Virus record (IMG/VR): IMGVR_UViG_3300037346_000220 | Coordinates: 1-64,000 of that record | Source: a virus | Strand: one strand, 5' to 3' | Length of the DNA: 64,000 nt | In this document: positions 1 to 64,000 of the stretch, in pieces | Position numbering within the stretch: position 1 is the stretch's first letter | Layout: the number at the start of each line of letters is the position of its first letter | Position numbers and translations under genes: made by a program | The notes under the pieces: generated by a model | Databases searched by the model: none | What the model was told of the DNA's origin: nothing | Seen by the model: the letters and a program-made list of their open reading frames with translations, nothing else

Positions 1-30
1 ACACCTAGCAGGAAAAATGATGATGGGCTG

Positions 31-726
31 TTGCTACCTCCCGAACCTGCCTCATGGCATATCCCAGAGTGGTACAAGAGTTTGGCTAAGTTTGAAAGAT
101 CAAACAGTGAAAAACAACTCTTCCCCGTAAACCACATAGGCACAGATGGCGCAGCCGTTGCAACAAAGCAATGCCCCCCATTCTTAGATGCTATGACAGC
201 AGGGTATCTCTACGTCCTAGAGGATGATCTAACAGTAGACATCGCAGACAACGGCCAACCAATACTCAGCTGGACAAAAGAACTGTTGCTGATTGACCAG
301 AGACCAACTCTAGAGCTACCAGTTCCTTATGGACATCATCCAATACACTACGGGTTTAAGATGAACTGGCATTACGAGACCCCACCAGGTTACTCTGTAC
401 TGATCACCCATCCGATGAACAGGTATGACTTGCCATTTACTGTGCAGTCAGGAATTGTAGAGTCCGACATCTGGGGACTACCTGTCTTTACAGCTTTTTT
501 CTTAAAGCTTGGTTTCCGTGGAGTGATCCCAAAGGGAACTCCTCTGTTCCAATTTATGCCATTCAAGAGGGATAACTGGGAAATGGATGTCAAGGACAAT
601 CACGAAGACATAGAGAAAGCAGACTTCGCTGCCGAGAGAAGGCGTATAAAGATTCATGGATACTACAAGTGGTTCGCATGGAGAAGAAAGATCTTTAGGT
701 CCAAGGAACCTAGGAGCCGAAAGTGA
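31..726 (+). CDS. Conserved phage beta-fold protein (DUF6065/dUTPase-like fold); probably starts upstream of the window
   Basis: Motifs KQCPPFLDAMTAGY, TPPGYSVLITHPMNR, IPKGTPLFQFMPFKR; paralog at 59278-59967; frame is open back to position 1. Confidence 0.6.
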   Translation: MLPPEPASWHIPEWYKSLAKFERSNSEKQLFPVNHIGTDGAAVATKQCPPFLDAMTAGYLYVLEDDLTVDIADNGQPILSWTKELLLIDQRPTLELPVPYGHHPIHYGFKMNWHYETPPGYSVLITHPMNRYDLPFTVQSGIVESDIWGLPVFTAFFLKLGFRGVIPKGTPLFQFMPFKRDNWEMDVKDNHEDIEKADFAAERRRIKIHGYYKWFAWRRKIFRSKEPRSRK

Positions 727-1580
727 AGAGAGAGCAAGACGTAATCTGTGTAGTTATCTATAGCTACAAAAGCTCAAACCTTTTAGACGTAGTAGAAACT
801 TTATATAAGAACACCTCTAACACTTCAGTGCTAGCAGTCACGGTATATGACCAACATCAGCTAAACAGAAAAGCAAAGTTCGAGGACTATGATCTCATGA
901 GCTATGAGCATGTGTTCTGGGATCACATGTATAGCCCTATAACCTACAAGAAGAAACATTCACAGCTAAATATGAATGAGTACATTCTGTTTATCTCTGA
1001 TGACGTAATGCTTCCAGTAGATTGGGACGTAACCTTAAAGCAGTTTATCAACGGTAGAGATGACATAGTAGTGTCAGGCTCAGGGAAGGCCTCAGTATCT
1101 ATAGAGGGGAAGTACTTTCTTAAGAATACCCCATCACATTCTGATAGCTTCTCTGTCTCAAACTATATAGATAGAAACCTTATCTTCTCTAAGGGTAAGC
1201 TATTTCATAAGCTAGAGTTTCCTACGTCGCTAAAGTACCTTGGTGAAGAAGAGTTCTTGTCTGTTGAGGTTATTAAGAACCAGGGAACAATCTTCTCATG
1301 TCCTTCAGATTTTTATGTAGACCTAGGAGTTAGAACTCTGGAGAATCTATACTGCCCCTTCTCTATAGAACACCACTACAATCAGTTCGTAGACTATGTC
1401 AAAAATCCTGAGGAAGACTTAGATCCAGTCACGGCCTTCTTTTCTTATCACAACCTAGACCCAAAGGAACTTAAGAGATTAGTGTATCAAATTGATGACG
1501 TGCTGTATGACCCTAACACAATGGAGATAGTAGACATTGGTGGAGAAAGATACGTAGATCACGTCAAGTCAATCTTCTGA
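723..1580 (+). CDS. Glycosyltransferase-like protein (GT-A fold, degenerate)
   Basis: N-terminal VVIYSY strand, YILFISDD (DxD-like) and GEEEFLS segment; context of modification genes. Confidence 0.5.
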   Translation: MKREQDVICVVIYSYKSSNLLDVVETLYKNTSNTSVLAVTVYDQHQLNRKAKFEDYDLMSYEHVFWDHMYSPITYKKKHSQLNMNEYILFISDDVMLPVDWDVTLKQFINGRDDIVVSGSGKASVSIEGKYFLKNTPSHSDSFSVSNYIDRNLIFSKGKLFHKLEFPTSLKYLGEEEFLSVEVIKNQGTIFSCPSDFYVDLGVRTLENLYCPFSIEHHYNQFVDYVKNPEEDLDPVTAFFSYHNLDPKELKRLVYQIDDVLYDPNTMEIVDIGGERYVDHVKSIF

Positions 1581-1605
1581 TCCGTGCTATAATTATAAAA
1601 GAGAG

Positions 1606-2214
1606 GTGACCATGCCAAACCACATACACATCATAGATAATTTTATTACTGAAGAAGACGCTTTGGTAATGATAGACGAGCAGAACAATCCGTCTCAGAC
1701 TAAGCCCTACCCAGAGTACTATGCAGATAGATTTGGGGGAACAAACTTTCCATACAATGATCGTATCATGGAGATGCTAATTAAGTATGGCCACAAATCC
1801 AATGATGTGCATAGAGACCAGAATGGATTCGTAAACCCTATCTATGTATTCAAGGGCTTCGGCTCTAAGTGGAACAACGGAGCAAAGGGTGGCCTGCACA
1901 CGGATGCTCAAGATCCAGAGACATTCATAGAGTGGTCAACCATAATCTATTTGACAGATCCAGCTCAGTACGACGGAGGAGTTATATACTTCCCTAACCA
2001 AGGCCTTGAGTACAAGCCAAAGAAGTATTCAGCGGTATTCTTTCCTAGCGCAGGCACAGAGCACGTACACGGAATAACTCCTGTTACAGGAGGAGACAGA
2101 TACACTTGCCTATACATGCACACCTCATTACCAAAGCATGCTGATCCAGACTTCCATCCATCTGCCCCAATGGAGACTTGGCAAGCAGGCGAATATCCCC
2201 TAGCAAAGCTCTAG
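1606..2214 (+). CDS. 2OG-Fe(II) oxygenase, prolyl-4-hydroxylase-like
   Basis: HTD iron ligands, IIYL..YDGG.IYFP, distal HGITPV..G.RY. Confidence 0.85.
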   Translation: MTMPNHIHIIDNFITEEDALVMIDEQNNPSQTKPYPEYYADRFGGTNFPYNDRIMEMLIKYGHKSNDVHRDQNGFVNPIYVFKGFGSKWNNGAKGGLHTDAQDPETFIEWSTIIYLTDPAQYDGGVIYFPNQGLEYKPKKYSAVFFPSAGTEHVHGITPVTGGDRYTCLYMHTSLPKHADPDFHPSAPMETWQAGEYPLAKL

Positions 2215-2217
2215 GAC

Positions 2218-3132
2218 ATGTTTAAGGACACTCAGAACTCTCCCCAGCGCATGGAGAAGTATGGAAAAGACCAAAAGTCTTACCAGTCTTCAGAACTTAA
2301 GAGCAAAGAAAATAAAGATCTAATAGATAGAACATTTAAAAACCTGTCTGAGAAGAACCCCCAGGAGATAGGGGCTAACAGGGCAAGCCCATTCTCTGTT
2401 TATATAACTAACCAATACTGCAAAGAATATGGTATCAGCTTTGAGAAAGATCTGTACAACTTAAATGCTCAGGGTCTAAGGTCCGAGGAGTTCACGGCTA
2501 CTCACGAAGGTAGGCATATACTTTTCGCAGGCTGCTCTGTAGCTTTTGGAGAGGGGATTCCTCTAGAGTATTCTTGGGCACACAAGGTATACAGTGAGAT
2601 CTCAAATACGGAAAAGACTTCTGGGTATTTTAATGTTGCTCAAACAGGGGCCTCCTCTAATTTTATAATTATTCAGGTTTTGAAGTATATAGAAAAGTAC
2701 GGGGTACCAGACTCTTTGTTCGTAATGTTACCAGATGCACAGAGAGAGCATGGATACTCTGAAAACCCAGAGTTAACACAAACCTTAACGGCAAATCTCT
2801 ATCAGCTGATGTACGATCGCATTGTAAATAAAGGTGGAGATGTGATCACCTGCACATGGGATGATAGAATTAACGATGGGTACATGGGTAAAGACTTAGC
2901 CCTAGAGACTGATGCTCGTAAAGCAATACCAGGGCTCTACAAGTTCGATACCGTAAAGCATAAGCACAAGCACATGTTTGATTACGACAAAGATTATCAG
3001 AGAGTTGGCCACTGGATAGAGAACCACATTCTCCACGCCATGGATGATGGTCACCCTGGTACAGCTGAGCATGACTTTTACTATAACTTTATGTACGGGG
3101 TATACAAGAAGATCACAGAGGACAAGTCATGA
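2218..3132 (+). CDS. SGNH-hydrolase-like protein
   Basis: AGCSVAFGEG block I, GASS, C-terminal DDGHPG; paralog at 40963-41853. Confidence 0.55.
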   Translation: MFKDTQNSPQRMEKYGKDQKSYQSSELKSKENKDLIDRTFKNLSEKNPQEIGANRASPFSVYITNQYCKEYGISFEKDLYNLNAQGLRSEEFTATHEGRHILFAGCSVAFGEGIPLEYSWAHKVYSEISNTEKTSGYFNVAQTGASSNFIIIQVLKYIEKYGVPDSLFVMLPDAQREHGYSENPELTQTLTANLYQLMYDRIVNKGGDVITCTWDDRINDGYMGKDLALETDARKAIPGLYKFDTVKHKHKHMFDYDKDYQRVGHWIENHILHAMDDGHPGTAEHDFYYNFMYGVYKKITEDKS

Positions 3133-3218
3133 TAAAGCGTATACTAAAGAAGATAAGATTTAAGGTTTGGAAGTTTAAAAATAGGAAGGCTTTAGGGCCT
3201 AGAAAGTACATATACTAA
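3129..3218 (+). CDS. 29-aa basic micro-protein (MIKRILKKIRFKVWKFKNRKALGPRKYIY), not in ORF track
   Basis: Fills the gap exactly: start overlaps the upstream stop (ATGA) and stop abuts the carbamoyltransferase ATG. Confidence 0.6.
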   Translation: MIKRILKKIRFKVWKFKNRKALGPRKYIY

Positions 3219-4655
3219 ATGATCATATTGGGGATTAACGAAACGACGCATGATGCTTCAGCTACTCTTATCAGCGATGAGAGAATACTGTTCGCAGGCC
3301 ACGCAGAAAGATATAGCAAAGAAAAGAATGATTGGTTTATCAACAAGGAGCTAATAGATAACGCTTTGCAGTATGGTAAGCCAGAGCTCATAGCTTACTA
3401 CGAAAAGCCAAAGCTAAAGAAGCTTAGGATAGCCACCCACGGTGGCCTTGGCGGTGACGAACCAAAGTTCTCACAGCACCCAGCCCTGGAGGGAATACCA
3501 GTAAAGTATTTTAAGCATCACTACTCTCATGCAGCTGCAGGGTACTACACGAGCAAGTTTGACGATGCTGCAATTGTAGTCCTTGACTCTATCGGAGAGT
3601 TTAACACTTCAACTATCTGGGCTGGCGAGGGAGAGATCATAAGGAAAGTCTATGGCAAGAACTACCCATTTAGTTTTGGACTGTTCTACTCAGCATTCAC
3701 ACAACTCATAGGGCTAAAGCCTAACGAGGAAGAGTACATCCTGATGGGCATGGCAGCTTATGGAGATGCAAATAAGTATTACAGTAGGGTAGCAGAGTAC
3801 TTCCCCAGAACCTTTAAGCAAAAGTATAGCTTTCATAAGGGCATCTATGACTGGGGAGACGTAGGGTCTACTGCCAATAAGTATGATATCGCAGCAGCCG
3901 TTCAGAAAGTTTATGAGGACAGGCTAAGAGAGTTCATGAGGTTTGCCTTAAAGAAAACTGGAAAAAGTAATTTAGTATTCATGGGCGGCTGCGCACTGAA
4001 TGCGTCAGCTAACACCCTGCTGTGGGATATATTCTCAAATGTTTGGATCATGCCTAATCCAGGTGACGCTGGTAGCTCTCTAGGGGCTGCAGCAGCAGCA
4101 TACGGTAGGCATCTATCATGGGAAACTCCATACCTAGGAACAAACCTAAGGGGCAAGTATCCAGTCAAAGAAGCTTTAGCAGCAATACTTTCGACAGGCG
4201 TTGCCCCCGTTGCCAATGGAAGAGCAGAGTTCGGACCAAGAGCCCTAGGAAACAGAAGCATTCTGGCAGACCCCAGAGACCCTAACATAAAGGATAAGGT
4301 CAATAAGATAAAGAAGCGTGATAGATTTAGGCCCTTCGCCCCAGTAGTTTTAGAAGAGCATGCCAGTGAGTGGTTTGACCTGCCAGCCACGTCTCCTTAT
4401 ATGCAGTACACGGTGAAGTGCTTGCAGCCTTCTAGGGTCCCCTCTGTGGTCCACCATGACGGTACGTCCAGGGTACAAACAATTAACCGTAAACAAAACC
4501 CAGGTCTCTATGACCTCATAAAAGAGTTCTATAGGAGAACAGGTGTCCCCATGCTTCTAAACACTAGCCTAAACGTAAAAGGTCAGCCTCTACTTAATGA
4601 CGAGCATGATATAATTGAATGGGAAAAGGCCTATGGCCAGAAGGTGATAAGGTAA
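3219..4655 (+). CDS. Carbamoyltransferase (NodU/CmcH/TobZ family)
   Basis: HDAS, ERYSKEK, HHYSHAA, GGCALN, PGDAGSSLGAA, EFGPRALGNRSIL, RPFAP, NTSLN. Confidence 0.95.
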   Translation: MIILGINETTHDASATLISDERILFAGHAERYSKEKNDWFINKELIDNALQYGKPELIAYYEKPKLKKLRIATHGGLGGDEPKFSQHPALEGIPVKYFKHHYSHAAAGYYTSKFDDAAIVVLDSIGEFNTSTIWAGEGEIIRKVYGKNYPFSFGLFYSAFTQLIGLKPNEEEYILMGMAAYGDANKYYSRVAEYFPRTFKQKYSFHKGIYDWGDVGSTANKYDIAAAVQKVYEDRLREFMRFALKKTGKSNLVFMGGCALNASANTLLWDIFSNVWIMPNPGDAGSSLGAAAAAYGRHLSWETPYLGTNLRGKYPVKEALAAILSTGVAPVANGRAEFGPRALGNRSILADPRDPNIKDKVNKIKKRDRFRPFAPVVLEEHASEWFDLPATSPYMQYTVKCLQPSRVPSVVHHDGTSRVQTINRKQNPGLYDLIKEFYRRTGVPMLLNTSLNVKGQPLLNDEHDIIEWEKAYGQKVIR

Positions 4656-5314
4656 TGAGCAACATAGAATTCGAAGTCTTAGACTTAGGCTTAGTCTTAT
4701 ATCGTAAGATGATTCCAAATGCAGGGAAGGTTATAGTCCTAGCTAATAGCCTTGCAGAAAGATTCGTAGCTGGAGAGCACGGAGACAGTTACACGAGGAT
4801 AAAAGACTGGGAACCTTGGTGGGATGATCACATGCCAAAACCATTCAACCATAAGTTTTATGTATATAGACACAGGGATATTTCTGATAACGATTACTAT
4901 AGGAAAGAGTTAATAGAGATCGCAGATTCACTCTACGGATCACTAGACACTGCTTTAGAACACTACTTTACCTTATATCCCTGGGCAAGGGCTTCCGTAA
5001 AAGGGGAGGAGCAGCTTGACGGCATTCTCAGATATGATGAAGACGGTGGACACCTCCCAGCTCATCAAGACCTTGGTGTCAGCAGCCGTCTAATCTCAAC
5101 TGTTAGCTACTTAAATGACAATTACGACGGTGGAGAAATAGAATTCAGGCAGTCAAACGTAGTCATTAAGCCAGTAGTAGGAGACATAGTCTTCTTTCCA
5201 TCAAACTATCTGTACGTACATGAGGTTATGGCCACAAAAAATGGTACCAGATATTCAATGCCTCACTGGTTTCACAGCCAAAAGAAGATCCAGGAGTCAA
5301 CTGGGGAAGAGTAG
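4655..5314 (+). CDS. 2OG-Fe(II) oxygenase, prolyl-4-hydroxylase-like
   Basis: HQD, SYLNDNYDGGEIEF, FPSNYLYVHEV...GTRYS; start moved to the ATG overlapping the upstream TAA. Confidence 0.88.
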   Translation: MSNIEFEVLDLGLVLYRKMIPNAGKVIVLANSLAERFVAGEHGDSYTRIKDWEPWWDDHMPKPFNHKFYVYRHRDISDNDYYRKELIEIADSLYGSLDTALEHYFTLYPWARASVKGEEQLDGILRYDEDGGHLPAHQDLGVSSRLISTVSYLNDNYDGGEIEFRQSNVVIKPVVGDIVFFPSNYLYVHEVMATKNGTRYSMPHWFHSQKKIQESTGEE

Positions 5315-5357
5315 GGCCCCCAGTGTGCTACAATTAGTATATAAACAAGGAGACATT

Positions 5358-6158
5358 ATTAACACTTATCAACAGCCTATCGATGGCGTATACGGCAAAG
5401 ACTGGAAGATTTCAAGTAAGATGGGTTGGAGAATCCACCCAATTCATAAGACTAAGAAGCACCATAACGGTACGGACATCATAAGCCTCAAGAGGGGCAC
5501 AACCTACGTAGAGGCTTTCGCCAATGGCCGTGTAGTCAAGGCACGTCAATCCAACGCAGCTGGCGGAGGCTTCGGCTATTACGTAGTCCTGAGGCATTAC
5601 TTAGACGGAGAATATTATACATCTCTGTATGCACACCTTGAACCCAACTCTTTTCAGGTAAAGGTTGGGCAACTAATCTCGGCTGGAGATGTCCTAGGGA
5701 AAATGGGAACATCGGGGATGAGTACAGGAAAGCACTTACACTTTGAAATATGGAAGGGAAAGAAGCACGGATGGTCCTCTGATGGTAAAGGCTTCGTTGA
5801 GCCAGTTGGCTTTATTAAGGCCCTGAACGCTGCTGAAGAGGCTAAGAATTATGCCAATAAGTCAACTCCAGAAACTGATCCAGTGGCCCCAGTAGCTGTC
5901 CACGAGCCAGTCAAGAGAACCTCCTCATCAACCTCTCCAGAGAGAGCAGCAGTCAAGACGGTCAAGGTTGTTCTAGTTCCGAAAGCTGCAAAGCCAAAGG
6001 TTGCAAAAGTAGCCAAGAAGGTGTATACTGTTAAGAGTGGAGACTCTCTGTCTAAAATTGCAAAAGCAAACGAGACAACAGTAGCTACTCTTAAAAAGCT
6101 TAACGGGATAAAGAATGTTAATATTATTAGCATCGGCCAGAAGATTAAGCTTTCCTAA
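5358..6158 (+). CDS. Endolysin: M23 peptidase plus Lys/Ala/Pro linker plus C-terminal LysM; start uncertain (possible ATT)
   Basis: HNGTD, YAHL, HLHFE (M23); YTVKSGDSLSKIA...LKKLNGI (LysM); RBS AAGGAG at 5347-5352. Confidence 0.9.
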   Translation: MNTYQQPIDGVYGKDWKISSKMGWRIHPIHKTKKHHNGTDIISLKRGTTYVEAFANGRVVKARQSNAAGGGFGYYVVLRHYLDGEYYTSLYAHLEPNSFQVKVGQLISAGDVLGKMGTSGMSTGKHLHFEIWKGKKHGWSSDGKGFVEPVGFIKALNAAEEAKNYANKSTPETDPVAPVAVHEPVKRTSSSTSPERAAVKTVKVVLVPKAAKPKVAKVAKKVYTVKSGDSLSKIAKANETTVATLKKLNGIKNVNIISIGQKIKLS

Positions 6159-6173
6159 CAGAAAGACAATTAC

Positions 6174-6350
6174 TTGGCAACCTACGAATATCTCTGCCCA
6201 GACTGCTCCATCGGCAAAGTCATAGCCAGATCTATGCTAGAGGCTGAGAAGCCAATTTTCTGTACATCATGTAAGTCACTAATGATGAGAGTATTTTCAT
6301 CTCCAGGAGTAAAATTCAATGGCAGTGGATTCTACAGTACAGATAAGTAG
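6174..6350 (+). CDS. FmdB-family zinc-ribbon protein (not in ORF track)
   Basis: TTG start, MATYEYLCPDC...CTSC...MRVFSSPGVKFNGSGFYSTDK. Confidence 0.85.
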   Translation: MATYEYLCPDCSIGKVIARSMLEAEKPIFCTSCKSLMMRVFSSPGVKFNGSGFYSTDK

Positions 6351-6861
6351 TATTGAACATTGGCCTGTTTGCCAATCCTTTGATCCCATGATGTTCTTGC
6401 CAGAGAAGTATGACCTTATGGGTCAGGACTCTCCACTAAGTAGTTATTGCTCAGCTCCCAGTTACTACTACAAGAATGGAACCAAGGGAGAAAGCTACCT
6501 ATGTGACTTCCACTACTTCTATCAGGCCTTGTCTATCTCTGAACAAGAAAGAAATGAAGTCTTTTCTGTAGTTGTATCCAACGAAGAGAAGATTATGGAA
6601 GAATTTGCAAATTCCCCAGAGACTCCAAGACCAGACTTAAAGTGCTTCTCCTGTGGCAAAGATGCTCTAGTCTTCTTGTATTGTAACAAAGCTCTCGTCA
6701 ACAGGTCTTGCAACTTTCATTATAGAAAAATACATTATAGAATGCAATCCAACGGACTAACCTATACAGACGTTGCAGGCTACGAACCAGACATCCTAGA
6801 CTTTAGGTCCACGGCAATTAACTCTATCAAAGAGGATTACTCAGACATAAGAGTCTTGTAA
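6319..6861 (+). CDS. Hypothetical Cys/His-containing protein (true start probably downstream)
   Basis: Two C..C / CxFH clusters; listed start overlaps the FmdB gene. Confidence 0.55.
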   Translation: MAVDSTVQISSIEHWPVCQSFDPMMFLPEKYDLMGQDSPLSSYCSAPSYYYKNGTKGESYLCDFHYFYQALSISEQERNEVFSVVVSNEEKIMEEFANSPETPRPDLKCFSCGKDALVFLYCNKALVNRSCNFHYRKIHYRMQSNGLTYTDVAGYEPDILDFRSTAINSIKEDYSDIRVL

Positions 6862-6900
6862 TAGCTTGCAAATGCGATTAACCTAAGGTACAATAGTAGT

Positions 6901-7143
6901 ATGATAACTACAGAGACCCCAGAAACATACACGCTAACTGCCAATGACCGCTGCGACTCTGATTGCACAGCCCAAGCTTATATACAAGTTACGGGGGTAT
7001 CAGGGGACCTAACCTTCTGCGTCCACCACTATGAAAAGATAATGTCTAGCCCCACAGGCTATGAAAAAATGATGAAGTTCGGATTTGAGTTTTTAGACGA
7101 GAGATCCAGGCTCGTAGAGAATCGTCTCCAGGGTGAAAACTAA
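6901..7143 (+). CDS. Small actinobacterial-type Zn-binding hypothetical protein, leaderless
   Basis: DRCD..C.AQAY...FCVHH; promoter TTGCAA-17-TACAAT ending 6 nt before the ATG. Confidence 0.75.
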   Translation: MITTETPETYTLTANDRCDSDCTAQAYIQVTGVSGDLTFCVHHYEKIMSSPTGYEKMMKFGFEFLDERSRLVENRLQGEN

Positions 7144-7476
7144 GTGGGAGAAGAAGCTATGAACGACATAGACCTAATGATCTTAAACGGAGCAGTAGAA
7201 GTGGTAGGCGTTGACGAGAACGGGGAGTTCCTTTATCAGTTCACTGAGAAGATGCACGAGCTCTTCCCTGATTTTAAAAGTACGTTAGATGAACTATTCC
7301 TGCAGGAGATTGACACCCTATGGCTTAAGGGCTTTATAGATATGGATATAGCTTTAACAAACCCTGCTGTGAGCCTGACCTCCTCGGCTTACGACGAAGC
7401 GATGATCTCCATATTGCCCGACAGACTACGCACAGCTCTAAATCACATTAAACGTGTTCTGGAAAATGGTCTGTAA
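7144..7476 (+). CDS. Hypothetical protein
   Basis: ORF abutting upstream gene. Confidence 0.7.
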   Translation: MGEEAMNDIDLMILNGAVEVVGVDENGEFLYQFTEKMHELFPDFKSTLDELFLQEIDTLWLKGFIDMDIALTNPAVSLTSSAYDEAMISILPDRLRTALNHIKRVLENGL

Positions 7477-7509
7477 AATAATGTATAATAGTTATGGAGG
7501 ATAAATACT

Positions 7510-7956
7510 ATGGATTTTTTAATGGGTGCAACCAGCGCAAGCCTAGCTATCTTCCTGTCCTACAAGGTTATAAGCAGGGCCATCTGGGACTCACAAGTAT
7601 ATCCGCTTAAGATTAAAAATTATCAAAGCCACAAGCATCAGACACTTGTTAACGCAGGGTATAATTTAAGGTGGATGGATGACGAAGAGTCCCCTTTGCT
7701 AAAGACACAGGCAACCGATTTCCACGACAGCCAGGCCATCAGAATCCTGATCGTAGAGGCAAAAGCTTACTGGATAGATAGGCATATTCTATATGCAGCA
7801 GATGTAGTCAACGGAGATATGGACCAGAATACAGCTAAACCTATTGACACTATGGTGTTAGATAAGGTACAATTAGATAAGATAATGTTTGTTGTTGACA
7901 AACTGACAGAGAGGTACAACGGTGAAGATAGCGATCCAGGGAAACAAGGCTTTTGA
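7510..7956 (+). CDS. Hypothetical protein with N-terminal hydrophobic anchor
   Basis: GGAGG RBS; hydrophobic N-terminus. Confidence 0.7.
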   Translation: MDFLMGATSASLAIFLSYKVISRAIWDSQVYPLKIKNYQSHKHQTLVNAGYNLRWMDDEESPLLKTQATDFHDSQAIRILIVEAKAYWIDRHILYAADVVNGDMDQNTAKPIDTMVLDKVQLDKIMFVVDKLTERYNGEDSDPGKQGF

Positions 7957-8278
7957 CAGCTATGAAATCTTTCTGCGAGCTATGGGAACAGCCCTTAACG
8001 CTTTAAGCAAAACAGAAGACAAAGAGTTCTTGGTGTTTACTGCAGGGCCAATGAAAATCAGCGACATGGCGAGAGGCTTCCTAAACATATCCGAAGACAC
8101 CTTGAGATCTCACGGAGTAAAGTCTAAGCTAATCAAGGTTCCTCCTAAATGGATTAAAGACCACCTGCCTGAAATCGAGTACATGATTTATTTTGCTATG
8201 CCTAGAGAGCCTCTTCCAGAGATTATAGAGCTATGCAATAAAAAAGACATGGATAATTTAGTATATCGTCAGTATTAA
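7922..8278 (+). CDS. Hypothetical protein (weak resemblance to YspA/SLOG-like N-terminus)
   Basis: MKIAIQGNKAFDSY start. Confidence 0.55.
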   Translation: MKIAIQGNKAFDSYEIFLRAMGTALNALSKTEDKEFLVFTAGPMKISDMARGFLNISEDTLRSHGVKSKLIKVPPKWIKDHLPEIEYMIYFAMPREPLPEIIELCNKKDMDNLVYRQY

Positions 8279-8332
8279 AGAACTCTGAACGGATATGTTC
8301 AGAATATATAAAAAATAACCAAATAGTAATAG

Positions 8333-8551
8333 GTGACTAAGATGATAATTTCATCACTGAAACAAATGGATAGCATAGTAAAGAGCAACAGGAGCCTCGC
8401 CTGGGACGGTTGGGACGTAGTAAAGAGGGTTCCTGCAGCAACTGCATGGAAGTCTCCTAGCGGAGTGTTCGTGAAAAATAGGTGGTACCTTCAGAATAGG
8501 TTCAAGCTTATGGAGAACGGATGGAAGATCCCAGATAAGCTTGTGGGCTAA
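8333..8551 (+). CDS. Hypothetical protein
   Basis: Stop overlaps the whiB start (TAATG). Confidence 0.7.
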   Translation: MTKMIISSLKQMDSIVKSNRSLAWDGWDVVKRVPAATAWKSPSGVFVKNRWYLQNRFKLMENGWKIPDKLVG

Positions 8552-8841
8552 TGGCAGACAAGAACGCATGGAAAGACAGCTCAGCTTGCGAAGCTTATGA
8601 TGTTAACTTATTCTTTGATAAGTATGAAGAGAATGAACAGCTACGTCCAGCAATAGAGAACGTCTGCGCTGCTTGTCCAGTAAGGCGTGAGTGCTTTGCT
8701 AATGGAATATCAAACAAGGAGTATGGAGTTTGGGGAGGTATCTACCTTGAGAAAGGTAAAATATCTAGAGAGTTCGGCAGGCATCGTAATAAAAAAGCTT
8801 GGGCGCAAGTCTGGAAAAAGCTAACGATGGATGGGACATAG
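8551..8841 (+). CDS. whiB: WhiB-family Fe-S transcription factor
   Basis: W...AC....LFF...C..CPVRREC...GVWGG: four Cys plus the GVWGG turn. Confidence 0.95.
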   Translation: MADKNAWKDSSACEAYDVNLFFDKYEENEQLRPAIENVCAACPVRRECFANGISNKEYGVWGGIYLEKGKISREFGRHRNKKAWAQVWKKLTMDGT

Positions 8842-9088
8842 GATGTATACTTCCGAAATGAAGAGAGCCTTCAGATCTCTAGACAGCCACTGCCCTAGGG
8901 GCTTTTCCCTTAAGGTAATGGACAATGAGCACTTCTTAACAATAGCAGCAGAAGAGAAAGTTTTTATGAAGCTACCCTCAGACCTAAAGAGATCTGCCAT
9001 AGAGTATATGTCTAGGGTTAAGAAAGCTCTAGAGGATAACGGTGCTATTGTGCTGCTTATCAGAGAAGGTGGGAAGGAGGAGCTATGA
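8831..9088 (+). CDS. Hypothetical protein
   Basis: ORF coupled to whiB. Confidence 0.7.
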   Translation: MGHRMYTSEMKRAFRSLDSHCPRGFSLKVMDNEHFLTIAAEEKVFMKLPSDLKRSAIEYMSRVKKALEDNGAIVLLIREGGKEEL

Positions 9089-9246
9089 GCAAAGAGTTAA
9101 GTGAAGCCCAGGTAGAGGTTGTGACCTCGTTACTGAACCATGGAGCCAAGACAGAAAGAGAGCGAATTCTTTTGATAGTAAATAACCTTGAAGATCAGAT
9201 AGACAAGCACTCGTTGTTGTCTGCGATTGACGAAGGTATATCATGA
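9085..9246 (+). CDS. Small hypothetical protein with GxxxERxRI motif (not in ORF track)
   Basis: AGGAGG RBS, ATGA overlaps at both ends; MSKELSEAQ...HGAKTERERILL. Confidence 0.7.
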   Translation: MSKELSEAQVEVVTSLLNHGAKTERERILLIVNNLEDQIDKHSLLSAIDEGIS

Positions 9247-9632
9247 TAGATATCATCTTACAGACCACGGCCATAACTTTAGTGGCCTCGTTGACATCCG
9301 CATTCGTTGTCATAAAGCTTAAGCTTAATAAATCCAGGGAAGAGATCAAGGCAGAGATGTCTAGAAGCTTTCTTCTGATGGATGAGCTAGGTAAGGCTAA
9401 CGACCGAGAAGCCCAAGCAAAGCTTGAAAAAACAGATGGTTTCGTAAAGTTTTTATCAGATTCACGTGACTGGTCATTTACTTACATCGAGAATGTCCAG
9501 CAGGCTATTCAGGGATTAGTCAAAGCCATGAAAGCAAATGACAAAGCTAAAATCCTCGAGTCCTATAATGAGCTACAAAATTTTCTTCCAACGGAAGAAG
9601 ACTCAAATAAAAAACAAGGAGACACAAAATGA
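9243..9632 (+). CDS. Membrane-anchored coiled-coil protein
   Basis: N-terminal TM helix, heptad-like body. Confidence 0.65.
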   Translation: MIDIILQTTAITLVASLTSAFVVIKLKLNKSREEIKAEMSRSFLLMDELGKANDREAQAKLEKTDGFVKFLSDSRDWSFTYIENVQQAIQGLVKAMKANDKAKILESYNELQNFLPTEEDSNKKQGDTK

Positions 9633-10012
9633 ATAAAGCTATGATTGAATCATATCTTCGTAACCTGTTAGGAGTTTTCCTAGCATTGGTAACAACTACA
9701 ATGGCAAACGTTGGAGCTACGTCTCCAATCGCCTTTGGCACAGGGGAGTGGCTACTAGTGGCTAATGGTGTGTGGGCAGCAGCAATCCCAACACTAATTC
9801 GTTACCTAAATACCAAGGACCCTTCGTTTGGTCGCATTGCTGAGGGCGTAGCCCTGGAGGTAAGCAAGAGGCTAGCAGCAGAAGCAAAAGCTGCAACAGC
9901 AGCCAAGAAAGCATCTGAAGCACTCGTAAGAAAAGAAGCCTTAGCAGCAAAAGCAGAAGCAAAAGCAGAAGCGGTAGCAGCAAAAGCAAAAAAGGCTGTC
10001 CCTTCCAAGTAA
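9629..10012 (+). CDS. Putative holin with Ala/Lys-rich tail
   Basis: Two hydrophobic segments, RYLNTKDPSFG, charged AK-rich C-terminus; AAGGAG RBS. Confidence 0.6.
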   Translation: MNKAMIESYLRNLLGVFLALVTTTMANVGATSPIAFGTGEWLLVANGVWAAAIPTLIRYLNTKDPSFGRIAEGVALEVSKRLAAEAKAATAAKKASEALVRKEALAAKAEAKAEAVAAKAKKAVPSK

Positions 10013-10030
10013 ACAGTTGAAGATTAAGAT

Positions 10031-10062
10031 AGGCGGATCACTATTGTGGTCCGTCTTTTCTT
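10031..10062 (+). terminator. Intrinsic terminator
   Basis: AGGCGGATCAC-TATT-GTGGTCCGTCT followed by a T-run. Confidence 0.75.
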
Positions 10063-10078
10063 ATGCTATAATAGAAGA

Positions 10079-10165
10079 GTCCTCATACAGGGCAAGGATT
10101 AGCCACTTTAGGATGACTAGTTACCATTTTTATATCGGGTTACGCCATGGTTGCTGTATGGGGAC
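10079..10165 (+). ncRNA. Putative small structured RNA
   Basis: Extended -10 TGCTATAAT (10064-10072); 5' GTCCTCATACAG pairs with 3' CTGTATGGGGAC; no ORF. Confidence 0.5.
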
Positions 10166-10232
10166 ATTCCTATACTATAATCTGCTAGACTAAGAGGTAG
10201 ACGTAAGTCTAAAACTTAAGAAAGATTGAGCA

Positions 10233-11303
10233 ATGACACTTCACAGGCAAACCCCTTATCTTAAGCCAGAGTACAATGATCCTAGGCCAGATCACGTATC
10301 CCTGAACATCATGAAAAAAGAGCTAACCTTTAACATGGATAAGCTCTTTGAATTATCCTCTACTGAGGGAGTGATTATCAGTGACGTAAAAGAAGATTAT
10401 GTAGAACCTTACGATTACGTTTTCCTGGGGCAAGACGTAAAGATAGTTTCGGTAATAGCACCATCTTTGAGCCACATAATAGAAGACACCCTTTCGGATT
10501 TACTCAGAATGGCCTCCTGGTTCCCCAAGTCAGAGATTGTGTTCGTTGATAATGGAATAGAAAAGGCTAAGCATCATGAGCCAAGAGAAGGATTGCTAAG
10601 GAATAACTCACTATTGGATTCTCTCGAAAAAGCCTTAGTATTGCAAGGTCATAGAGTTAGTTACATTACAGCAAGCGAGAAGACCAGGGTATCAATAGAC
10701 AACTTCGTAATATCTAGCCCCTCCAGGTCACCTCATGGGGATTTCAAAGGTTTCTTGCAGAAGTTCTTTGGACTCAGGTTAACCTCAGAACTTTTTAGAT
10801 CTACATTCGTAACTGACCATGCAGACCCCACAGAGAAAATCTATGTCAGCAGGTCAAAGACCACACCAAGAGATGTGAGTGTCAAGAATAGTCCACACGC
10901 AGATAACTCTTTCATCCTTGACGATGTAAGGCTTTACAATGAGAAGCTGCTAGAAGAATATTTTAAGTCCTTGGGGTTTGTCATTGTTTATGCAGAGGAG
11001 TTTGAGTCCTATGAGGATCAGGTTAGGTTCTTTGCCTCGGCTAAAGTGATAGCAGGAGTAACAGGCGCAGGCTTGTGGAATGCCTTGTTCATGAAAAGTG
11101 GAGGTTTAGTCTTAGAGATATCTACCCCATTGGCAACTTCAGATAATGGGTCCCCAATGGTTGACTATCACCCTCACTACGCCACCTTGGCCTACGCAAT
11201 GGGGATGAACTATCTAGCTATTCCTTCTAGTCTAAGACACGGTAGCGAAATTGTAGACAAAATAGAAAATAATCTTTTTTTAAGAAAGTCACTAGAATGT
11301 TAG
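10233..11303 (+). CDS. Glycosyltransferase family 61-like (DUF563)
   Basis: KIYVSRS, R.YNE..L...F..LGF.IV..E....DQVRFF..AKVIAGVTGAGL.NALF. Confidence 0.8.
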   Translation: MTLHRQTPYLKPEYNDPRPDHVSLNIMKKELTFNMDKLFELSSTEGVIISDVKEDYVEPYDYVFLGQDVKIVSVIAPSLSHIIEDTLSDLLRMASWFPKSEIVFVDNGIEKAKHHEPREGLLRNNSLLDSLEKALVLQGHRVSYITASEKTRVSIDNFVISSPSRSPHGDFKGFLQKFFGLRLTSELFRSTFVTDHADPTEKIYVSRSKTTPRDVSVKNSPHADNSFILDDVRLYNEKLLEEYFKSLGFVIVYAEEFESYEDQVRFFASAKVIAGVTGAGLWNALFMKSGGLVLEISTPLATSDNGSPMVDYHPHYATLAYAMGMNYLAIPSSLRHGSEIVDKIENNLFLRKSLEC

Positions 11304-11334
11304 TTCGTGGACTCTTGTGGTGTATACTTGTCTT

Positions 11335-12177
11335 ATGGAATATATAACTAGAAGCTTCACAAAAATCTCGGTAGAAGATTTTATAGTAACAAAAACATCC
11401 ACCAACGTAGATAAGCTCAAATCTGAGTATGCTTACTACCAAGAGATTCCAGAGACCTACCATATCTTCTTCGCAGTAGGAAGAGACTTTAAAGAAGGTC
11501 TTGATTCCTGTAGTTACATCATGAACCTAATTCCAGGCAACGACTTTGGACATCATTATGCCCACGACACTCTGACGTATAACATGGTGCAAGGCCTTTT
11601 CCCAAGAATAGATGAGTTCAAGTCACAGACTTATACAGAGATAGAGCTCCCAATGCTATTTTCTAAATCTCATGACCTAATCGTAAACAAAGCTAAGGCA
11701 AGGTCAGAGGAACTATCTATATTATCATCTGGGAAGTATGACACCCTCACCGAGGACTACGTAGCAAGAATAAGAAAAGCTTTTGAAAGCTTATTCATGA
11801 ATAAAAGAAAAACCTTCCGAACTGTCTTATCTCACGGAGATCTATGCTTCTCCAATATCCTTGAAGACACAACCTTTATCGACCCCAGAGGCGTCGAGAG
11901 CATGCACTTAGACGAGTACTACGATCTAGCAAAGCTAAGCCAAAGTATTCTAGGTGGTTACGACTTTATCGTTCATGGTAAGGATATAGTCATAGACGAA
12001 GAGCTTAAGGAAATCTTTATTTCTTTCTTAGAAGAAAAAGAAATCTGCTATGACCTTCTTAGGCTATATGAAGCATCCCTGTTTCTTTCTATGTGTCCTA
12101 TTCATTACGAAAATACTTCTCATGTAGATCAATTTCTGACTAGGGCAGGGGAGATTCTTACAGAGATAGGTCATTAG
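11335..12177 (+). CDS. Aminoglycoside/choline-kinase-like phosphotransferase (capsule-biosynthesis type), leaderless
   Basis: HGDLCFSNI, FIDPRG, YYDLAKL; TATACT at 11323-11328. Confidence 0.8.
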   Translation: MEYITRSFTKISVEDFIVTKTSTNVDKLKSEYAYYQEIPETYHIFFAVGRDFKEGLDSCSYIMNLIPGNDFGHHYAHDTLTYNMVQGLFPRIDEFKSQTYTEIELPMLFSKSHDLIVNKAKARSEELSILSSGKYDTLTEDYVARIRKAFESLFMNKRKTFRTVLSHGDLCFSNILEDTTFIDPRGVESMHLDEYYDLAKLSQSILGGYDFIVHGKDIVIDEELKEIFISFLEEKEICYDLLRLYEASLFLSMCPIHYENTSHVDQFLTRAGEILTEIGH

Positions 12178-12860
12178 TGAACATCCTATTACTGATGTCT
12201 GGAGAAGGATCTAGATTCTTTGATAGTGAATACACTCTTCCAAAGCCCTTAATTATAATCGATGGCAAGCCAATGTATCAGCTGGCCCTAGAAAGCCTAG
12301 GTCTAAAAGGGGAGCTGATTCTTGTCTCCAGAAAAGGTTTTGGATTATCCTTAGTTGACTGGGGAATGCCCACTACGATCATCGAGGTAGAATCAACGAC
12401 ATCTGGGCCAGCCACGAGTGCCATGTTAGCAGAAGATCTAATAGACAGTGACGTGCCACTAGTAATCCTTAATGCTGACCAGATAGTTGAATGGGACTCC
12501 TCAATATTAAAAGACATCACTACCGATGGGGCATTACTTCTTTTTAAATCCTCTGGAACCCGATGGTCATATGCTGATGTGGTGGGGGATAGGATCGTAA
12601 AGGTTGTAGAAAAACAAGAGATTAGTCATAATGCCCTAGCAGGAGTCCATTACTGGAAGAGAGGTAGTGACTTCGTAAGGTACGCAAAGAGAATGTTTGC
12701 GGCTAGAGACAGCTACCAGGGGGAATACTACGTTGCCCCCGTATATCAGTATGCCCTCAATGATGGTTTAAGCATATCCCCAGTCTTTGTAGATCGGATG
12801 CATGACTTGGGTACTCCAGAAGCCTTAAAAATATACACCAAAACTCTTAACGAGTCATGA
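12177..12860 (+). CDS. Sugar-phosphate nucleotidyltransferase-like protein
   Basis: MSGEGSRF...PKPLI, NAD, EKQEIS, EYYVAPVY, LGTPE. Confidence 0.85.
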   Translation: MNILLLMSGEGSRFFDSEYTLPKPLIIIDGKPMYQLALESLGLKGELILVSRKGFGLSLVDWGMPTTIIEVESTTSGPATSAMLAEDLIDSDVPLVILNADQIVEWDSSILKDITTDGALLLFKSSGTRWSYADVVGDRIVKVVEKQEISHNALAGVHYWKRGSDFVRYAKRMFAARDSYQGEYYVAPVYQYALNDGLSISPVFVDRMHDLGTPEALKIYTKTLNES

Positions 12861-12872
12861 TATAATATATAC

Positions 12873-13142
12873 ATGTCAGAAAACTTAGATAAGCAGTCCC
12901 CATGCTGGGATGGATACGTCCAACGAGGTATGAAGCCAGGAGCAAACGGTAAGCAAGTCCCAAACTGTGTACCTGCAACGAAGTCATACAGCGGAGACGA
13001 AGATGATGCCCCAGAGGGATATCACCGCATGCCAGATGGATCATTGATGGCTAACGAGGACCATGAAGATGACAAGTCATTGTTTGCAGGATTGGGAAAA
13101 GACTTTACACGATCAAAGAGTTTGACAGAAATCTTTAGATAA
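12873..13142 (+). CDS. Small phage protein with CWxGY...VPNCVP and GYHRMPDG motifs, leaderless
   Basis: Motifs recurrent in large phages; TATAAT 6 nt before the ATG. Confidence 0.7.
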   Translation: MSENLDKQSPCWDGYVQRGMKPGANGKQVPNCVPATKSYSGDEDDAPEGYHRMPDGSLMANEDHEDDKSLFAGLGKDFTRSKSLTEIFR

Positions 13143-13716
13143 AATCAATATTAATAGCTACCCGAAAGTCTGACTCAATAGGCGCACTTGGCGCATGGTA
13201 AATATTACCATCAAAGACTACAGCCTTACCAGCTTCTGGGGTAACAGCTTGGTCAATGGTAAAAGTTTCAGGAGCTTTCTTACCCTCCTGGTATTTTTCG
13301 TTAAATAGGTAGGTATCACCATCAGCGTCATTTATATAGTACAGGAAGACCTTATGCTCTGCATCGGAATCAACGTGAGGCATCTGCCACTTCCCTAGAC
13401 TATCTTGGTGAGCTCTAGAGACGAAGTTTATCTTTATCCTCTGAACTTCTCTGCATTTAATTCCATGCTTATTCATAAATGAGTTTAGCAAGCTCACGAT
13501 CTTAGGTCTAAAGGGGTGATTTGGCCCAACGATAGACACCATCATGGGGTGCTCATATACCTTGTCGCCTTTGTCAGTAGCAAAGCCCCGATCCTCATCA
13601 ACAATGTTGCTGGCAGGAGCAAAGATCCACTGGAAGTAGGGGTGCCATCCGAGAACAGCAGCGGAGATTTCATTCTTTAGGTCTTGGTTTCCAAAATCTT
13701 TATCAACAGTAATCAT
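13135..13716 (-). CDS. 2OG-Fe(II) oxygenase-like protein
   Basis: PHVD, LYYINDADGDT, FDG.IYHA, RVAINI. Confidence 0.8.
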   Translation of the reverse strand: MITVDKDFGNQDLKNEISAAVLGWHPYFQWIFAPASNIVDEDRGFATDKGDKVYEHPMMVSIVGPNHPFRPKIVSLLNSFMNKHGIKCREVQRIKINFVSRAHQDSLGKWQMPHVDSDAEHKVFLYYINDADGDTYLFNEKYQEGKKAPETFTIDQAVTPEAGKAVVFDGNIYHAPSAPIESDFRVAINIDFI

Positions 13717-13961
13717 TTTTTACTTCTCATATCTCTCTCGTAAGTTCTTTCTTTGTGGCAATTGGAACAGACTACATCACACTTCTTTACTTCATTCCAT
13801 GCAGCATCTTCACCAAACTTCTTCAAAACTCTGTAAACAATGTCAATCTTCTTAAACTCTGGTCTGTGATCAAACTCAAGAATATAGTGAGGGTACTTAA
13901 CTAAACAATCAAAGCACCCTGCGGCCTCCTTGTATGCTTGAAACTCTGAGAATATGGACAT
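13713..13961 (-). CDS. HNH-like Zn-finger protein
   Basis: C.DC...LEFDH...KCDVVCSNCH..RT. Confidence 0.7.
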   Translation of the reverse strand: MSIFSEFQAYKEAAGCFDCLVKYPHYILEFDHRPEFKKIDIVYRVLKKFGEDAAWNEVKKCDVVCSNCHKERTYERDMRSKK

Positions 13962-13981
13962 GTACTATAATTATATCATTA

Positions 13982-14545
13982 TCAGTCGTGAAAACCTATA
14001 GATATTGAGCATCTGGGCATTAAACTTTTAACACTATGAACAACACCACTAGGAATGTAAACCATGTCACCAGGCCTGATAGTCCAAGACTCTTCTACCT
14101 CTCCGTAATAGGCTGTCCACAGAGTTTCTCCAACACACTGGAAGAACATTCCGTCTACAGGGTCAGAGTGAATTGTCGCAGACATCATGGTTGGGGTAAA
14201 GTCTCTGGGCTTTTTCTGTGGATTAGATGATGTAAACTTTTGGTAGAAGTTATCGGCTTCGGCTGGGATCGAATTGTTAACGCTGTTCTCAAAGTGCGTG
14301 ATAGCCAAGACAGCTATTAGATCTCCAGGGTGCCTTTCGTTTGCCATGGATAAGAGGTCATCAAAGACTTCCGTCAGAGCCTCGGCACTGTCTACATTAA
14401 ATGTCGCAAAGGATGACCAGCTAACCGATTCTTTTTCCTGGGCAGCATCAAACAAGGATTCAAAATCTGACCATGAGGGAAGGACTTCTGCTAACCCCCT
14501 ATCTACGAATATTTTGCTTTCTTCTTTTGCACTAAAAATGTCCAT
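13982..14545 (-). CDS. JmjC/cupin-fold oxygenase-like protein
   Basis: HSD, QCVG.T.W, PGDMVYIPSGVVHSV, R.SISIG. Confidence 0.75.
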   Translation of the reverse strand: MDIFSAKEESKIFVDRGLAEVLPSWSDFESLFDAAQEKESVSWSSFATFNVDSAEALTEVFDDLLSMANERHPGDLIAVLAITHFENSVNNSIPAEADNFYQKFTSSNPQKKPRDFTPTMMSATIHSDPVDGMFFQCVGETLWTAYYGEVEESWTIRPGDMVYIPSGVVHSVKSLMPRCSISIGFHD

Positions 14546-14586
14546 AGGTCTAGTATATCATCACCTTCTGAGGTATAATAGTAATT

Positions 14587-15507
14587 GTGAAAAACATTCT
14601 GGTAACTGGTGCTGCAGGCTTTGTCGGTATGCATACTGTAAGAATGCTCCATAACTTAGGCTATAGCGTTAGAGCTTTAGATAACAAGAAAAATGTAGAC
14701 ACTTCTCAGTGGCCTATAGGAGTTAACTTTATTAGTCAAAGCTTGTTGGAGGATGACGTCTCTCCTCATTTTGAATGGGCGGACTACGTAGTTCACCTCG
14801 CAGCTTTAGCAGGTATGAAGCAGGGTATCTTTAATCCCTATGGGTCAATGCAGAACAACCTAAAGGCTACAGAGATAGTTTCTCTTCTATGCCTCAGGTA
14901 CAATGCAGGACTGTTCTTCTCCTCTACTTCCGAAGTCTATGGTCTTTGTCCAGACGTCCCATTGAGGGAAGACTCTACAAGGATCCTGGGAGGCACGGGG
15001 GATAACCGCTGGGGATACGCAGAGTCCAAGTCCATGTCTGAGCGGTTGCTACTCCTAGACGCAAAAGAACACGGACTAAAAGTTAAGATAGGCAGGCTAT
15101 TCAATGTCGCTGGCCCAGGACAGTCTGGAGAGTATGGGATGGTTATGCCAAGGTTTATTCATGCTGCCAAAAACGATAAGAGCCTTTACGTATATGGCGA
15201 TGGAACGCAGACAAGGTCTTTTTGTCATGTATCAGATACGGTCCGAGGAATATGTGAAGTTATCTTAAAGGGTAAAATAGGGGAAGTGTATAACGTAGGA
15301 AACCCCACAGAGGTCTCCATAAACAACCTTGCCTCAACTGTGATAAGGATGTCGAACTCTCACTCAGACGTAAGGTACAAGGAGTATGAGGAAGTGTACC
15401 CTGGATATACAGAGATTAGCAGACGTGTGCCAGACATCAGCAAGCTTAAGGCTCTAGGCTGGAGCCCAGAGTTCAGCCTTGGTGATATTATCAGGGACCT
15501 GTTATGA
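14587..15507 (+). CDS. NAD-dependent NDP-sugar epimerase/dehydratase
   Basis: GAAGFVG, HLAA, STSEVYG, YAESK, RLFNVAGPGQ, GDGTQTRSF. Confidence 0.95.
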   Translation: MKNILVTGAAGFVGMHTVRMLHNLGYSVRALDNKKNVDTSQWPIGVNFISQSLLEDDVSPHFEWADYVVHLAALAGMKQGIFNPYGSMQNNLKATEIVSLLCLRYNAGLFFSSTSEVYGLCPDVPLREDSTRILGGTGDNRWGYAESKSMSERLLLLDAKEHGLKVKIGRLFNVAGPGQSGEYGMVMPRFIHAAKNDKSLYVYGDGTQTRSFCHVSDTVRGICEVILKGKIGEVYNVGNPTEVSINNLASTVIRMSNSHSDVRYKEYEEVYPGYTEISRRVPDISKLKALGWSPEFSLGDIIRDLL

Positions 15508-16391
15508 GTATCTTTATATCAATTGCCTCATACGAAGACCCAACTCTGGTGAGAACAATCGAGAGAGCTCTTTGGAGGTCAAACAACCCCGAAGATTTGG
15601 TTTTTGGATTGGGATTGCAGTACGAAGAATTGCCAGACCTATCTTCACTTCCCCAGAGTCAGCTAAGGATCCTTTCCTGGAATCCAAGAACTAGGCCTGG
15701 GATAGTCAAAGTGCGTTACGAGATCTCTCAACTTTTTAAAGATGAAGATTACTTCTTGATGATAGACTCTCATATGCAATTTACTCAAGGTTGGGACACA
15801 AAACTCGTATCTGTCATAAAAGAATTGCAGGAGTCTACTAAGACCTACAAAGTTATAGTGTTTCCTTTAGGGCTATACGGAAAAGAGGCTATGTCCTCTA
15901 GGTTCAGAATTGAGCAAAGGACTTCCAAAAAGCTTCCTCTTAATGTAGCTGCCCAACCAGTAAATGGTAGGTACATACCAGAAAAGGAGATAGAGAAGAT
16001 TTCCTTTATGAGGGTAGGGCAGATATTCTTTGACGGTAGGTTTATCAAAGAGGTGGGGCTAGACTCTAGGTCTCAATACAATCAGGAGCAGGCATACCTT
16101 GGCTATAGGGCTTACCTTTCAGGTTGGGACACTTACCAATACCATCAGGACCTTATGACCCACGATGATTCAATCTATGTTGCGTCAATTGATCAGGTAA
16201 AGGCCAAGGAGTTTGGGGCAGTTCCAGAGATCGACGACAGTGATGAAGACATGACGATGGCTTATATATATAATACGGGGCCATACGCAATCCCCAACGC
16301 AGAAAGAACTCCAGACGACTTCTGGTCAGCAAACAGATCTTTCTTTGAGTTTACACGTGCCAAGGCATTGCTAGACAAGCACAATCATTAG
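15504..16391 (+). CDS. Skp1-hydroxyproline GlcNAc-transferase-like glycosyltransferase (GT60/Pfam GlcNAc type)
   Basis: IFISIASYED, A..P..L.FG..LQ, EDYFLMIDSHMQF..GWD, EQ..L..RA...GWD. Confidence 0.8.
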   Translation: MSIFISIASYEDPTLVRTIERALWRSNNPEDLVFGLGLQYEELPDLSSLPQSQLRILSWNPRTRPGIVKVRYEISQLFKDEDYFLMIDSHMQFTQGWDTKLVSVIKELQESTKTYKVIVFPLGLYGKEAMSSRFRIEQRTSKKLPLNVAAQPVNGRYIPEKEIEKISFMRVGQIFFDGRFIKEVGLDSRSQYNQEQAYLGYRAYLSGWDTYQYHQDLMTHDDSIYVASIDQVKAKEFGAVPEIDDSDEDMTMAYIYNTGPYAIPNAERTPDDFWSANRSFFEFTRAKALLDKHNH

Positions 16392-16406
16392 TGGTATACT
16401 TTAGAT

Positions 16407-17009
16407 ATGCAGACTTTAAAAGAAAAACATATAGTTATCCTTTCTGCTCACCCCGATGACCTAGAGATGTCTTGCGGAGGAACAGTTGCAAAATTTGTAG
16501 AAGATGGTAATAAGGTGACTAGCATAGTCATGGCAGGGGGAGTTCCTCACCTAGAGTATCTAAATAGAGCATCGGGTTATCTAGGGATAGATCCTATCAT
16601 ATTTTCCATGTCCAACTCAGTCAAAGTAGACAAAAATGTAATCAAAGAGTTAGAGGCCATGGTTGACTTTTCTACAGTGGACTTAATCATAACGCACTGG
16701 AACGAAGACTGGCACCAGGACCACCAGGCATGTCATGAAATAGGAAATATTTTAGCTAGGAAGCAACCTATGGACCTGTGGTACATGTCTGCTCACCCAT
16801 ACAACCTAAAATATAAGCACTTTACACCAGACCTATATATTGACATTGGTTCATGGTCATACAAGTCCAAGCTCAATGCCGTCAAGGCATACGACAACAT
16901 ACCAAATAAATGGGTAAGGGGAGTCATGCACCATGACGTATGGCGAGGCTCATACCTTGACACCAAGTATGCAGAAGTGTTCGCTGTCGGTAACCAGGTG
17001 ATAAAATGA
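16407..17009 (+). CDS. PIG-L/LmbE family N-acetylglucosaminyl deacetylase
   Basis: SAHPDDLE..CGG, THW..DWHQDH, YAEVF. Confidence 0.92.
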   Translation: MQTLKEKHIVILSAHPDDLEMSCGGTVAKFVEDGNKVTSIVMAGGVPHLEYLNRASGYLGIDPIIFSMSNSVKVDKNVIKELEAMVDFSTVDLIITHWNEDWHQDHQACHEIGNILARKQPMDLWYMSAHPYNLKYKHFTPDLYIDIGSWSYKSKLNAVKAYDNIPNKWVRGVMHHDVWRGSYLDTKYAEVFAVGNQVIK

Positions 17010-18637
17010 TTGTCATGGGGGTAAACCTTTCTCATGACGGTAGCGTCTGTGTTCTAGACAAAGGTAAGGTTGTCTTCTACCAAGAAGAAGAGAGAATCAC
17101 TCACGAGAAGCATACCACTGGGGTAATTCATAGCTTCGTAGCTGGTATGAAGTTTAACCCTACCCACGTCGTCTTTACCGCTGCAACACCGTATGAGATA
17201 AATGCAAAAGATCTTTTTGTAAGATTGATGGGAGCACATGGCAAGCTCAAACACTTTGAGGACTATGTCATGCCAGAGATTCACTTCATGAGAGATCACC
17301 ACTTAGCCCACGCAGCAGCAGCCTTCTACAACTCAGGGTTCGAAGAGGCCTCAGTTTTGGTTGTAGACGGTGCTGGCCAAGCCTTTATCGATGATGAATA
17401 CCTATATAGAGAGACAGAGACTATCTTCTCTGCAAAATATAACAACTTTGACGTAAAGCTAAAAAAAGTAATCAAGCAGCATACCCTACTTAACTACCAG
17501 CAGCTTTCTGGAGAGCTGGTAGACAAGACCTACCTTTCTCCATGTGCTAGCCCATTGCCTATTGAGTATGAAGTCAAGGTCCACGACGCAGATATGAGCA
17601 TTGGCAAGATGTTTAGTAAGGCTGGTATTGACATCTTTGGAGACTATCACCAAGCAGGCAAGGTCATGGGTCTATCGGCATACGGGATAGACCACAAGGA
17701 GGATCCAAGAGCTTTTATAGAAGACGATGCTAACCCAGAAATATTTACACATGGGATGTCTAACGAGGACCTGGCTTTTAGGATTCAGAACGACTCTCTA
17801 ATCCCCATAGTTAACTTAGTTAGAGAAGCATTAGATAACTCAAAACACGATAACGTTTGCCTCTCTGGAGGATACTTCCTTAACTGTGTGAATAACTACA
17901 AGCTGCTAAAGCTATTCCCTCATGCAAACTTTTACATAGAGCCTAACTCCTCGGACGCAGGAACTGCCTTGGGGGCAGCAAAGTATTGGTGGCACATGCT
18001 TAGCGGAGACCACGATATAAGGGAGCTTGAGACCCTATACCTTAGTAGCCCAGCCGACCACAGATTTGATTCGAGAGACATAAGAGACATCGTACAGGCT
18101 TCGCCCAAAGACGTGGCAAAGCTTCTTTCCGAGAGAAACGTGGTCGCCATATATCAGGGCAAAGCAGAAGCTGGACCAAGGGCCCTCGGCAATAGGTCAA
18201 TACTTTATGACCCAAGAGACAGAGATGCAAGAGATGTTCTCAACATGATCAAGAAGCGTGAGAGCTTTAGGCCTTTTGGAGGCACTGTGCTTGAAGAGAA
18301 GGCATGTCAGTGGTTTGACATGTACACACTAAAGTCTAGCCCCTATATGCTGTATGCTGTTGACTCCCAGGAAGGGACCGCAGCACTTATCCCAGGGTTA
18401 ATGCACAACGACGGAACTTCTAGGATACAGACCCTTAATGAGAGTCAGAACCCGAACTATCATGCTTTAATCAGTGAGTTTGACAACCTTACGGGTGTTC
18501 CTATGATCTTAAATACATCGTTTAACCTAGCTGGAGACACTCTGGTTCAAACAATGGACGATGCTATAAGAACATGTCTTCAGTCTGGGATCCCATACCT
18601 TTATTGTCCAGAGATCGAATCAATAATTACGTTTTAA
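17006..18637 (+). CDS. Carbamoyltransferase (second copy)
   Basis: SHDGS, EEER, HHLAHAA, VDGAG, AGKVMGLSAYG, EAGPRALGNRS, NTSFN. Confidence 0.95.
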   Translation: MIVMGVNLSHDGSVCVLDKGKVVFYQEEERITHEKHTTGVIHSFVAGMKFNPTHVVFTAATPYEINAKDLFVRLMGAHGKLKHFEDYVMPEIHFMRDHHLAHAAAAFYNSGFEEASVLVVDGAGQAFIDDEYLYRETETIFSAKYNNFDVKLKKVIKQHTLLNYQQLSGELVDKTYLSPCASPLPIEYEVKVHDADMSIGKMFSKAGIDIFGDYHQAGKVMGLSAYGIDHKEDPRAFIEDDANPEIFTHGMSNEDLAFRIQNDSLIPIVNLVREALDNSKHDNVCLSGGYFLNCVNNYKLLKLFPHANFYIEPNSSDAGTALGAAKYWWHMLSGDHDIRELETLYLSSPADHRFDSRDIRDIVQASPKDVAKLLSERNVVAIYQGKAEAGPRALGNRSILYDPRDRDARDVLNMIKKRESFRPFGGTVLEEKACQWFDMYTLKSSPYMLYAVDSQEGTAALIPGLMHNDGTSRIQTLNESQNPNYHALISEFDNLTGVPMILNTSFNLAGDTLVQTMDDAIRTCLQSGIPYLYCPEIESIITF

Positions 18638-18722
18638 TGTTACCAAAATGTAATAAAAAACCCTTAGTTTTATAGCAAACAACAACTATAATAGAATATT
18701 ACTTAAGAAGGAGCCCCAAAGC

Positions 18723-18944
18723 ATGACCACAGTTTACACATTACCATCCTGCGTCCAGTGTGATGCAACAAAACGATTTCTAACAAAGAATGGCCTACCA
18801 TATGATACAGTGGATCTCAGCACTGATTCTAAGGCCTATGATTACATAAAGGGGTTGGGCTTTAGTGCAGCTCCTGTTGTCGTAACCAGTCAGGATTCCT
18901 GGTCAGGCTTCCAGCCAGATAGACTTTCCATGATCGCTGCTTGA
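18723..18944 (+). CDS. nrdH: NrdH-like glutaredoxin
   Basis: CVQC active site, APVV, WSGFQPD. Confidence 0.92.
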   Translation: MTTVYTLPSCVQCDATKRFLTKNGLPYDTVDLSTDSKAYDYIKGLGFSAAPVVVTSQDSWSGFQPDRLSMIAA

Positions 18945-19010
18945 CAGCAAGTAAGCTTTAAGATATAATAGAAACCTTACACAAATAACCTTAACGAGAG
19001 ACTAAGATTA

Positions 19011-19265
19011 ATGAATATATTTACTGATAGCCACGATGACCATGGTGAGCATGCAGAACACGTAGAGATCGCAGAGCATGCAGAGCATAGTGGAGTCGAT
19101 GGTCTCCTAGAGGTGATGTTTGGCTTTGAGCATGTTGTTGCAGAGTTTTTCTGGAATGGTATCTTCGTAGCCCTAACTTTCTTTATTACAAGAGGATTTG
19201 CTTTGCGTAAAGCGCACAAGTACATTGACACTAAGCACGGCATAGAGCACGATGAAGGGTACTAA
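19011..19265 (+). CDS. His-rich single-TM protein
   Basis: HDDHGEHAEH..EHAEH N-terminus, TM helix, HKYID.KHG.EH; promoter TTGACA-17-TATAAT upstream. Confidence 0.7.
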   Translation: MNIFTDSHDDHGEHAEHVEIAEHAEHSGVDGLLEVMFGFEHVVAEFFWNGIFVALTFFITRGFALRKAHKYIDTKHGIEHDEGY

Positions 19266-19553
19266 ATGTTAAGACCATTAGAGGATAAAGTAATTGTAGA
19301 GCCGATTGTAGAAGCAGAAGTAGCTTCTTCATCAGGACTTATTTTAACTAATACAAGCAAGGATTCTCCAACCGAGGGAATCGTAATAGCAGTTGGACCA
19401 GGTACTGTATTCAGCGATGGCTCAAGGCTTGACCTTGACCTGAAGGTAGGAGACAAAGTAGCTTACTCAAAGTTTGCTGGTACCGAGGTAGAGCATGATC
19501 GTAAGACATACACTATCCTCCCATATAGAGAAATCTATGCGGTGTTAGGATAA
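19266..19553 (+). CDS. groES: Co-chaperonin GroES
   Basis: LRPLEDKVIV, SSGLIL, G.VIAVGPG, VGDKV.YSKFAGTEV. Confidence 0.95.
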   Translation: MLRPLEDKVIVEPIVEAEVASSSGLILTNTSKDSPTEGIVIAVGPGTVFSDGSRLDLDLKVGDKVAYSKFAGTEVEHDRKTYTILPYREIYAVLG

Positions 19554-19556
19554 TTA

Positions 19557-20270
19557 ATGACTACATATATTAGAACCATGCCAGAACCGATAAAGGTGTT
19601 AGACGAGGGATACTTGCGTCTTGTAGATGTGCTAGGAGATGATCTGGCTACGGTAAACGCAGCAAGAGTTTCTTATGACAAGGAAGCTGCAGAGTGGTCA
19701 GACAAAGAAGCTAGGCTAATTAAGTTCTTATTGCGTGAGGGTCACACATCTCCGTTTAGACACGCAGCACTAACCTTTGAGGTCTATGCTCCACTATTTG
19801 TTGCTAGGCAATGGTGGAAGTACGCAGTAGCCTCTAGTCATATTGACGACCAGAATGGTTGGAACGAGTCCTCTAGGCGTTACATTACAGAAGAAGAAAA
19901 GTTCTATATTCCTCTACCTAATGAGTGGAGGAGTAAGCCAGAGAATAGTAAGCAGGGCTCTGGTGAGCCCCTAGACATTGAGTTAGGTCAAAAGTACTTC
20001 GATCGTCTATGCGAGACCGTTGTAAGCGGAACAGAGGCGTATCACGATGCCATGAATGATGGTGTAGCTCCAGAGATTGCCCGATTGTTTCTTCCAGCTT
20101 ATGGTATGTACGTTAGATGGCGTTGGACGGTGTCTCTACAGGGAGTTTTAACATTCCTTGACCAGAGAATGCCTAACGACGCTCAATGGGAAATCCAAAA
20201 GTATGCCCAAGCTGTTCTAGACTTGACCAGGGATGCATTTCCTGAAACAATTGGAGCACTTTATGAATAA
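19557..20270 (+). CDS. thyX: Flavin-dependent thymidylate synthase
   Basis: AARVSY, GHTSPF, APLFVARQW, NESSRRY, E.AR..LP, AQWEI. Confidence 0.92.
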   Translation: MTTYIRTMPEPIKVLDEGYLRLVDVLGDDLATVNAARVSYDKEAAEWSDKEARLIKFLLREGHTSPFRHAALTFEVYAPLFVARQWWKYAVASSHIDDQNGWNESSRRYITEEEKFYIPLPNEWRSKPENSKQGSGEPLDIELGQKYFDRLCETVVSGTEAYHDAMNDGVAPEIARLFLPAYGMYVRWRWTVSLQGVLTFLDQRMPNDAQWEIQKYAQAVLDLTRDAFPETIGALYE

Positions 20271-20290
20271 GATAGATCAAGAGGGATAGG

Positions 20291-21391
20291 TTGACTGTAG
20301 TTGCGATCATAGGACTTGGTTACGTTGGGCAAGCACTGGCGAACCGTGTGTCAAAAGTCAAAGGCTTTAGTGTTATAGGTGTAGAAAAGAGCAAAAGTGT
20401 TCTACTACCTATGATGTCAGATGGCCTTGGGTACTCCGTTACCTCAGACATCAATGATGCAAAGAACGCTGACGTCTTTGTCGTATGTGTGGCTACTCCA
20501 TTATCTGGAGAAGACTACGTAGCCAAAGCAGCGCAGGAGATAGCTTCTGTAGCAAAAGAGGGGGCTCTAGCTATCCTAGAGTCCACGGTAGGAATAGGGG
20601 TAACCGAAAAGATCTTCTTCCCACCACTAACTAAAGCAGGAGTCTTAGTAGCCTATTCACCAGAACGAATTGATCCAAGCTCTGAGAAGTATAACATTAG
20701 TAATACTACTAAGGTTGTATCAGGAGCTACGCCTTTAGCCTTAAAAGCAGCTATGGCTTTCTATACTAAGTTTATTAAGAAAGTTGTTAGCACCAGCGAC
20801 GTAAGAGTTGCCGAAGCAGCAAAACTTCTGGAAAATTCTTACAGGCTTCTTAATGTATCTTTTATCAATGAGTTTGCTAGGTCTTGCCTTGCTGCTGGGA
20901 TAGATTCAAGTGAAGTCATTCAGTTGGCAAGTACCAAGGAGTTTGGATTTCAAGCATTCTATCCTAGTGCTGGCGCTGGTGGCCACTGCATCCCAGTTGA
21001 TCCTGAGTTCTTGTCTAACTATATGAGGGAACTTGGAGTACCAATTACTCTTCTCGAAACAGCCATAGAGATTAATGACTCAATGCCTAATGAGATTGTA
21101 GATGATCTTAATAAGAAGTTCAACGGACTACAGGATAAGAAGATCTTAATTGTAGGTATGTCATATAAGGCTAATACTGATGACACCAGGAACTCTTCAG
21201 GTAGTCAGATATATAACCTAATGAAGCACCTTGGGTATGATGTCAAGTGGCATGACGAAGTAGTTAAGACTTACGGAACAACTAAGTCTGTAAAGCCATC
21301 TAACAGCTTTGATGTAGTCCTTGTGACTGTGAGGCATGAAGAGCTGCACCTATCTATGATTAGTGAGTCTAAGATAGTTTCTTATGCGTAA
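20291..21391 (+). CDS. UDP-N-acetylhexosamine/nucleotide-sugar 6-dehydrogenase
   Basis: GLGYVG, CVATP, LESTV, SPERIDP, AEAAKLLEN, GGHCIPVDP, YK.NTDD.RNS. Confidence 0.93.
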   Translation: MTVVAIIGLGYVGQALANRVSKVKGFSVIGVEKSKSVLLPMMSDGLGYSVTSDINDAKNADVFVVCVATPLSGEDYVAKAAQEIASVAKEGALAILESTVGIGVTEKIFFPPLTKAGVLVAYSPERIDPSSEKYNISNTTKVVSGATPLALKAAMAFYTKFIKKVVSTSDVRVAEAAKLLENSYRLLNVSFINEFARSCLAAGIDSSEVIQLASTKEFGFQAFYPSAGAGGHCIPVDPEFLSNYMRELGVPITLLETAIEINDSMPNEIVDDLNKKFNGLQDKKILIVGMSYKANTDDTRNSSGSQIYNLMKHLGYDVKWHDEVVKTYGTTKSVKPSNSFDVVLVTVRHEELHLSMISESKIVSYA

Positions 21392-22065
21392 TGGTCTTCT
21401 ATAAAATCAGTTACAACCCATGGCTCATGCTCAAAGCAAGCCTCAACAAGAACCTCAAGGTCTGCTCCTAGCTGTCCTGGAAGGCTGTGACCGTAATCTT
21501 CCCCAAAGTCAAAGATAAATACATTGTCCTGTATCGGGAAGTTGGCAATTTGAACCATGTCTTCTTCATCACTACTGGCAAAGATGTAGTAGTTCGTCTC
21601 CTCCTGAAAGTATCCCTCCAGGCTAGGTACTTTCCATTCGCTAATGCTCTTGGTGTAGAGAGCTAGGAGATAGCTATTATCCTGCAAGAATTCTGGCATA
21701 ATACTATACTGCGGTGTGACAGCTACTACAGAATGGATCTTAAAATACTTTGAAAGAACGGTAGCTAAGAATCCACCCATACAAAACCCAATAGCTCTGA
21801 CATCCTTATCTACCAGATGTGGAGACAAAGTATCTATGATCAAGTTCCAGTCAAGCCTATTGCCATAAGAGCTAGTCTTATCAATTAGGAACACTGCCTT
21901 GCCATCCTTGGTAGAGGTTTTTACAAACTCTTCCTTAGAGAATTCTTCACCAATCCTGGGGGTGCTAGAGATAGAGACAGTGACGACTTCGGTGTCTCCA
22001 TCTATCATGCTTATTCTACAGAAGTCATCCTCGAATAAAGTTATAATTTCTTTCTTTAATTCCAT
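21382..22065 (-). CDS. Alpha/beta-hydrolase-like protein
   Basis: GFCMGG nucleophile-elbow-like motif, PQ, C-terminal GH. Confidence 0.55.
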   Translation of the reverse strand: MELKKEIITLFEDDFCRISMIDGDTEVVTVSISSTPRIGEEFSKEEFVKTSTKDGKAVFLIDKTSSYGNRLDWNLIIDTLSPHLVDKDVRAIGFCMGGFLATVLSKYFKIHSVVAVTPQYSIMPEFLQDNSYLLALYTKSISEWKVPSLEGYFQEETNYYIFASSDEEDMVQIANFPIQDNVFIFDFGEDYGHSLPGQLGADLEVLVEACFEHEPWVVTDFIEDHYA

Positions 22066-22107
22066 GACTTTATTATAACAGAATACTTGACATGGTATAA
22101 TTGTTAC

Positions 22108-22722
22108 ATGATTAAAGATTACGGTAATGGAATAGTTAACACCCTGGACTTCGTATCATACGAGGACTCCATGGAGATCAGTGCCTGGATAGATACTAAT
22201 ATAGATAACTTCTTAATCTATGAATTTCAAAACAATCCAGACAGGCATGCTATTAGATTTGGTAAAGATCAAATATTCTGGGATACGTCTCCTCACGACA
22301 TACGTGGGGTAGAGGATATCGAAAAAACATGTAGACCATACTTCAAGAAGGTAACGGAGCATCTTAAAAAGCTGTACAACGATGACTCAGATCTCTTCGT
22401 CAACTCCTTCTGGCTAGCTAAGCAAGACGCTGGTGGCTTTGTAGGACCTCATCATGACTCTCACTCTGGAATGAACCCACAGTTTAAGTACAGTGTGATC
22501 TGCTATCTTAATTCAAACCCAATAGATGGAGAGTTGGAGTTTGTAAGCTTAGGGTTTGGGATTAAGCCACCTGCTGGCTCAATGGTTAGCTTCCCATCAC
22601 AGGGGGAAAACCTAGACCATGAGGTAAAGGCCATAAGTCAGGAGAGGTACTCTATGCTATTCTGGGTTACTGATAACCCTGACTACGAAGTTAAGTGGCA
22701 CAGCGATGTGTGCCCATCGTAA
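22108..22722 (+). CDS. 2OG-Fe(II) oxygenase, prolyl-4-hydroxylase-like, leaderless
   Basis: HHD, CYLN...GELEF, FPS...HEV...ERYS; TATAAT at 22096-22101. Confidence 0.85.
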   Translation: MIKDYGNGIVNTLDFVSYEDSMEISAWIDTNIDNFLIYEFQNNPDRHAIRFGKDQIFWDTSPHDIRGVEDIEKTCRPYFKKVTEHLKKLYNDDSDLFVNSFWLAKQDAGGFVGPHHDSHSGMNPQFKYSVICYLNSNPIDGELEFVSLGFGIKPPAGSMVSFPSQGENLDHEVKAISQERYSMLFWVTDNPDYEVKWHSDVCPS

Positions 22723-22826
22723 CCATCAGTTCCTGGTGATCAATGCCTGAAAGTTTTATTAAACATTTTTTGTAAAAGTGATGAATTGAGAGCATATCTC
22801 ATTATAATCGTGTTATAATTAATCTT

Positions 22827-23012
22827 ATGAACTACAACACTCACCCATGCCCTATCTGTTCAAAAGATATGGCTCCAGTAATATATGGATTCCCTACCAC
22901 TCACATGGTTGAGATGGCTCAGCAAGACATCATCGCTCTTGGAGGAACAAAGATGGACAAAGAAAACCCCACACACTATTGTTATAGCTGTGGGGATCCT
23001 TACCGTATCTAA
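22827..23012 (+). CDS. Small Zn-ribbon protein
   Basis: CPIC...YG.P...LGG...CYSC. Confidence 0.7.
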   Translation: MNYNTHPCPICSKDMAPVIYGFPTTHMVEMAQQDIIALGGTKMDKENPTHYCYSCGDPYRI

Positions 23013-23399
23013 TTATAGATAACGGATTTCGTCTATATATTTAGCAGACAGTGCTATCTTTATCATATTATCTGCATAGCTGCCAGTCTTTGGAGGTGCA
23101 GAAAAATACACAACGTAATAAGTATTAGGATCAACAGCCTTTAGGATTGCTCCATTGGCTACAGCCTTCTTTACGTTATCGGTTCTTTCCGCTCCTGGTC
23201 TTTTCTTGCCACCAGACCTACCACCCTTAGCCTCAACAAACTCAGTGCGTACCTTGTTATCCGCAACAAAATCAACTTCAACTCCCGTTTCAGGGATTTC
23301 ATAGTTTCTGGCTGTAATCTTAGAGGTCTTTGATAGGTGCTGCTCAACAATCGCTTCAAATTCATCTCCAGCTCGTTTAGACTCTGCTTGAAAGTTCAA
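23013..23399 (-). CDS. PD-(D/E)xK restriction-endonuclease-like nuclease
   Basis: G..FE, EVDFV, VEAKGG; AGGAG RBS before TTG at 23399. Confidence 0.7.
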   Translation of the reverse strand: MNFQAESKRAGDEFEAIVEQHLSKTSKITARNYEIPETGVEVDFVADNKVRTEFVEAKGGRSGGKKRPGAERTDNVKKAVANGAILKAVDPNTYYVVYFSAPPKTGSYADNMIKIALSAKYIDEIRYL

Positions 23400-23557
23400 T
23401 CTACTCCTTGTTCGTATTTGCTCTGGTATAGCCAGAGATGTAGCCTGAACGCCATGCAACCATTTCCTCTTCGGTAATGTTTTCACGTTCCCCAGAAGAT
23501 AAGTAAAGGTTAACATCTTCGTTAACAGCCTTAATTAGGTCTGCTTTGCTTGATTCC

Positions 23558-23734
23558 TTATCCAAGGTTAATTCCCATCGTTCGGTTTACTCCAGATATG
23601 TACCCAGCCTGCCAAGCTTCCAAGGTTTCTTGGGTAGTGTTACGTCCAGCAGTAGCTAAGAACTTTTGCAAGTCTTCGATAGCAGCCTCAGTAACCTTCA
23701 GTTTCTCTGATTCTGTATTATTAATTTCATCCAT
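23558..23734 (-). CDS. Hypothetical protein, leaderless
   Basis: TTGACA-17-TAAAAT then ATG 7 nt later. Confidence 0.65.
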   Translation of the reverse strand: MDEINNTESEKLKVTEAAIEDLQKFLATAGRNTTQETLEAWQAGYISGVNRTMGINLG

Positions 23735-24100
23735 AGTAGATATTTTACCACTAGTCCTGGGGATTGTCAAGAGCTTTATCTAAAAGGTAAGTCCTTCTGA
23801 TTTGATCCAAGATCTCTTGTCCAGATACTTCGATGGTAAATGGTAAGCCATCATAATCCTCTATAGTCACTTTGTATATGTTGTCAGGAGATAGCAGGTA
23901 TCTAAAGTTATTGTTCATTGACATAGTATAGCACTTTTGCTATAATATAGATATGAAAAGTAAAAGAACGCTACAGTCCCAAGAGTGGGAATTCTACAAG
24001 GCAGAGAACACGGCCAACAAGGGTGTTGGATTCTTGCTAATATCCTGTGTGGTATGGCTACCAGCACTCATTCTATTTGTAATGATGTCAGGAGGCTGAG

Positions 24101-24280
24101 ATGTCTCACTTTGATGCTCATGACTTAAAGAAAGCTTACGAAGCTGGAGTCTTAGACGAAAGACTAAGAATCATACGGGTTTTAAGAAAGGACCTAGGCA
24201 ATACATCTGAGGTTAACAAGTTGGTAGCAGAGGATACCCAAGATTCAACTGTTCAGTATCTTGACATAGGTGAGCTATGA
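24101..24280 (+). CDS. Small protein with GxxxERxRI motif (not in ORF track)
   Basis: AGGAGG RBS; YEAGVLDERLRII. Confidence 0.6.
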   Translation: MSHFDAHDLKKAYEAGVLDERLRIIRVLRKDLGNTSEVNKLVAEDTQDSTVQYLDIGEL

Positions 24281-24456
24281 TGAATTGGGAAGAGGGCTTC
24301 CAGATAGGCGTATTGGCAGGCATGAAAGCTGAGCGACAAAGGATCATCGAATCCCTTAAATCGGAGGCAGCCAACAGGTCAATCATGGAAGCCCTAGCCT
24401 ACCCATACTTAGCGGAAGAGCTAGAAGCTACAATCATGAGAGACCAGGAAGACTAA
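24277..24456 (+). CDS. Small protein with GxxxERxRI motif (not in ORF track)
   Basis: ATGA overlap; LAGMKAERQRII. Confidence 0.6.
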   Translation: MMNWEEGFQIGVLAGMKAERQRIIESLKSEAANRSIMEALAYPYLAEELEATIMRDQED

Positions 24457-24466
24457 AAGGAGAGAG

Positions 24467-25066
24467 ATGAGTTTCCTATTTATAGGACTAGACGGAGAGA
24501 TGTCCTCCAGTGAGCTGTCTGAAGGTGGCAAGCTTATTCAGATTGGCCTATCCACCGAGGACGGGTATCAAATCTCCATGAATATGAATCCAGGTGAGTG
24601 CCAGTGGTCAGAACGTGCTTTTGAGGTTCACGGCATCACACTAGAGTCTCTACAAAGTGCGACTTTGCCAGATGAGGTTGACAGTCAAGTTTACGATTGG
24701 TTGATTGCAATAGGCGCAGACACCAATAACAGAGGCAAGACCATCCCAGTCGGGTTCAATGTCGGGGCGTTTGATATGCCCTTTGTAAAGGACTCTCTGC
24801 CTAAAACCTACTCGCTATTCTCCAGAAGAACTGTTGACCTGAACGCACTATGCTTTGCATTAGATTACTCGATTGACAACGGCATGCCAATGAGGGCAGA
24901 GACCTGGAAGAAAAGAGCCAAGGCTTACGCTATCGAAAAAATCGGCATGGAGAATCAGCACGATGCTGGTTGGGACAGCCTCATGCACATCTATTGTTTT
25001 GAGTACCTAAAGGGCGTTATGGGAAACAAGAGAAGGAGTCAAGGTGCCACTACACGTTCAGATTAG
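24467..25066 (+). CDS. DEDDh (DnaQ-like) 3'-5' exonuclease
   Basis: LDGEMS, GFNVGAFD, HDAGWD. Confidence 0.85.
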   Translation: MSFLFIGLDGEMSSSELSEGGKLIQIGLSTEDGYQISMNMNPGECQWSERAFEVHGITLESLQSATLPDEVDSQVYDWLIAIGADTNNRGKTIPVGFNVGAFDMPFVKDSLPKTYSLFSRRTVDLNALCFALDYSIDNGMPMRAETWKKRAKAYAIEKIGMENQHDAGWDSLMHIYCFEYLKGVMGNKRRSQGATTRSD

Positions 25067-25286
25067 AGTAAACAGACAGCTACTCAGCGAGATACATATA
25101 GCCAGAGCTGAGGGTGGAACAGATCTAGATGATATAAATACATACATCGCTACTACTGGTGAAGAGCCTTTGTGGCTAGAGGGCTATGAAGAGCATGGTG
25201 TAAAATTTAAACATCGCTATGGTGATGGTGCAGAAGTTTGCGTTAGGAAAGCACTTGAAGCACTTGAACCATCTATAAAAACATAA
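25044..25286 (+). CDS. Hypothetical protein
   Basis: AAGGAG RBS before GTG; HRYGDGA. Confidence 0.65.
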   Translation: MPLHVQIRVNRQLLSEIHIARAEGGTDLDDINTYIATTGEEPLWLEGYEEHGVKFKHRYGDGAEVCVRKALEALEPSIKT

Positions 25287-25306
25287 AATCTAGTATCCGT
25301 AAAAAC

Positions 25307-25687
25307 ATGGAAGTGAGGCACAAAATGAGTAACAGGAACTGGACTTATCCTCTAGACAAGCGAACAGCGAGCGGTTGGTACGGTTGTGATGCACCTGGGG
25401 GATGGAGTCGGATTATTCTAGAAGCCAATGACATGTTAGCGCACATAGACCCTGACTATACAGTTCATCAAATCAAACAAAAGTTTGGCTCTATGCGTTA
25501 TTACTTTGCTACATCTAAGATGGGTATAGAGCTTGACATTATGAATGCTATTGCTAGAAATGCCGAGCAGGCCTCGATACATGTCTGCGAAGACTGTGGG
25601 AAGTTCGGTGAGACAAGAGGCAAGACATGGTTTAGAACACTATGCGATGATTGCCACGAGAGAGTTGGAACGATTAAAAATGATTAA
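25307..25687 (+). CDS. Conserved phage protein (Q.K.KFG..RYY...CE.CG...TLC motif)
   Basis: Recurrent phage Zn-binding motif. Confidence 0.7.
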   Translation: MEVRHKMSNRNWTYPLDKRTASGWYGCDAPGGWSRIILEANDMLAHIDPDYTVHQIKQKFGSMRYYFATSKMGIELDIMNAIARNAEQASIHVCEDCGKFGETRGKTWFRTLCDDCHERVGTIKND

Positions 25688-25828
25688 GTTTAGAAGCTAC
25701 AGAGATTCCCAATCACTAGGTACTGCTTATGTCTTTGGGATTAATCTTTACGACATGAAGACACAACCGACTCTAGATATCATTATTGGCAAGAGAGTGT
25801 TCGTGTTCTTCTGCGACAGGAAGACCAG

Positions 25829-26098
25829 ATGATAATTACAACTGAGTCAGGTACGGTGTATGACCTAACTGGCGGGTTCTGTATGCGTAATGGACAATTC
25901 GAGTTTAAGATCTGGTGGAGCTATTGCTTCGACTCTGAGGGAGACATGACTATGTCCGAAGTACCTCGACCGTTTGAGAGTGAAGATTCTGGAAGAAGGC
26001 TCCCGATTCAGATTGGTAAGCGCATGTACCTAGGCGGCAAAGACGGCTGGAGGATCTCGACTAAGATAGTTTCAATAGAGGAGGCACAAGATGACTAG
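25829..26098 (+). CDS. Hypothetical protein
   Basis: Coupled ORF, T.SG.VY start. Confidence 0.6.
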   Translation: MIITTESGTVYDLTGGFCMRNGQFEFKIWWSYCFDSEGDMTMSEVPRPFESEDSGRRLPIQIGKRMYLGGKDGWRISTKIVSIEEAQDD

Positions 26099-26286
26099 GC
26101 AACCATTCGGAAATCCCGAACAGTTCAAGTTGTACAAGATGTACAAGTCAGCAAAATGTCACACTAAACGCCGATTTGTCACTCATACTTTGCACCTAAA
26201 TAGCACTTATGTCACAACTATACCGAAAACGGTAGTGTTTTGACCGTCCACAAAAATGGACAACCGTCCACAATAGTGAAAGGAAC

Positions 26287-26535
26287 ATGATGAAGGACTA
26301 TCACAATAAGCCTATAACTGTAGCAGAAGCTATTAAACAGCTAAGGTCCCTGCCTCAAAATGCCTACTTAGCGACAAGCCGATGGGATCTGGATTACGGC
26401 ATCATATCCTATAGCCTGATTCATGACCTATCGACCACCGTGCAGAACCTTGGCGAAGATTTTGTAAGTGTTAGAGCAGGTCTTTGCAAAGAAGACTTTT
26501 ATACTGATGACGAGTCCTATAGTAGCTGGTCATGA
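26287..26535 (+). CDS. Hypothetical protein
   Basis: GAAAGGA RBS. Confidence 0.65.
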   Translation: MMKDYHNKPITVAEAIKQLRSLPQNAYLATSRWDLDYGIISYSLIHDLSTTVQNLGEDFVSVRAGLCKEDFYTDDESYSSWS

Positions 26536-26858
26536 CAAAGACAATTATACAGGCTTTAGCTAATGGGTGGTAATACTTATAAGTTGGGATTTCGAGACGG
26601 TAGCCAAGCAGAGCGCAAAAAGATAATTGGTCTCATACAAGAAAGGATATGCATACATAAATGTCAACACGCAATTTGCCTAGATGCTATCCTAATAATG
26701 AAGATGCTTCGTAATGGGGCGTAGAACCGAAGGTAGGTTTGGTTGGTGTATGACTAATCAGCACAGCCTATGTCAACAAGAAATATCTAATGGGGTAATA
26801 TGCTCATGCACATGTCACTCCAGGTAAAAGAATAACAATAGAGAGGTAAGCAGACACA

Positions 26859-27329
26859 ATGAATAAGTCAGAAATTATAGATAGTATCTCCAGATACACG
26901 GACATGTTTGATCGGGTAATGATTAACTTTTCTGGTAAGTATGGAGTTCCCTTCTTAAGATTCTCTATTGGAATTATCTTCATCTGGTTTGGAGCACTAA
27001 AGACTATAGGAGAGTTATCCCCTGCATACGATCTTGTAGCAGCAACAATCTATTGGCTAACACCAGAGATCATTGTTCCCCTCTTGGGTCTATGGGAAGT
27101 GGCTATCGGCATTGCCTTCTTAATACCATCTTTAAACAGGATAGGACTTATCCTCCTAGCGTTCCAGATGCCAGGAACCTTCCTACCACTAATCCTCTTA
27201 CCTGAGATCTGCTTTACGGTTATCCCCTTTGGACTAACTCTCGAGGGACAGTACATTGTGAAAAACTTGGTAATTATTGGTTCAGCCTTTGTCATTGGCG
27301 CAGGAGTTCGCCGAAAAAATAGAGATTAA
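26859..27329 (+). CDS. DoxX-family membrane protein
   Basis: LRFSIGIIFIWFGALK, G..EVAIG, LTLEGQYIVKN; four TM helices. Confidence 0.85.
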   Translation: MNKSEIIDSISRYTDMFDRVMINFSGKYGVPFLRFSIGIIFIWFGALKTIGELSPAYDLVAATIYWLTPEIIVPLLGLWEVAIGIAFLIPSLNRIGLILLAFQMPGTFLPLILLPEICFTVIPFGLTLEGQYIVKNLVIIGSAFVIGAGVRRKNRD

Positions 27330-28755
27330 AGTTCGGCGGTAAATAGGAGATCACTCCAAGTCTTCCGACTTGATATCCTCCCGATACCTGGTATAATATA
27401 ACTATGGTATTATGCAAATGGTGCAAAGATAGGCTACCGCTGGTAGCTCCAAGCACCTGTAGCTGTGGATCATTACGCTTAGTAGACATAAACAATAAGA
27501 TAAGGATAATAGCTATCTTGGAAGATATAGAAATAGATTTCGTAGAGACCCACCCACCAGAACATTTTAGAGACAAGGCCCAAGGTGAATAAGACAACTA
27601 TAGAGGAAACCCTATCAGGTTTTAGCGGACAGATACATTGTGAAGATCATAAAGTAACTGTATTCGTCAATGGGAAGACTAAGGATAGTACTATCAGATC
27701 AGTAGAAGCTACCTATGATAAATATCACGGTATCAAGTACCAGGGTATCTGTGATCTTGAGCGGTATCAAGAAATAGAACAAACACTATCCCTAGTATAA
27801 ACATACCTAGTAGAAAGAACATGAAGTGATTCTTAATATTATTATAGTAGGCTTTCTGGTTAACTACGTTATCAGACATATGATCAAATACTATAAGAGT
27901 TTATAGATTTAAGTCTTAGAAGCTCTAGAAGCCTTTCTCCCATAACTACCTATCTGAGATATCAGGAGAACTTTATACCCTCCCATATAGCCATATATAG
28001 CTAATTAGACCTATGTGACATATAGTTGATAGTGTGTTTATATCTTACTGAATAGATAGTTGGATAGTGGATAGATATGTATAGATATAGTGTATGGGTA
28101 ATGGGCCACATTGTTATGAAAACGTAATAACTTTTCCCCTACATTACTTGACATATCTACCATATAGGTGTATAATACATATCTCCATATCTAACCCTAC
28201 TAGGTATCTCCTATCCCTGATAACCCCATATGAGCATAGATATCTATCTATATATCCCTGTATAAAAGTATATAAACATATATAAAAGCTATGAATTTCT
28301 GGAAATAATATCCCCTATCGTAATGATTTATATCAAAACCATATCAGAAATGTATGTATGTTTCTACTAGGGGGATATGGGATCAAAAGGAGAGGAGGAG
28401 GGTGATCTATTTATACCCTGGCTATTCGCCAGAGACTTCGTCTGGATCCAGGATCAATTCTTTCGGGGTAAATACAAATAACTTATCTAACATAGTTATA
28501 GTAGCAAACGTATTCCATATAGCTTTACCTATAGTAGAGTAACCTTCTGATATCTTCTTAGCCTCCATAGGATACATAGCATTGAAGAAGTGATATCGTG
28601 TCATATGTCTATTATACTCCCTATGTGTATATGATGATCATGTTTAAATGCCCCAAAACTTCTGGAAAAAAATATCGATCATCTTAATGTATTATTTACA
28701 AACATATACTTGACATTTGGGATAGAGTGTGCTCGACCCCCAAAGGGGTCCTTTG

Positions 28756-29070
28756 TCAAATTGAGAATAAGTCATCTAGAGAGTCAAAGCCCTCATCTTC
28801 TGGTAGCTCCATTGAAGCCAATAGTAGGTCAAAGGTTTCTTCCAATAGGGTTATGCCTACTTTCTGTGGCTTGACTAAGTCCTGAGTAATTAGATAAGCA
28901 AGTGGCAAGCCTAAATCGTTGTAGCTAATGAAGTCTTGAAACTCATCATCTCCCCTGTAGTTCATCCATAGGTCAGCTAGTATCTCTGCTTTCTTTTCTA
29001 TGGTTGTTCCGTTACCGCTATTCTCTCCCAAGTAATTTCTCCACTTCTTCCACTGCCGCTTCTGCGACAA
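28756..29070 (-). CDS. Hypothetical acidic protein (start uncertain)
   Basis: ILADLW..Y...F.DF..YNDLGLPLAY. Confidence 0.7.
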   Translation of the reverse strand: MSQKRQWKKWRNYLGENSGNGTTIEKKAEILADLWMNYRGDDEFQDFISYNDLGLPLAYLITQDLVKPQKVGITLLEETFDLLLASMELPEDEGFDSLDDLFSI

Positions 29071-29215
29071 GCAATACCCTATTGTAACTTGTTCTTGGTT
29101 GTATGTGTGCTAGATACTTTCCAACCTCATCTAAATCTAATGTGACATCATTCACCAACGCTCCTATGCTTTTAGCTACTTTTGCTTCTACGGCTAATTC
29201 GTGTTTCTTTCCCAT
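29018..29215 (-). CDS. Hypothetical protein
   Basis: AGGAG RBS and TTGACA-17-TACAAT promoter. Confidence 0.7.
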   Translation of the reverse strand: MGKKHELAVEAKVAKSIGALVNDVTLDLDEVGKYLAHIQPRTSYNRVLLVAEAAVEEVEKLLGRE

Positions 29216-29370
29216 TTAGACTCCTATTGTCCATTGTATCAAAAATGTGTGAGGGTGTCAAGTAGAAAAGTAGGAATCTTCTCAACACCCTCGTGTATGG
29301 ATAGCCAACCCCTTAGCCTCCATACTGATATGAGGAACTTTCGCTACAACCCATATCAATCTTTATTTAA

Positions 29371-29754
29371 TTACAGCATGCCTGCTTCTTGTGTTAGAGG
29401 ACTCTCGTACATTGGTAGGCTCTCTATCCAGGATGCCAACAAGGCAGGTGCTCCTTTTGCTAGATCTGCGGATCCCGTCCAGTCGTCGTGATCTTCCCAG
29501 TATGTGGACCAGGTCTTGTTCTCGTTAATCCAGTCATGAGGGACATCCCAATAAGCATCTGTACCTAAGGCATGTTGAACTATACTAATATTCATAGGGT
29601 CAGAGGTCTCAATTTCTATCTCCAGCTTATGAGGAGTCTTTAGTGTATTAGTACTAATAAAGTTGTTGTCTTCATCTACACCCATCTCATAACACAATAG
29701 CTTTAAACGGCCATCTGCTACATAGATGTTTAGATCATACTCATTTGTTTGCAT
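29371..29754 (-). CDS. Hypothetical protein
   Basis: Coupled to upstream ORF. Confidence 0.7.
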   Translation of the reverse strand: MQTNEYDLNIYVADGRLKLLCYEMGVDEDNNFISTNTLKTPHKLEIEIETSDPMNISIVQHALGTDAYWDVPHDWINENKTWSTYWEDHDDWTGSADLAKGAPALLASWIESLPMYESPLTQEAGML

Positions 29755-30032
29755 TAGTCTTCTTCCTCTTCCTGATAGTCAACCATGTAAAAGTCTTCGT
29801 TCTTGTAGGGGAACTGAGTTATGTAGTAACCAATAACATTGGCACTAGCGTACCCGTTAGTAATCACGGTAGCTAGGTCAGCATACACGTAAGACCATAC
29901 GACGTCTCTGTCTTGAGACTGTACATAGTCCAGCTGTTCACCTTCAGTATCAAACATGTATGTATCACTATCAAACCTATTAGCTATAGGAGCAAACTCT
30001 GTTGCCCATTCACTGAATGTCATACTAGTCAT
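29754..30032 (-). CDS. Hypothetical protein, tandem paralog of 30025-30405
   Basis: Shared T.SEW...F.P..N, F.T.G....VQS, VW, VI.NGY...N. Confidence 0.75.
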   Translation of the reverse strand: MTSMTFSEWATEFAPIANRFDSDTYMFDTEGEQLDYVQSQDRDVVWSYVYADLATVITNGYASANVIGYYITQFPYKNEDFYMVDYQEEEED

Positions 30033-30405
30033 TGTATACCGTCACCAATCCGTAGCCCTCACAGGAATCGCAGTCCTCTTTGCCATCCCCAGTCTCCTCA
30101 TCATAGCACACACATTCTGTCTCAGTGCTAGTAATAATCTGATAGTCAGTGTCTTCCTCATAAGGAACCTCACAAACAAAATAGTTTAGCCTGTTGACAT
30201 AGTGGTAACCGTTAGCAATGACGGAACACATGTCAGCGTCCAACCAAGTCCAGACCATACGCTCATCAATCTTTGATTGAACAAACTCCACTTCAGCACC
30301 ATAGGTCTCGAAGTTTATTCCGTCTGGATACTTAGTAAGATGATTAGTCGTAGGCTTGAACTTCTCTTCCCACTCTGAATAGGTTATCTCTACAAAATTA
30401 GTCAT
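30025..30405 (-). CDS. Hypothetical protein with C-terminal CxC...CxxC
   Basis: AAGGAG RBS; paralog of 29754-30032. Confidence 0.75.
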   Translation of the reverse strand: MTNFVEITYSEWEEKFKPTTNHLTKYPDGINFETYGAEVEFVQSKIDERMVWTWLDADMCSVIANGYHYVNRLNYFVCEVPYEEDTDYQIITSTETECVCYDEETGDGKEDCDSCEGYGLVTVYND

Positions 30406-30415
30406 GGGGTCTCCT

Positions 30416-30949
30416 TTAGAAATGGAAGTCTACAGGTACAATGTACCACGTTTTGTCACCATTGTCAATACTCTTTTGCATGGGTTGCATACTTGTGCTG
30501 TCGTTATGTATGTCATAGAAGTATGAGTTGAAGTCCCAGTAGCCAGCAGCCATGTCATAAAGCTTCTTGATAGAATAGAGGTCAGACATTATCTTGTAGT
30601 CAGGGTCACCAGAGCTTGAATGCTTCAAAGAGGCCAATAGAGCCTTGTAGTCAATCTTCTCTGCACTAACTAGATACTCAGACATCTCTGTACTGCGATT
30701 AGTCATAGACTGAGTCAGCCTCTCCACAAACTCTGGGGTATCTTGAATTACAACATCATCCATGTAACTATCGTTGTAAGGGTCCTCACTACTAGAGAAC
30801 CGTCCACCACCAGTAACAAACCAATCAAACCATGTATTACTATCAGAGTAAGGGTCATCCCCTAGCTTGGCCTCTAGGCCCTCTTGTACAGAACGAAAAG
30901 CCTGCTCGGAGCTATCTGCCTGAATGGCTATGTTTTGAAGTACGTGCAA
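30416..30949 (-). CDS. Conserved phage protein (W.DW...GGR.S ... VDFH motif)
   Basis: Motifs plus TTGACA-17-CATACT promoter. Confidence 0.75.
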   Translation of the reverse strand: MHVLQNIAIQADSSEQAFRSVQEGLEAKLGDDPYSDSNTWFDWFVTGGGRFSSSEDPYNDSYMDDVVIQDTPEFVERLTQSMTNRSTEMSEYLVSAEKIDYKALLASLKHSSSGDPDYKIMSDLYSIKKLYDMAAGYWDFNSYFYDIHNDSTSMQPMQKSIDNGDKTWYIVPVDFHF

Positions 30950-32933
30950 GGGGTTTCCTATCTCTTGGGGTTATGTATAAAGTATGACAGGAAAACACCT
31001 ATTTGTCAAGTACTTCTGGGAAAGAAATAACATCATCTTAAAGATATATTTGTGTTTAGCGGTCTATATATAGATGCGGTCGAGCCCCGAAGGGTCCTAC
31101 TAGAGGAAATCAATGAGATCGCCGTCAAAGCCACCTGTCTCCAATTCCATGTTTAGTTCTCGGTAAGAGATCTCACCCTTCTCAGCCATCTCAAATAGCT
31201 CTACCACGTATTCATTTTCCATTGTGTGTCTCCTTCTGTTGGTTATCCAAAGTCTCTAAGCCTTCTGCCATCTCTGTCCCTCCAAGATTTCTTGGTATTG
31301 GTTGAGAGCCATATAGTCCTTACCGCATTTGACAAGGTAGTGTTGGGTAGTGTCAATGCTACCACTCAGGTATTCAAACTCAATGTCCTCCCAAGTTATC
31401 TGGTCTACCTCATCATAGAGAGTATAGAGATGACTAACCATGTAGTCTAGGAACTGGTCAAGATTAGTAAACTCTTTAGTCATAAACCTCAAGGTAGTCT
31501 CCTTACTCTGTCTCTTGCGAATTTTCATCTTGGGTTATACGTCTTTCAACATCTCTGCTAGTTTATCTAGTTGCTCTTTGGTTAGGCTATTCAACACATC
31601 TTCGTTGATTATGCTACCGTCTGTCCAAGCACTCATTTTGCATCCTCTAGCTTTCTTGCTTCGTGGTCATCTGATTTCCAAGTCCAACCTCTAGTTAGCT
31701 TGTCATACGCTTCTACTAGACAGTGGTATTTGGAATGGTCTTCCTCTACCTTCTGAGCAATTAGCTCTGCAATCATAGCAGCCTGTTCCTTACTAAAAAA
31801 GTATCCTGTTTCTGACATTAGCTTCTCCCTAAGTGTAGTAGTTCTTCGTCTGTTAGTTCCTCTAGTCTATCATTACCCTCAGACATTATGCTCTTGCTCT
31901 CCTTCACACTTGTTACAGAATGGTGTGCAATCAAAAGCACCTTCGTGGTTGGGACACTCTATTGTGTTTGTCATAGTTCCTATTATACTGTAGGGGTCAG
32001 ACATTTATTATTTCAACGTTGATAGCGCCTAGCAAGCTAAAAGAATTACCAAGGCCCATAGCCATTATGTCTTCCGCTGTATTCTCCCTGACGTAGTCTA
32101 TCTGGTCCTCTGGAGTAAGCTCGCTAAGAACCTCATCCTCATCCACAAAGTATTCAAAAACAATACTAGCTCTTATAACCTTACTCATAACCCTAGCTCC
32201 TCAATAGCCTGAACAGCCATATGAGTATCCATCATACCCTCAAGGCCCAATTCATCTCTAAGATACTCACAGGTATCGTACACCCCTTGCCAGTATTCAA
32301 GATTCATCTTCATCCTCCAGGGTATCGTTATTAGCTATAACTGGCATACTAAAGAAATTAGTCCAGGTAGTGCCCATAGTTACTTCACTCATCTTCATCC
32401 TCTTCCAATTCTTTTACAGTAATGTCCTCTACCTGACCAGTATACTTATAGTCCTCATAGTCCCAACCCTGTTTCTCTGCTGCCGCATAGTCCTCAGCCT
32501 CTACTTCATAGGTGTAAGATACTTCTACTGTAACTTCATAGTTTGGCATTAGTCTTCCCATTCTGATAGGTCTTCGTGTCCCTTTAGTATAGCAACGGCA
32601 TACGACATTTTATCGCTGTCGGCTAGGGTGTCAAGAACACCCCACTGGTCTTCGGTTAGCTGGTCATAAGAAAAGGTAAGCAGCATGCCACTACCGTAGT
32701 TGCCATCTTCTGAAACGTATGATTCTGGTCTGAGTGCATAGGTCATTGGGGGGTCTCTCTTTCTTTGATAAATCAATACTACCATAGGGGTCAGACATTA
32801 TGCAAGCTACTTTTGGGAGTTTTTTCTAGCTATCTTAATAGGTTATTTATGTTAGTAGATATATTTTAGAATGTCCTGGCGATCGACCACACTCTACCCC
32901 CAGTGTCAAACTGAGGGCAGGCGTGTCGTGAAA

Positions 32934-33929
32934 TTAGGCGTTTGCCAAAACCAACTGAAGCAAACGGTTTTTCTCTGCATTTATCATTGGGTCAAAGCCA
33001 GAAGCGGAAGCCAAGATAGACTCATTGGAACCACCACGAGCTGTGCGATACCAATCCAAACGTTCTGTCATAGCATTGAAAGCACCCCAAGCGGTTCCTG
33101 AAATAGTGTTGTTATAGTCACCCACATAAATCGCTTGGATAAGGTCAACCTTATTTCCATACTTCTTGAATGAACCCTTCTTGTCCTCGCCAACTGGGGC
33201 AGGGTATGCTAGAGCAACAATCTTGTCAAACTTATCCTTAGAGATAGTCTGCTCAATCATCTGCTTAGCCATGATGTCAAATTCATCCATGTATTTGTTA
33301 GCTAGGCCAAGAGCTTCTCTGGCTTGCTGAACCTTGCCAGAAGCGGTTGCTGTATGCCTAATCTTGAAGGACTGCTTAGCCTTACCCTTTAGGGCAACGT
33401 TCAAGGTGTTAGAGCATACAACACGAACTGGAGTAATAGAAGCTTGGATGGCAACTGAACCATCGTGGCTAGTGTTGATTAGTAAATACGTGTTGACTTT
33501 ATCGCCTACACCATTAGGGTCTAACACTGTCTGACGCTCCAAGGCTAGAGAACCGAATACTTGACGGCCACCTTTGATAGAGCCAGCTGTCTCCCAACGT
33601 CCTCCACCATCCAACATTAGGTCTCCAAAGTCAAACAAATCTTCGTTCTGCAATGGAACATAACGCTCACCAACAACGCCTAGAACATCGTTCTGCTCTT
33701 TGTCAAAAGGGTTGGTGCGTGTAACAAAAGAAAAGCTCTTGTCACTTGCAAAGCCTTCAGGAATTGCAACATCTTCTAGACGGACGTTCCAATCTGAAAG
33801 GTGTGCTAGGTCTAGCATTTCCTTAGTTGTAACTTCCTCATCAAATACGGTTCCCAATCCATGCCATGCAGGCTGACGTAGGGATGCGAATGCGGTCTGG
33901 CCATTTACTGTTTCAATTTCGTGCGACAT
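32934..33929 (-). CDS. DUF932 / phage-plasmid-like protein (TIGR03299 type)
   Basis: AWHGLG, LGVVGERY..LQN, ETAGS..GG, NTSHDGS, TPVRVVC.NTL, IRHT, GTAWGAFNA.TE. Confidence 0.88.
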   Translation of the reverse strand: MSHEIETVNGQTAFASLRQPAWHGLGTVFDEEVTTKEMLDLAHLSDWNVRLEDVAIPEGFASDKSFSFVTRTNPFDKEQNDVLGVVGERYVPLQNEDLFDFGDLMLDGGGRWETAGSIKGGRQVFGSLALERQTVLDPNGVGDKVNTYLLINTSHDGSVAIQASITPVRVVCSNTLNVALKGKAKQSFKIRHTATASGKVQQAREALGLANKYMDEFDIMAKQMIEQTISKDKFDKIVALAYPAPVGEDKKGSFKKYGNKVDLIQAIYVGDYNNTISGTAWGAFNAMTERLDWYRTARGGSNESILASASGFDPMINAEKNRLLQLVLANA

Positions 33930-34092
33930 AAGGGGTCTTCTCTCTTTGTTTGATAGTACAACTATACACTAGGGGGCTGACATTATCAAGGTCTTAATGC
34001 ACCTTCTTAAAGGGTTTTATGTAACAGTTAGATAACGAAACGCTCGAGCACAGCGAACCCCCAGGTGTCAACCCAGGGGATCAGCGTGTTGG

Positions 34093-34596
34093 CTATGCTT
34101 TTTCTAAAGTGAACGCCCAAACATAGTCATCGTTGGTTAGTCCTGCCTGTATCTCATCAAAGGTGAGAACGAGGGTAATTCCTTCATAGGTAGAAACAAA
34201 GGTTCTGTTATCTAAATTGAGGGTATAGATACCTTCACACATTAGCTCATCAAACTCAAACTCTAGGTCTAGAACAATAGGCAACATTCCATCACTAGTA
34301 GCAATCACTTCTAGAATGTCTGCGCAAGTGTTTCTTGACATAGTAGGCCAGAGCTTTTCAAACTCTTTATTGTCAAGATTTGCTTTCTCAATCCTAGCAA
34401 TTTCTAACTCCCAGACTGTATCACTCATTGTGTATAGGTTGTCAATGTTATGGGTTAGTAGTTCAATCATCTCAGGGTTACGGATAAAGTTTAGAACGGT
34501 AACGCCCGATCCAGCAGGGTAGCCATCCCATTGTCCATACTGAGAAACTACTGTGTTGCCATCTTTGATTACCTTAGTTATGTTGCGTGTTCCCAT
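34093..34596 (-). CDS. Hypothetical protein (MGTR...QYGQWDGYP family)
   Basis: Recurrent phage early-protein N-terminus. Confidence 0.75.
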   Translation of the reverse strand: MGTRNITKVIKDGNTVVSQYGQWDGYPAGSGVTVLNFIRNPEMIELLTHNIDNLYTMSDTVWELEIARIEKANLDNKEFEKLWPTMSRNTCADILEVIATSDGMLPIVLDLEFEFDELMCEGIYTLNLDNRTFVSTYEGITLVLTFDEIQAGLTNDDYVWAFTLEKA

Positions 34597-34709
34597 TTGG
34601 GATACCTACTTCCTTGGTTATACATACAGACTAGCATTGGGGTCAGACACTTTAGGGTGAGCAGTTTACCTAGACTTGCTCAGGTCATTCTCCCTAAACC
34701 TTTGCAGAT

Positions 34710-35156
34710 TTATAGGAACTCTATCAACGCCCCATAGGTTGAGCCAGATACTTCCTCTTGGGTGGTCATACGCAATACCTTGAGGTTTTTCTCTAGCATC
34801 TCTTTTGGAGAGTAGTGGTCACGACCATACCAAGTTCTGCGGTTAGGCTCTTGTGGCTGTTGTGGCATCTCAGGCAATCCAGCTACCGCACTTGGCTTGA
34901 ACTCAATCTGAATACGATTATCTCCATAGGTAACAACACGAATTGGAGCGTCATACTCATAGCTAATGGTATCTTTATTCAACATAACTTTGCTAATTGC
35001 AACAGCTAGGTCTATGCGATACTGCTCTTTGTCCACCTCATACTTTGCCAAGTCATCTGCATAGCTTTCAACTGATGCGTCAATGCTTGCAATCTTTGCT
35101 TCAATTTCTGCGATTAGGAGAGCTGTTGGAATCTTTACGGAAATACTTCTAGCCAT
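34710..35156 (-). CDS. Hypothetical coiled-coil protein
   Basis: ORF with own promoter. Confidence 0.75.
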   Translation of the reverse strand: MARSISVKIPTALLIAEIEAKIASIDASVESYADDLAKYEVDKEQYRIDLAVAISKVMLNKDTISYEYDAPIRVVTYGDNRIQIEFKPSAVAGLPEMPQQPQEPNRRTWYGRDHYSPKEMLEKNLKVLRMTTQEEVSGSTYGALIEFL

Positions 35157-35223
35157 TATAGGGGGTCTGCTTTCATTAGGGGTTATTTGTTTACTTAGTA
35201 ATTATACAATAGGGGTAGGACAT

Positions 35224-35268
35224 TTTAGGGGGAATAGTGAAAGGATTAGAAACTCTACTCCCCCTAAA
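35224..35268 (-). ncRNA. Hairpin with 17-nt anti-SD loop (copy 1)
   Basis: 14-bp stem (one G-U on - strand), loop AGUUUCUAAUCCUUUCA. Confidence 0.65.
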
Positions 35269-35275
35269 GACTATA

Positions 35276-35428
35276 CTACTTTACAGTAGTCCAGCGAGGC
35301 TGTCCAGATACATCTAGACGAACACGACTTGTGCCGTTCTTGTTCTGAATAACTTCCTGAATTACTCCAGTAACGCCTGACTTAGCTGTGGTGAACTGTG
35401 AGCCAACAGTTAGAGTTGCATTTGACAT
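35276..35428 (-). CDS. Small beta-rich protein (MSNATLTVGSQFTTAKSGVTG...)
   Basis: Start reassigned downstream of the TTGACT-17-TACAAT promoter. Confidence 0.7.
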   Translation of the reverse strand: MSNATLTVGSQFTTAKSGVTGVIQEVIQNKNGTSRVRLDVSGQPRWTTVK

Positions 35429-35880
35429 AATTGCTTCCGTTCTCGCCCCAGAGGGACTATCTTGATTAGTTACCAACGACTTGTTGATAGCTCTATTGTA
35501 GCTGAAATTAGAGTGAAAGTCAAGCCTATTTGGTAACAAAATGATAACAACTTCTAGGCTTTGTCTTCTCTTTTCCAACTACTATAACTATACCTGAGTG
35601 GGATAGGAATTGCAACTCTTAAACCTACAAAGATTTACGAGATTTTTTGTAGGTATCTTAATTGACTTTATAGGATCTGTGCGCTCGGCCACAGAAGAAA
35701 AAAACAGCCAGTTTCTCGTCATGGCCAGGACGTCAGTACCCCTACTGAAGCTTAGTGTTTTCTATTCTCATGAAGTCTAGTTGACGTTGCATATCAACGA
35801 TGCTTTCCTCTAGGCTAACTATCTTATTGCGCATGCTTAGCAATGCTGGGTGTTGACTCTCTGTCCTAATTGGAGTTACC

Positions 35881-36405
35881 TTATTCATGTGAACCTCTCT
35901 TTACTATCCAGATAATTGCTTGGGTTGTTCTAGGTGTTAGGCCATGGATTTTGGCAACTGCCTTTACTGCTTGGCTAAGTGCATGATAGTCACTTTGGCT
36001 AGGTGAGGACTTGGCGTGGTCAACGGCTTTCATCATCCAGACGTCTATCACAACTTGCTCTTGGTCACCTGCAATAGCCTTGGCGAATGCATTAGTCTTT
36101 AGGCCTTTTAGGGCACTAAACCCGTCAGTGAGTGATTTCTCTGCCATACGGATGTTATTCTTTAGGCAGCGGACTTCTTGCCCTAGTGAGAATGCTATGG
36201 CCCTAGCGATGTTCATGGTCCAACGCTCACGAGGTGAGAATGAACTTACAACACTGGCCCCTATCTCTAAGGTGGTCCCTAAGTTTATTGCCACTTTTTC
36301 AGCAATGCGCTCAGCGTCCATATACCAAATTGCTGCCTGCTCAACTTGGCCTAGGGTTGCTTGGGATACAAGCTTGGAGTATTTCTCAATGTAAGTTTCT
36401 AGCAT
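35881..36405 (-). CDS. Conserved phage protein, possible helical DNA-glycosylase-like fold
   Basis: WY..A, SP...W..N, KT.AF, V.IDVW, QA.IW; TTGACA-17-TAAGCT promoter. Confidence 0.6.
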   Translation of the reverse strand: MLETYIEKYSKLVSQATLGQVEQAAIWYMDAERIAEKVAINLGTTLEIGASVVSSFSPRERWTMNIARAIAFSLGQEVRCLKNNIRMAEKSLTDGFSALKGLKTNAFAKAIAGDQEQVVIDVWMMKAVDHAKSSPSQSDYHALSQAVKAVAKIHGLTPRTTQAIIWIVKRGSHE

Positions 36406-36465
36406 TTGGGGTAAGTCTCTCTGTAGGGGTTATAGATTATAGCTTAGCATGTTCTCAGCTGTTTG

Positions 36466-36735
36466 TCAACTATCTTCCGAACACCATGCGCCTAAGTAGT
36501 ATGAACTAATAACATTCCTGGCAGACACCTCGGTATTGCCCCTAAAGCTTACACCTTGCGGCAACGGTATTAGTTTATCTAATTCATCTTCCCAATAAGC
36601 GTCAATAGCTGTTATTGCCGTAGGTATCATCTGACGTGGAATTGGAGGATAGCAATTGCTACTAAAGTGGATAGCTATCTGATTCTCTAGGCTCATGCCT
36701 TGCTCTTGCAATTCTATCGCTGTCATCATTCCCAT
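36466..36735 (-). CDS. Hypothetical protein
   Basis: H.SSN.YPP motif; coupled ORF. Confidence 0.7.
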   Translation of the reverse strand: MGMMTAIELQEQGMSLENQIAIHFSSNCYPPIPRQMIPTAITAIDAYWEDELDKLIPLPQGVSFRGNTEVSARNVISSYYLGAWCSEDS

Positions 36736-36929
36736 TATTTTACCTCCACGTATTCCATAGCAACCCTCAAAAGGTTGTCGTAGTCTCCCGACATACTGGC
36801 AGAAAGATACTCGCTAATTTCTGAAGCGGTTGCTCCAGACTTTTTTAGTGCAGACTTTACCGCTCCCATTACCGCAAAAGCGTTTCCATCACGACCTGTT
36901 AGTTGAACTACTACATCGTATTTTGCCAT
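36735..36929 (-). CDS. Conserved small phage protein (L.G.DGNAF.VMG.V...SGDYDNLL)
   Basis: Recurrent phage motif; GAAAGGA RBS. Confidence 0.8.
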   Translation of the reverse strand: MAKYDVVVQLTGRDGNAFAVMGAVKSALKKSGATASEISEYLSASMSGDYDNLLRVAMEYVEVK

Positions 36930-37589
36930 TTTGTATCCTTTCGGTTATAAAATAATCATACATCAGGGGTCAGACATTTTACCTAGAACTCTAGGTCATA
37001 TTTCAAGAGCACCCTATCAAAAGCATCATCAAGTTTCTGAAGATCCGCCATCAAAGCATCACGCTGTTCTCGATCCATTTCTTTCACTTCACTCATTGGA
37101 AGTGACATTTCCCAAAATTCTTTTCTCATTTTATCTCCTCTAGGGTAAAGTCATACTCATCGCCACCTGCGAGAGCGTGTTCAAACTCATTTTGATTACT
37201 AAAATAAAAGAAGATACCGTCATCATCCTCACCCTCAGTCCACTCGGCATCAATAGCGACGGTAGCTAGGAAACCCTCTCCTGGAGTATCTTTCCATTCA
37301 ACCAATACCCTCTTGTATTCAGTCATCACTCCTGCTTTCTTTGATAGCTTTATAGTTGTTAGACTGCCTTGAACCCTTATACTTATCAACTTGCGCTACT
37401 AGGTGAGGGTTCTTCAGTATGTTGTAAAATAACGCCTGGCTTTCAACCTTGCGCCTTGCCTCGTTGTATCTTCCTAATTTGCTCATAGTGAAACTATAAC
37501 ACAGGGGTCAGACATTTTGGGAAGGAATTTTTCCTATCTTAATTAACTCATCTTAATTAGTTGTCTAATCGTTATAAACGCTCGGGCAG

Positions 37590-37637
37590 AAAAAAATAGC
37601 ACCCAAGGTGAAAGGATTAGAAACTCCCTGGGCACTA
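37590..37637 (-). terminator. Terminator hairpin with the same 17-nt anti-SD loop (copy 2)
   Basis: 12-bp stem with three G-U pairs on - strand, identical loop, U7 tail. Confidence 0.7.
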
Positions 37638-38568
37638 CTTCTTCTGGGTGGCTTGGTTAGATCGTTTCAGGACCTCACCCAATTATTCCCCTAATTAGGA
37701 GGAATAAAACTTGAACGCTTAGTTGAGAAATACTTACGCTTAGCATAGCCAAGAGTGACAAGGACTGCCACAGACACTAGGACTAAGTCTACTAGCAAGT
37801 TGAAACCATTGTAAAAAATCATTAGTTACCTTCTTTCGTTGTGAATAGTTTATCAGGGGTATCAGACAACATTAGCTCTATCTTGAAGATTAGCTCCTCA
37901 AGGGTTTCTGTGCTTAGGCGCTCAGGCATAACCAAGCTCTCTAAGCTCTACGGGAAAGTCTTCACCTAGATAGTCTACAGCGTCTAACACTAGCATTACT
38001 CCGTCATACTCGTTGCAGCCAGAACACACATAGAACTCTACTGTGTCTAGGCAATACACGCACAATTTCATTTCATTCATTACTTATCCTTTCGTTGTTA
38101 TAAGCTTAGCTTAGCACGGGGGTCTGACATTATAGACAGCCCACGTTCACAGTAAATTCTTCAACGCTAAAGGCACACTTTGGGCACAGGGCGTTCACTG
38201 TGTCGTCTATTAGCAATACAGCTTCGGTTGCCTTGGCAAACTTACAAAATCCACAGTTCATTTATCATCCTTTTCGTTATAGGTTTATCTTAGCACAGGG
38301 GTCTGACATTTTAGGTTGCTCTGCCAGAAAGAAGATAGTCAATTTCTTCTTCCCTAGCCAAATCGTTGTTATGTTCCCAAAGCTTGTTGTGAACGGATAG
38401 TGTGTGGCTAGTCTTCCACGCCTTAGCGTCAAGATAGTAGGTGGTGCTTAGTTCCTGAGTAAATCCACAGCCGTTGCAGGTGGTCTTGCGATACATTTTT
38501 GTCATTGATCATCCTTTGCGTTATAGGTATAACCTATCACACATCTGACCCAATAGCAAGTCTATTAG

Positions 38569-38606
38569 GTAACAGTTAGGTAACGTTTATGTAACGTTTA
38601 GGTAAC
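38569..38606 (-). repeat. Four GTTAC direct repeats with 11-bp period upstream of a -35
   Basis: GTAAC on + at 38569, 38580, 38591, 38602. Confidence 0.85.
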
Positions 38607-40211
38607 ATCTATTAGTTTTGGGAATAAACTTTTCCCATCTTAATTTGGGAGATCTTAAATACATTCTTAAGCTTATTTGGGGAATAAATCTATAGTGGGC
38701 GCTCGAAAAAAAATCGGCAAATGTCAAGCGACACGCCGTGGAGAAATAAACTATTTAGTTTATCTCGCCATACGCCTCGTAGCAATTTACGCAAGCGGTT
38801 TCACCTTCAACCTCTACAGTTGGAACGGTGTTTGAACATATTTCGCAAAATTTGAAATCAATCATCTTTTACATCCTTTCTATTTATTTCTTTATCTTTA
38901 TTTATACTAGTAGTCTATACCCTACACCCCCAAAAGTCAAGACGACACGCCGTGTTTGGCGAAAGTTCTTTATAACAAAACAGTAACGGTTATAGGCTAC
39001 CTAGACGGCTGGCAAAGTCTTCGTTCCAGATCCAGTTCCAGGTATAGCCTAGTGATGCAACCCTAATCAATAGGTAGGCGATGTAAGCTGTGCCTGCTAG
39101 GCAAATGGCGTATACGCTAATTCTTTTTGACTTTGTCATTTCTTTATCCTTTGTTTGTATATCTATAGCATAGTGCATAGGTGAGACATTATCAATACGA
39201 CACGCCGAAGAATAGAAAAAAAATACCCCTATTGTTCTGGGGTATTCATTTCGGTAACAACACTAGCAATTCCAGCAATAGCGTTGTCATAGTCCTCCCA
39301 AGTATCAAAAGTGAGCGTTATCATTATGTTACCAACCTCTCGTTGAACCCAGAGCGTTAGCCATTACCATTAGACCGTTGATGTATTTGATTTCACTATC
39401 ACTAGGGGTATCACCTACGATAGACACTAGTGTTTCTATCTCTACCTCTATCTCTGATAGTGAGAGGGTATCCAATTCTTTGAATCTATTCATTATTATC
39501 CTTTACTGTTTATACTATGATACTAACACTAGGGTCAGACACTTTAGAATGTCTTGCTAAGCTGTAAGTCTATCCACCTAAGCCAAGTTGCACCTACTGG
39601 CTTATTGCCAGACTTGATGCCCTGTAGCACTGTTGAGTAAAACATTTTTTCTTCTTTATTCATTCTTGATTTCTTCATAGTTCTACCTTACCATAGGGGT
39701 CTGACATTTTAGATGGACTCATTACCAGTTACCATTAGGATGGTGTAGCCCATCCCCTCAAGCTTAGCGATAGCGTTATCAACATTGGCTGGCATTGAAC
39801 CAAACCAAACCATTGAGTCATTGTCCTTGCTTACGAAAATCTTCTTCATTTCTCTATCCTTTATCTTTCTTTGTATAGTTACACTCTACAGGATAGACAT
39901 TCAAAAGTCAACACGACACGCCGATGATTGGAAAACTTTTCTCATAAGGGTGGCACCAGTGTGCTCACTAATTATGCTTGCTTATTCACCCAGATCGTGT
40001 ATCGTACATAACTATAAAATATTCAGATATTGCTAAAAATAGATTTTTTCAGATTTAGGCGGTATACCAATATCCATCATATCTCTGATCTCCAGGGTAT
40101 CTATAACATACACAATATCCCATAGTAGATATAATCTTAATGTCTAGTAAGGATATCCTAAGTATAAACAATATATGGTGCTATCCTTATAGTAAAGAAG
40201 GAGGGGAATAC

Positions 40212-40262
40212 ATGTCAAAGCCTGAATGCAAGTGCACTAAATGTAAGTGTGGAAAGAACTAA
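40212..40262 (+). CDS. 16-aa Cys-rich micro-peptide MSKPECKCTKCKCGKN
   Basis: Strong RBS AAGGAGG upstream; CxCxxCxC. Confidence 0.45.
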   Translation: MSKPECKCTKCKCGKN

Positions 40263-40418
40263 GTAATCCACTCATATACAACTAAACATAACAAAATAAT
40301 TAAGGCTGCTGTAGGAGGAATGATCCATAACTCTTTGGTAGTCTTTTTTATTTTATCTACGTAATAACTGTCTAATTCGTTATCAGGATAGCTATGGTAT
40401 TTTCGACGGAACAAGGAA

Positions 40419-40610
40419 TCACTCTTCTTTGATCAAACCAAGCTCAACGAGCTTATCATAGATCAAACCATTACCATGTCTAAGCTCTCCCTGCATAGCG
40501 GAGATAACCTCATCAACCTGATCAGCTGGAATACCATTTGACCACGCTATTTCTTTATTCATCTTATTGATAGCATCAGACATCTCGTCTATAACTGCTT
40601 CTCTATTCAT
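40419..40610 (-). CDS. Hypothetical protein
   Basis: Follows 40614 ORF. Confidence 0.7.
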   Translation of the reverse strand: MNREAVIDEMSDAINKMNKEIAWSNGIPADQVDEVISAMQGELRHGNGLIYDKLVELGLIKEE

Positions 40611-40613
40611 CTC

Positions 40614-40820
40614 TTACCACTTTCCCACTGGACATTTAGCTGCTAATAGTGTTGTCTTTAATCTCATAAAGCATCCACACTTTTTACATTTCTGAGCTTT
40701 ACTATTAAAGTGTTCACAGAGTTTACAGATAGCCATTCTCTCATCGTATAAGTCCTTATCGCTTCTTGGTTGCTTAGGATTAAATAGATCGGAAAATGAT
40801 ACATCATCATCGTTACCCAT
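40614..40820 (-). CDS. Six-Cys small protein (R..IC..C...C..CGCFM..K......CP..KW), leaderless
   Basis: Paralogs at 48520 and 60373. Confidence 0.75.
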   Translation of the reverse strand: MGNDDDVSFSDLFNPKQPRSDKDLYDERMAICKLCEHFNSKAQKCKKCGCFMRLKTTLLAAKCPVGKW

Positions 40821-40962
40821 GGTTATAGTATACACCATCAGATACCCCACCGCTTTCGTCTTTACTATTTTTTTAATATTTATTAGACATATGTTGGTGG
40901 GAATACTGATTGAGGATCTCTATATCGTCGAACTTAAACGCCGACTCAAATCCGCCGAGTAC

Positions 40963-41853
40963 CTAAGCGAAGAACTCATCGCCGAACTTAGCTATCGCCT
41001 CTTGGTGGAAAGCATCAGCGTATGACATATGATCTAAAATGCCAGGGTGCGCATCGGCGCCTATTCCATCCGCAGCGAATAACCAGAACTCTTCCTGCCC
41101 AGGCTCTGGGTCCTCAAACTTGTCGCCAAAATAGGCCTCTCCGTATTTTTTCCTGTATGAAAAGTAGCTGTTTAAGCGTTTGGTTTTATTTAGCTCATGT
41201 TCAAATCCTGGATCCCAAGTAGTATACATTAGTGGCACACCGACGGCTTCGAGGTACATCTCAAGCTGTTTGGCTTCGTTCATAAAATCACTCATTAAGT
41301 TCTTGTTCGTAATAACAGAGTTTACGATGTCTAATTCTTCTTGGTTCTCTAGTGGCTGTTCTGTTGAGGGCACAAATACCTCTAAACTGTATGGAGCAGT
41401 CGTCAATCTACCGTTATCAATGTCTATAGAATAATACCTGCTTACATTTGGTAACAAAAGCATAACAATTTTAGGTTTACCGTAACGATTAATGTATTTG
41501 TACACATCTTGGAAGATTCTAGAACAAGAATTTCCTGGTGCGGAAACATCAGCAAGATATTTTGCAGACAGCTTATCCTTTAACAGAGTAGACCACCTAA
41601 CATTTTCTTCCAGTCCCAATCCAAAAGTAACAGAACACCCACCAACGTAAATTGTATCCTTAGAAACTAAATTGTCAAAGTCCTCAGATCGGTATCCTTG
41701 CTTGTTAACAAAATATTCTATTGTTGCTCTAGAATGCTCAACGATATGCGAATCTCTTATCTGTCCGCCAACAGAATGAATGGGGAAGGGTATATCGAGA
41801 TAAATATCAAGCGAGTGACCCTTGTGTTTACCGTGTTTTTCCCTATGTAACAT
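40963..41853 (-). CDS. SGNH-hydrolase-like protein
   Basis: GGCSVTFGLG, PGNS, DAHPG; paralog of 2218-3132. Confidence 0.55.
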   Translation of the reverse strand: MLHREKHGKHKGHSLDIYLDIPFPIHSVGGQIRDSHIVEHSRATIEYFVNKQGYRSEDFDNLVSKDTIYVGGCSVTFGLGLEENVRWSTLLKDKLSAKYLADVSAPGNSCSRIFQDVYKYINRYGKPKIVMLLLPNVSRYYSIDIDNGRLTTAPYSLEVFVPSTEQPLENQEELDIVNSVITNKNLMSDFMNEAKQLEMYLEAVGVPLMYTTWDPGFEHELNKTKRLNSYFSYRKKYGEAYFGDKFEDPEPGQEEFWLFAADGIGADAHPGILDHMSYADAFHQEAIAKFGDEFFA

Positions 41854-41894
41854 AGTCTATTATACCAAAAAAACCCCTTATACTTGTTACTATC

Positions 41895-42176
41895 ATGACA
41901 AACCTCGAGAGCCTTAACTATGTAGTAGCAATATCAGTAGGATTAGGCACTACAATCTCGATGCTAGGTCTTGCGATAAGATGGATGGTTAAACACTACC
42001 TAGAGGAAATTAAGCACGAGCTTAAGCCAAACGGCGGAGGATCAATAAAGGACCAGGTTAACCGTTTAGAACAAAGAATGGATGAAGCAGATGATAAGCG
42101 ACAAGCAATGCATAAAAAAATAGATAACTTATATACATTAATGATCGAATACATTGGAAACAAAAAAGAACACTAG
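41895..42176 (+). CDS. Membrane protein with ELKPNGGGSIKD motif (actinophage lysis-associated type)
   Basis: One TM helix plus coiled coil. Confidence 0.7.
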   Translation: MTNLESLNYVVAISVGLGTTISMLGLAIRWMVKHYLEEIKHELKPNGGGSIKDQVNRLEQRMDEADDKRQAMHKKIDNLYTLMIEYIGNKKEH

Positions 42177-42375
42177 ATAATTATATATAACTACTATATA
42201 ATATAGAACCTAATAAGTAATAAAACCTAACTAGCTATATTAGAACCTAATTAATAATAAATATATGGTAGCACAGATTTTGATCTTGTCAACACTTATT
42301 TTGATAACAATATTATAACTATTAGATAACAGACTTATAACAAGCCTTCTATTACTTGATGTGATATACTTTAAT

Positions 42376-42434
42376 AGCTGGTATCTAGGAGGTCTCTCAT
42401 ACCCACCCTTCTAGGTATCAGCTTTTATTTTTTT
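42376..42434 (+). ncRNA. Putative hairpin sRNA
   Basis: TGA-TATACT -10 at 42362-42370, 17-bp stem with three G-U, 14-nt loop, U-tract. Confidence 0.6.
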
Positions 42435-42485
42435 CAATACCGTTACCTCTTGATTTTTATTTAAGCATGTTATAATATAACTACT

Positions 42486-42872
42486 ATGACTTCACTTTGC
42501 TCTCCTGAAATGCTTGGCGCTAACCCTGCTATTCTTAAATGGGACATTGTTAGAGGAGATACCTCTCCCCTGAGGATTGAGTTTTATCAAAATGATGAAG
42601 TAACTTTTTACGACATGACTGGCTGGACCTACCAAGCGTCTGCTTATGACTACAAAGGTGACGCCATTGATGAGCTAGACGTCGTTGCTGGAGAAGGATT
42701 TATAGAGATTAGTGCCTCGGCAGCTGTTACAGCCCTCTGGGGAACTGGTTATAATAAGATTGTTGCAGAGCTACCTTTTGACCTACAGATAACCATTGAC
42801 GAAACTACAGTTTGGACTCCTGTCATAGGAACAATCTCTGTAATCGGAGATGTGACGGGAAGCGCTCTCTGA
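42486..42872 (+). CDS. Virion protein (RGDT-type beta-sandwich), paralog of 44872 and 49418
   Basis: W.IVRGDT..LRI, FDLQI, VWT...G......DVT. Confidence 0.7.
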   Translation: MTSLCSPEMLGANPAILKWDIVRGDTSPLRIEFYQNDEVTFYDMTGWTYQASAYDYKGDAIDELDVVAGEGFIEISASAAVTALWGTGYNKIVAELPFDLQITIDETTVWTPVIGTISVIGDVTGSAL

Positions 42873-43852
42873 TGGTTGCAAAAATAAAGATTATTCCACT
42901 TCCAGGCTCTTCTGGCCCAGATTCCCCTCTCGTAATGTCAAAATTCAAGATTGTCCCTATGCCAGGACAACAAGGCCAACCAGGACCCACAGGATCTAGA
43001 GGATACAAAGGTGAGGTTGGATCCACGGGTCCTCAAGGACCTCAAGGCCCAACTGGAGAAGACAGCAATGTGGAGGGCCCACAAGGATTAACTGGCAACG
43101 AAGGTCTTCAGGGAGTACAGGGAAACACAGGTCTAACGGGTGCCGACAGCACTGTCGTAGGACCCGAAGGACTAGCTGGTGAACGGGGGATTCAAGGCAT
43201 CCAAGGTGATATCGGAAACACTGGTCCAATCAGCCTCATACCAGGCCCACAAGGACCACAGGGAGAAGCAGGATTAGATAGCACCGTCGAGGGTCCTAGA
43301 GGCGCTGACAGTACCGTTGAAGGCCCACAAGGCGTACAGGGTGAGCAGGGAAACACTGGCCCAATAAGCACCGTCCCAGGTCCACAGGGTAATGAAGGAA
43401 TTCAGGGAGACCAAGGTCTTAAAGGAGATCAAGGTCTTCAAGGGCTTATCGGAGCTACTGGTGCAACGGGTATTACTTGGCAAGGCCTCTGGGATGCGAC
43501 CAGAGATTACATAAGTAACGACTCAGTCTTTAAAAATGGAGCTTCTTGGTTTGCATCTGGAGACCCAGCAGTTGGAGAGGTACCAGACTCAAATGCTGAG
43601 CACTGGTATCCTTTAGCTCTACAAGGCGTGCAGGGATTGCAGGGTTCCGTAGGAGCAACATCTACGGTAGCAGGGCCATCGGGTGCTGACAAGCTAAACG
43701 TCGTAAACGTTGCTGGTGTAGCTGCCTTAAGCCCCGTCTACGGCGGTCTATCACACGTTGCTGCCTACTCTGACCTAGAGTATGACTGTGTGACTCCAGG
43801 AGTAATTGCCATTACGGCTGCTCCAGGTATACAGTATATAGATATGACCTAA
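42872..43852 (+). CDS. Collagen-like virion fibre protein
   Basis: Long interrupted Gly-X-Y tract (GPQGPQG, STVEGP), WQGLWD domain. Confidence 0.9.
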   Translation: MVAKIKIIPLPGSSGPDSPLVMSKFKIVPMPGQQGQPGPTGSRGYKGEVGSTGPQGPQGPTGEDSNVEGPQGLTGNEGLQGVQGNTGLTGADSTVVGPEGLAGERGIQGIQGDIGNTGPISLIPGPQGPQGEAGLDSTVEGPRGADSTVEGPQGVQGEQGNTGPISTVPGPQGNEGIQGDQGLKGDQGLQGLIGATGATGITWQGLWDATRDYISNDSVFKNGASWFASGDPAVGEVPDSNAEHWYPLALQGVQGLQGSVGATSTVAGPSGADKLNVVNVAGVAALSPVYGGLSHVAAYSDLEYDCVTPGVIAITAAPGIQYIDMT

Positions 43853-43869
43853 TATAAAGGAAAGCATAA

Positions 43870-44088
43870 ATGCCAAAAATTAAAATAGTGCCGTTTCCAG
43901 GAGTCTTAGGACCTCGTGGTGCAACAGGAGCTCAAGGTATTCAGGGAGAGGTTGGCCTTACGGGGCCAATCGGATCCGTTGCCTCTCCCTACGTTCCTTC
44001 AGAGCCTTCAGACTGGATGGAACCTCAGCCTACAACAATTGCTACAGCTTTAGACCAAATAGCTTCAAGACTTTCAGCTATAGAGTAG
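43870..44088 (+). CDS. Short collagen-like protein
   Basis: KIKIVPFPG N-terminus shared with 42872; Gly-X-Y. Confidence 0.8.
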   Translation: MPKIKIVPFPGVLGPRGATGAQGIQGEVGLTGPIGSVASPYVPSEPSDWMEPQPTTIATALDQIASRLSAIE

Positions 44089-44130
44089 AACACCCTAAGG
44101 ATATCTTGAATAGTCTGAGATAATATATCT

Positions 44131-44853
44131 ATGATATCTAAAGAGATGGATTTTCCTTCCTCAAAAAAGACAAGGTATGTCGATCAAGTAGCTCAGGCTA
44201 ACACCTTAGAGCCTTCTGTTGTCACCTACCTTCCCGTTCCAGGTCCAGTAGGTCCAAAAGGTGACACAGGAAATATAGGAAGCCAAGGGCCCATAGGCCT
44301 TCCAGGAAAAGATGGAAAAACTGGACCTAAAGGCAAAGAAGGAAATCCAGGAAAAGATGCACCTGGTCATCTCCCCTCTTCGGGCCAGGGTATAGGGTGG
44401 GCTAGGTATTCTCCTAAAAAAATAGAAGAGGTTATTACTGGAGCAACAAGAGGGACTGACGGCTGGGTAGACTTATCCTTTAAAACATCGAATACCGTAG
44501 AGTTTAATAACTTTTTGCCACTAGGCTCTGCAGGACTTTATTCTCCAGGCTCAAGAAGACTTAACTTCAAAGGTTTAAAAATAGGGGCAAGAGTTTCTGT
44601 GACCTACAAGCTTTCAGTCACAACCTTAAGCCCCAATACCGAAATCATATTGAGATCTTATTTCCCACAAACAAAGAAGCAAGTCCTTACCTTGGTAGGC
44701 ACTACAAAATATGTTCACACTTACAGTTTTGACGTAACTCAGGACTTCGTAATTGAAAACGAGTCTGATCGAGTGTCAGGAGCAATCCCAGAAATGCTAA
44801 CTGATATGAGCGCAATGGCCTCACTTGAAAGTGTCACTATTTTTGTATCTTAA
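44131..44853 (+). CDS. Collagen-like protein with C-terminal beta domain
   Basis: PGPVGPKGDTG...GKDG tract. Confidence 0.85.
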   Translation: MISKEMDFPSSKKTRYVDQVAQANTLEPSVVTYLPVPGPVGPKGDTGNIGSQGPIGLPGKDGKTGPKGKEGNPGKDAPGHLPSSGQGIGWARYSPKKIEEVITGATRGTDGWVDLSFKTSNTVEFNNFLPLGSAGLYSPGSRRLNFKGLKIGARVSVTYKLSVTTLSPNTEIILRSYFPQTKKQVLTLVGTTKYVHTYSFDVTQDFVIENESDRVSGAIPEMLTDMSAMASLESVTIFVS

Positions 44854-44871
44854 CATGCTATAATAATAGCT

Positions 44872-45249
44872 ATGGCATTTCCAGGAACCTATAACATAGC
44901 TTACTACAAAGGTGACACCTTTGAATTTAGAATATACCCCAAAGACTCTTCAGGAGCAGTATTTCCACTAGATGGTTATGACTTATCTGCAGGGGTAAAA
45001 TTTACGATTGCTCCCTCCCGAGGTTCTTCAGGAGCTGCTAGCCAAATTGAAGCTTTTGCAGAAATTTCAATAGACAGAACCTATATTTCATGTGCAATCC
45101 TACCCAGCTCTGGTAACCTCCTTAATGCCCTATCTCAGTACGTGTATGACATAGAGATTTCAAAAGTAGGAGTATCGGACTACGACTTTACCTACACACT
45201 TCTTACAGGAACACTTTCAGTAACTGACCAGGTAACAGGAGCAGTCTAG
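44872..45249 (+). CDS. Virion protein (KGDT-type)
   Basis: YYKGDTFEFRI, YVYDIEI, TLLTG.LSV...VT. Confidence 0.7.
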   Translation: MAFPGTYNIAYYKGDTFEFRIYPKDSSGAVFPLDGYDLSAGVKFTIAPSRGSSGAASQIEAFAEISIDRTYISCAILPSSGNLLNALSQYVYDIEISKVGVSDYDFTYTLLTGTLSVTDQVTGAV

Positions 45250-45899
45250 TGGTCGACGTAGTCCTTGCCACCAACGACCTAACAGTACTTGGAGGACCAT
45301 CCTCTTTGACAGTTAATGTGGACATTGGCACACAGGGAAAACGTGGAAGCTTTATCTTTACTGGAGACGGGAAACCAGACGACCCAAACACAGAGCTAGG
45401 GTTCGTTGCTGCCATCAATGATCTCTACATAAACCTAAAGCCAGCAGACACAGAATACCTTTTCCTGTATCAGTATACATCTGTAAATGGAGTAGCCTCT
45501 TGGCAAAGGACGATTAGGATTGTTCCTAATACAGCCTTGTATAACCCACTAATAAATTTTGTAAGCGGTCAAGCGGTCTACGAACTTAATGGAATACAGA
45601 TTCCGACAATTCTGTTCCCCTTAGCGACATTCTTTTCTATTGATATACTTGGAGACATTGAAGCCTTAGACTTTAGTATTCAGCACAATATTCTTTGTTC
45701 AAACCCCGTGGCCTCAGGCCTTACGGTTTCTGACATTACTGCCACATATGAATTCAGTGGAGTTACAGTTCCACTAGGTAGTAGTCACTTGCCTCTTTCC
45801 CTGGTAGCTCAAGAGTTACATCCAACAAATGGCTGGCAGCCTCTTAACGGTGAATACTACGTACACACATTCATAACTATTGGAGGCCGAGCAACATAA
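45249..45899 (+). CDS. Putative virion/baseplate protein
   Basis: G.RGS....G.G.P, DLYIN; structural operon. Confidence 0.6.
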   Translation: MVDVVLATNDLTVLGGPSSLTVNVDIGTQGKRGSFIFTGDGKPDDPNTELGFVAAINDLYINLKPADTEYLFLYQYTSVNGVASWQRTIRIVPNTALYNPLINFVSGQAVYELNGIQIPTILFPLATFFSIDILGDIEALDFSIQHNILCSNPVASGLTVSDITATYEFSGVTVPLGSSHLPLSLVAQELHPTNGWQPLNGEYYVHTFITIGGRAT

Positions 45900-46819
45900 T
45901 GTCTGAAAACATAAATTCTAACTATGACCCAGTTGAAGAAACTGGAGAGCTTTACAACACTCAGATTCCAGAGTTGTCAGAAGATGCAAACATTCAAGAG
46001 GCCCTAAAGTATTTTCACTATGGGACTTTAACAACCCCAACTCAAAACTCAGAAATTTTGGAAAACTCTCTGGCTGGTCACTTAAAAAATCTTAAGACGC
46101 AAGTCCAGGTACAAGCTAGCAGAGGGATAGGTTCAGACTTTGGGCCTACACTGCCCCTAACCCCTGAAGACGGGTTCGTATTCGTAAAGTCAAATTCCAC
46201 TGCAGCAGTTTTCTCAAATACCCAGCTATCAGCCATCTATGACCCTGTAGAGCCAACAGAAAACTTAATAGCAGGAATGCTATGGGCAGATTCATCTCTT
46301 AGCCCAGCAGAGCTAAGTATCTACACAGGAGTAGAGTTCGTGCCCGTATCTTCACAAGGTGGCTCAGCCACTGCTCCAGGATCCTATACAGAAAAAAGCC
46401 TTTCGGGCTTAGGTACTGACGTCATAGGTCTAGACGCAACGACTGCCACAGGATTCGGAGTCTCGACAATTTTTGGGTATATAGAAGGTGCAGATGGAGT
46501 GCCTTTTGCTGCAACGCTACCCGTTACAAACGGAATGACAAAAATAGAAGTCCAGTTTTCTTTTGGCTTTCAGTCCACGTCAACAACCGCAGGAGACATC
46601 CAGATAGCTCGTGTCCTAAACGGAAACTTTGCTGCTCCCACACCTGTTGGAAAAATTTACTTTTCTGGAGGAGCTACCCCTCCTCATGTAGTGTTTGTAG
46701 ACACGCATGGACAAGTAGAAGGCTCAGTTATTTCCTATGTAATGTTTAACTCAACTACAGAGACTATAACTTTTGACGGAAACTATATAATTCAGGCTAT
46801 TGCCAAGGAGGTTGCATAA
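45899..46819 (+). CDS. Putative virion protein
   Basis: Structural operon; P....G..W.D repeats. Confidence 0.6.
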   Translation: MSENINSNYDPVEETGELYNTQIPELSEDANIQEALKYFHYGTLTTPTQNSEILENSLAGHLKNLKTQVQVQASRGIGSDFGPTLPLTPEDGFVFVKSNSTAAVFSNTQLSAIYDPVEPTENLIAGMLWADSSLSPAELSIYTGVEFVPVSSQGGSATAPGSYTEKSLSGLGTDVIGLDATTATGFGVSTIFGYIEGADGVPFAATLPVTNGMTKIEVQFSFGFQSTSTTAGDIQIARVLNGNFAAPTPVGKIYFSGGATPPHVVFVDTHGQVEGSVISYVMFNSTTETITFDGNYIIQAIAKEVA

Positions 46820-47454
46820 TGTCAACAGTTAGCTCAGCAGGAAAAGTTGCATATGTATATGACGAAGGAACTGATACGTGGTTCCCCGTAGCTGGCTCTG
46901 CAAACACTTCAGAAGACTATAGCTGGTCAGGAAGCCACAGGTTTTCTAATTCCGTATCCTTTGACCAAGTTGTTGGGTCCAAAGCTGGAGTTAACAATTT
47001 CTCGGGTCCAGCAGAAAGAGACCTAGCTATCCCCACACCCGTCAATGGTGTAGTAGCTTTCTTAAGAACCGATACTTCAGGAAAACAGGTAAACAACATT
47101 CAGTATTACCACAACGGTACTTGGAGAGTTTATGGAGACAACGCAAACCTTGTAGAAAAAACCTCAAACTACTCCTTGACGTTGGGGGACGGAGGTAAGA
47201 CATTTATGATGACATCTTCTTCCCAAGTTGGAGTTTCTATTCCTACCAACGCTTCCGTTTCATACCCTATAGGAACTCAATTTGCTTTTATTCAAACTGG
47301 AACTGGAAGCATTGTCTTCTCCCCTATAGAGACTAATACAACTACAATCTTAAGCAAGAACAATAATAGGAAAACAGCATCACAGATCTCTCAGGCTATT
47401 CTGGTCAAAAAAGAAGCAGACGTCTGGATGCTGATGGGCGACCTTACTGCCTAG
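46819..47454 (+). CDS. Short fibre/adaptor with C-terminal domain shared with 52710 and 56286
   Basis: IPTNASV.YPIG...IQ.G.G...K....S.A.L.K...D.W...GDL. Confidence 0.75.
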   Translation: MSTVSSAGKVAYVYDEGTDTWFPVAGSANTSEDYSWSGSHRFSNSVSFDQVVGSKAGVNNFSGPAERDLAIPTPVNGVVAFLRTDTSGKQVNNIQYYHNGTWRVYGDNANLVEKTSNYSLTLGDGGKTFMMTSSSQVGVSIPTNASVSYPIGTQFAFIQTGTGSIVFSPIETNTTTILSKNNNRKTASQISQAILVKKEADVWMLMGDLTA

Positions 47455-47462
47455 GAGGCAAG

Positions 47463-48278
47463 ATGATAGGCATAGGCGGAAAGTTTGCATCCTCTAAAGG
47501 AATGGTCGCAGTACCTTCAATTATAGGATTGACAGTATCCCAAGCTCACATAGCAATCCAGAATTCTGGACTTGAAATTGGTACTCAGGGAAGCACTAGT
47601 GGGTCCTCAAGTCAAAACGGAAAACTAGCCTCTCAAACAACGCCTTCTGGAACTCTTGTAGATTACGAAAGCACCATAGGGTTTGCTGTATACCTCTATA
47701 CTGCCCCAAGCGCCCCCTCAGGACCTTACCTAGTATCTACAAACACTGGTCCTAACTGTGGTACAGTTCTTGCAACAGGAATCATTTCACAAACCTGTGT
47801 GGGAAACAATTATGTAACTATTGTAGGAACTCAGAACGTAACAACGTACCGCTATAATTACTCCGATGGAACCTCCTCCTCTGGATACTCAGTTTGCTTT
47901 TCAGGACAGCAAGAATCATCAGTACCCTCTCAAGCCTGTGCTGATCAAAATGCCCCACTGCCCCCACCGCCTGTCCCCTCTAACTGTACATCATGCACCA
48001 ATGGAAGCTATACTTACTCGGGATCTGATTCAGGTTGTGCCTCTGGTAACGCCTGGTACAGCGTCTGTATTTTTAACTCTGGCTGCCAACCAGCCTCATC
48101 AACATCTAGAAACTGTGTCCCAGTTCCACGTCCACCAGAGCCCGTAAAATGCAAATGCACGGCTGGCTGTGGGGCTACCTGGAGTGGTGCCTGCACTGGC
48201 GGCACCCAAGTCCAAGCCATAAGGTGCACAGCCTGTGACTGTAGCTCATCTGTACGAAGCTGGACCAACCCCTGCTAG
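47463..48278 (+). CDS. PASTA-domain protein with Cys-rich C-terminus
   Basis: VPSIIGLTVSQA...IQNSGL...SQT.PSG..V (PASTA); about 16 Cys downstream, PPPP linker. Confidence 0.75.
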   Translation: MIGIGGKFASSKGMVAVPSIIGLTVSQAHIAIQNSGLEIGTQGSTSGSSSQNGKLASQTTPSGTLVDYESTIGFAVYLYTAPSAPSGPYLVSTNTGPNCGTVLATGIISQTCVGNNYVTIVGTQNVTTYRYNYSDGTSSSGYSVCFSGQQESSVPSQACADQNAPLPPPPVPSNCTSCTNGSYTYSGSDSGCASGNAWYSVCIFNSGCQPASSTSRNCVPVPRPPEPVKCKCTAGCGATWSGACTGGTQVQAIRCTACDCSSSVRSWTNPC

Positions 48279-48296
48279 ATATGTTATACTCTGTAT

Positions 48297-48527
48297 ATGG
48301 GTATTAGATATTTTGCATTTGTAGTGGGAGAAGATGTTTCAACAGTCTTTGCTGTAGACGACGAGCAATCATACAATAAAGCGGTTATCGCTGGCTTGCG
48401 CTCAGGACCCGTAATCATAGAGACAGATGAGTCTCAAGTTTCTTTAGGTTGGAAGTATCGAGATGGAGAGTTTCTTCCTCCGTTTTTAGGTGATGATGAG
48501 GGGCCAGGGTACGAGATAGATGACTAA
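48297..48527 (+). CDS. Tail-fibre-assembly-chaperone-like small protein
   Basis: FAFVV...P.I...V..GWKY.DG.F..P; paralogs 58999 and C-terminus of 59967. Confidence 0.55.
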   Translation: MGIRYFAFVVGEDVSTVFAVDDEQSYNKAVIAGLRSGPVIIETDESQVSLGWKYRDGEFLPPFLGDDEGPGYEIDD

Positions 48528-48771
48528 TGCCTGGGACAGGTACAAAGAAAAACTAGGAGACACCAGACCTTGGGATCTTTTAAACCCCAACACAGTTTAC
48601 GCAGACAAGTCTGTTGCCCAAGAGAGATACAGCATCTGCAAGGCCTGCCCAAAACTTTTACCAACAAAGCAATGCGACGAATGTAAGTGCTTTATGAAAG
48701 TTAAGGTTACTCTTGCAGAAGCAGAATGCCCATTACATAAATGGGGTAAGTCTAACCAGGAAACTGATTAA
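48520..48771 (+). CDS. Six-Cys small protein
   Basis: RYSICKAC...CDECKCFM..K.....CP.HKW. Confidence 0.75.
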   Translation: MTNAWDRYKEKLGDTRPWDLLNPNTVYADKSVAQERYSICKACPKLLPTKQCDECKCFMKVKVTLAEAECPLHKWGKSNQETD

Positions 48772-49339
48772 GCATAGCCTTAGCTTTTTCGCTAGTAGTC
48801 CAAGCACTCCAGGAAGAGCCTCCGTCAGAGATTACATATGCAACTCTAGAGTTTACTTCAGGGCTAAAGAGTTCTTCATTAGTTTTAAGACCATGTTGCT
48901 TGAGTCTTGCTGGACCCATGCTCCCAATCATGTTGATCTGAAAAAGACCGTAAGAGTTGTCTCCAGTACTTGAGTTTTGGTTATGAGCATAGAGCCTGTT
49001 TGTTGATTCAAGCTTTACTACAGCCCAAGCCATCTGCAACCCTTTACCAGAAAATCCAGCGTTCTCTAAAACTGATATAAGATCTGTGTCAGACAAGACC
49101 ATCTTCTGAAAATCTTCTCTAAGCCAGGGCTGGGTTGTTTTGATAGAAACCTCTAGCCTGGAAAAACTTCTAGATTCTGATAATACTTCTATAAGGTTCA
49201 TTCTGTTGCCGACAGAAAGTGTTTGTGTGATTTCTAATTCTTTAGCAAAGGCTCGTGGGGTTTCAATTTCGTTACACTGGCTAACACCAGTCAAAATTCC
49301 TGCGACGATACCAAGGGAAACAATGGCTTTTTTCTCCAT
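48752..49339 (-). CDS. Lysozyme-like/SLT transglycosylase with N-terminal anchor
   Basis: AGF.G..L..AWAV...ES, HN.....GDNSYGLFQIN, N...AY.IS.GG..W.AW. Confidence 0.85.
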   Translation of the reverse strand: MEKKAIVSLGIVAGILTGVSQCNEIETPRAFAKELEITQTLSVGNRMNLIEVLSESRSFSRLEVSIKTTQPWLREDFQKMVLSDTDLISVLENAGFSGKGLQMAWAVVKLESTNRLYAHNQNSSTGDNSYGLFQINMIGSMGPARLKQHGLKTNEELFSPEVNSRVAYVISDGGSSWSAWTTSEKAKAMLNQFPG

Positions 49340-49417
49340 AAGATAACATTATACCAGGGTTATTGTCCTAAATCAACCTTGCGATGTAATCTTAAAGTAT
49401 TATGGTATACTTTTACT

Positions 49418-49792
49418 ATGGCAACCCAAAGAGGATCAACGAACTCATACGAAGTAGGAAACACTCCACCAAAAGTATCTTGGACGGTTGTCCGTGGTGA
49501 CACGGCGTCATTTCGGGTATATGTAACTGACGACAATAAGGTTTCCTTAAACATTCCCGACTGGGACATAAAGATGGACATAAAAAGAGCTGGGACCTTG
49601 GTTATGTCTTTGAGCCCCTCAGCAATCTTAGGAGAGGCCCCAGGAGAGTTTACGGTTTCTCTTCTGTCCTCTCAGTCAGAAATTTTAGAAACAGGAGATG
49701 TCTTCGATATACAGCTAACTTCCAACCCAGCACTCTACGTATGGACAGTTGCAAGTGGCAGCTTAGTAATCTTTGAGGATGTAACAAAATAA
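49418..49792 (+). CDS. Virion protein (RGDT-type), leaderless
   Basis: WTVVRGDTASFRV, FDIQL, VWTV..G.....EDVT; TATACT 49406-49411. Confidence 0.7.
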   Translation: MATQRGSTNSYEVGNTPPKVSWTVVRGDTASFRVYVTDDNKVSLNIPDWDIKMDIKRAGTLVMSLSPSAILGEAPGEFTVSLLSSQSEILETGDVFDIQLTSNPALYVWTVASGSLVIFEDVTK

Positions 49793-50097
49793 TGGCTTCA
49801 TCAGCTATTCTTAAGCAAACTCAAAAAGTTGAGATGCAAACAAAGTTCTTCCCTAAAGCCACATTCCTTTCTGGTGAGTCAACATCTCTGAAGATAACAG
49901 ACCTTGTCCATAACACCGAAAAAGTCCAGTCCGCACATTTTTCAAACTCAAAAGCCTTTGCTAACGAAAGAGCAGCTTTAGTATCTGAAAGACTCCCATT
50001 TCGGGTGAGAATAACCAATTTGGGAGTGGCTTATGGCCCCAGCCACCCTGCTCCCATTGGAATTGCCATACTGGGTTTGAACAACTATATACTTTAA
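49792..50097 (+). CDS. Putative virion protein
   Basis: Coupled ORF; C-terminal PAPIGIAILG. Confidence 0.6.
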   Translation: MASSAILKQTQKVEMQTKFFPKATFLSGESTSLKITDLVHNTEKVQSAHFSNSKAFANERAALVSERLPFRVRITNLGVAYGPSHPAPIGIAILGLNNYIL

Positions 50098-50129
50098 AAA
50101 CTTTAAAAAATACCCCCTATAATGTATAT

Positions 50130-50576
50130 ATGGCTAGAGTATCAATCCCTTATGTAAAGACCAGGTTCGAGACTGGCGACCGCCCAGAACAGGCGGACTA
50201 TCAAGACCTGATAGACACAGCAGCAGGCCAGGCAACTGATCTGGGAACCGCTGGAAACAACGAGAACACTATTGCTGGTATTGAAAACATCACGGTAATT
50301 GACAGCTTTGACGCTAGTCAGTGGAGACTTGTTAAGTACTTGGTTTCAATCTCAAAGACTTCATTCGGAGACAATAAGTTTTACGCAACAGAACTTTCCA
50401 TACTGGTAGACGGCACAGATATATCTGTCACAGAGTACGGAGTAATAGACAATGATGGGAATATGGGCACCATCGATGTTTCTAGAACTGGAGATACCGT
50501 TGCATTGACGGTGACCCCTGATTCAGTAATCAAGCCAGTGACCGTGCGATTTGCTCGCATGGGTCTCAAGGCCTAA
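50130..50576 (+). CDS. Virion protein
   Basis: FETGDRP...DY.DLIDT; KYLV...TEYG domain shared with C-terminus of 50594. Confidence 0.7.
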   Translation: MARVSIPYVKTRFETGDRPEQADYQDLIDTAAGQATDLGTAGNNENTIAGIENITVIDSFDASQWRLVKYLVSISKTSFGDNKFYATELSILVDGTDISVTEYGVIDNDGNMGTIDVSRTGDTVALTVTPDSVIKPVTVRFARMGLKA

Positions 50577-50593
50577 CTAGGAGATTAAAAAAA

Positions 50594-52150
50594 ATGGCAA
50601 CAGTTAATAAAGATTTCAAGGTAAAAGCTGGCTTAGTCGTTGAGGGTGCCTCAGGTACCATTAATGGCTATAGCGTACTAACAGAGGCTCAGGCCAGCAT
50701 AGACTTCATCGTAAACACTATTGGGGGAACAGCTACATCAACATCGACTCCAAATACTGTAGTGAAGCGTGACGAGAACTCAGACTTTTCAGCAGGAGTA
50801 ATAACTGCAGACATAGTCGGAAGCCTTACTGGTGACGTAACTGGAAACTCTGATACCTCAACAGCTTTAGAGACTCCGAGGACTATCTCCGTAAGTGGCG
50901 ATGCTGTCGGTTCTGTATCTTTTGATGGAACATCTGACGTATCAATTGCAATCACCTTAGACTCAGCATTTGCTACCGATGTAGAGGTTGGTACCTCTAA
51001 GAGTGAAGCTGTAACCGAAGCTGCTTCTTACACAGACGGAGAAATTTCTACTCTAGAAGCTTCCTTGCAGTCTTATGCCGATCTAGCTCAGTCAGATGCA
51101 GAGACTTCTGCTGCCTCTTACACAGACGCTCGTGAATCAGCTATTACCTCTGCATACCAAAGCTACACAGATACAGCAGAAGCTGATGCAAACACATATG
51201 CAGACTCTGCAATCGCAGCTCTAATCGGAGGAGCCCCAGAGCTTCTAGACACTCTTAATGAACTAGCAGAGGCTATTGCCGATGACCAAAACTTCTCAGC
51301 AACAGTAGTTAACGACATTGCAGCAGGTCTTGTAACAGCTAAGGACTACACAGACACCCGTGAAGGTCTTATCACTACAGCCTACCAGGGTTATGCAGAC
51401 ACTGCTGAAGCCGATGCGATCTCTACCGCAGCTTCAGATGCAACTGCTAAAGCCGACACAGCAGAGTCAGAAGCAAATAGCTACACTGACACCGAAATTG
51501 CCACAGAGGTTAGCAGTCGTAACACAGCTATTACTACAGCTGTTGACGCCCTAGATACAGACGCTATAGAGGAAGGTTCTTCAAACTTCTATTTCACTGA
51601 TGAAAGAGCTCAGGATGCTGTCGCAGCCTCCATTGCTGCTGGTTCACACCAAAACATTACTGTGACTTACGATGATGCTCTTGGCTCTCTAACTCTTGTT
51701 GCAGAAAACGGAGTAGCAGATTCTGACACGGACGATTTGGTAGAAGGTTCCACAAACTTGTACTTCTCAAGTGCACGTGCGGTGGCAGCTCTGGAAGCAG
51801 TAGTCCCTAACTTTACAGAGGTAGACCTTAACTCAGTTGCAACTCAAGTAGCTGCTACTCAAACAGTCTCTACCGCAAGTCAAGTCGTAGGATATTCCTT
51901 TAGCGGTACTTCCTACAGGACAGCAGAATTTGTAGTAAAATCTGCTTCAGGTGTGCACACAGAAGTTTCAAAGGTTCTTTTAACTTTGGACACAGCAAAC
52001 AATATTTCCATTACCGAGTACGGAGTAGTAGGAACTAATGGTTCTCTATCAACTCTTTCTGCAGGTATGGATGGGAACACGGTTCAGCTACTAGTTACAA
52101 CCCTTAACAACGGCACAGATGTTACAGTTGTTGGTACACTAGTAGTATAG
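50594..52150 (+). CDS. Tail fibre-like protein
   Basis: KDFKVK.G start, TPRTI..SGD..GSVSFDG, A.SYTD repeats, APELLDTLNELA, EGS.N.YF repeats. Confidence 0.85.
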   Translation: MATVNKDFKVKAGLVVEGASGTINGYSVLTEAQASIDFIVNTIGGTATSTSTPNTVVKRDENSDFSAGVITADIVGSLTGDVTGNSDTSTALETPRTISVSGDAVGSVSFDGTSDVSIAITLDSAFATDVEVGTSKSEAVTEAASYTDGEISTLEASLQSYADLAQSDAETSAASYTDARESAITSAYQSYTDTAEADANTYADSAIAALIGGAPELLDTLNELAEAIADDQNFSATVVNDIAAGLVTAKDYTDTREGLITTAYQGYADTAEADAISTAASDATAKADTAESEANSYTDTEIATEVSSRNTAITTAVDALDTDAIEEGSSNFYFTDERAQDAVAASIAAGSHQNITVTYDDALGSLTLVAENGVADSDTDDLVEGSTNLYFSSARAVAALEAVVPNFTEVDLNSVATQVAATQTVSTASQVVGYSFSGTSYRTAEFVVKSASGVHTEVSKVLLTLDTANNISITEYGVVGTNGSLSTLSAGMDGNTVQLLVTTLNNGTDVTVVGTLVV

Positions 52151-52185
52151 TTTCATACAACAATAGAGGCAGGAGGAAGCAATAG

Positions 52186-52644
52186 ATGGCGCTAAGCGAA
52201 AAAGACTTTAAGGTCAAAAATGGAATCCAGGTATCTGGAGACGCTGTAATTGGTGGAACTATAACCGCAGCATCTCCAACATTGGGCAGCCATGTTGTAA
52301 CTTTGGAATATTTTACAGAGAATGCAAACTCTGGCTTTAAGGCACAATCTGTTGCTCCTGTTTCCCCTACTGATGGAGACCACTACTTCGACACTGCTAC
52401 CCAGAGACTAAACGTTTTTTACGATGGCTCCTGGATAACTATGGCCTCAGTAGAAGATACCCAGAATATCCCACAACACATTCACGACACTTCGATTGAC
52501 GGTTCTGGGCTAATAGTTTCAAGATTTACAGATGCAGCATCCCCCACCAGTCCACAGGGAGCACCAGTGGATGGCGGAGGAGTTTCAACCACATCATGGG
52601 ATTCAGTACTTGACGGTGGCTCAGTTTTAGATAACTTCAATTAG
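52186..52644 (+). CDS. Short fibre/adaptor protein
   Basis: KDFKVKNG start; P.SP.DGD.YFD; DGG motifs. Confidence 0.7.
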   Translation: MALSEKDFKVKNGIQVSGDAVIGGTITAASPTLGSHVVTLEYFTENANSGFKAQSVAPVSPTDGDHYFDTATQRLNVFYDGSWITMASVEDTQNIPQHIHDTSIDGSGLIVSRFTDAASPTSPQGAPVDGGGVSTTSWDSVLDGGSVLDNFN

Positions 52645-52709
52645 CCTAAAAAAGTTGGTATAATAGTAAAAGGCTTAAACGTGACACCCTAAAAGTAGGA
52701 GAATGGACT

Positions 52710-54560
52710 ATGGCAACAAGGATGCAACAGAGGCGTGGTACCGCAGCAGAGTGGACCAGCATTAACCCAGTTTTAGCTGGCGGAGAGATCGGCTATGAGT
52801 CAGACACTGGCCGTTTCAAAATGGGCGATGGAACAAACAATTGGGAGAACCTGTACACTTACGGCTCTATAGACTCAATTCTTGACGCAGCCCCAGAAAC
52901 TCTTAATACTCTAAATGAGCTGGCAGCAGCTATAAATGACGACCCCAGCTTCTACACAAATGTCGGTCTAGCAGTCTCAACCGCAAAGACCGAAGCTATA
53001 TCTGAAGCAGGAACATATGCAGACCTCCTTATTGGAGATGGAACTGTCGACGGAACATCTGGAAATACAGTAACAGCCAGAATTCAATCTGCGATCAGTG
53101 ACCTTGTTGGTGATGCACCTGGAGCACTAGACACTCTAAACGAGCTCGCAGCAGCACTTGGCGATGACTCAAACTATGCAGCAACCATAACACAGATTGT
53201 CTCTAACATCCAGCAAAGCGTAATTGACGCAACAACGTCTCTTAACGAAGGTATAGCCCTTGCCAGAACAGATCTGGGAGCAGATATTGACTCTGGAATC
53301 GCAGATGAAGTAACAAACAGAGACAGTGCAATCTCAGCAGCTGTAGACCTGGAGGCAACTGCCAGAGGCTTAGCCATCGCAGCAGATAGCTCAGACACCC
53401 TAGATGCGTACACTTTGGCAGTAGCTGCCGAGGCAACGGCTAGAGAAGCAGCAATCACCGACCTAGGCACAACGATAACTACAGCATATCAGGACTACGC
53501 CGATACAGCCGAATCTGATGCAATTGCGACCTCTTCGACAGACGCAAGCAGCAAAGCAGATGACGCACAATCAGCTGCAGAGCTAACAGCTTCAATAGCT
53601 TTGACGTCTCACAATGACGCTACTACGTCTGTGCACGGTATTGCAGACACCTCGGTGCTTGCCACAAAAACAGACGTGAGTACGGCACAGACAAATGCTG
53701 AGAGTTATGCAGATGGCCTTTCAGGTAACTATGATGCAGTAGGTTCAGCTTCTACAGCTCAGGATGCAGCAGAGTCTACTGCAGCCTTAGCTCTGACAGC
53801 GCATAATGACGATACTACCTCGGTGCACGGAATTGTGGATACCTCAAAACTAGTTCTTACAGAGGCTGCAAGTCAGACAATCACTGGAGACTTTATTGTT
53901 ACTGGAGATCTGACTGTTTCGGGAACGACAACCACAATCGATACTGCAAATTTTGAAACAACTGACCCTTTGATTGCACTTGGAGAAGGAAACGTTACAA
54001 ATGCAGTTGACCTTGGTTTTGTCTCAACATTCAATGACGGAGTCCAGCAAATAACTGGTTTCGCCAGAGATGCGTCCTCTGATACTTGGAAGTTGTTTAA
54101 GGGAGTTACTGACGTTCCAACTACAACTATTAACTTCGCCCAGGGATCCTTGGATGACCTATCAGTTAAAGATTTGTCTGCTGCTGTCGTAAATGCTGCT
54201 TCTGTGGTATTTGCAGACGGAACAACTCAAACTGTAGCAGCAGTGCCTTCCCTGACAGTATTCTCAGAAAAGACTGCTAGTTACACTCTAGACACCATCG
54301 ACCACAAGGACAACTTGGTTGAGGTAAACTCTGGTAGTGCAACTACATTTACTATCCCAACGAACGCCTCTTTGGCCTGGCCAGTAGGAGCTTCAATGGA
54401 TATTCTTCAGACTGGCTCTGGTCAGGTAACTATTTCCCCAGCAAGCGGAGTAACTCTAAACTTTACTCCTGGAAATAAGTTACGCACTCAGTGGTCATCT
54501 GCTACAATACTTAAAAGGTCTGCAGACTCATGGGTTGTCTACGGCGACCTAACAGCTTAA
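52710..54560 (+). CDS. Long tail fibre (Mtd_N-like N-terminus)
   Basis: RMQQRRGT..EW...NPVLA.GEIG.E.DT..FK.GDG; APETLNTLNELA and SVHGI.DT repeats; shared C-terminal domain. Confidence 0.88.
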   Translation: MATRMQQRRGTAAEWTSINPVLAGGEIGYESDTGRFKMGDGTNNWENLYTYGSIDSILDAAPETLNTLNELAAAINDDPSFYTNVGLAVSTAKTEAISEAGTYADLLIGDGTVDGTSGNTVTARIQSAISDLVGDAPGALDTLNELAAALGDDSNYAATITQIVSNIQQSVIDATTSLNEGIALARTDLGADIDSGIADEVTNRDSAISAAVDLEATARGLAIAADSSDTLDAYTLAVAAEATAREAAITDLGTTITTAYQDYADTAESDAIATSSTDASSKADDAQSAAELTASIALTSHNDATTSVHGIADTSVLATKTDVSTAQTNAESYADGLSGNYDAVGSASTAQDAAESTAALALTAHNDDTTSVHGIVDTSKLVLTEAASQTITGDFIVTGDLTVSGTTTTIDTANFETTDPLIALGEGNVTNAVDLGFVSTFNDGVQQITGFARDASSDTWKLFKGVTDVPTTTINFAQGSLDDLSVKDLSAAVVNAASVVFADGTTQTVAAVPSLTVFSEKTASYTLDTIDHKDNLVEVNSGSATTFTIPTNASLAWPVGASMDILQTGSGQVTISPASGVTLNFTPGNKLRTQWSSATILKRSADSWVVYGDLTA

Positions 54561-54582
54561 TAACTAGGAGAAGAGAAAAGAC

Positions 54583-55374
54583 ATGGCAAAAAAAGAAGCA
54601 GGCGGTAGGTCAGCATCACAGAATGACTTCCTGGAGCCACTAACACCAGTAAGCGTAACAGCTTCCAATGTCGGCACAAGCCGAGTATACAACGACGGAG
54701 CTGCCACAGTTTCATTTTCACTTCCAGCTAACTCACCAGCTGCAACTTCTTATTTAGTTACAGCCTCTACTGGACAAACGGGGACTGGATCTTCATCTCC
54801 AGTAACGGTAGAAGGGCTGGGTTCTTCCAGCACTCCAACTTTTACAGTTGTAGCTTCTAACGCATCTGGCGACTCAGGTTCCTCATCCGCTACAACGGCT
54901 ATTACAATAACCACAGTTCCAGCAACCATGGCAGCACCATCCGTTAGCACTCCAACTCCTTCATCAAGCACAAACCAAACAGGAACATCTACAGACTCAG
55001 TATCCTGGAGTGCACCAAACAATGGTGGATCCTCAATAACCACTTATCGCTGGACATCCTCTGATGGAAAGACGGGGACAGAAGCTGGAACATCTGTGTC
55101 AGTAAGCCAAGAGGGTGGCTCTGCTCAAACATATTCTGTTCGTGCAGAGAACTCTAACGGATCTGGATCTTACTCAAACAACTCTTCAAGCATAACCACT
55201 TTTGGATTTACTCCATTTAGTTTTGCTCCTTTTGGGTTTACACCATTTAGCTTTACTCCATTTAGCTTTACCCCCTTTGGAGCTTTTGGGTTTACCCCCT
55301 TTGGAGCTTTTGGGTTTACCCCGTTTAACTTTGCTCCTTTCGGATTCGCTCCATTTAACTTTTCACCCAGGTAA
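54583..55374 (+). CDS. Two FN3-like domains plus C-terminal F-x-F-x-P repeat tail
   Basis: VSWSAP.NGGS.IT.Y, Y.V.A.N..G; FGFTP/FSFTP/FNFAP repeats from 55201. Confidence 0.85.
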   Translation: MAKKEAGGRSASQNDFLEPLTPVSVTASNVGTSRVYNDGAATVSFSLPANSPAATSYLVTASTGQTGTGSSSPVTVEGLGSSSTPTFTVVASNASGDSGSSSATTAITITTVPATMAAPSVSTPTPSSSTNQTGTSTDSVSWSAPNNGGSSITTYRWTSSDGKTGTEAGTSVSVSQEGGSAQTYSVRAENSNGSGSYSNNSSSITTFGFTPFSFAPFGFTPFSFTPFSFTPFGAFGFTPFGAFGFTPFNFAPFGFAPFNFSPR

Positions 55375-55420
55375 TTCCACCTGTGTGATATAATTATTAA
55401 ATAGAGAAGGGGTCTTACCG

Positions 55421-56092
55421 ATGCAACCTGAAAAAGCCATGCCACAACCAATGCAAAGCCATTCTAAGTCAACTCAGCCACACAAGTTCTTTGAGTCATT
55501 TCTAGACAATGACTTGGAGTCTTTAGCAAATGAGTTACAGGCCAGGTACCAGCTAATTGAAAACGTTGAGATTAGAGGTGTCACTCCTGTCACCGAAGCA
55601 GATGGTTGGATAGACTCTGGCAGTGTTTCAACTATGAAGTGGCAACAATACAACGTCTTCCAGTTTAACATTCCTGGTGTTCATAACCTTTACAAGGCCT
55701 TGTCTGAGATGGTTCACGAAGCCTGTAATTACTATGGAATAGATTTTGAGTCACAGAAATTTGTAGTCCAAGGCTGGTTCAATATTAACCACACAAAGAC
55801 TGGGAAGCTAGATTGGCACGACCATGGCCCTGGAGGGGCCCCTCTATTTCACGGATACTATTCCGTAGCAGCAGAGCCTTCTGAGACACACTATATCGTA
55901 ACGAACCAGGAAAAAAGAATTAATCATAATGTCAACAATCGTGCAATCTTGTCAGAGATGGCCCACCCACATGCTATGGCAGATTGGTCTTGGGAAGGCC
56001 CAAGAATAACAATCGCATATGATGTTCTTCCTATGGAGCACCTAATACCAGGAGGACCAGGCCAGGAGCAACATTGGATACCTCTAATCTAA
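55421..56092 (+). CDS. 2OG-Fe(II) oxygenase-like protein
   Basis: GWFNIN, WHDH, HGYYSV, distal HPH, RITIAYD. Confidence 0.6.
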   Translation: MQPEKAMPQPMQSHSKSTQPHKFFESFLDNDLESLANELQARYQLIENVEIRGVTPVTEADGWIDSGSVSTMKWQQYNVFQFNIPGVHNLYKALSEMVHEACNYYGIDFESQKFVVQGWFNINHTKTGKLDWHDHGPGGAPLFHGYYSVAAEPSETHYIVTNQEKRINHNVNNRAILSEMAHPHAMADWSWEGPRITIAYDVLPMEHLIPGGPGQEQHWIPLI

Positions 56093-56229
56093 AAAAGATT
56101 TTATGCTTTATGGGAAAGCACGATATAGTCATAGCTACATGCCCATTCACTAAAGCAGAAGCCAAGTCCTGTACCAGGTGTGACTTTGGAGACTCTCACA
56201 AAAAAGACAGTGGCATGTCCTTTAGCTAA
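56074..56229 (+). CDS. Small Cys/His protein (not in ORF track)
   Basis: AGGAG RBS, TTG; LC..GKH....CPFT.....CTRC. Confidence 0.55.
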   Translation: MDTSNLKKILCFMGKHDIVIATCPFTKAEAKSCTRCDFGDSHKKDSGMSFS

Positions 56230-56285
56230 TAAAACAATGTTATACTTAACTATCCTGGTATTTTTATGCCAGATAGGAGATCATA

Positions 56286-57971
56286 TTGCTAATTAGGCTT
56301 CAACAAAGAAGAGGTACAGACACTCAGTGGTCTTCCTCAGACCCCGTTCTTGCTGCTGGAGAGATTGCCCTATCTACCGATGACCAAACATTCAGGATGG
56401 GTGATGGAGTAACGGCTTGGTCCTTGTTGCCATATTTTCAGAATGCAGCAGACATAGAAGTAATCCGATTAGCCGTCTTGGCAAACGCAAACTCCTATTC
56501 TGACACAGAGCTTGATGCAGCTATCTTATCAACTGAGAGTACCCTCTCACAAGCCATCAGCGACTCAGAGACGGCAGCAAACACTTACACGGATACCGAG
56601 ATAGCCTCTCTAATTGATTCAGCACCAGAAACTCTAAACACTCTTAAAGAAATAGCAGAAGCCATTGCTGAGAACGACGGAGACATCGGCACAATTCTTG
56701 CAGCTTTAGATACAAAAGCTGCAACCGACCACACGCATACCCTCTCCGACCTAACAAATGTAGACCCCTCAGGAGCTAATTTAAACGATGTTCTGTTTTT
56801 CGACGACTCCGATCAAACCTGGAAGCCAAAAGAACTTATAGGCATCGATGCCATAACTGTAACTACTGGAGTCCCCACAGGAGCAGGAGAGCTATCCTAT
56901 AATTCCAACACAGGGGCTTTCAGTTTTGCTCCAGCCATAACTGGAGTTACAGCAGGATCTTTTGGGGTATTGAATAGCACAACCACGTTTGCTGCATCCA
57001 CAGGATCTGTATATACTTATTGGGATGGAGCAAAGAAACTAGAAGTGTCCATAACTACGACTTCTAGTTACGTAAACCTAATAAGCCTGACCAGCGACCA
57101 CTTCGGCTCGTCCTCGGTAAAGCTTGTTCGGGTGGTTGACTCTGTAGAGACAGATCTCTTCACTTGGCCAATCTTAGGTACTAGGGACTTTGGCTGGACG
57201 TACTACGATCAGCATAATCTAGACGTAGGGACAGTAGTTACCTATAGAATTAAGGGACAGGCGTCATCAGGTACCTCGTACATTGGTCAAAACGCTGATG
57301 TTCAAATGCATGTTCAAGAAGTAGCTGGGGCTTTGGGAGGACAGCCTACAAGCCCAGACATATCCGTAGCCGTTGAGGGTACTGGAAGCACCACTGGTGG
57401 CTTGGCTTACGACGACGGACTTCTTACTTACACCCCAGTGCTTCCTGCAGCAGCAGCACTATCAGAATTAACTGACGTAGATTTAACTGGATTGTCAGAC
57501 ACGGATGTCTTAGCTTATGATCTAGCCTCTGGAACTTGGTTACCAGGTTCTGCAGCATCATCTGTAGCCCAACTTTCCGACGTAGACCTAACAGGCATGA
57601 TTGATAAATCCCTGTTGCAGTACTCTTCTTCATCGGATAAGTGGGAAGCTACGTCTATAGACATAGCTCCAAGTCTTGTAGCTTTTAACCCCAGGTACGG
57701 ACCCTACACTTTTGAGATCACAGACAAAGACAAGATGGTAGAATGTACATCGGAGGTTACCTTCACGGTACCCAACAACTCTTCAGTAGCCTTTCCAATT
57801 GGATCAACGATAACTGTTATGCAGAAAGGTTCTGGTCAAATTACTATTGTGGGAGCTTCTGGGGTGTCTCTGAACTTCACCCCTAGCAACAAAACAAGGA
57901 CCCAGTACTCTTCAGCAACTCTAGTAAAGAGAGATACGAATGTCTGGTACTTGATGGGGGACCTAGAGTAA
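56286..57971 (+). CDS. Tail fibre (Mtd_N-like N-terminus)
   Basis: RLQQRRGT..QW...PVLAAGEI; APETLNTLKEIA; L..L.DVD repeats; shared C-terminal domain. Confidence 0.88.
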   Translation: MLIRLQQRRGTDTQWSSSDPVLAAGEIALSTDDQTFRMGDGVTAWSLLPYFQNAADIEVIRLAVLANANSYSDTELDAAILSTESTLSQAISDSETAANTYTDTEIASLIDSAPETLNTLKEIAEAIAENDGDIGTILAALDTKAATDHTHTLSDLTNVDPSGANLNDVLFFDDSDQTWKPKELIGIDAITVTTGVPTGAGELSYNSNTGAFSFAPAITGVTAGSFGVLNSTTTFAASTGSVYTYWDGAKKLEVSITTTSSYVNLISLTSDHFGSSSVKLVRVVDSVETDLFTWPILGTRDFGWTYYDQHNLDVGTVVTYRIKGQASSGTSYIGQNADVQMHVQEVAGALGGQPTSPDISVAVEGTGSTTGGLAYDDGLLTYTPVLPAAAALSELTDVDLTGLSDTDVLAYDLASGTWLPGSAASSVAQLSDVDLTGMIDKSLLQYSSSSDKWEATSIDIAPSLVAFNPRYGPYTFEITDKDKMVECTSEVTFTVPNNSSVAFPIGSTITVMQKGSGQITIVGASGVSLNFTPSNKTRTQYSSATLVKRDTNVWYLMGDLE

Positions 57972-57972
57972 T

Positions 57973-58998
57973 ATGGGCATAAAAGCAATCTTGCGAGCAG
58001 GACAACAATCTCTTTTGAAAGAGGTTAGCCTAAACTTAAGCTCTGAACCAGACCTCTCTATTGACGCAAGCCTTGTCAACAACTCTTTAAGCTCAACAAC
58101 AAGAACAAATGCTAGAGGATCCACGTGGAGTTTTACTAGAGGTACCTGGGGGATTCTGTCAGGAAAGCTAAAAGCATCTAATCCCTCAAGTTATCCCATT
58201 GCCGTAGTTGACGCATTAGTCCCAAACGTAGAAATAAATATTAAAGATATTGGACAGGGCTCTGGAACCGCTCTTTGGTATACGGACAGCGATAACTGGT
58301 GGGGTGTCGGAGTGTATCAAGACTCTGAGAATTGTAACTGTACAACCTCATACTATAGCTGCAACTGTACTGCATACAGCTACTGTACAGGTGGCTATAC
58401 AACCTGCAATTCTGGCAGTGAACAACCTAATGGCACTTGGGCTCAACACTATAGCTATCAGACGTGCGGCCCAGCTTATGTCTTTAACTACTGCTCTTCT
58501 TATGGGACTATTAACTATAATTACACCTATGGGTACACTAATACAGGCTGTACGGGGTACTCCCAAGGTAGTAACGCCGTTTGTACAACTCATCAAAATA
58601 CTGTGATACATCAAAACTACGCATTTGTTTGTAACTCTTCGACCTATACTTGCAATCAGTGGGCTGGGGGCTCAAGCTGCTCAATATGTGCCTCAACAAG
58701 TTGCCAAACTTGCTACCCAGCGTATGTTAGAATGGTAAGGTCAGCATCAGCTACAGTTTCCACGTTGGCAACGTATGCAATTGATTATGTGGCAAGGTCT
58801 CTAAGAGTTTTCGTAAAAGACAAGCAAGTTACCATCCAACCATTTTCTGACGCAGCTGGGAATACATCTATTGGAAGCGAGATAATCTATGATGCGTCAG
58901 CAGCGACAGAGACTACAAAATTTGGAATTCTGATTTCACCTTCATCTTACGATGAGCAAGGATCCATACAAGATATATCTATCAAAAGGAGATACTAA
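57973..58998 (+). CDS. Beta-sandwich protein with inserted Cys/Tyr/Asn-rich region
   Basis: About 16 Cys between CNCTT and CQTCYP. Confidence 0.75.
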   Translation: MGIKAILRAGQQSLLKEVSLNLSSEPDLSIDASLVNNSLSSTTRTNARGSTWSFTRGTWGILSGKLKASNPSSYPIAVVDALVPNVEINIKDIGQGSGTALWYTDSDNWWGVGVYQDSENCNCTTSYYSCNCTAYSYCTGGYTTCNSGSEQPNGTWAQHYSYQTCGPAYVFNYCSSYGTINYNYTYGYTNTGCTGYSQGSNAVCTTHQNTVIHQNYAFVCNSSTYTCNQWAGGSSCSICASTSCQTCYPAYVRMVRSASATVSTLATYAIDYVARSLRVFVKDKQVTIQPFSDAAGNTSIGSEIIYDASAATETTKFGILISPSSYDEQGSIQDISIKRRY

Positions 58999-59232
58999 AT
59001 GTCATTACCAGACATCCCAGCAATATCAGAGATAAACTCAGGCCGATACCCATTTAACATTGCCGTAGTGATTGACAATGTCGTGTACTCAGTCTTAAAC
59101 CTACCAGGTTCCCAGGCAGCGCTTTACGCCGCTCAGCCAACATTTGTCCAGGTTGACTTTAATCAGGTTGTTACAGGTTCGGTCTATAACCCTGCCGATG
59201 GAACATTTACTGACCCAGAAGTAAACGAATAG
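58999..59232 (+). CDS. Tail-fibre-assembly-chaperone-like small protein
   Basis: IAVVIDNVV...AA.Y..QPTFV...V..G..Y....G.F..P. Confidence 0.55.
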   Translation: MSLPDIPAISEINSGRYPFNIAVVIDNVVYSVLNLPGSQAALYAAQPTFVQVDFNQVVTGSVYNPADGTFTDPEVNE

Positions 59233-59277
59233 GGGGCTAACTCGACAAACCCCCATGGGGTTTAGATTGGACAAAAT

Positions 59278-59967
59278 GTGAAGCTTATTAGGTTTACCTC
59301 GCATAAAGATTATGAATCATCTGGACAACCTGTCCCAGCAAAGAAGACCGTGCCCCAATGGTTTAAGGATGCAGAAGTTACCTTTACCGTACCAGGGTCT
59401 AAAACTCCTATGTCAGGGTTAAAGAAATGTATACCTTACCTTGATGTTCTGACCTCAGGGTATATGCTTGTAACTCCAGCTGACATCTATATCTCTCAAA
59501 ATAAGTCTGGCGATGGCATTGACGTCAAATGGGACGAGTCTCCCTCAGGAAGCTTTATAGATGAGAGGCCAAAAGAGCTTGGAGCAACAATGCCAAGACC
59601 AGAGGGCTTTGCTCCTAATCACATGGTTTGGGTAGGTCGCTGGGGTTGGAAAGTCCCTAGGGGTTACAGTGTCCTCGTAACACACCCTTTTAATAGGTTA
59701 GATCTGCCATTCCATACTCAGTCTGCTATTATCGATAGTGATAGTTTTTTTGCCCCAGGAAACATCCCCTTCTTCATAAATAAAAGCTTCTCTGGGAAGA
59801 TACCAAAAGGGACTCCTTTTGCACAGCTGCTGCCAATTAAGCGTGACAGTTGGAAGATGGTAAAAAATGATCAGGCCTTGCTAGAAATTGCAGATCTCCA
59901 GGGGCACGTCGTCCGATCTGATGCCCCGTACAGAATGATATCTTGGTTTAGAAAGAAGTATGACTAA
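59278..59967 (+). CDS. DUF6065/dUTPase-fold-like protein, paralog of 31-726
   Basis: KKCIPYLD....GY, P.GYSVL.THP.NR.DLPF, IPKGTP..Q..P.KR..W. Confidence 0.65.
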   Translation: MKLIRFTSHKDYESSGQPVPAKKTVPQWFKDAEVTFTVPGSKTPMSGLKKCIPYLDVLTSGYMLVTPADIYISQNKSGDGIDVKWDESPSGSFIDERPKELGATMPRPEGFAPNHMVWVGRWGWKVPRGYSVLVTHPFNRLDLPFHTQSAIIDSDSFFAPGNIPFFINKSFSGKIPKGTPFAQLLPIKRDSWKMVKNDQALLEIADLQGHVVRSDAPYRMISWFRKKYD

Positions 59968-60413
59968 TGACTAAAAAAAGCAAAAATGTAAACAAGGACG
60001 GAATTAGGAAGCCAGTTCCTGCCATCGTAAACTTGGAAGCAGCTAGGTTCGTAAAGATCTCTACAGCCCAGCTAATAAAGATATGGCTAAGAAAAAAGAT
60101 TATAGGAGAATCAGACATTGCTGGTAAGATTCATGAGCTAGAGCATAAGGCTCTAATGAAGGAGCAGACAGAAGACCCGTCTTACAACCCCACCCCCACT
60201 TCGGTCAAGGCTTACCACCTAGCTGTAGTCGTTGAGGGCAACGTCGTAGAGATAATGAGGGCTTCAGACGGTATGACAGAGATTCTGCTAATGTCCCCAG
60301 ACTTTATAGTTTACCTTCCAAAAGAGACTGACGTCAAGATTGGAATGGAGTATAAGAACGGAGACTTTGTAGATGTCGCAGAAGAATTTGCCAAAGATAC
60401 CACCACTGAATAA
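59967..60413 (+). CDS. Protein with C-terminal chaperone-like domain (paralog of 48297/58999)
   Basis: LAVVVEG.V...P.FI...VKIG..Y.NG.F. Confidence 0.55.
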   Translation: MTKKSKNVNKDGIRKPVPAIVNLEAARFVKISTAQLIKIWLRKKIIGESDIAGKIHELEHKALMKEQTEDPSYNPTPTSVKAYHLAVVVEGNVVEIMRASDGMTEILLMSPDFIVYLPKETDVKIGMEYKNGDFVDVAEEFAKDTTTE

Positions 60414-60576
60414 ACCTCAAGTTGCTATAAGCAAAGAAACAAGAGAGGCCAGGTATGACACTTGTAAGTCCTGTAAGTTTTTTATGAAGATAAACAGTGT
60501 GTGTAAACTATGCGGTTGTGATATGGAACAAAAGACTCACGTTCAAGAAGCTACCTGCCCAGCTGGTAAATGGTAA
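60373..60576 (+). CDS. Six-Cys small protein
   Basis: RYDTCKSC...CKLCGC.M..K......CP.GKW. Confidence 0.7.
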   Translation: MSQKNLPKIPPLNKPQVAISKETREARYDTCKSCKFFMKINSVCKLCGCDMEQKTHVQEATCPAGKW

Positions 60577-60607
60577 AAAAAATAGTTTATTATGCTAAAA
60601 TAGAAAC

Positions 60608-63600
60608 ATGTCTCAACCATCGAATCTTTATGCAGAAAAGATATTTGCAGAACACCCCATAGCTCTCTGGGCCCTAGAAGAGCAGGTAGACTATCTATCA
60701 TTAGTCTCTGATCCCCAAAGAGACTTCTCCCAATGGCAGCCAGTAAATTCTGAAGTCTTGTCACCAGATAGTTCAGCCCTAGACTATCCAGCTCCTTACC
60801 CACTTTCACCCTTGGGTCTAATGTCGTTAACGACAAGCACCTCTGGGTTCACGTCCTTTGGCGCAGCGTCCCCCCTGGCATATCCAGTTATGGTTGATTC
60901 GTTTTCTTCTACGAAGGACACCTTCTGCATAGGCATTCATCTTCTAGCGGTCAGTCAAACAGTGCTCTCTATTTCAGTAGGGTACACTTATGTAGACTCA
61001 GAGACAGGCCTGCCCGTTACCAAGGCAACGTCCTTTCCAGTATCGTCAAACACTAACTGGTCTTTCATATCAGAAACCTTTTCCGTTTCAGAAATAAACT
61101 CAGAGTCGTTCTACCCCTCAATCTCTGTAGTCTCGGCCCACCCAGAATCAATTACAGGTCCAATAACTCACCTAGTCTATGTCAATGGTCTTACCGTAGG
61201 GCAAAACTCAGAAGAGTTCAACTACGGGTCATTAGGAATTTCTCCATCTGGTCAAGAAGAAAATATCTTTGGTGTAGAACCCAGCGACATCCTAGTTCCG
61301 TCCGATCAGTATGGGATAGTAGGGAGAAAAGCTTACTATGTCGTAAAAGGCGGAAACAATCTAGTCTCTCAGAACTCAGGGATGCCTCTTGTTTATGGCG
61401 CTCAGAATGCTACAGTCATGACAAATTCTCAGGGAACCCCCAACCTACTGATACCAGGATATGGGTTTATGAATGATTCAGGAAGAAACAAGGAGTACAC
61501 TTTTGAAATGTGGTTTAGACCAAACTCTTTTGCAACATCTTCCACTAGAATTTTTGGACCAGTAGCCTCAAATGACGGGATCTACATAGATGGAGCATTC
61601 TTAAGGTTAAAGCTAGGAGGTTCTATAGCATCACACTATGTAGGCGATTCCTTCAGGCCTATGCTCGTAAACATTAAAACTCTAAAAGACTCAGCTTCCT
61701 TGCTTATTAACGGAGAGTCGGTAGCAACTATAACGTTTGATTCAGCCACCATTCCTCTACCAGCTCCTAAACTTGATGGAAAGAATCAAGACTTTTTAGC
61801 ATTCTATACTTCAGACGCTGTTCCTCAGATTGATGTAGACTGCGTGGCCATCTACTCATACTCAGTTCCTTCCTTAGTAGCTAAAAGGCGAATGGCCTAC
61901 GGCCAAGCTGTAGAGTTTCCAGAAAACGTAAACACGGCATACAGTGGGACAACGGCGTACTTCGATTATAACTTTGCAGATTACACAAACAATTATTCAT
62001 ACCCAAATATCGGAAGATGGTATCAGGGAATTTCAGACAACCTTGTTTTTGACAATGATGTCCTCTCAACGCCAAGCTATGGGCTCCCACAGCTAGTTAT
62101 GCAGGATGAGACAACTTATAAGAATTGGGTTTCTGAAAACTCTGATAATCAGGTGGTAGACGAAGACCTGTTCTTCAGCTTTAGCTCACCTGGCTACCTG
62201 TACTTTGAAAAACTTAGAATGCTTACTCAAGATACCAGGGCTATCTATATGGTTTTTGAAACCTCAGGATACTCAGAGAACAAGCAGGTATTGCTTAGAG
62301 TTGAAGACAACTTGACAACCAACAACTTCGAGGTATCTGTTACTGGATCAGATGTGTCTTACACCCTAAACTACCAAGGGGTAGAGACTTCCCTATACAC
62401 GGAGTCAGACCTGATAGCAAACACAAAAGCCTTTGCAGGGATAGACATAGACGGTTTGGCAAAGTATTTCGGAAGAACCTTTACTGCATTCTTTGGTAAC
62501 AAGTCACGCCTCAGTGTTTATGTTGGATCAGACAAAGACTTTGAGAGCCCATTCTCAGGAAAGATTTACTCTATAAATTTCTGTACCAACAAAAACTTTC
62601 AGAAGGTCTCAGCCTTTTTCCAAGATCCAGAGATCATTAGCACAGACTTTGTTGCTGACGCAGGAGATAACTACTTTGGCACTGACGCATCGACATGGTT
62701 CAGAACCTTTGACGGAGGCTTTGTAGATTCTTTTAGCCTAGATGGAGCAGCTAGCCACATAGCGAGTTATAGCCTAAGAGCTAAAAGCATTTTTGATAAT
62801 TACTCTATAGACATCCTAGCAGATTCTTATTGGGAAGATTACATTCCCCTAAAGCATTTTGCACAGTATGTCACCAACAGTGACTCAGGATCTTATTATG
62901 ACTTGGATTTTTTGCAGTTTAACGTGGGATACCCAGCAATTAGAAAGTTCTTAGCTGGAAGTTTTGATACGTCTAATAGCTCCGTAAAGAGTTATATAAC
63001 TTTTCAGTACTTAGCTACAGGAGCGACAGCGCAACCAGGATACTTTACAGAGACCATGAGCGCACCACAGAGCGGTATTGTAGAGCCTGGAGATAACTGG
63101 ATGACAACAAGGTACGAGGTTGTCAATGGTTCGATCATCTACCTTCCAAAGAACATAGACTTTTTAGACATAGCTTTGGTGACAAGCTTAGAGATAGTTT
63201 CCCAGGGCATCAGTTTAGATAAGATAAAGATAAAAAGCCTAGAGTATGCATCTCAGGCTTTTAATGGAGACACCTCAAACCCTATTGGTACTCGGTTTGG
63301 TCTCCCTGTGTTTCCCTACAGAAAATACAACCTTTACTACGACTATAAGACTAGGAACCCATACAAGATATACAAGAGGGGCTCTCCTTATCTTTACTTG
63401 ACGTCAGACAGCGGAATCAAAAAGGTGGGAGAGCAAGAGAGGGTCACAGACAGAGGGCTTTCAATACCAGTTAACTTAAACCTATCAGAAAAGTATAGGG
63501 TGGTATCTATGCAAATGGCAATGAGGTTTGACGAAGAATCTTTCCCCGACAAGGTCAGAGTATTTGAGGTTGAAGCAAAGAACTCATATATTAAGTTTTA

Positions 63601-64000
63601 CTTAGCCAAGGTTGGAACTTCAGGAAAGAGGGCAAAGCTGTATGCCGTCAATGCAGCAACAGGCGCAGTAAACGACGGTGTCGCTTTTTATCTTAATGGA
63701 AAGCTTGTCCGTCAACCTGTGATCAATCTAGACCAATGGAACATGCTAGGAGTAACATTCTCGACAGTTCTCAATTTTGACTCATACTCTGGGGGTATCA
63801 GAATTACTGGTCCTCTAATGGTTAATAATGTTTCGCAGTATCAGTCTACAAACCTACAGGAAATTCAGGAGCAAGACTTTAGGCAATGGTCTGAGGTCGC
63901 CACTAACCCAGCAGACATATCAGGACTTGGCTGGAAGTTCTGGAGCAATACATATATTTGGAATGGGGTTCTAGTAAAGTCCTCTACAAATATCTATGGA
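60608..64000 (+). CDS. Large virion/tail protein with LamG-like segment, truncated by window end (absent from ORF track)
   Basis: Leaderless ATG at 60608 (TAAAAT 60596-60601), MSQPSNLYAEKIFAEHPIALWAL; the last bases read in the same frame (1131 codons); YTFEMWF and LLINGE strands. Confidence 0.8.
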   Translation, partial: MSQPSNLYAEKIFAEHPIALWALEEQVDYLSLVSDPQRDFSQWQPVNSEVLSPDSSALDYPAPYPLSPLGLMSLTTSTSGFTSFGAASPLAYPVMVDSFSSTKDTFCIGIHLLAVSQTVLSISVGYTYVDSETGLPVTKATSFPVSSNTNWSFISETFSVSEINSESFYPSISVVSAHPESITGPITHLVYVNGLTVGQNSEEFNYGSLGISPSGQEENIFGVEPSDILVPSDQYGIVGRKAYYVVKGGNNLVSQNSGMPLVYGAQNATVMTNSQGTPNLLIPGYGFMNDSGRNKEYTFEMWFRPNSFATSSTRIFGPVASNDGIYIDGAFLRLKLGGSIASHYVGDSFRPMLVNIKTLKDSASLLINGESVATITFDSATIPLPAPKLDGKNQDFLAFYTSDAVPQIDVDCVAIYSYSVPSLVAKRRMAYGQAVEFPENVNTAYSGTTAYFDYNFADYTNNYSYPNIGRWYQGISDNLVFDNDVLSTPSYGLPQLVMQDETTYKNWVSENSDNQVVDEDLFFSFSSPGYLYFEKLRMLTQDTRAIYMVFETSGYSENKQVLLRVEDNLTTNNFEVSVTGSDVSYTLNYQGVETSLYTESDLIANTKAFAGIDIDGLAKYFGRTFTAFFGNKSRLSVYVGSDKDFESPFSGKIYSINFCTNKNFQKVSAFFQDPEIISTDFVADAGDNYFGTDASTWFRTFDGGFVDSFSLDGAASHIASYSLRAKSIFDNYSIDILADSYWEDYIPLKHFAQYVTNSDSGSYYDLDFLQFNVGYPAIRKFLAGSFDTSNSSVKSYITFQYLATGATAQPGYFTETMSAPQSGIVEPGDNWMTTRYEVVNGSIIYLPKNIDFLDIALVTSLEIVSQGISLDKIKIKSLEYASQAFNGDTSNPIGTRFGLPVFPYRKYNLYYDYKTRNPYKIYKRGSPYLYLTSDSGIKKVGEQERVTDRGLSIPVNLNLSEKYRVVSMQMAMRFDEESFPDKVRVFEVEAKNSYIKFYLAKVGTSGKRAKLYAVNAATGAVNDGVAFYLNGKLVRQPVINLDQWNMLGVTFSTVLNFDSYSGGIRITGPLMVNNVSQYQSTNLQEIQEQDFRQWSEVATNPADISGLGWKFWSNTYIWNGVLVKSSTNIYG

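Follow-up and report, generated by a model that had tools for sequence, protein, structure and literature searches.

What does a bacterial virus gain from a long run of genes that sets P4H-like oxygenases beside GT60 glycosyltransferases and enzymes of sugar supply and tailoring? The genome of this uncultured actinobacteria phage is 111,267 bp (~111 kb), and the assembly is circular, because the two record ends overlap by 127 bp. The cluster extends over about 107.5-111 kb and 1-23 kb, its true start at ~107.5 kb lying outside the window, the 64-kb stretch of DNA that we analyzed. Its neighbors in this genome are replication and nucleotide genes (RNR, ThyX, glutaredoxin, and a WhiB module) and not fiber genes, which lie 20-30 kb away. 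Unrelated genes also occur within the interval, namely an M23/LysM peptidase, the WhiB small-gene module, glutaredoxin, GroES, and ThyX. All cluster enzymes are without transmembrane segments, and no flippase, polymerase, lipid-carrier, or multi-pass membrane transferase was found in the cluster. Pfam scans placed nearly all genes named in the first-pass annotation in the families given there (Table 1). We give an even chance to the reading that they form a cytoplasmic phage system for post-translational hydroxylation, HexNAc addition, and tailoring, most likely on the phage's own appendage proteins.

Table 1. Features of the cluster and candidate substrates (window coordinates unless marked genome)
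Position	Strand	Assignment	Evidence
1..726	+	'cupX' paralogue	19-member alignment; not a cupin
59278-59967; genome 110387-111109		other 'cupX' paralogues	
723..1580	+	diverged GT60-like GT-A glycosyltransferase	hhalign vs GT60 alignment 98%, E 1.7e-13
1606..2214	+	P4H-like 2OG/Fe(II) oxygenase 'a'	PF13640 35.2 bits; adjoins GT60-like 723
2218..3132	+	SGNH/GDSL-hydrolase-like protein (lead)	Atlas features and structure leads
3219..4655	+	carbamoyltransferase 1 (NodU/CmcH/TobZ family)	PF16861 184.5 bits, PF02543 121.9 bits
4619..5314	+	P4H-like oxygenase 'b'	PF13640 60.4 bits
10233..11303	+	GT61 glycosyltransferase	PF04577 62 bits
11317..12177	+	putative APH-type (sugar?) kinase, weak	NCBIfam APH(3') E 1.9e-4, far below cut-off
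12177..12860	+	sugar-1-phosphate nucleotidyltransferase	PF00483 NTP_transferase
13135..13716	-	possible 2OG oxygenase (weak)	NCBIfam FlmC-family 2OG-Fe oxygenase E 1.2e-5, below cut-off
13982..14545	-	JmjC/cupin-type oxygenase-like protein	PF08007 JmjC_2 30.8 bits
14587..15507	+	NDP-sugar SDR (4-epimerase, decarboxylase, or dehydratase type)	PF01370 161.6 bits
15504..16391	+	GT60 (PF11397 'GlcNAc') polypeptide-HexNAc-transferase-type glycosyltransferase	73.9 bits vs cut-off 21
16407..17009	+	PIG-L/LmbE-family de-N-acetylase	PF02585 50.8 bits
17006..18637	+	carbamoyltransferase 2	PF16861 189.8 bits
20291..21391	+	nucleotide-sugar 6-dehydrogenase (UDP-HexNAc-dehydrogenase-like)	TIGR03026 285.6 bits, above cut-off
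21382..22065	-	alpha/beta-hydrolase-like protein	weak DLH match
22087..22722	+	P4H-like oxygenase 'c'	PF13640 45.2 bits
42812-43852, 43870-44088, 44131-44853	+	three collagen-like proteins, candidate substrates	PF01391 in 42812-43852 and 44131-44853
47463..48278	+	PASTA and Cys-rich tip protein, candidate substrate	PF03793; PLPPPPVPS tract
54583..55374	+	fn3-type fiber-module protein, weakened candidate substrate	mucin-like linker; (F-x-F-T/A-P)n tail
55421..56092	+	possible PF13759-type 2OG oxygenase	Atlas language-model lead 0.96
genome 107531-108121		55421 paralogue	

The three genes first annotated as P4H-like oxygenases (1606, 4619, and 22087) all exceed the 27-bit cut-off of PF13640 (2OG-FeII_Oxy_3) in Pfam scans, and their P4H-type assignment holds by family, by catalytic residues, and by predicted fold. 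The HxD...H...R residues are invariant across 25 oxygenases (H149, D151, H201, and R211 in 4619), and the best PDB sequence match of 1606 is prolyl 3-hydroxylase 1. For the AF2 model of 4619 (pLDDT 89.7), all 49 of the top Foldseek matches listed are prolyl hydroxylases, including B. anthracis P4H, PHD2, Dictyostelium PhyA (rank 4), Pseudomonas EF-Tu P4H, and PBCV-1 vCPH. In VIA-align comparisons, prolyl hydroxylases scored Z 16.7-15.5, AlkB 13.2, and NgTET1 11.6, while PasI and PolD, small-molecule nucleoside oxygenases that share the P4H fold, reached 14.5-14.7; the modeled fold is thus closest to prolyl hydroxylases and further from NgTET1. The oxygenase profile matched P3H1 (1e-13), BaP4H (5e-11), and NgTET1 (E 4.7e-9) by sequence, and weak Tet_JBP matches occur in 10 of the 25 oxygenases (best E 2.5e-5), scoring at most 12 bits where the cut-off is 34.9. 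Among the further oxygenases or cupins claimed, 13982 stands as JmjC/cupin type, 13135 is weakly 2OG-like, and 55421 is a language-model lead with no Pfam match; three to four paralogues of the last stand in tandem behind a tail protein in the complete relatives G001 and G002.

Membership of 15504 in PF11397/GT60, which the first-pass annotation had proposed checking, is clear. The protein starts IFISIASY and carries the DSH motif, invariant in 26 GT60 homologues; the only solved relative found by its profile is the polypeptide GalNAc-transferase ppGalNAc-T9, in an alignment that spans DSH (E 0.005). ORF 723, annotated as a second GT-A, has no Pfam match and has SDD in place of DSH; it is indeed a glycosyltransferase, which profile comparison refines to a diverged GT60 relative. 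Characterized GT60 enzymes are polypeptide alpha-GlcNAc-transferases that act on Skp1 hydroxyproline (Hyp) or mucin Thr (PMC6939170, PMC8724618). A GT60 tblastn search of 50,697 deposited phage genomes returned zero matches.

Two kinds of evidence couple hydroxylase and GT60 genetically: the genes are neighbors in several independent arrangements, and some proteins fuse the two domains. ORF 723 lies beside oxygenase 1606, an order kept in four related loci with 'cupX' upstream (L021, L023, L043, and L045), and orthologues of oxygenase 22087 lie directly upstream of GT60 in five more (L011, L013, L014, L015, and L019). In 10 related viral loci, no more than 300 bp separate a P4H gene from GT60, with four or more distinct arrangements among them, and complete relatives carry 4-5 GT60 and 3-4 PF13640 genes per genome. 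Cellular genomes, a haptophyte alga among them, also hold P4H-GT60 pairs and fusions, and 10 SAR86 bacteria have a divergent P4H/GT60 pair on the chromosome among housekeeping genes. With a phage-derived HMM, a P4H-like domain was detected within the same polypeptide in 13 of 33 long GT60 proteins; other GT60 fusions are with PF10250 protein O-fucosyltransferase domains. GT60 does not require the hydroxylase, because ~55 of the 76 GT60-bearing viral loci lack a P4H gene closer than 10 kb. GT60 there lies inside the WhiB small-gene module, and it does so, rather than in the structural module, in ~40 small actinophage contigs. This module is regulatory-looking rather than structural.

Most of the proposed sugar genes kept their assignments: GT61 at 10233, the NDP-sugar epimerase and dehydrogenase as SDR 14587 and 20291, the PIG-L deacetylase at 16407, and two carbamoyltransferases. 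Both of the latter (3219 and 17006) have Carbam_trans_N and Carbam_trans_C, with TobZ, NovN, and GdmN as nearest solved relatives; in the PDB, the second matches a carbamoyltransferase, NovN, TobZ, and GdmN (E 1e-45 to 1e-35), and the first has a short N terminus and is basic (pI 9.1). The best NCBIfam matches of the SDR are UDP-xylose synthase, LegB, and GalE, all below cut-offs, and 20291 is closest to UDP-HexNAc dehydrogenases. The proposed kinase and nucleotidyltransferase fared unequally, 12177 being confirmed as a nucleotidyltransferase (with weak NCBIfam matches of GlmU/RmlA/MurU type) and 11317 matching weakly. Of two supposed SGNH-like proteins, 2218 remains so as an Atlas lead, and 21382 is instead a weak alpha/beta-hydrolase match. 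Homologues of 2218 adjoin GT60 in L011, L013, L016, and L043, and a 21382 homologue lies behind GT60 in L010 and L017. Here the four genes for SDR, GT60, PIG-L, and carbamoyltransferase follow one another without interruption, overlapping or tightly spaced (14587-18637), and in L010 and L017 a span of 11 kb or less brings together PIG-L, carbamoyltransferase, dehydrogenase, SDR, P4H, and GT60. Relatives vary widely in gene content, with GT61, kinase, PIG-L, and dehydrogenase in just 2-3 related loci.

In the scheme that we favor, the P4H-type Fe(II)/2-oxoglutarate oxygenases (1606, 4619, and 22087) would hydroxylate a side chain, most likely proline or alternatively giving hydroxylysine, and the GT60-type enzymes 15504 and 723 would attach a sugar, probably a HexNAc, to the hydroxyl or directly to Thr/Ser. 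GT61 would perhaps extend the glycan. Kinase and nucleotidyltransferase would activate the sugar, dehydrogenase and SDR would provide an oxidized, epimerized, or decarboxylated HexNAc, PIG-L would remove the N-acetyl group, and the two carbamoyltransferases and the SGNH-like enzyme would add or remove carbamoyl/acyl groups; we infer the order of tailoring. Family membership, intact catalytic residues, the predicted prolyl-hydroxylase-like fold, and the genetic coupling were computed directly. The chemistry of hydroxylation, HexNAc addition, and tailoring is supported by P4H-GT60 pairing and fusion, by the prolyl-hydroxylase-like model, and by the weaker standing of DNA modification (below). 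Our literature search found no report of P4H and GT60 cassettes or of such protein modification in bacterial viruses; if the scheme is right, P4H- and GT60-mediated sugar attachment to proteins would be a modification without found precedent in these viruses.

The most likely acceptors would be the collagen-like proteins, with K-I-V-P-x-P-G at the N terminus and X-Pro-Gly sites, and further the Pro/Ser/Thr tracts of fiber-tip proteins. PF01391 bears out the annotated collagen-like genes, the two larger of which encode 7 and 5 X-Pro-Gly sites; Y-position prolines are few in the repeats here, and the N-terminal motif is kept in G001 and G002. The supposedly Pro-rich 47463 and 54583 are so locally, as in the Pro/Thr/Ser tract PLPPPPVPS of 47463, but contain just 7-8% Pro overall. 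GT60 membership, P4H-type oxygenases, and their linkage partly support the Hyp-glycan pathway first proposed. The FGFTP tail of 54583 is weakened as a target: its prolines are absent in G001 and G002, complete genomes that keep P4H and GT60, where the homologues have few prolines, almost no threonine, and FSVFGF repeats (PFSFT repeats in L021). Across loci, Pro/Thr-rich proteins showed no significant association with P4H (Fisher p = 0.33). In L021 the block lies directly behind fiber genes and the repeat-tail protein, and GT60 is closely preceded by the end of a large (TPTPTP)n protein in L070, L073, L074/L075, and L079.

In the Skp1 pathway of Dictyostelium and Toxoplasma, the prolyl 4-hydroxylase PhyA is followed by Gnt1 (CAZy GT60) (PMC6939170). 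The phage system shares its cytoplasmic PF13640-type hydroxylase and soluble GT60 with DSH kept, and the structure of Dictyostelium PhyA (6t8m) ranks high among the folds that match 4619. However, the phage setting lacks Skp1, has several hydroxylase/GT60 pairs instead of one, has GT61, PIG-L, and carbamoyltransferases in place of PgtA and AgtA/Gat1, and includes many GT60 genes without a hydroxylase partner. The GT60 pp-alpha-GlcNAc-transferases that initiate mucin-type O-GlcNAc in Trypanosoma cruzi and Dictyostelium (PMC8724618) act on Thr in Pro/Thr/Ser-rich tracts, and in other phage loci PT-repeat proteins directly precede GT60; the former are eukaryotic Golgi enzymes needing no hydroxylase, whereas the phage proteins are soluble. 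PBCV-1 vCPH (5c5t; Z 16.2 against 4619) and the mimivirus collagen lysyl hydroxylase/glucosyltransferase L230 (6ax6; Z 14.0), which couples hydroxylation to glycosylation (PMC9546862), are viral P4H-fold hydroxylases that act on the virus's own Pro-rich/collagen-like proteins, but they belong to giant viruses of eukaryotes, with transferases from families other than GT60. Actinobacteriophage-encoded glycosyltransferases decorate virion proteins in mycobacteriophages (Freeman et al. 2023, as cited in PMC13313380). GT60 sets the present phage apart from these, given that the search of deposited genomes returned no match to it. We know of no hydroxylase step described for mycobacteriophages with glycosylated virions.

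The same chemistry could instead be aimed at host proteins (a translation factor, ribosomal protein, or envelope protein) for take-over or a superinfection block, which we regard as unlikely. Bacterial EF-Tu-hydroxylating P4Hs (4iw3, Z 16.4; 5v7y) are two of the closest structural relatives of 4619, a JmjC_2-type oxygenase is present in the cluster, and both the WhiB-module placement of GT60 in small actinophage contigs and the housekeeping setting of the SAR86 pair fit such a role; cellular acceptors exist, because SAR86 bacteria keep that pair. Yet the number of GT60 and P4H paralogues and the large tailoring set seem excessive for one host protein, and the embedding of the L021 block in a fiber module and the PT-repeat proteins directly before GT60 in other loci argue for phage targets. 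Less probable again is a mosaic of auxiliary genes, in which sugar-nucleotide, deacetylase, and carbamoyltransferase genes would act independently of the P4H/GT60 pairs, altering host wall or soluble glycans or making an aminoglycoside-like or Nod-factor-like molecule. Aminoglycoside pathways typically have PIG-L, TobZ-like carbamoyltransferases, and APH-type kinases, and both the unrelated genes that break the interval and the variable gene content of relatives suit a mosaic. Nevertheless, a lipid-linked wall polymer is unlikely, because there is no lipid-carrier transferase, flippase, or polymerase and all enzymes are soluble, and the contiguous genes at 14587-18637 and the 11-kb groupings in L010 and L017 favor a joint pathway.

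DNA hypermodification, which we judge least probable, would have the oxygenase form a 5-hydroxymethyl-pyrimidine for GT-A glycosylation and carbamoylation, with epimerase and kinase supplying the sugar. Published phage clusters combine 5mYOX (TET/JBP)-type dioxygenases with GT-A/GT-B transferases, epimerases, and APH phosphotransferases (10.1101/2023.12.21.572611; PMC13229309), thousands of candidate contigs have no TET/JBP annotation (PMC13229309), and a phage NodU/TobZ-type enzyme carbamoylates 5hmC (PMC8670742); our cluster likewise has a 2OG oxygenase, GT-A, epimerase, APH-like kinase, and carbamoyltransferase. RNR and ThyX adjoin it, carbamoyltransferase 1 is basic, NgTET1 matches the oxygenase profile, and some oxygenases match Tet_JBP weakly. 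However, Tet_JBP scores stay below cut-off, P4Hs outscore it and NgTET1 in sequence comparison and NgTET1 in fold comparison (Z 16.7 vs 11.6), and GT60 carries the DSH of polypeptide GalNAc-transferases where JGT-like DNA transferases have R...DDD...EDY/F. This is a weaker rival because C5-methyltransferase, ThyA-like hydroxymethylase, ParB, and a bona fide TET/JBP domain are all missing from the complete genome. Moreover, net charges of -8 to -15 make the oxygenases and GT60s acidic, cellular genomes too encode P4H and GT60 as pairs or fusions, and the GT60 and PF13640 genes of complete relatives are so many that they are more than a single DNA mark needs. At the very start of the window, the AF2 model of 'cupX' (pLDDT 73) gave weak, dUTPase-like Foldseek matches.

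The main new result of our analysis is a coupling of hydroxylase and GT60 genes, which became visible in the gene neighborhoods of relatives obtained here by a related-locus search and ORF calling. In 10 related viral loci, a GT60 gene has a P4H-like neighbor no more than 300 bp away; the arrangements are ThyX-P4H-GT60, GroES-...-P4H-GT60, GT60-P4H, and GT60-like-P4H, the last being that of the window (723/1606; genes are named by their start positions). Independently of the viruses, PF13640 and PF11397 genes form a divergent pair in ten chromosomes of SAR86 gammaproteobacteria, with housekeeping genes around them; the pair may be a bacterial system for hydroxylation and glycosylation. Fusions are found as well: 13 of the 33 long GT60 proteins join one to four GT60 domains to a P4H-like domain, detected with an HMM built from the phage oxygenases; an alphaproteobacterial MAG and Prymnesium are among the sources. 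In other fusions, the partner of GT60 is an epimerase or a protein O-fucosyltransferase domain. G001 and G002, the two relatives with complete genomes, have 4-5 GT60 and 3-4 PF13640 genes; the two genomes measure 110.9 and 116.9 kb. That the two genes are neighbors in varied architectures and also occur as fused domains is strong evidence that hydroxylase and GT60 act in one pathway, like PhyA and Gnt1, the Skp1 hydroxylase/GT60 pair of Dictyostelium.

The GT60 assignment of 15504, proposed in the first-pass annotation, is confirmed on the genome, with a match to PF11397 at 73.9 bits against a cut-off of 21. Across 26 sequences of the 15504 family, the IFISIASY start and residues D88, S89, and H90 are invariant; this DSH is the GT-A metal-binding DxH motif in common with the GT27 polypeptide GalNAc-transferases. 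The solved relatives of the GT60 transferases and of the oxygenases were retrieved by profile searches, while single-sequence PDB searches with GT60, 4619, and 22087 gave no matches. For the GT60 profile the sole solved relative was ppGalNAc-T9 (GT27), with DSH aligned to DSH (E 0.005), in keeping with the literature, where GT60 enzymes are described as pp-alpha-GlcNAc-transferases akin to those of the mucin type (PMC8724618; PMC6939170). The gene at 723, taken earlier for a second GT-A enzyme, appears to encode a diverged GT60 relative and not a generic GT-A (hhalign 98%, E 1.7e-13), although it has no Pfam match and the DxH position reads SDD in this phage and SPD/TPD in relatives. GT60 homologues are abundant, with at least 519 viral and at least 492 bacterial loci matching the GT60 profile.

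The central question is whether the oxygenases are prolyl-hydroxylase-like or TET-like, since a similar gene set has been published for phage clusters that hypermodify DNA: a 2OG dioxygenase together with a GT-A transferase, an epimerase, and a kinase of the APH type (10.1101/2023.12.21.572611; PMC13229309). Carbamoylation has its own precedent there, as a phage NodU/TobZ-type enzyme carbamoylates 5hmC (PMC8670742), and the genes described here might likewise hypermodify the phage DNA. The three oxygenases expected to be P4H-like, 1606, 4619, and 22087, match PF13640 at 35.2, 60.4, and 45.2 bits (cut-off, 27). Among 25 oxygenases of the phage and its relatives, 21 match PF13640, and the HxD...H iron triad and basic 2-oxoglutarate-binding residue (H149, D151, H201, and R211) are invariant in all. 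The family profile ranks P3H1 (1e-13) and the Bacillus anthracis P4H (5e-11) before NgTET1 (4.7e-9) and PHD2. Fold comparison covers 4619, for which the model is confident (pLDDT 89.7), and 49 of the 49 top Foldseek matches listed are prolyl hydroxylases, Dictyostelium PhyA included. An aligner independent of Foldseek gave Z scores of 16.7-15.5 against TaPHD, PPHD, vCPH, PHD2, PhyA, and CrP4H, compared with 13.2 for AlkB and 11.6 for NgTET1. The same fold occurs in lysyl hydroxylases and in two nucleoside oxygenases, PasI and PolD (Z 13.3-14.7), and for this reason the 4619-type oxygenases are best called putative proline-directed enzymes, as judged from sequence and model. The best Tet_JBP (PF12851) match in the whole genome scores 12.2 bits, below the cut-off of 34.9; among the 25 oxygenases there are ten weak Tet_JBP matches (best E 2.5e-5). 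The complete genome also has no match at E <= 1 to PF00145, PF02195, or PF00303 and thus lacks a C5-methyltransferase, ParB, and a ThyA-like hydroxymethylase. Together, the oxygenase profile, the fold, and the missing partner genes weaken the case for DNA modification, which is nevertheless still a live alternative to protein hydroxylation and glycosylation. Outside the three P4H-like genes, the assignments are less firm: 55421 did not match the oxygenase profile by hhalign but retains an oxygenase-like lead from a language model, and the weakly 2OG-like 13135 did not match that profile by hhalign.

The assignment of targets is the weak part of the interpretation, which had the glycan applied to the collagen-like and Pro-rich proteins of the phage itself. 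Counting for virion targets is the related locus L021, in which a block of 55421-like, cupX (a paralogue family described below), GT60-like, two P4H, and GT60 genes lies directly behind fiber genes and the L021 homologue of 54583 (the fn3 fiber-module protein), which has a (PFSFT)n tail. The fiber module of this genome likewise includes one cupX gene and one oxygenase-like gene of the 55421 type. The collagen-like proteins of the phage and both complete relatives (L169:2765-3469 and L170:2974-3864) have a conserved K-I-V-P-x-P-G start with X-Pro-Gly sites, and GT60 in other phage loci is immediately preceded by the end of a large (TPTPTP)n protein, both of which also favor virion acceptors. 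Counting against them are the position of the main cluster among replication and nucleotide genes and the roughly 55 of 76 GT60 loci that have no P4H within 10 kb, where GT60 lies inside a WhiB small-gene module. Pro/Thr-rich neighbors did not significantly track P4H across loci (p = 0.33). The FGFTP tail of 54583 had been put forward as a conserved proline substrate, and this proposal fails: G001 and G002 lack its prolines, and the FSVFGF repeats of their homologues are poor in proline and nearly free of threonine. The acceptors could reasonably be host proteins instead; EF-Tu is the substrate of the bacterial P4Hs with the closest structures. Collagen repeats were confirmed in the collagen-like proteins; X-Pro-Gly sites are few (7 and 5), and the prolines are mostly in the X position (GPQ). 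Over whole records, collagen-like genes are present in G000, G001, and G002 and absent from two fragments, a distribution that does not discriminate, and no related locus has a collagen-like ORF within 10 kb of GT60.

Several details of these candidate substrates are recorded here as observations. The start motif, (K)-I/V-K-I/V-V-P-x-P-G, directly precedes the Gly-X-Y repeats and occurs twice in tandem in 42812. The (TPTPTP)n-linker proteins (570-900 aa; L070:8245-9951, L073:7975-9861, L074:7151-9754, and L079:7234-9939) are on unrelated viral contigs with P4H not nearby, and the sole match of the PT-repeat proteins next to GT60 is phrog_15511, whose function is not known. The repeat unit at the 54583 C terminus is PFSFT in L021:4112-4777. 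G001 (L088) and G002 (L087) have 3-4 tandem 55421 paralogues after the 54583 homologue, more than here, followed by a PF13640 gene; these additional paralogues count against virion targets.

The SDR, GT60, PIG-L, and second carbamoyltransferase genes are contiguous, and in two related loci (L010 and L017) PIG-L, carbamoyltransferase, dehydrogenase, SDR, P4H, and GT60 are kept within 11 kb. We infer a sugar-tailoring scheme that would start from UDP-HexNAc, possibly oxidized by the dehydrogenase and possibly epimerized or decarboxylated by the SDR. The sugar would be transferred to protein, PIG-L would then de-N-acetylate the protein-linked sugar, and carbamoylation would follow. The known substrates of PIG-L enzymes are alpha-linked GlcNAc aglycones. 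The two carbamoyltransferases may act on different acceptors.

Coordinates and properties of features in the window and genome
Feature	Coordinates	Remarks
cupX copies	1-726; 59278-59967; genome 110387-111109 (L005:10387-11106)	Paralogue family, three members
Carbamoyltransferase 1	3219-4655	Without about the first 125 N-terminal-domain positions; basic (pI 9.1, +10)
Carbamoyltransferase 2	17006-18637	Full length; acidic (pI 5.4, -22)
SDR, GT60, PIG-L, carbamoyltransferase 2	14587-18637	Contiguous
Small-gene module	6901-10012	DUF7455, four unknowns, WhiB, two more
WhiB	8551-8841	
Glutaredoxin	18723-18944	Between sugar genes and ThyX
GroES-type co-chaperonin	19266-19553	Between sugar genes and ThyX
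Collagen-like proteins	42812-44853	
Fn3 fiber-module protein	54583-55374	C terminus a charge-free Phe-rich repeat, unit FGFTP

The window covers the first 64 kb of an IMG/VR virus record of 111,267 bp that is rated complete. The ends of the record overlap by exactly 127 bp, indicating a circular assembly in which the window start is continuous with the genes at 107-111 kb. The genome has genes for portal, protease, capsid, DnaB, DnaE-type polymerase, terminase, and RNR, and large Streptomyces siphophages (e.g., Muntaha and Jay2Jay) have a polymerase 55% and a capsid 44% identical to those of this phage. The WhiB, PASTA, LysM, and M23 domains detected in the window point to an actinobacterial host; the G+C content is 41-46%. 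Megablast of 10000-22800 against deposited phages gave no match. Nearly all the gene families named in the first-pass annotation were confirmed with Pfam and NCBIfam, and additional Pfam scans of unknown ORFs gave no matches; the observation is confirmed and its interpretation is partly supported. The sugar/oxygenase interval is broken up by unrelated genes (M23/LysM, the WhiB module, glutaredoxin, GroES, and ThyX). The cluster enzymes are all soluble, and no lipid-carrier transferase, flippase, or polymerase was found in the cluster. GroES lies just upstream of P4H-GT60 in several relatives (L011, L013, L014, and L015). The WhiB small-gene module recurs in about 40 loci among L023-L085, on many viral contigs of smaller size (5-60 kb for the most part), in which GT60 is inserted between homologues of 8831-9088 and 9243-9632.

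Protein hydroxylation and glycosylation encoded by viruses are in general already known; this genome contributes several hydroxylase/GT60 pairs and the accompanying set of sugar-tailoring genes. The coupling of PhyA-type hydroxylase and Gnt1 is mirrored by the 10 viral and 10 SAR86 adjacencies and the 13 fusions. Unlike in the Skp1 pathway, the extenders PgtA (GT2/GT74) and AgtA/Gat1 (GT77/GT8) are absent, GT61 being the sole further transferase by Pfam in the cluster, and to our knowledge Skp1 is not expected in bacteria or phages. The Skp1 pathway, if defined by Skp1, PgtA, and AgtA, does not include the phage system. By analogy, the phage system may work like the PhyA/Gnt1 pair and like mucin-type initiation by GT60, and it may have a parallel in chlorovirus and mimivirus hydroxylases, whose substrates are Pro-rich or collagen-like proteins of the virus. 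Glycosylated virions are known from mycobacteriophages, according to work cited in PMC13313380, but tblastn found no homologue of the 15504 GT60 in 50,697 deposited phage genomes. Our literature search found no description of P4H/GT60 modules in phages or bacteria.

The full reading is a tentative one, and we consider it rather doubtful as a whole: tailed phages of aquatic actinobacteria and, through the same two-gene module, some bacteria such as SAR86 would carry out Hyp-linked, eukaryote-like O-glycosylation, and the glycan here would be a de-N-acetylated, carbamoylated, or uronic HexNAc on the virion collagen-like and tip proteins. If true, it would be the first Hyp-O-glycan of any prokaryotic virus, and the protist PhyA/Gnt1 module would have a counterpart, or its origin, in prokaryotes or viruses. 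In metagenomes of aquatic phages, orphan genes for PF13640 oxygenases and GT60-like transferases are common, and demonstration of a hydroxylate-then-glycosylate pair acting on proteins would explain what a large class of orphan phage genes does. It would also extend Hyp-linked or mucin-type glycosylation beyond eukaryotes and giant viruses to bacterial viruses, and it would suggest that phages can sugar-coat their own fibers, which matters for host recognition, for stability, and for designing phage-based tools. Simple systems for the chemistry are at hand in the SAR86 pair and in the multi-GT60/P4H fusion proteins.

The SAR86 pairs (L104-L115, L132, L160, and L167; e.g., L105:5335-7458) are in streamlined genomes, where a MazG-type pyrophosphohydrolase follows and the flanks are UvrD and an RpiR regulator. 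The giant fusion proteins (P0121-P0131, P0136, and P0139; 760-2,030 aa), whose GT60 domains are in tandem, often have AhpC/TSA peroxiredoxin and GT2 domains as well; their sources are bacterial MAGs and the haptophyte Prymnesium. The cupX proteins were considered as cupins or oxygenases and rejected, since the model has a weak dUTPase-like beta fold and a conserved His is absent; they have no Pfam or PHROG match. Their conserved motifs are IPxWYK, KxCxPxxDAxTxGY, and GTPxxQxxPFKRExW. In L021, L023, L043, and L045, two cupX copies and an unknown 244-aa gene always precede GT60-like/P4H, and the unrelated small phage contigs L056 and L068 have up to three cupX copies.

What the first reader, a model, noticed from the sequence alone, without database searches (positions are those of the whole stretch)
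31864..39706. Early genes wired to 14 PafBC/RecA-NDp-type DNA-damage promoters: a phage regulon possibly run by the host sigma-adaptation system
Seen: 14 intergenic - strand sites with invariant geometry TGTCnn-N10-TAnnnT: TGTCTG x8, TGTCAG x4, TGTCCT and TGTCTC once each, mostly continuing ACCCC (e.g. TGTCTGACCCCTACAGTATAAT at 32003-31982, TGTCAGACCCCTGTGCTAAGAT at 38308-38287). Most lack a recognisable -35, and I noticed none outside this region. Established: the LexA-independent actinobacterial damage promoter is tTGTC(G/A)g...TAnnnT / TGTCGG-N10-TANNNT, read as a -26 element when the WYL-domain activator PafBC, triggered by single-stranded nucleic acid, adapts sigma-A RNAP. Inference: the phage makes a second wave of early genes (DUF932 and many unknowns) conditional on PafBC activation, using injected/replicating DNA or host nuclease attack as the trigger, or encodes its own mimic activator outside this window. 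I know of no description of a lytic phage regulon built this way.
Basis: partly seen in the sequence, partly recalled or inferred. Interest (0 to 1): 0.92.

Follow-up and report, generated by a model that had tools for sequence, protein, structure and literature searches.

The report
Phage promoters copying host PafBC boxes
An uncultured phage of actinobacteria drives a block of small genes from at least eleven promoters built like the promoters its hosts use for their DNA-damage alarm (PafBC), so the phage probably borrows that host alarm to switch these genes on; no experiment has tested this.

Summary
Eleven strong sites, plus two degenerate ones, read TGTC(W)GACCCC-N5-TAnnnT. All lie on the minus strand at 31982-39706, and there are none elsewhere in the 111-kb genome.

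The hexamer TGTCnG sits at -28..-23, which is the published position of the PafBC -26 element, tGTCgg(N10)tA(N3)T. The phage is an actinophage: it encodes WhiB, and its DnaE and capsid proteins are closest to Streptomyces Stanwilliamsviridae.

In 79 uncultured relatives the same box occurs 691 times on the gene strand at spacing N10. It occurs 9 times at N9 and 13 times at N11. Complete genomes carry 10-16 sites in one block.

32 of 35 sampled actinomycete genomes have this motif upstream of recA. The preferred continuations are the same as in the phages: TGG and ACC.

The phage has no WYL, PafC-HTH, HTH_11 or sigma-r4 match. Streamlined 1.4-1.5 Mb actinomycetes keep pafBC.

Cautions:
- The host is unknown and there is no expression data.
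- 7 of the 11 sites also carry an extended -10, so strict PafBC dependence is not shown.
- I found no paper describing this.

I read the block as PafBC-type promoters used by a lytic phage, with confidence 0.6.

The parts
39685..39706 (-). PafBC-type promoter TGTCAGACCCCTATGGTAAGGT. The ATG follows 6 nt after the -10, so the 44-aa gene is leaderless.
39520..39541 (-). PafBC-type promoter TGTCTGACCCTAGTGTTAGTAT, followed by a 54-aa gene.
38287..38308 (-). PafBC-type promoter TGTCAGACCCCTGTGCTAAGAT, followed by a 43-aa gene.
38108..38129 (-). PafBC-type promoter TGTCAGACCCCCGTGCTAAGCT, followed by a 52-aa gene.
37493..37514 (-). PafBC-type promoter TGTCTGACCCCTGTGTTATAGT. Its 55-aa gene is leaderless and two more small genes follow.
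36955..36976 (-). PafBC-type promoter TGTCTGACCCCTGATGTATGAT with no TGn and no -35. Its operon includes the phrog_1933 gene and DUF7178 (35881-36405).
35201..35222 (-). PafBC-type promoter TGTCCTACCCCTATTGTATAAT with no TGn and no -35, followed by a 148-aa gene.
34628..34649 (-). PafBC-type promoter TGTCTGACCCCAATGCTAGTCT, followed by a 167-aa gene (phrog_1987).
33961..33982 (-). Composite promoter: TTGATA -35 plus the box TGTCAGCCCCCTAGTGTATAGT. It precedes the DUF932 gene (32934-33929). The position is conserved in 63 of 79 relatives.
32776..32797 (-). PafBC-type promoter TGTCTGACCCCTATGGTAGTAT, followed by four small genes.
31982..32003 (-). PafBC-type promoter TGTCTGACCCCTACAGTATAAT. The ATG follows 7 nt after the -10, giving a leaderless 31-aa Cys-rich ORF.
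39167..39188 (-). Degenerate box TGTCTCACC behind a TTGATA -35. Probably an ordinary sigma-A promoter.
37847..37868 (-). Degenerate box TGTCTGATACCCC, in which ACCCC is shifted by 2 nt.
31864..31885 (-). Probably not a promoter.
41651..41678 (-). Canonical TTGACA-16-TACAAT promoter at the head of the leftward block. Others of this kind end at 42292, 40218, 32634, 30468 and 29261.
8551..8841 (+). WhiB-family gene, which marks the phage as an actinophage.

Best explanation
The leftward block of about 30 small genes (roughly 31.6-39.7 kb) is cut into at least 11 short transcription units. Each unit starts at a promoter made of a sigma-A -10 (TAnnnT, often preceded by TGn) and a TGTCnG box at -28..-23, usually without a -35.

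This is the architecture of the actinobacterial PafBC (RecA-NDp) DNA-damage promoter. In that class, PafB reads the GTC triplet and PafBC bridges to sigma-A domain 4 ('sigma adaptation').

The most likely mechanism is that the host's own PafBC recruits RNAP-sigma-A to these phage promoters once single-stranded DNA made during infection has activated it. The phage would then need no activator of its own.

Shown here: the sequence architecture, its conservation, and its identity with host recA promoters. Inferred: PafBC binding, the single-stranded DNA trigger, and early timing.
For: 1. The published PafBC motif is tGTCgg(N10)tA(N3)T, with the box at -23..-28, no -35, and a GTC triplet conserved across actinobacteria. 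The phage sites are TGTCnG-N10-TAnnnT.
2. Three sites place an ATG 6-7 nt after TAnnnT. This is the geometry of leaderless mRNAs and supports TAnnnT as a true -10.
3. The spacing is rigid. In 79 relatives N10 gives 691 gene-strand sites against 39 on the other strand, N9 gives 9, and N11 gives 13. Five complete relatives carry 10-16 sites each, in one block on one strand.
4. Host side: 32 of 35 sampled actinomycete genomes have one such motif upstream of recA. G at position 6 occurs in 30 of 31 unique sites. Positions 7-9 are most often TGG (11) or ACC (6). In 495 unique phage sites the top two are also TGG (148) and ACC (132).
5. In 1.4-1.5 Mb actinomycete genomes the box precedes recA, radA, a LysM gene, DUF6504 and CarD. 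In a MAG labelled Aquiluna it precedes RmuC and an exonuclease.
6. Those genomes keep pafB-pafC-tatC.
7. The phage has WhiB but no match to WYL, HTH_PafC, HTH_11 or sigma region 4.
8. Upstream of the orthologous DUF932 gene, 63 of 79 relatives keep the box. Some others have a plain TTGACA -35 promoter instead, so the box and the -35 are interchangeable there.
Against: - The host is unknown, so its pafBC cannot be checked.
- There is no RNA evidence.
- Phage sites differ from host recA sites at weakly conserved positions. Position 5 is mostly A or T, against G in hosts. Position -1 is mostly A, against T or C in hosts.
- 7 of the 11 sites here and 57% of sites in relatives carry TGn. About 20% of relatives' sites carry a -35 matching at least 5 of 6 bases. 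Only 1 of 31 host recA sites has TGn and none has a -35. Basal activity without PafBC is therefore plausible.
- The cultured relative Streptomyces phage Muntaha lacks the motif, with 6 and 3 chance-level sites.
Confidence: 0.6

Rival explanations
1. A phage-encoded activator of unrecognised fold, working in the manner of T4 MotA/AsiA, or a host factor other than PafBC, reads the TGTCnG box and recruits sigma-A RNAP.
For: Most genes in the block and elsewhere have no family. Preferences at positions 5 and -1 differ from host recA sites. The motif is missing from the cultured relative Muntaha, so it could have arisen together with a lineage-specific factor.
Against: The phage has no match to WYL, HTH_PafC, HTH_11 or sigma region 4. 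The 296-aa gene at the head of the block looks like an SGNH hydrolase, not a DNA binder. A new factor would have to copy by convergence the box, its exact N10 spacing and the TGG/ACC continuations of host PafBC promoters.
Confidence: 0.15
2. The promoters are constitutive extended -10 or -35 sigma-A promoters. The box serves a negative or decoy role: either an operator for shutting off early genes, or a sink that draws PafBC away from host repair and defence genes as the phage DNA is copied.
For: TGn is present in 7 of 11 sites here and 57% in relatives, and a -35 in about 20%. The phage carries as many boxes in 8 kb as a whole 1.5-Mb actinomycete genome (14).
Against: Three sites (32003, 35222, 36976) have neither TGn nor a -35 and would be weak without an activator. 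Spacing to the -10 is fixed to the base, which is not expected for a free operator. The box alternates with a -35 at the orthologous DUF932 promoter. No repressor or integrase was found.
Confidence: 0.15
3. The sites are copies of one duplicated promoter cassette, and the box has no regulatory meaning.
For: 9 of the 11 sites share the long word GACCCC(T).
Against: In relatives the bases between the box and the -10 have drifted freely, while TGTCnG, the spacing and TAnnnT are kept, including at orthologous positions.
Confidence: 0.05

Closest known systems
PafBC-dependent (RecA-NDp) promoters of Actinobacteria, read by 'sigma adaptation' (PMC8635444, PMC8223512)
   Same: TGTCnG box at -28..-23. 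Exactly 10 nt to a sigma-A TAnnnT -10. Usually no -35. The same preferred continuations, TGG and ACC.
   Different: The sites are on a lytic-type phage, 11-16 per genome in one block, ahead of small genes of unknown function rather than repair genes. They are often reinforced by TGn. Position 5 is A or T rather than G. PafBC dependence is untested.
T4 middle promoters (MotA box at -30 plus sigma-70 -10; sigma appropriation by AsiA/MotA)
   Same: A phage regulon whose promoters replace the -35 with an activator box while keeping the host -10.
   Different: T4 encodes its own activator and co-activator and remodels sigma region 4. Here no phage activator was found and the box is the host's own.
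Phage genes under host LexA/SOS boxes
   Same: A phage wires its genes to the host's DNA-damage sensing.
   Different: LexA is a repressor and is used mostly by temperate phages. PafBC is an activator triggered by single-stranded DNA, and this phage shows no tyrosine integrase.
[quoted passage not shown]
   Same: Many short asymmetric repeats, in one orientation, in intergenic gaps of an actinophage.
   Different: Stoperators bind a phage repressor, are spread over the genome, and have no fixed distance to a -10. Here the sites lie in one block at base-exact promoter geometry.

Membership tests
PafBC-dependent (RecA-NDp) promoter class | Box tGTCgg with an invariant GTC triplet at about -26 | tested here: met
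   TGTC is present in all 14 sites (it is fixed by the search pattern) and unchanged in all 11 PWM-defined core sites. G at position 6 occurs in 12 of 14. Position 5 is T or A rather than g, but that position is at most 50% conserved in the published motif.
PafBC-dependent (RecA-NDp) promoter class | Fixed 10-nt gap between the hexamer and a sigma-A TAnnnT -10 | tested here: met
   All sites have N10. In relatives N10 gives 691 sites, against 9 for N9 and 13 for N11.
PafBC-dependent (RecA-NDp) promoter class | No -35 element | tested here: inconclusive
   At least 8 of the 11 core sites lack a -35; 33982 and 32797 have TTGATA and TTGCAT (the third -35-like site, 39188, is a degenerate site outside the core 11). 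About 20% of relatives' sites have a -35 matching at least 5 of 6 bases, and 57% have TGn. Host recA sites have 0 and 1 of 31 respectively.
PafBC-dependent (RecA-NDp) promoter class | The host encodes PafB and PafC | tested here: inconclusive
   The host is unknown. All six small-genome actinomycetes checked have tandem WYL genes; the two annotated with Pfam (G035, G001) are pafB-pafC followed by tatC.
PafBC-dependent (RecA-NDp) promoter class | PafBC binding and transcription induced by single-stranded DNA or damage | not testable with these tools
   Needs reporters, in vitro transcription or pull-downs.
MotA-type phage middle promoters | Phage-encoded activator and sigma-remodelling co-activator | tested here: not met
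   No match to WYL, HTH_PafC, HTH_11 or sigma region 4 in the 111-kb genome. Factors of unknown fold cannot be excluded.
Stoperator or repressor-operator arrays | Sites spread over the genome, with no fixed register to a -10, plus a phage repressor and integrase | tested here: not met
   All sites lie in one 8-kb block at fixed register. No tyrosine integrase was found.

The most novel reading that the evidence does not exclude
A whole family of large uncultured actinophages (141 relatives matched, 80 examined) runs a block of 10-16 operons through the host's single-stranded-DNA-sensing activator PafBC by sigma adaptation. The host's DNA-damage and anti-phage alarm would then serve as the phage's own 'I am inside' signal, with no phage-encoded transcription factor. 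This would be the first viral use of sigma adaptation.
Probability: 0.5. Interest if true: 0.85.

Novelty: new variant of a known kind. Interest (0 to 1): 0.8.

Why it matters
PafBC is the master activator of the actinobacterial DNA-damage response. It is switched on by single-stranded DNA, and a recent paper that I could not read links it to phage resistance.

A phage regulon built from PafBC promoters would mean that the host cannot raise this alarm without also turning on phage genes. That is a different logic from T4-style sigma appropriation and from LexA-controlled prophages.

It would also give a compact natural set of PafBC promoters, with a refined consensus of TGTC-n-G-W-S-S. It would point to about 30 small phage genes likely to act at the moment DNA ends or single-stranded DNA appear. 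It can be tested in M. smegmatis or C. glutamicum even though the natural host is uncultured.

Tried and rejected
- Near-identity DNA search against cultured phages found no match.
- A host search with the phage WhiB alone in genome contigs found nothing. With a two-sequence alignment it gave 5 MAG contigs, which look like mis-binned phage contigs. They served only as entry points to actinobacterial genomes, not as host evidence.
- The ribonucleotide reductase is only 24% identical to that of phage Muntaha, so it was not useful for host finding.
- Epimerase homologues are about 43% identical to bacterial ones and gave no host signal.
- Sequencing runs: 24 'salt lake metagenome' DNA holders and no RNA holder listed. 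I did not lay reads.
- Rfam found nothing in 27-43 kb.
- Atlas and PDB look-ups for the DUF932 gene, the 167-aa gene and the 296-aa gene gave no function beyond a weak SGNH/GDSL lead for the last.
- A paper on PafBC and mycobacteriophage resistance (PubMed id 41134923) is not held.
- I considered and dropped the idea that the upstream TAAAA is part of the recognition site, because it is often the preceding stop codon.
- I did not use structure or complex prediction, because no protein-protein claim is made.
Full report
**Observation.** The pattern TGTC-N12-TAnnnT has 20 matches in the window against 11.5 expected. Fifteen of them lie on the minus strand between 31864 and 39706. The longer word TGTCWGACCCC occurs 8 times, all in this stretch and on this strand. 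It occurs nowhere else in the whole 111,267-bp virus record. A matrix built from the 11 best sites finds only those 11 genome-wide, and the motif's words are the most repeated 11-mers in the genome.

The sites are followed either by a 24-31 nt leader with an AAAGGA ribosome site and an ATG, or, in three cases, by an ATG only 6-7 nt after TAnnnT. The second arrangement is what a leaderless mRNA needs, and it supports TAnnnT as a real -10. Site 31885 sits on a stop/start overlap of tiny ORFs and should be dropped. Sites 37868 and 39188 are degenerate. The conserved TAA(A) before TGTC is often the stop codon of the preceding gene.

**What the phage is.** It is a siphovirus with a 2279-aa tape measure protein, a portal, a protease and a DnaE-type polymerase. 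Its polymerase (55% identity) and capsid protein (44% identity) are closest to Streptomyces phages of the Stanwilliamsviridae. It encodes a WhiB protein. It is therefore an actinophage despite 43% G+C. Its cultured relative Streptomyces phage Muntaha is itself only 53% G+C. No tyrosine integrase was found. The 127-bp 'terminal repeat' looks like an assembly overlap, so the physical ends of the genome are unknown. Public runs that hold the sequence are labelled salt lake metagenomes.

**Comparison with the known promoter class.** The PafBC motif determined by ChIP-seq and cryo-EM is tGTCgg(N10)tA(N3)T. The box lies at -23..-28, there is no -35, and PafB reads a GTC triplet that is conserved across actinobacteria (PMC8635444, PMC8223512). 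With TAnnnT at -12..-7, the phage hexamer TGTCnG falls at -28..-23.

**Relatives.** The DUF932 gene matched 141 relatives in IMG/VR, of which the best 80 loci were kept. In 79 of these loci, TGTCnG-N10-TAnnnT occurs 691 times on the gene strand and 39 times on the other strand. A gap of N9 gives 9 sites and N11 gives 13. Single genomes mix continuations such as ACC, TGG, TAG and TCC, and position 5 varies by lineage. Five complete relatives carry 10-16 sites each, on one strand in one block. Upstream of the orthologous DUF932 gene, 63 of 79 relatives keep the motif 26-43 nt before the start. Several of the remaining relatives have the box with a -10 that deviates from TAnnnT, often next to a TTGACA -35, and some have a plain TTGACA promoter with no box. 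The box therefore behaves as a positive promoter element that can stand in for a -35. Streptomyces phage Muntaha lacks the motif.

**Host side.** Through a MAG labelled 'uncultured Aquiluna sp.' I reached a sample of 100 genomes of its class. In 32 of 35 recA loci there is one TGTC-N12-TAnnnT upstream of recA. One of these loci, L151, comes from the unpublished genome G039. Without it the count is 31 of 34. Position 6 is G in 30 of 31 unique sites. Positions 7-9 are most often TGG (11) or ACC (6). Among 495 unique phage sites the two commonest are also TGG (148) and ACC (132).

Read together, both sets fit TGTC-n-G-W-S-S. About 73% of phage sites fit it, where base composition alone would give about 10%. 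The ACCCC of this phage is thus a natural flavour of host recA promoters.

All six small genomes checked (the 1.9-Mb Aquiluna-labelled MAG, four of 1.4-1.5 Mb and one of 2.4 Mb) have tandem WYL genes. The two I annotated are PafB (WYL plus WCX) and PafC (HTH_PafC plus WYL) followed by tatC. In these genomes the box precedes recA, radA, a LysM gene (in two genomes), DUF6504, CarD, RmuC and an exonuclease. A whole 1.5-Mb genome has only 14 pattern matches. The phage packs as many into 8 kb.

**Is there a phage-encoded reader?** Searches of the whole phage genome for WYL, HTH_PafC, HTH_11 and sigma region 4 found nothing significant. The 296-aa gene at the head of the block looks like an SGNH hydrolase. 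The regulated genes are DUF932, DUF7178, two PHROGs of unknown function, and many orphans.

**Reservations.**
- The host is unknown and there is no RNA evidence.
- Phage sites prefer A or T at position 5 and A at -1, where host recA sites prefer G and T or C.
- 7 of the 11 sites here, and 57% of sites in relatives, have an extended -10 (TGn). About 20% of relatives' sites have a good -35. Host recA sites almost never have either.
- Some activity without PafBC is therefore plausible. The box could also serve to boost transcription, to shut it off, or to titrate PafBC.
- Three sites (32003, 35222, 36976) have only the box and the -10.

**Literature.** Searches on PafBC with phage, prophage, actinobacteriophage and sigma adaptation found no description of phage promoters of this class. 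One paper links PafBC to mycobacteriophage resistance but is not held.

**Verdict.** The assignment to the PafBC promoter class is well supported by sequence. Dependence on host PafBC is the most economical mechanism (confidence 0.6) but is untested.

Noticed in passing
host recA loci L131-L164 and phage loci L016-L094: Positions 7-9 after TGTCnG are mostly TGG or its base-by-base complement ACC, in both hosts and phages. The overall pattern is W-S-S. This might reflect a readout that cannot tell A:T from T:A or G:C from C:G, for example through the minor groove or DNA shape.
   Followed up: partly
window 38729-38755, 39198-39224, 39914-39940 (minus strand reads CGGCGTGTCGTrTTGA): A second repeated element, CGGCGTGTCGT, abuts the -35 of three canonical minus-strand promoters whose -35 hexamers begin at 38940, 39195 and 39911 (minus-strand coordinates). 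It contains GTGTC, the complement of the GACAC motif that I recall for WhiA. That link is from memory and untested.
   Followed up: no
window 32811-32839, 35634-35662, 37515-37543, 38616-38644: Four copies of an ATTAAGA-hairpin-CCCAAAA element, two of them directly upstream of box promoters. They may be terminators without a U-tract.
   Followed up: no
window 30412, 32756, 33938, 35168 (minus strand): AGACCCC also sits between the ribosome binding site and the ATG of four genes in the leftward block.
   Followed up: no
window 35237-35255 and 37608-37626: An exact 19-nt repeat, GTGAAAGGATTAGAAACTC (plus-strand reading). It is probably the loop element noted by another first-stage reader.
   Followed up: no
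window 40963-41853 (minus strand): A 296-aa gene behind the canonical promoters at the head of the block. It has GxSxxxG and DxxH motifs and a weak Atlas lead to GDSL/SGNH hydrolases.
   Followed up: partly
L102-L106 (MAG contigs labelled Methylococcus, Bifidobacterium, Beijerinckiaceae, Aquiluna, Bacteroidia): Contigs of 5.6-85 kb carrying a close WhiB homologue sit in MAGs of unrelated phyla. G002:C1 has about 20 TGTCNGTGG-N7-TATAAT promoters. These look like phage contigs mis-binned into MAGs.
   Followed up: partly
genome ends (1-127 and 111141-111267): The 'direct terminal repeat' is exactly 127 bp, the size of an assembly k-mer overlap. The true genome ends and the order of DNA entry are therefore unknown.
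   Followed up: yes
G035 and G088 (L175, L184): In streamlined actinomycete genomes the PafBC-type box also precedes a SocA/Panacea antitoxin gene and a C5 DNA methylase gene. This hints that defence-type genes belong to the host regulon.
   Followed up: partly

Follow-up and report, generated by a model that had tools for sequence, protein, structure and literature searches.

Among described systems, the c4 antisense RNA of phages P1 and P7 (RF01695; Citron and Schuster, 1990; reviewed in PMC12197685) is one of the closest to the locus studied here. It is a multi-stem RNA of ~77 nt from temperate phages of enterobacteria, located ahead of a single target operon. The Cuckoo or CcsR (alpha-r14) RNAs of Alphaproteobacteria comprise two to four adjacent hairpins with CCUCCUCCC in each loop (PMC4615179), and the CcsR RNAs arise by processing of the 3′ UTR of a DUF1127 gene (PMC8034643). 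The 3′ UTR of the Staphylococcus aureus icaR mRNA contains an anti-SD motif that base-pairs to the SD of this message, controlling translation and decay (PMC3868564), and pairing between 5′ and 3′ UTRs is also found in the hbs mRNA of B. subtilis (PMC5737220). Two more general kinds of RNA element enter the comparison. One comprises the sRNAs of Gram-positive bacteria with C-rich loops, such as S. aureus RsaE (with a UCCC motif) and the actinobacterial 6C RNA (RF01066). The other is the Rho-independent terminator, with a GC-rich stem, a loop of 3-8 nt and a U-tract directly after the stem.

We have analyzed two hairpins encoded within a window of 64,000 nucleotides (the whole stretch of DNA under analysis) from a virus record of 111,267 bp. 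The sequencing runs listed for this phage are all of DNA (24/24), from salt-lake metagenomes. Hairpin 1 (35224..35268, - strand) has a 14-bp stem with one G-U pair and a 17-nt loop at 35254..35238; read along the - strand from 35268 to 35224 its sequence is TTTAGGGGGAGTAG-[AGTTTCTAATCCTTTCA]-CTATTCCCCCTAAA, with the loop in brackets. Hairpin 2 (37597..37637, - strand) has a stem of 11-12 bp with three G-U pairs and its loop at 37625..37609, and reads from 37637 to 37597 as (A)GTGCCCAGGG, the 17-mer of hairpin 1, then CCTTGGGTGC(T). The stems have no sequence in common, while the 17-nt loops are identical.

The original prediction held that two different stems display one loop as RNA of the - strand, and this is borne out by folding and by the G-U asymmetry of hairpin 2. 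As - strand RNA, hairpin 1 folds with -23.5 kcal/mol (z = -3.9) and hairpin 2 with -26.0 kcal/mol (z = -4.0), and in each case 0 of 200 shuffled sequences folded better. The + strand RNA of hairpin 2 reaches only -12.8 kcal/mol (z = +0.4), which is the level of the shuffles, because its three G-U pairs are converted into A-C mismatches. The A-rich 5′ flank of hairpin 2 could lengthen the helix to ~19 bp. The original prediction had also proposed a search of the full genome for the 17-mer. This returned exactly two copies in the window and still two in the whole virus record, both of them hairpin loops; a covariance-model search of the phage genome likewise found hairpins 1 and 2 only. A decoy of the CsrA type, presenting AAGGA in a loop of the + strand, is ruled out: hairpin 2 is unfolded on that strand, and the stems contain no A-C mismatches.

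The two hairpins belong to a family present in related uncultured phages, of which 26 distinct members were aligned. In the stems 96.8% of cells are paired, compensatory changes are seen in 11 of 11 pairs, and none of 500 shuffles reached the observed score. G-U combinations occur 32 times in these stems and A-C combinations not once. The loop core UUCUUAUCCUUUC is near-invariant within the consensus ..GUUUCUUAUCCUUUC.., and conservation is at least 90% across UUCUUAU-CCUUUC on wholly different stems. Selection on an exposed loop with a free stem, as had been predicted from the two hairpins, is thus what the relatives exhibit: the loop is kept and the stem drifts. In loci that could be oriented by their DUF7178 gene, all matches (21/21) are gene-sense. 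Both loops of the present genome carry a U-to-A change, CUAAUCC as against CUUAUCC in the family, and this weakens pairing with the GGAUA/GGAUG sites of the phage itself. Among the strain variants listed, drawn from contigs of four runs, no substitution falls inside hairpin 1, and in one variant the U-run of the hairpin 2 loop has lost 1 nt, with indels in the stem as well.

An exact scan of viral contigs for the 17-mer gave 11 stretches, with the hairpins present in one near-identical contig alone; the other nine lie outside any hairpin and are taken as chance matches. Scans with 15-mer and 14-mer loop cores gave ~230 matches, 19 distinct ones being in hairpins. The covariance models R1 and R2 miss a subfamily with a 14-nt loop (CUUACUUCCUUUCU), which was traced by script. 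Searching positions 28000-43000 on both strands against Rfam by cmscan, with E values up to 1, gave no family match, including none to c4 (RF01695), 6C RNA (RF01066) or other actinobacterial sRNAs. A near-DNA search of cultured phages found no match. The closest cultured-phage proteins have at most 56% identity for DUF932 and at most 32% for DUF7178, and there is therefore no cultured model that carries the hairpin. A full-text search of the literature found no description of the family. On these comparative grounds, this is a conserved RNA hairpin family that is absent from Rfam.

Hairpin 1 begins 7 nt past the stop codon at 35276-35278. Only 1 nt separates its end from an abutting, predicted early promoter of the TGTC-N12-TAnnnT class (TGTCCTACCCCTATTGTATAAT, 35201..35222, - strand). 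Hairpin 2 is followed directly on its 3′ side by the U-rich tail UAUUUUUUUC (37587..37596, - strand), giving it the appearance of an intrinsic terminator despite the very large loop; hairpin 1 lacks a U-tract. A second predicted early promoter (TGTCTGACCCCTGTGTTATAGT, 37493..37514, - strand) is located ~80 nt past hairpin 2, and the gene that it would serve starts at 37486 and is apparently leaderless. Across the family the hairpins lie 2-190 nt past a stop codon, with the next early promoter at a median of 83 nt. The genes upstream of hairpins 1 and 2 have no Pfam match, and the operon of hairpin 1 includes DUF7178. A Pfam search of ten neighboring small early proteins did not find an RNA-binding or nuclease domain.

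Taking predicted promoters and ORFs as a guide, both of the operons that end at a hairpin open with the two leaders CGAAAGGAUA. The operon terminated by hairpin 1 has its promoter at 36976 and its start at 36929, with GAAAGGAU at 36935..36942 (- strand) in the leader; that terminated by hairpin 2 has its promoter at 38129 and its start at 38080, with GAAAGGAU at 38086..38093 (- strand). In each case the leader contains an 8-nt complement of the loop, and these two leaders match the loop best. The original prediction derived the RNAs from 3′ UTRs, and the positions of these putative RNAs fit this, past a stop codon and ahead of the next promoter. The arrangement is best explained if two early transcription units of this phage, an uncultured actinophage from a salt lake, each carry, as hairpin 1 or hairpin 2, a stem-loop of sense-strand RNA at the 3′ end.

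The early genes around the hairpins have a ribosome-binding site (RBS) variant of their own. In the block of small early genes at 38087..40190 (- strand) this private RBS has the form (G/A)AAAGGAU(A/G), and the ATG starts are 38080, 38261, 38505, 38865, 39139, 39493 and 39849. AAAGGAU or GAAAGGAU is found 5-8 nt upstream of all of these and of the ATG start at 36929, and the TTG start at 40171 has a weaker, shorter AAGGAU at a distance of 12 nt. The predicted occurrence of an AAAGGAU-type RBS before many early genes thus holds for eight ATG starts, plus the weaker site. The whole genome has ~12 AAGGAT-led starts, of which nine fall within 36929 to 40171; the remaining genome uses mainly AAGGAG, and AAAGGAU is almost absent there. 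Starts in this region that look leaderless are 39678 and 37486. In relatives, genes past the last hairpin use other types of RBS. We take UCCUUUC to be the core of the 16S 3′ tail in Actinobacteria and Firmicutes generally, from which the tail of the host itself may differ. The pairing of the private AAAGGAU extends at least one base further on the loop than on the 16S tail.

In small early genes upstream of and between the hairpins, the SD GAAAGGA and the bases that follow it have their antisense in the loop. Moreover, loop and RBS variant differ together between lineages, AUCC loops going with AAGGAU and UUCC loops with AAGGAA, which upholds the predicted antisense relationship to the RBSs of the earliest small genes. 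Where phages have AUCC loops, AAGGA is followed by T in 34 cases, A in 12, G in 8 and C in 2; the corresponding numbers with UUCC loops are T 14, A 100, G 48 and C 25. For the RBS of the orthologous DUF7178 genes the base is T in 3/3 AUCC phages, and A in 7/9 and T in none of the UUCC phages. The UUCC half of this co-variation is weak, because A is the commonest base after AAGGA also at loci where no hairpin was found, and the switch of loop and RBS may be one event, because the AUCC lineages form an unresolved polytomy.

Contiguous pairing between loop and RBS extends over 9-14 nt in four relatives (L047, L063, L072 and L081), exceeding that with loops of the other type and with the 16S tail, and overall it exceeds that of loops with shuffled 5′ halves (p < 0.001). 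For the present window (L045) it is just 7-8 nt, and pairing beyond the anti-SD core is no better than for shuffles (p = 0.57). Early and other translation-initiation regions (TIRs) of this genome differ in their preference for the loop or a mimic of the 16S tail (Mann-Whitney p = 0.016), with values of -9.8 kcal/mol (loop) and -8.5 kcal/mol (mimic) for early TIRs, as against -7.8 and -9.6 kcal/mol respectively for those of other genes. The loop of this genome can also pair over 9 nt (GGAUUAGA) with the 790 loop, which is universal in 16S rRNA; we take this to be a coincidence, because the family consensus UUAUCC does not preserve it.

Our preferred reading, which we consider about equally liable to be right or wrong, is that the 3′-end hairpins pair in cis or in trans with the early RBSs, probably braking translation of the early genes. 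The loop would base-pair with the private RBSs and compete against the 30S subunit. By a cis route the hairpin would act from the 3′ end of the very mRNA that carries the RBS, in the manner of icaR; by a trans route it would act as a stable 3′ fragment, like the c4 or Cuckoo RNAs. The outcome would be that translation, and perhaps stability, of the earliest gene set is limited or shut off, leaving phage genes that are AAGGAG-led or leaderless unaffected. Leaderless mRNAs might plausibly be spared, since there are leaderless-looking starts at 39678 and 37486. The sequences themselves show the structure, its strand, the constancy of the loop, the complementarity and the joint variation of loop and RBS by lineage; we infer that the RNA accumulates, that it pairs in vivo and that it represses. 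Action on host mRNAs, which the original prediction had also entertained, is not indicated, because the position at which loop and 16S tail disagree is precisely that at which the private RBS and the canonical SD do. It is conceivable, if doubtful, that the early operons are self-timing: once RNA polymerase has come to the end of the operon, the emerging loop would fold back and close the private SD with which that short-leader mRNA begins, so that the length of the operon sets a fixed translation window in the absence of protein, and the private SD and anti-SD would be a lineage-specific code evolving in step.

The loop might instead be read by a protein. The hairpins would then be 3′-end terminators or stabilizers whose loop is a protein binding site or decoy, the complementarity to the SD being a by-product of rRNA mimicry. 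Candidate partners are factors that bind or cut the anti-SD in the 16S 3′ tail (UCCUUUCU), such as a ribosomal or initiation protein, or a toxin of the MazF type, which cleaves UCCUU. That the loop core equals the 16S tail is established knowledge, and the 13-15-nt loop is near-invariant on unrelated stems, conserved more tightly than pairing with individual, variable RBSs, over 9-12 nt, seems to need; the U-to-A change common to both loops here does not improve that pairing. Yet a protein partner leaves unexplained both the matching of the private AAGGAU or AAGGAA to the type of loop and the deviation of the loop from the 16S tail at exactly that position, and the ten neighboring small proteins lack an RNA-binding or nuclease domain in Pfam. 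We regard this as rather unlikely. An improbable variant on rRNA mimicry is that the hairpins are sponges for host mRNAs, masking canonical host SDs and so aiding host shut-off. The loop has a 7-nt identity to the 16S tail core, and SDs of the GAAAGGA type should be frequent in hosts whose 16S ends in ...CCUCCUUUCU; but the loop has A or U where 16S has C, canonical GAAAGGAG sites pair by 7 nt only, the AAGGAG-led genes of this genome show weaker binding to the loop than to the 16S mimic, and stoichiometric action on all host mRNAs is implausible.

We also give little credence to ordinary terminators or insulators between early promoters, with loops that are alike through common descent or local duplication. 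The location past stop codons and ahead of promoters is as expected for these, as are the U7 tail and A-rich 5′ flank of hairpin 2, whereas loops of 13-17 nt are unfavorable for termination, a U-rich tail is present in only 3-4 of 22 distinct family hairpins, and replacing the stem fully while keeping the loop is the opposite of what a terminator requires. Most improbable of all is a role of the 17-mer as duplex DNA bound by a regulator, in which case the hairpin would be incidental. Read as DNA, RBS motif and loop constitute one site in opposite orientations, and the hairpins adjoin promoters. However, the excess of G-U over A-C in the stems and the failure of hairpin 2 to fold on the other strand point to selection on one RNA strand; the matches in the DUF7178-oriented loci are gene-sense throughout, and the motif is non-palindromic and always in the loop.

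Explanations of early-to-middle switching have so far invoked promoters, nucleases like T4 RegB and proteins like RegA that act as repressors; the pairing of hairpin and RBS, if true, would place a post-transcriptional layer beside these. It would also mean that large lytic actinobacterial phages time their earliest genes by an RNA-only switch, in which a private SD marks one class of genes and a 16S-mimicking loop, being a slightly better match, competes with the ribosome for that class. It could then provide a simple, portable and orthogonal translation switch for actinobacteria. The covariance model of the hairpin family allows its annotation in metagenomic phages.

How then does this locus compare with the known systems? 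With a Rho-independent terminator, hairpin 2 shares a stem-loop past a gene and a U-tail, but the loop here is conserved and of 13-17 nt, and most family members lack the tail. The C-rich-loop sRNAs have similarly unpaired pyrimidine loops, which in those sRNAs are seeds against SDs; they are cellular, multi-hairpin RNAs with other motifs. The Cuckoo/CcsR RNAs resemble the hairpins in having highly variable stems around a constant, anti-SD-like pyrimidine loop motif. They form one cellular sRNA, whereas here a phage encodes single hairpins, separated by 2.4 kb and with UUAUCCUUUC as loop motif; the loop reads AGUUUCUAAUCCUUUCA in place of CCUCCUCCC, and there are no adjacent hairpins and no DUF1127 neighbor. 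As in the icaR type, the element would lie in a 3′ UTR with a complementary SD in the 5′ leader of the same mRNA, judging by predicted promoters and ORFs. The icaR and hbs cases each concern one cellular gene, and the anti-SD motif of icaR, unlike the one here, does not form the loop of a family of terminal hairpins. Finally, c4 and these hairpins are alike in being phage-encoded, in coming from the transcription unit of their own target (predicted here) and in having loops complementary to the region of the RBS. In both, a difference in the loop between related phages goes with a difference in the target, which for c4 concerns heteroimmunity. The likeness is one of working principle only: in place of the multi-stem c4 RNA we find single hairpins at operon 3′ ends, matched to many small early genes, in phages with an actinobacterial host signature.

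We have analyzed two hairpins encoded on the minus strand, at 35268..35224 (hairpin 1; 14-bp stem with one G-U pair) and 37637..37597 (hairpin 2; 11-12-bp stem with three G-U pairs). Their loops (35238-35254 and 37609-37625) are identical at 17/17 positions, both being AGUUUCUAAUCCUUUCA, and the stems have no sequence in common. Folding as minus-strand RNA gave −23.5 and −26.0 kcal/mol respectively (z about −4), and hairpin 2 taken as plus-strand RNA folded no better than shuffled sequence. The original prediction of an identical 17-nt loop on different stems of a minus-strand RNA is thus borne out by the sequence and by folding against shuffles. The 17-mer occurs exactly twice in the window and exactly twice in the 111,267-bp record, and the family covariance model found the same two hairpins in the whole record, and no others. 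Both loops are one base off the family consensus, CUAAUCC versus CUUAUCC (A for U). In a related phage (L063) the orthologous pair shows differences at its two end positions. Loop identity and a common U-to-A change on unrelated stems could reflect concerted change or short-patch conversion. Co-occurring strains in three salt-lake runs have an altered hairpin 2 (window positions 37623, 37637 and 37644), in which the loop U-run is shorter by one U and the stem flank carries matching indels.

Relatives were gathered via the DUF7178 protein (35881-36405, minus strand) and an alignment of its homologues, yielding 75 loci in uncultured phages, of which several measure 100-125 kb. Their early-gene strand carries hairpins with very unlike stems and closely akin loops (CGUUUCUUAUCCUUUCU, AGUUAUUAUCCUUUCG, AUUUUUAUCCUUUC, CUUACUUCCUUUCU and UCUUUUCCUUUCUU); more stems came from a loop-core scan of viral contigs. 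In 26 distinct model-aligned members, 96.8% of stem cells are paired (about 50% in slid controls), compensatory changes occur at 11/11 stem pairs, and none of 500 shuffles reached the observed covariation. These stems contain 32 G-U pairs and no A-C mismatch, which indicates selection on the sense-strand RNA rather than on DNA or its opposite strand. Over UUCUUAU-CCUUUC the loop is at least 90% conserved. Rfam contained no matching family, and full-text literature searches turned up no account of the hairpin. The hairpin is a genuine RNA element of phages that is conserved and not yet catalogued.

Other structures were noted alongside the family. A third large-loop hairpin at 29251-29292 (minus strand; GAGGGUGUUGAG-[AAGAUUCCUACUUUUCUA]-CUUGACACCCUC) has a loop resembling the family core split by AC (UCCU-AC-UUUC), is kept in relatives (L046:8464-8505 and L048:17931-17966) and may be a diverged member; its 3′ arm includes TTGACA, which is the −35 element of a sigma-70-like promoter (with TG; TTGACA-17-TACAAT). 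Loops fall into two lineage-specific types, AUCC and UUCC. In the UUCC subfamily a conserved block of about 30 nt, CGTCCTGGMCAYGACGTAAAACTGKCCAC, with repeated CTGGCCA/CTGTCCA words, always lies 3′ of the hairpin (L049:14149-14180, L056:12531-12560 and about 10 other loci), and could be an operator or another type of promoter. More distant relatives (L093:1871-1915, L094:292-336 and L104:2731-2772) have 12-bp hairpins whose loop, ACUCCACCCACCCAUCCC, is C-rich and 18-21 nt long, with a tRNA-like sequence immediately after the hairpin in L093 and L094; these may be another displayed-loop RNA.

The position of 22 distinct hairpins was surveyed. They lie 2-190 nt past a stop codon, and the next TGTC-type promoter follows at a median distance of 83 nt. 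Hairpin 1 starts 7 nt past a stop codon, its far end being 1 nt ahead of the promoter TGTCCTACCCCTATTGTATAAT, and hairpin 2 is about 80 nt ahead of the promoter at 37514. This location, after a stop and ahead of a promoter, makes the hairpins 3′-end elements of early transcription units. In a complete relative (G002) the hairpin lies within a terminal repeat of about 8.5 kb. About 12 early minus-strand promoters match aaTGTCwGACCCC-N4-TAnnnT (32003, 32797, 33982, 34649, 35222, 36976, 37514, 38129, 38308, 39541 and 39706, plus a weaker match at 39188), a motif also present ahead of early genes in relatives. Minus-strand genes starting at 39678, 37486, 41853 and 28604 have an ATG 6 nt past the −10 hexamer and no Shine-Dalgarno (SD) sequence, and their mRNAs are probably leaderless. 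Leaderless mRNAs are common in Actinobacteria. In short GC-rich minus-strand hairpins at 32894-32920, 34058-34079 and 32624-32644, TTGACA lies in the loop or where the loop meets the 3′ arm, and a terminator-like stem seems to overlap a −35 element. The early block is bordered on the opposite strand by a strong terminator-like hairpin (42376-42423, plus strand) with a 17-bp stem followed by UUUAUUUUUUU; its 14-nt loop, UCUCUCAUACCCAC, is unrelated to that of the family.

Several features point to an actinobacterial host: a WhiB-family gene (8569-8745, plus strand; 52 bits, above the Pfam cut-off), an actinophage hallmark; DUF932 and DUF7178 proteins whose best cultured relatives, at no more than 56% identity, are in Streptomyces, Mycobacterium, Gordonia and Microbacterium phages; the early promoters; and the leaderless-looking genes. 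The genome is about 43% GC. The phage DNA recurs in salt-lake metagenomes of 2017-2020, with no RNA runs among the listed sequencing runs containing it; loose contig ends place relatives similar to the genome G001 in the same lake.

The small early genes have a private ribosome-binding site (RBS). The sequence (G/A)AAAGGAU(A/G) precedes the ATG starts at 36929, 38080, 38261, 38505, 38865, 39139, 39493 and 39849, and a weaker AAGGAU lies upstream of a TTG start at 40171; in the rest of the genome the RBS is mainly AAGGAG. Nine of about 12 AAGGAT-led starts in the genome fall within one 3.3-kb block. With UGAAAGGAUUAGAAACU as its complement, the loop has 7-8 nt of pairing in the window. We computed duplex energies in this genome for the loop and for GAUCACCUCCUUUCU, which we take to represent the host 16S rRNA tail. 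At early translation-initiation regions these were −9.8 kcal/mol for the loop and −8.5 kcal/mol for the mimic, compared with −7.8 and −9.6 kcal/mol at other genes (p = 0.016 for the difference between the two gene classes). The relatives are more informative. L047, L063, L072 and L081 have AGAAAGGAUAA.. as the early RBS and ..UUAUCCUUUCU in their loops, with contiguous complementarity of 9-14 nt (as between AAAGGAUAAUAACU and loop AGUUAUUAUCCUUUCG), clearly above that with loops of the other type or with the 16S tail. Genes 3′ of the last hairpin in relatives have other RBS types. Owing to the U-to-A change, both window loops pair less well with the GGAUA/GGAUG sites of their own phage.

Loop and RBS also co-vary. 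Pooled, the base after AAGGA is T34 A12 G8 C2 in AUCC-loop phages and T14 A100 G48 C25 in UUCC-loop phages, although the UUCC/AAGGAA half is weak since A is the commonest base there anyway. In the RBS of the DUF7178 gene, compared between orthologues, this base is T in 3/3 AUCC phages, and A in 7/9, C in 2/9 and T in 0/9 UUCC phages. The AUCC phages form three groups within an unresolved polytomy of the DUF7178 tree, so the switch occurred one to three times. Shuffling the loop 5′ halves lowered complementarity overall (p < 0.001), an effect originating from L047, L081 and L063; for the window's phage there was none (p = 0.57).

These data are consistent with a loop that pairs with RBSs, a reading to which we give even odds, and we would provisionally class the family as anti-SD base-pairing RNA regulators. 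On the simplest account, a stable stem at the 3′ end of early RNAs would present the loop in single-stranded form, and the loop would pair with the private SD of the earliest genes and the bases next to it. The loop would compete with the 16S tail for the SD, the private position being where its imitation of the tail departs. The earliest genes would be repressed, and AAGGAG-led and leaderless genes would escape. The hairpin at an operon's 3′ end might act in cis on its own leader: the operons ending at hairpins 1 and 2 begin with leaders CGAAAGGAUA, and these account for two of the three 8-nt loop matches on the minus strand of the early region. Alternatively, it might act in trans after processing. 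One regulator facing about 10 targets would explain the slow evolution of the loop. The idea that the loops are antisense to the phage's own early RBSs thus gains support from relatives, but is unproven, and the pairing in the window is short.

The very tight conservation of the entire loop would also suit a protein partner, and a protein-binding site or a decoy of the 16S tail is an unlikely but credible alternative. We think it improbable that the hairpin is a sponge for host SDs, and the predicted shut-off of host translation by an anti-SD loop is unsupported. A plain terminator seems similarly improbable: hairpin 2 looks terminator-like because of the A-rich run on its 5′ side and UAUUUUUUU directly 3′, but hairpin 1 lacks a U-tail and a U-rich tail follows just 3-4 of the 22 hairpins, most of which are not canonical terminators. 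That the 17-mer is a DNA site is very hard to reconcile with the excess of G-U pairs over A-C mismatches.

RBS pairing by the loop would have parallels in known systems. The arrangement seen here, with a hairpin at the operon end and a matching leader at its start, is similar to that of icaR (PMC3868564). Action in trans after processing would resemble c4 (PMC12197685) or the CcsR/cuckoo RNAs (PMC4615179, PMC8034643).
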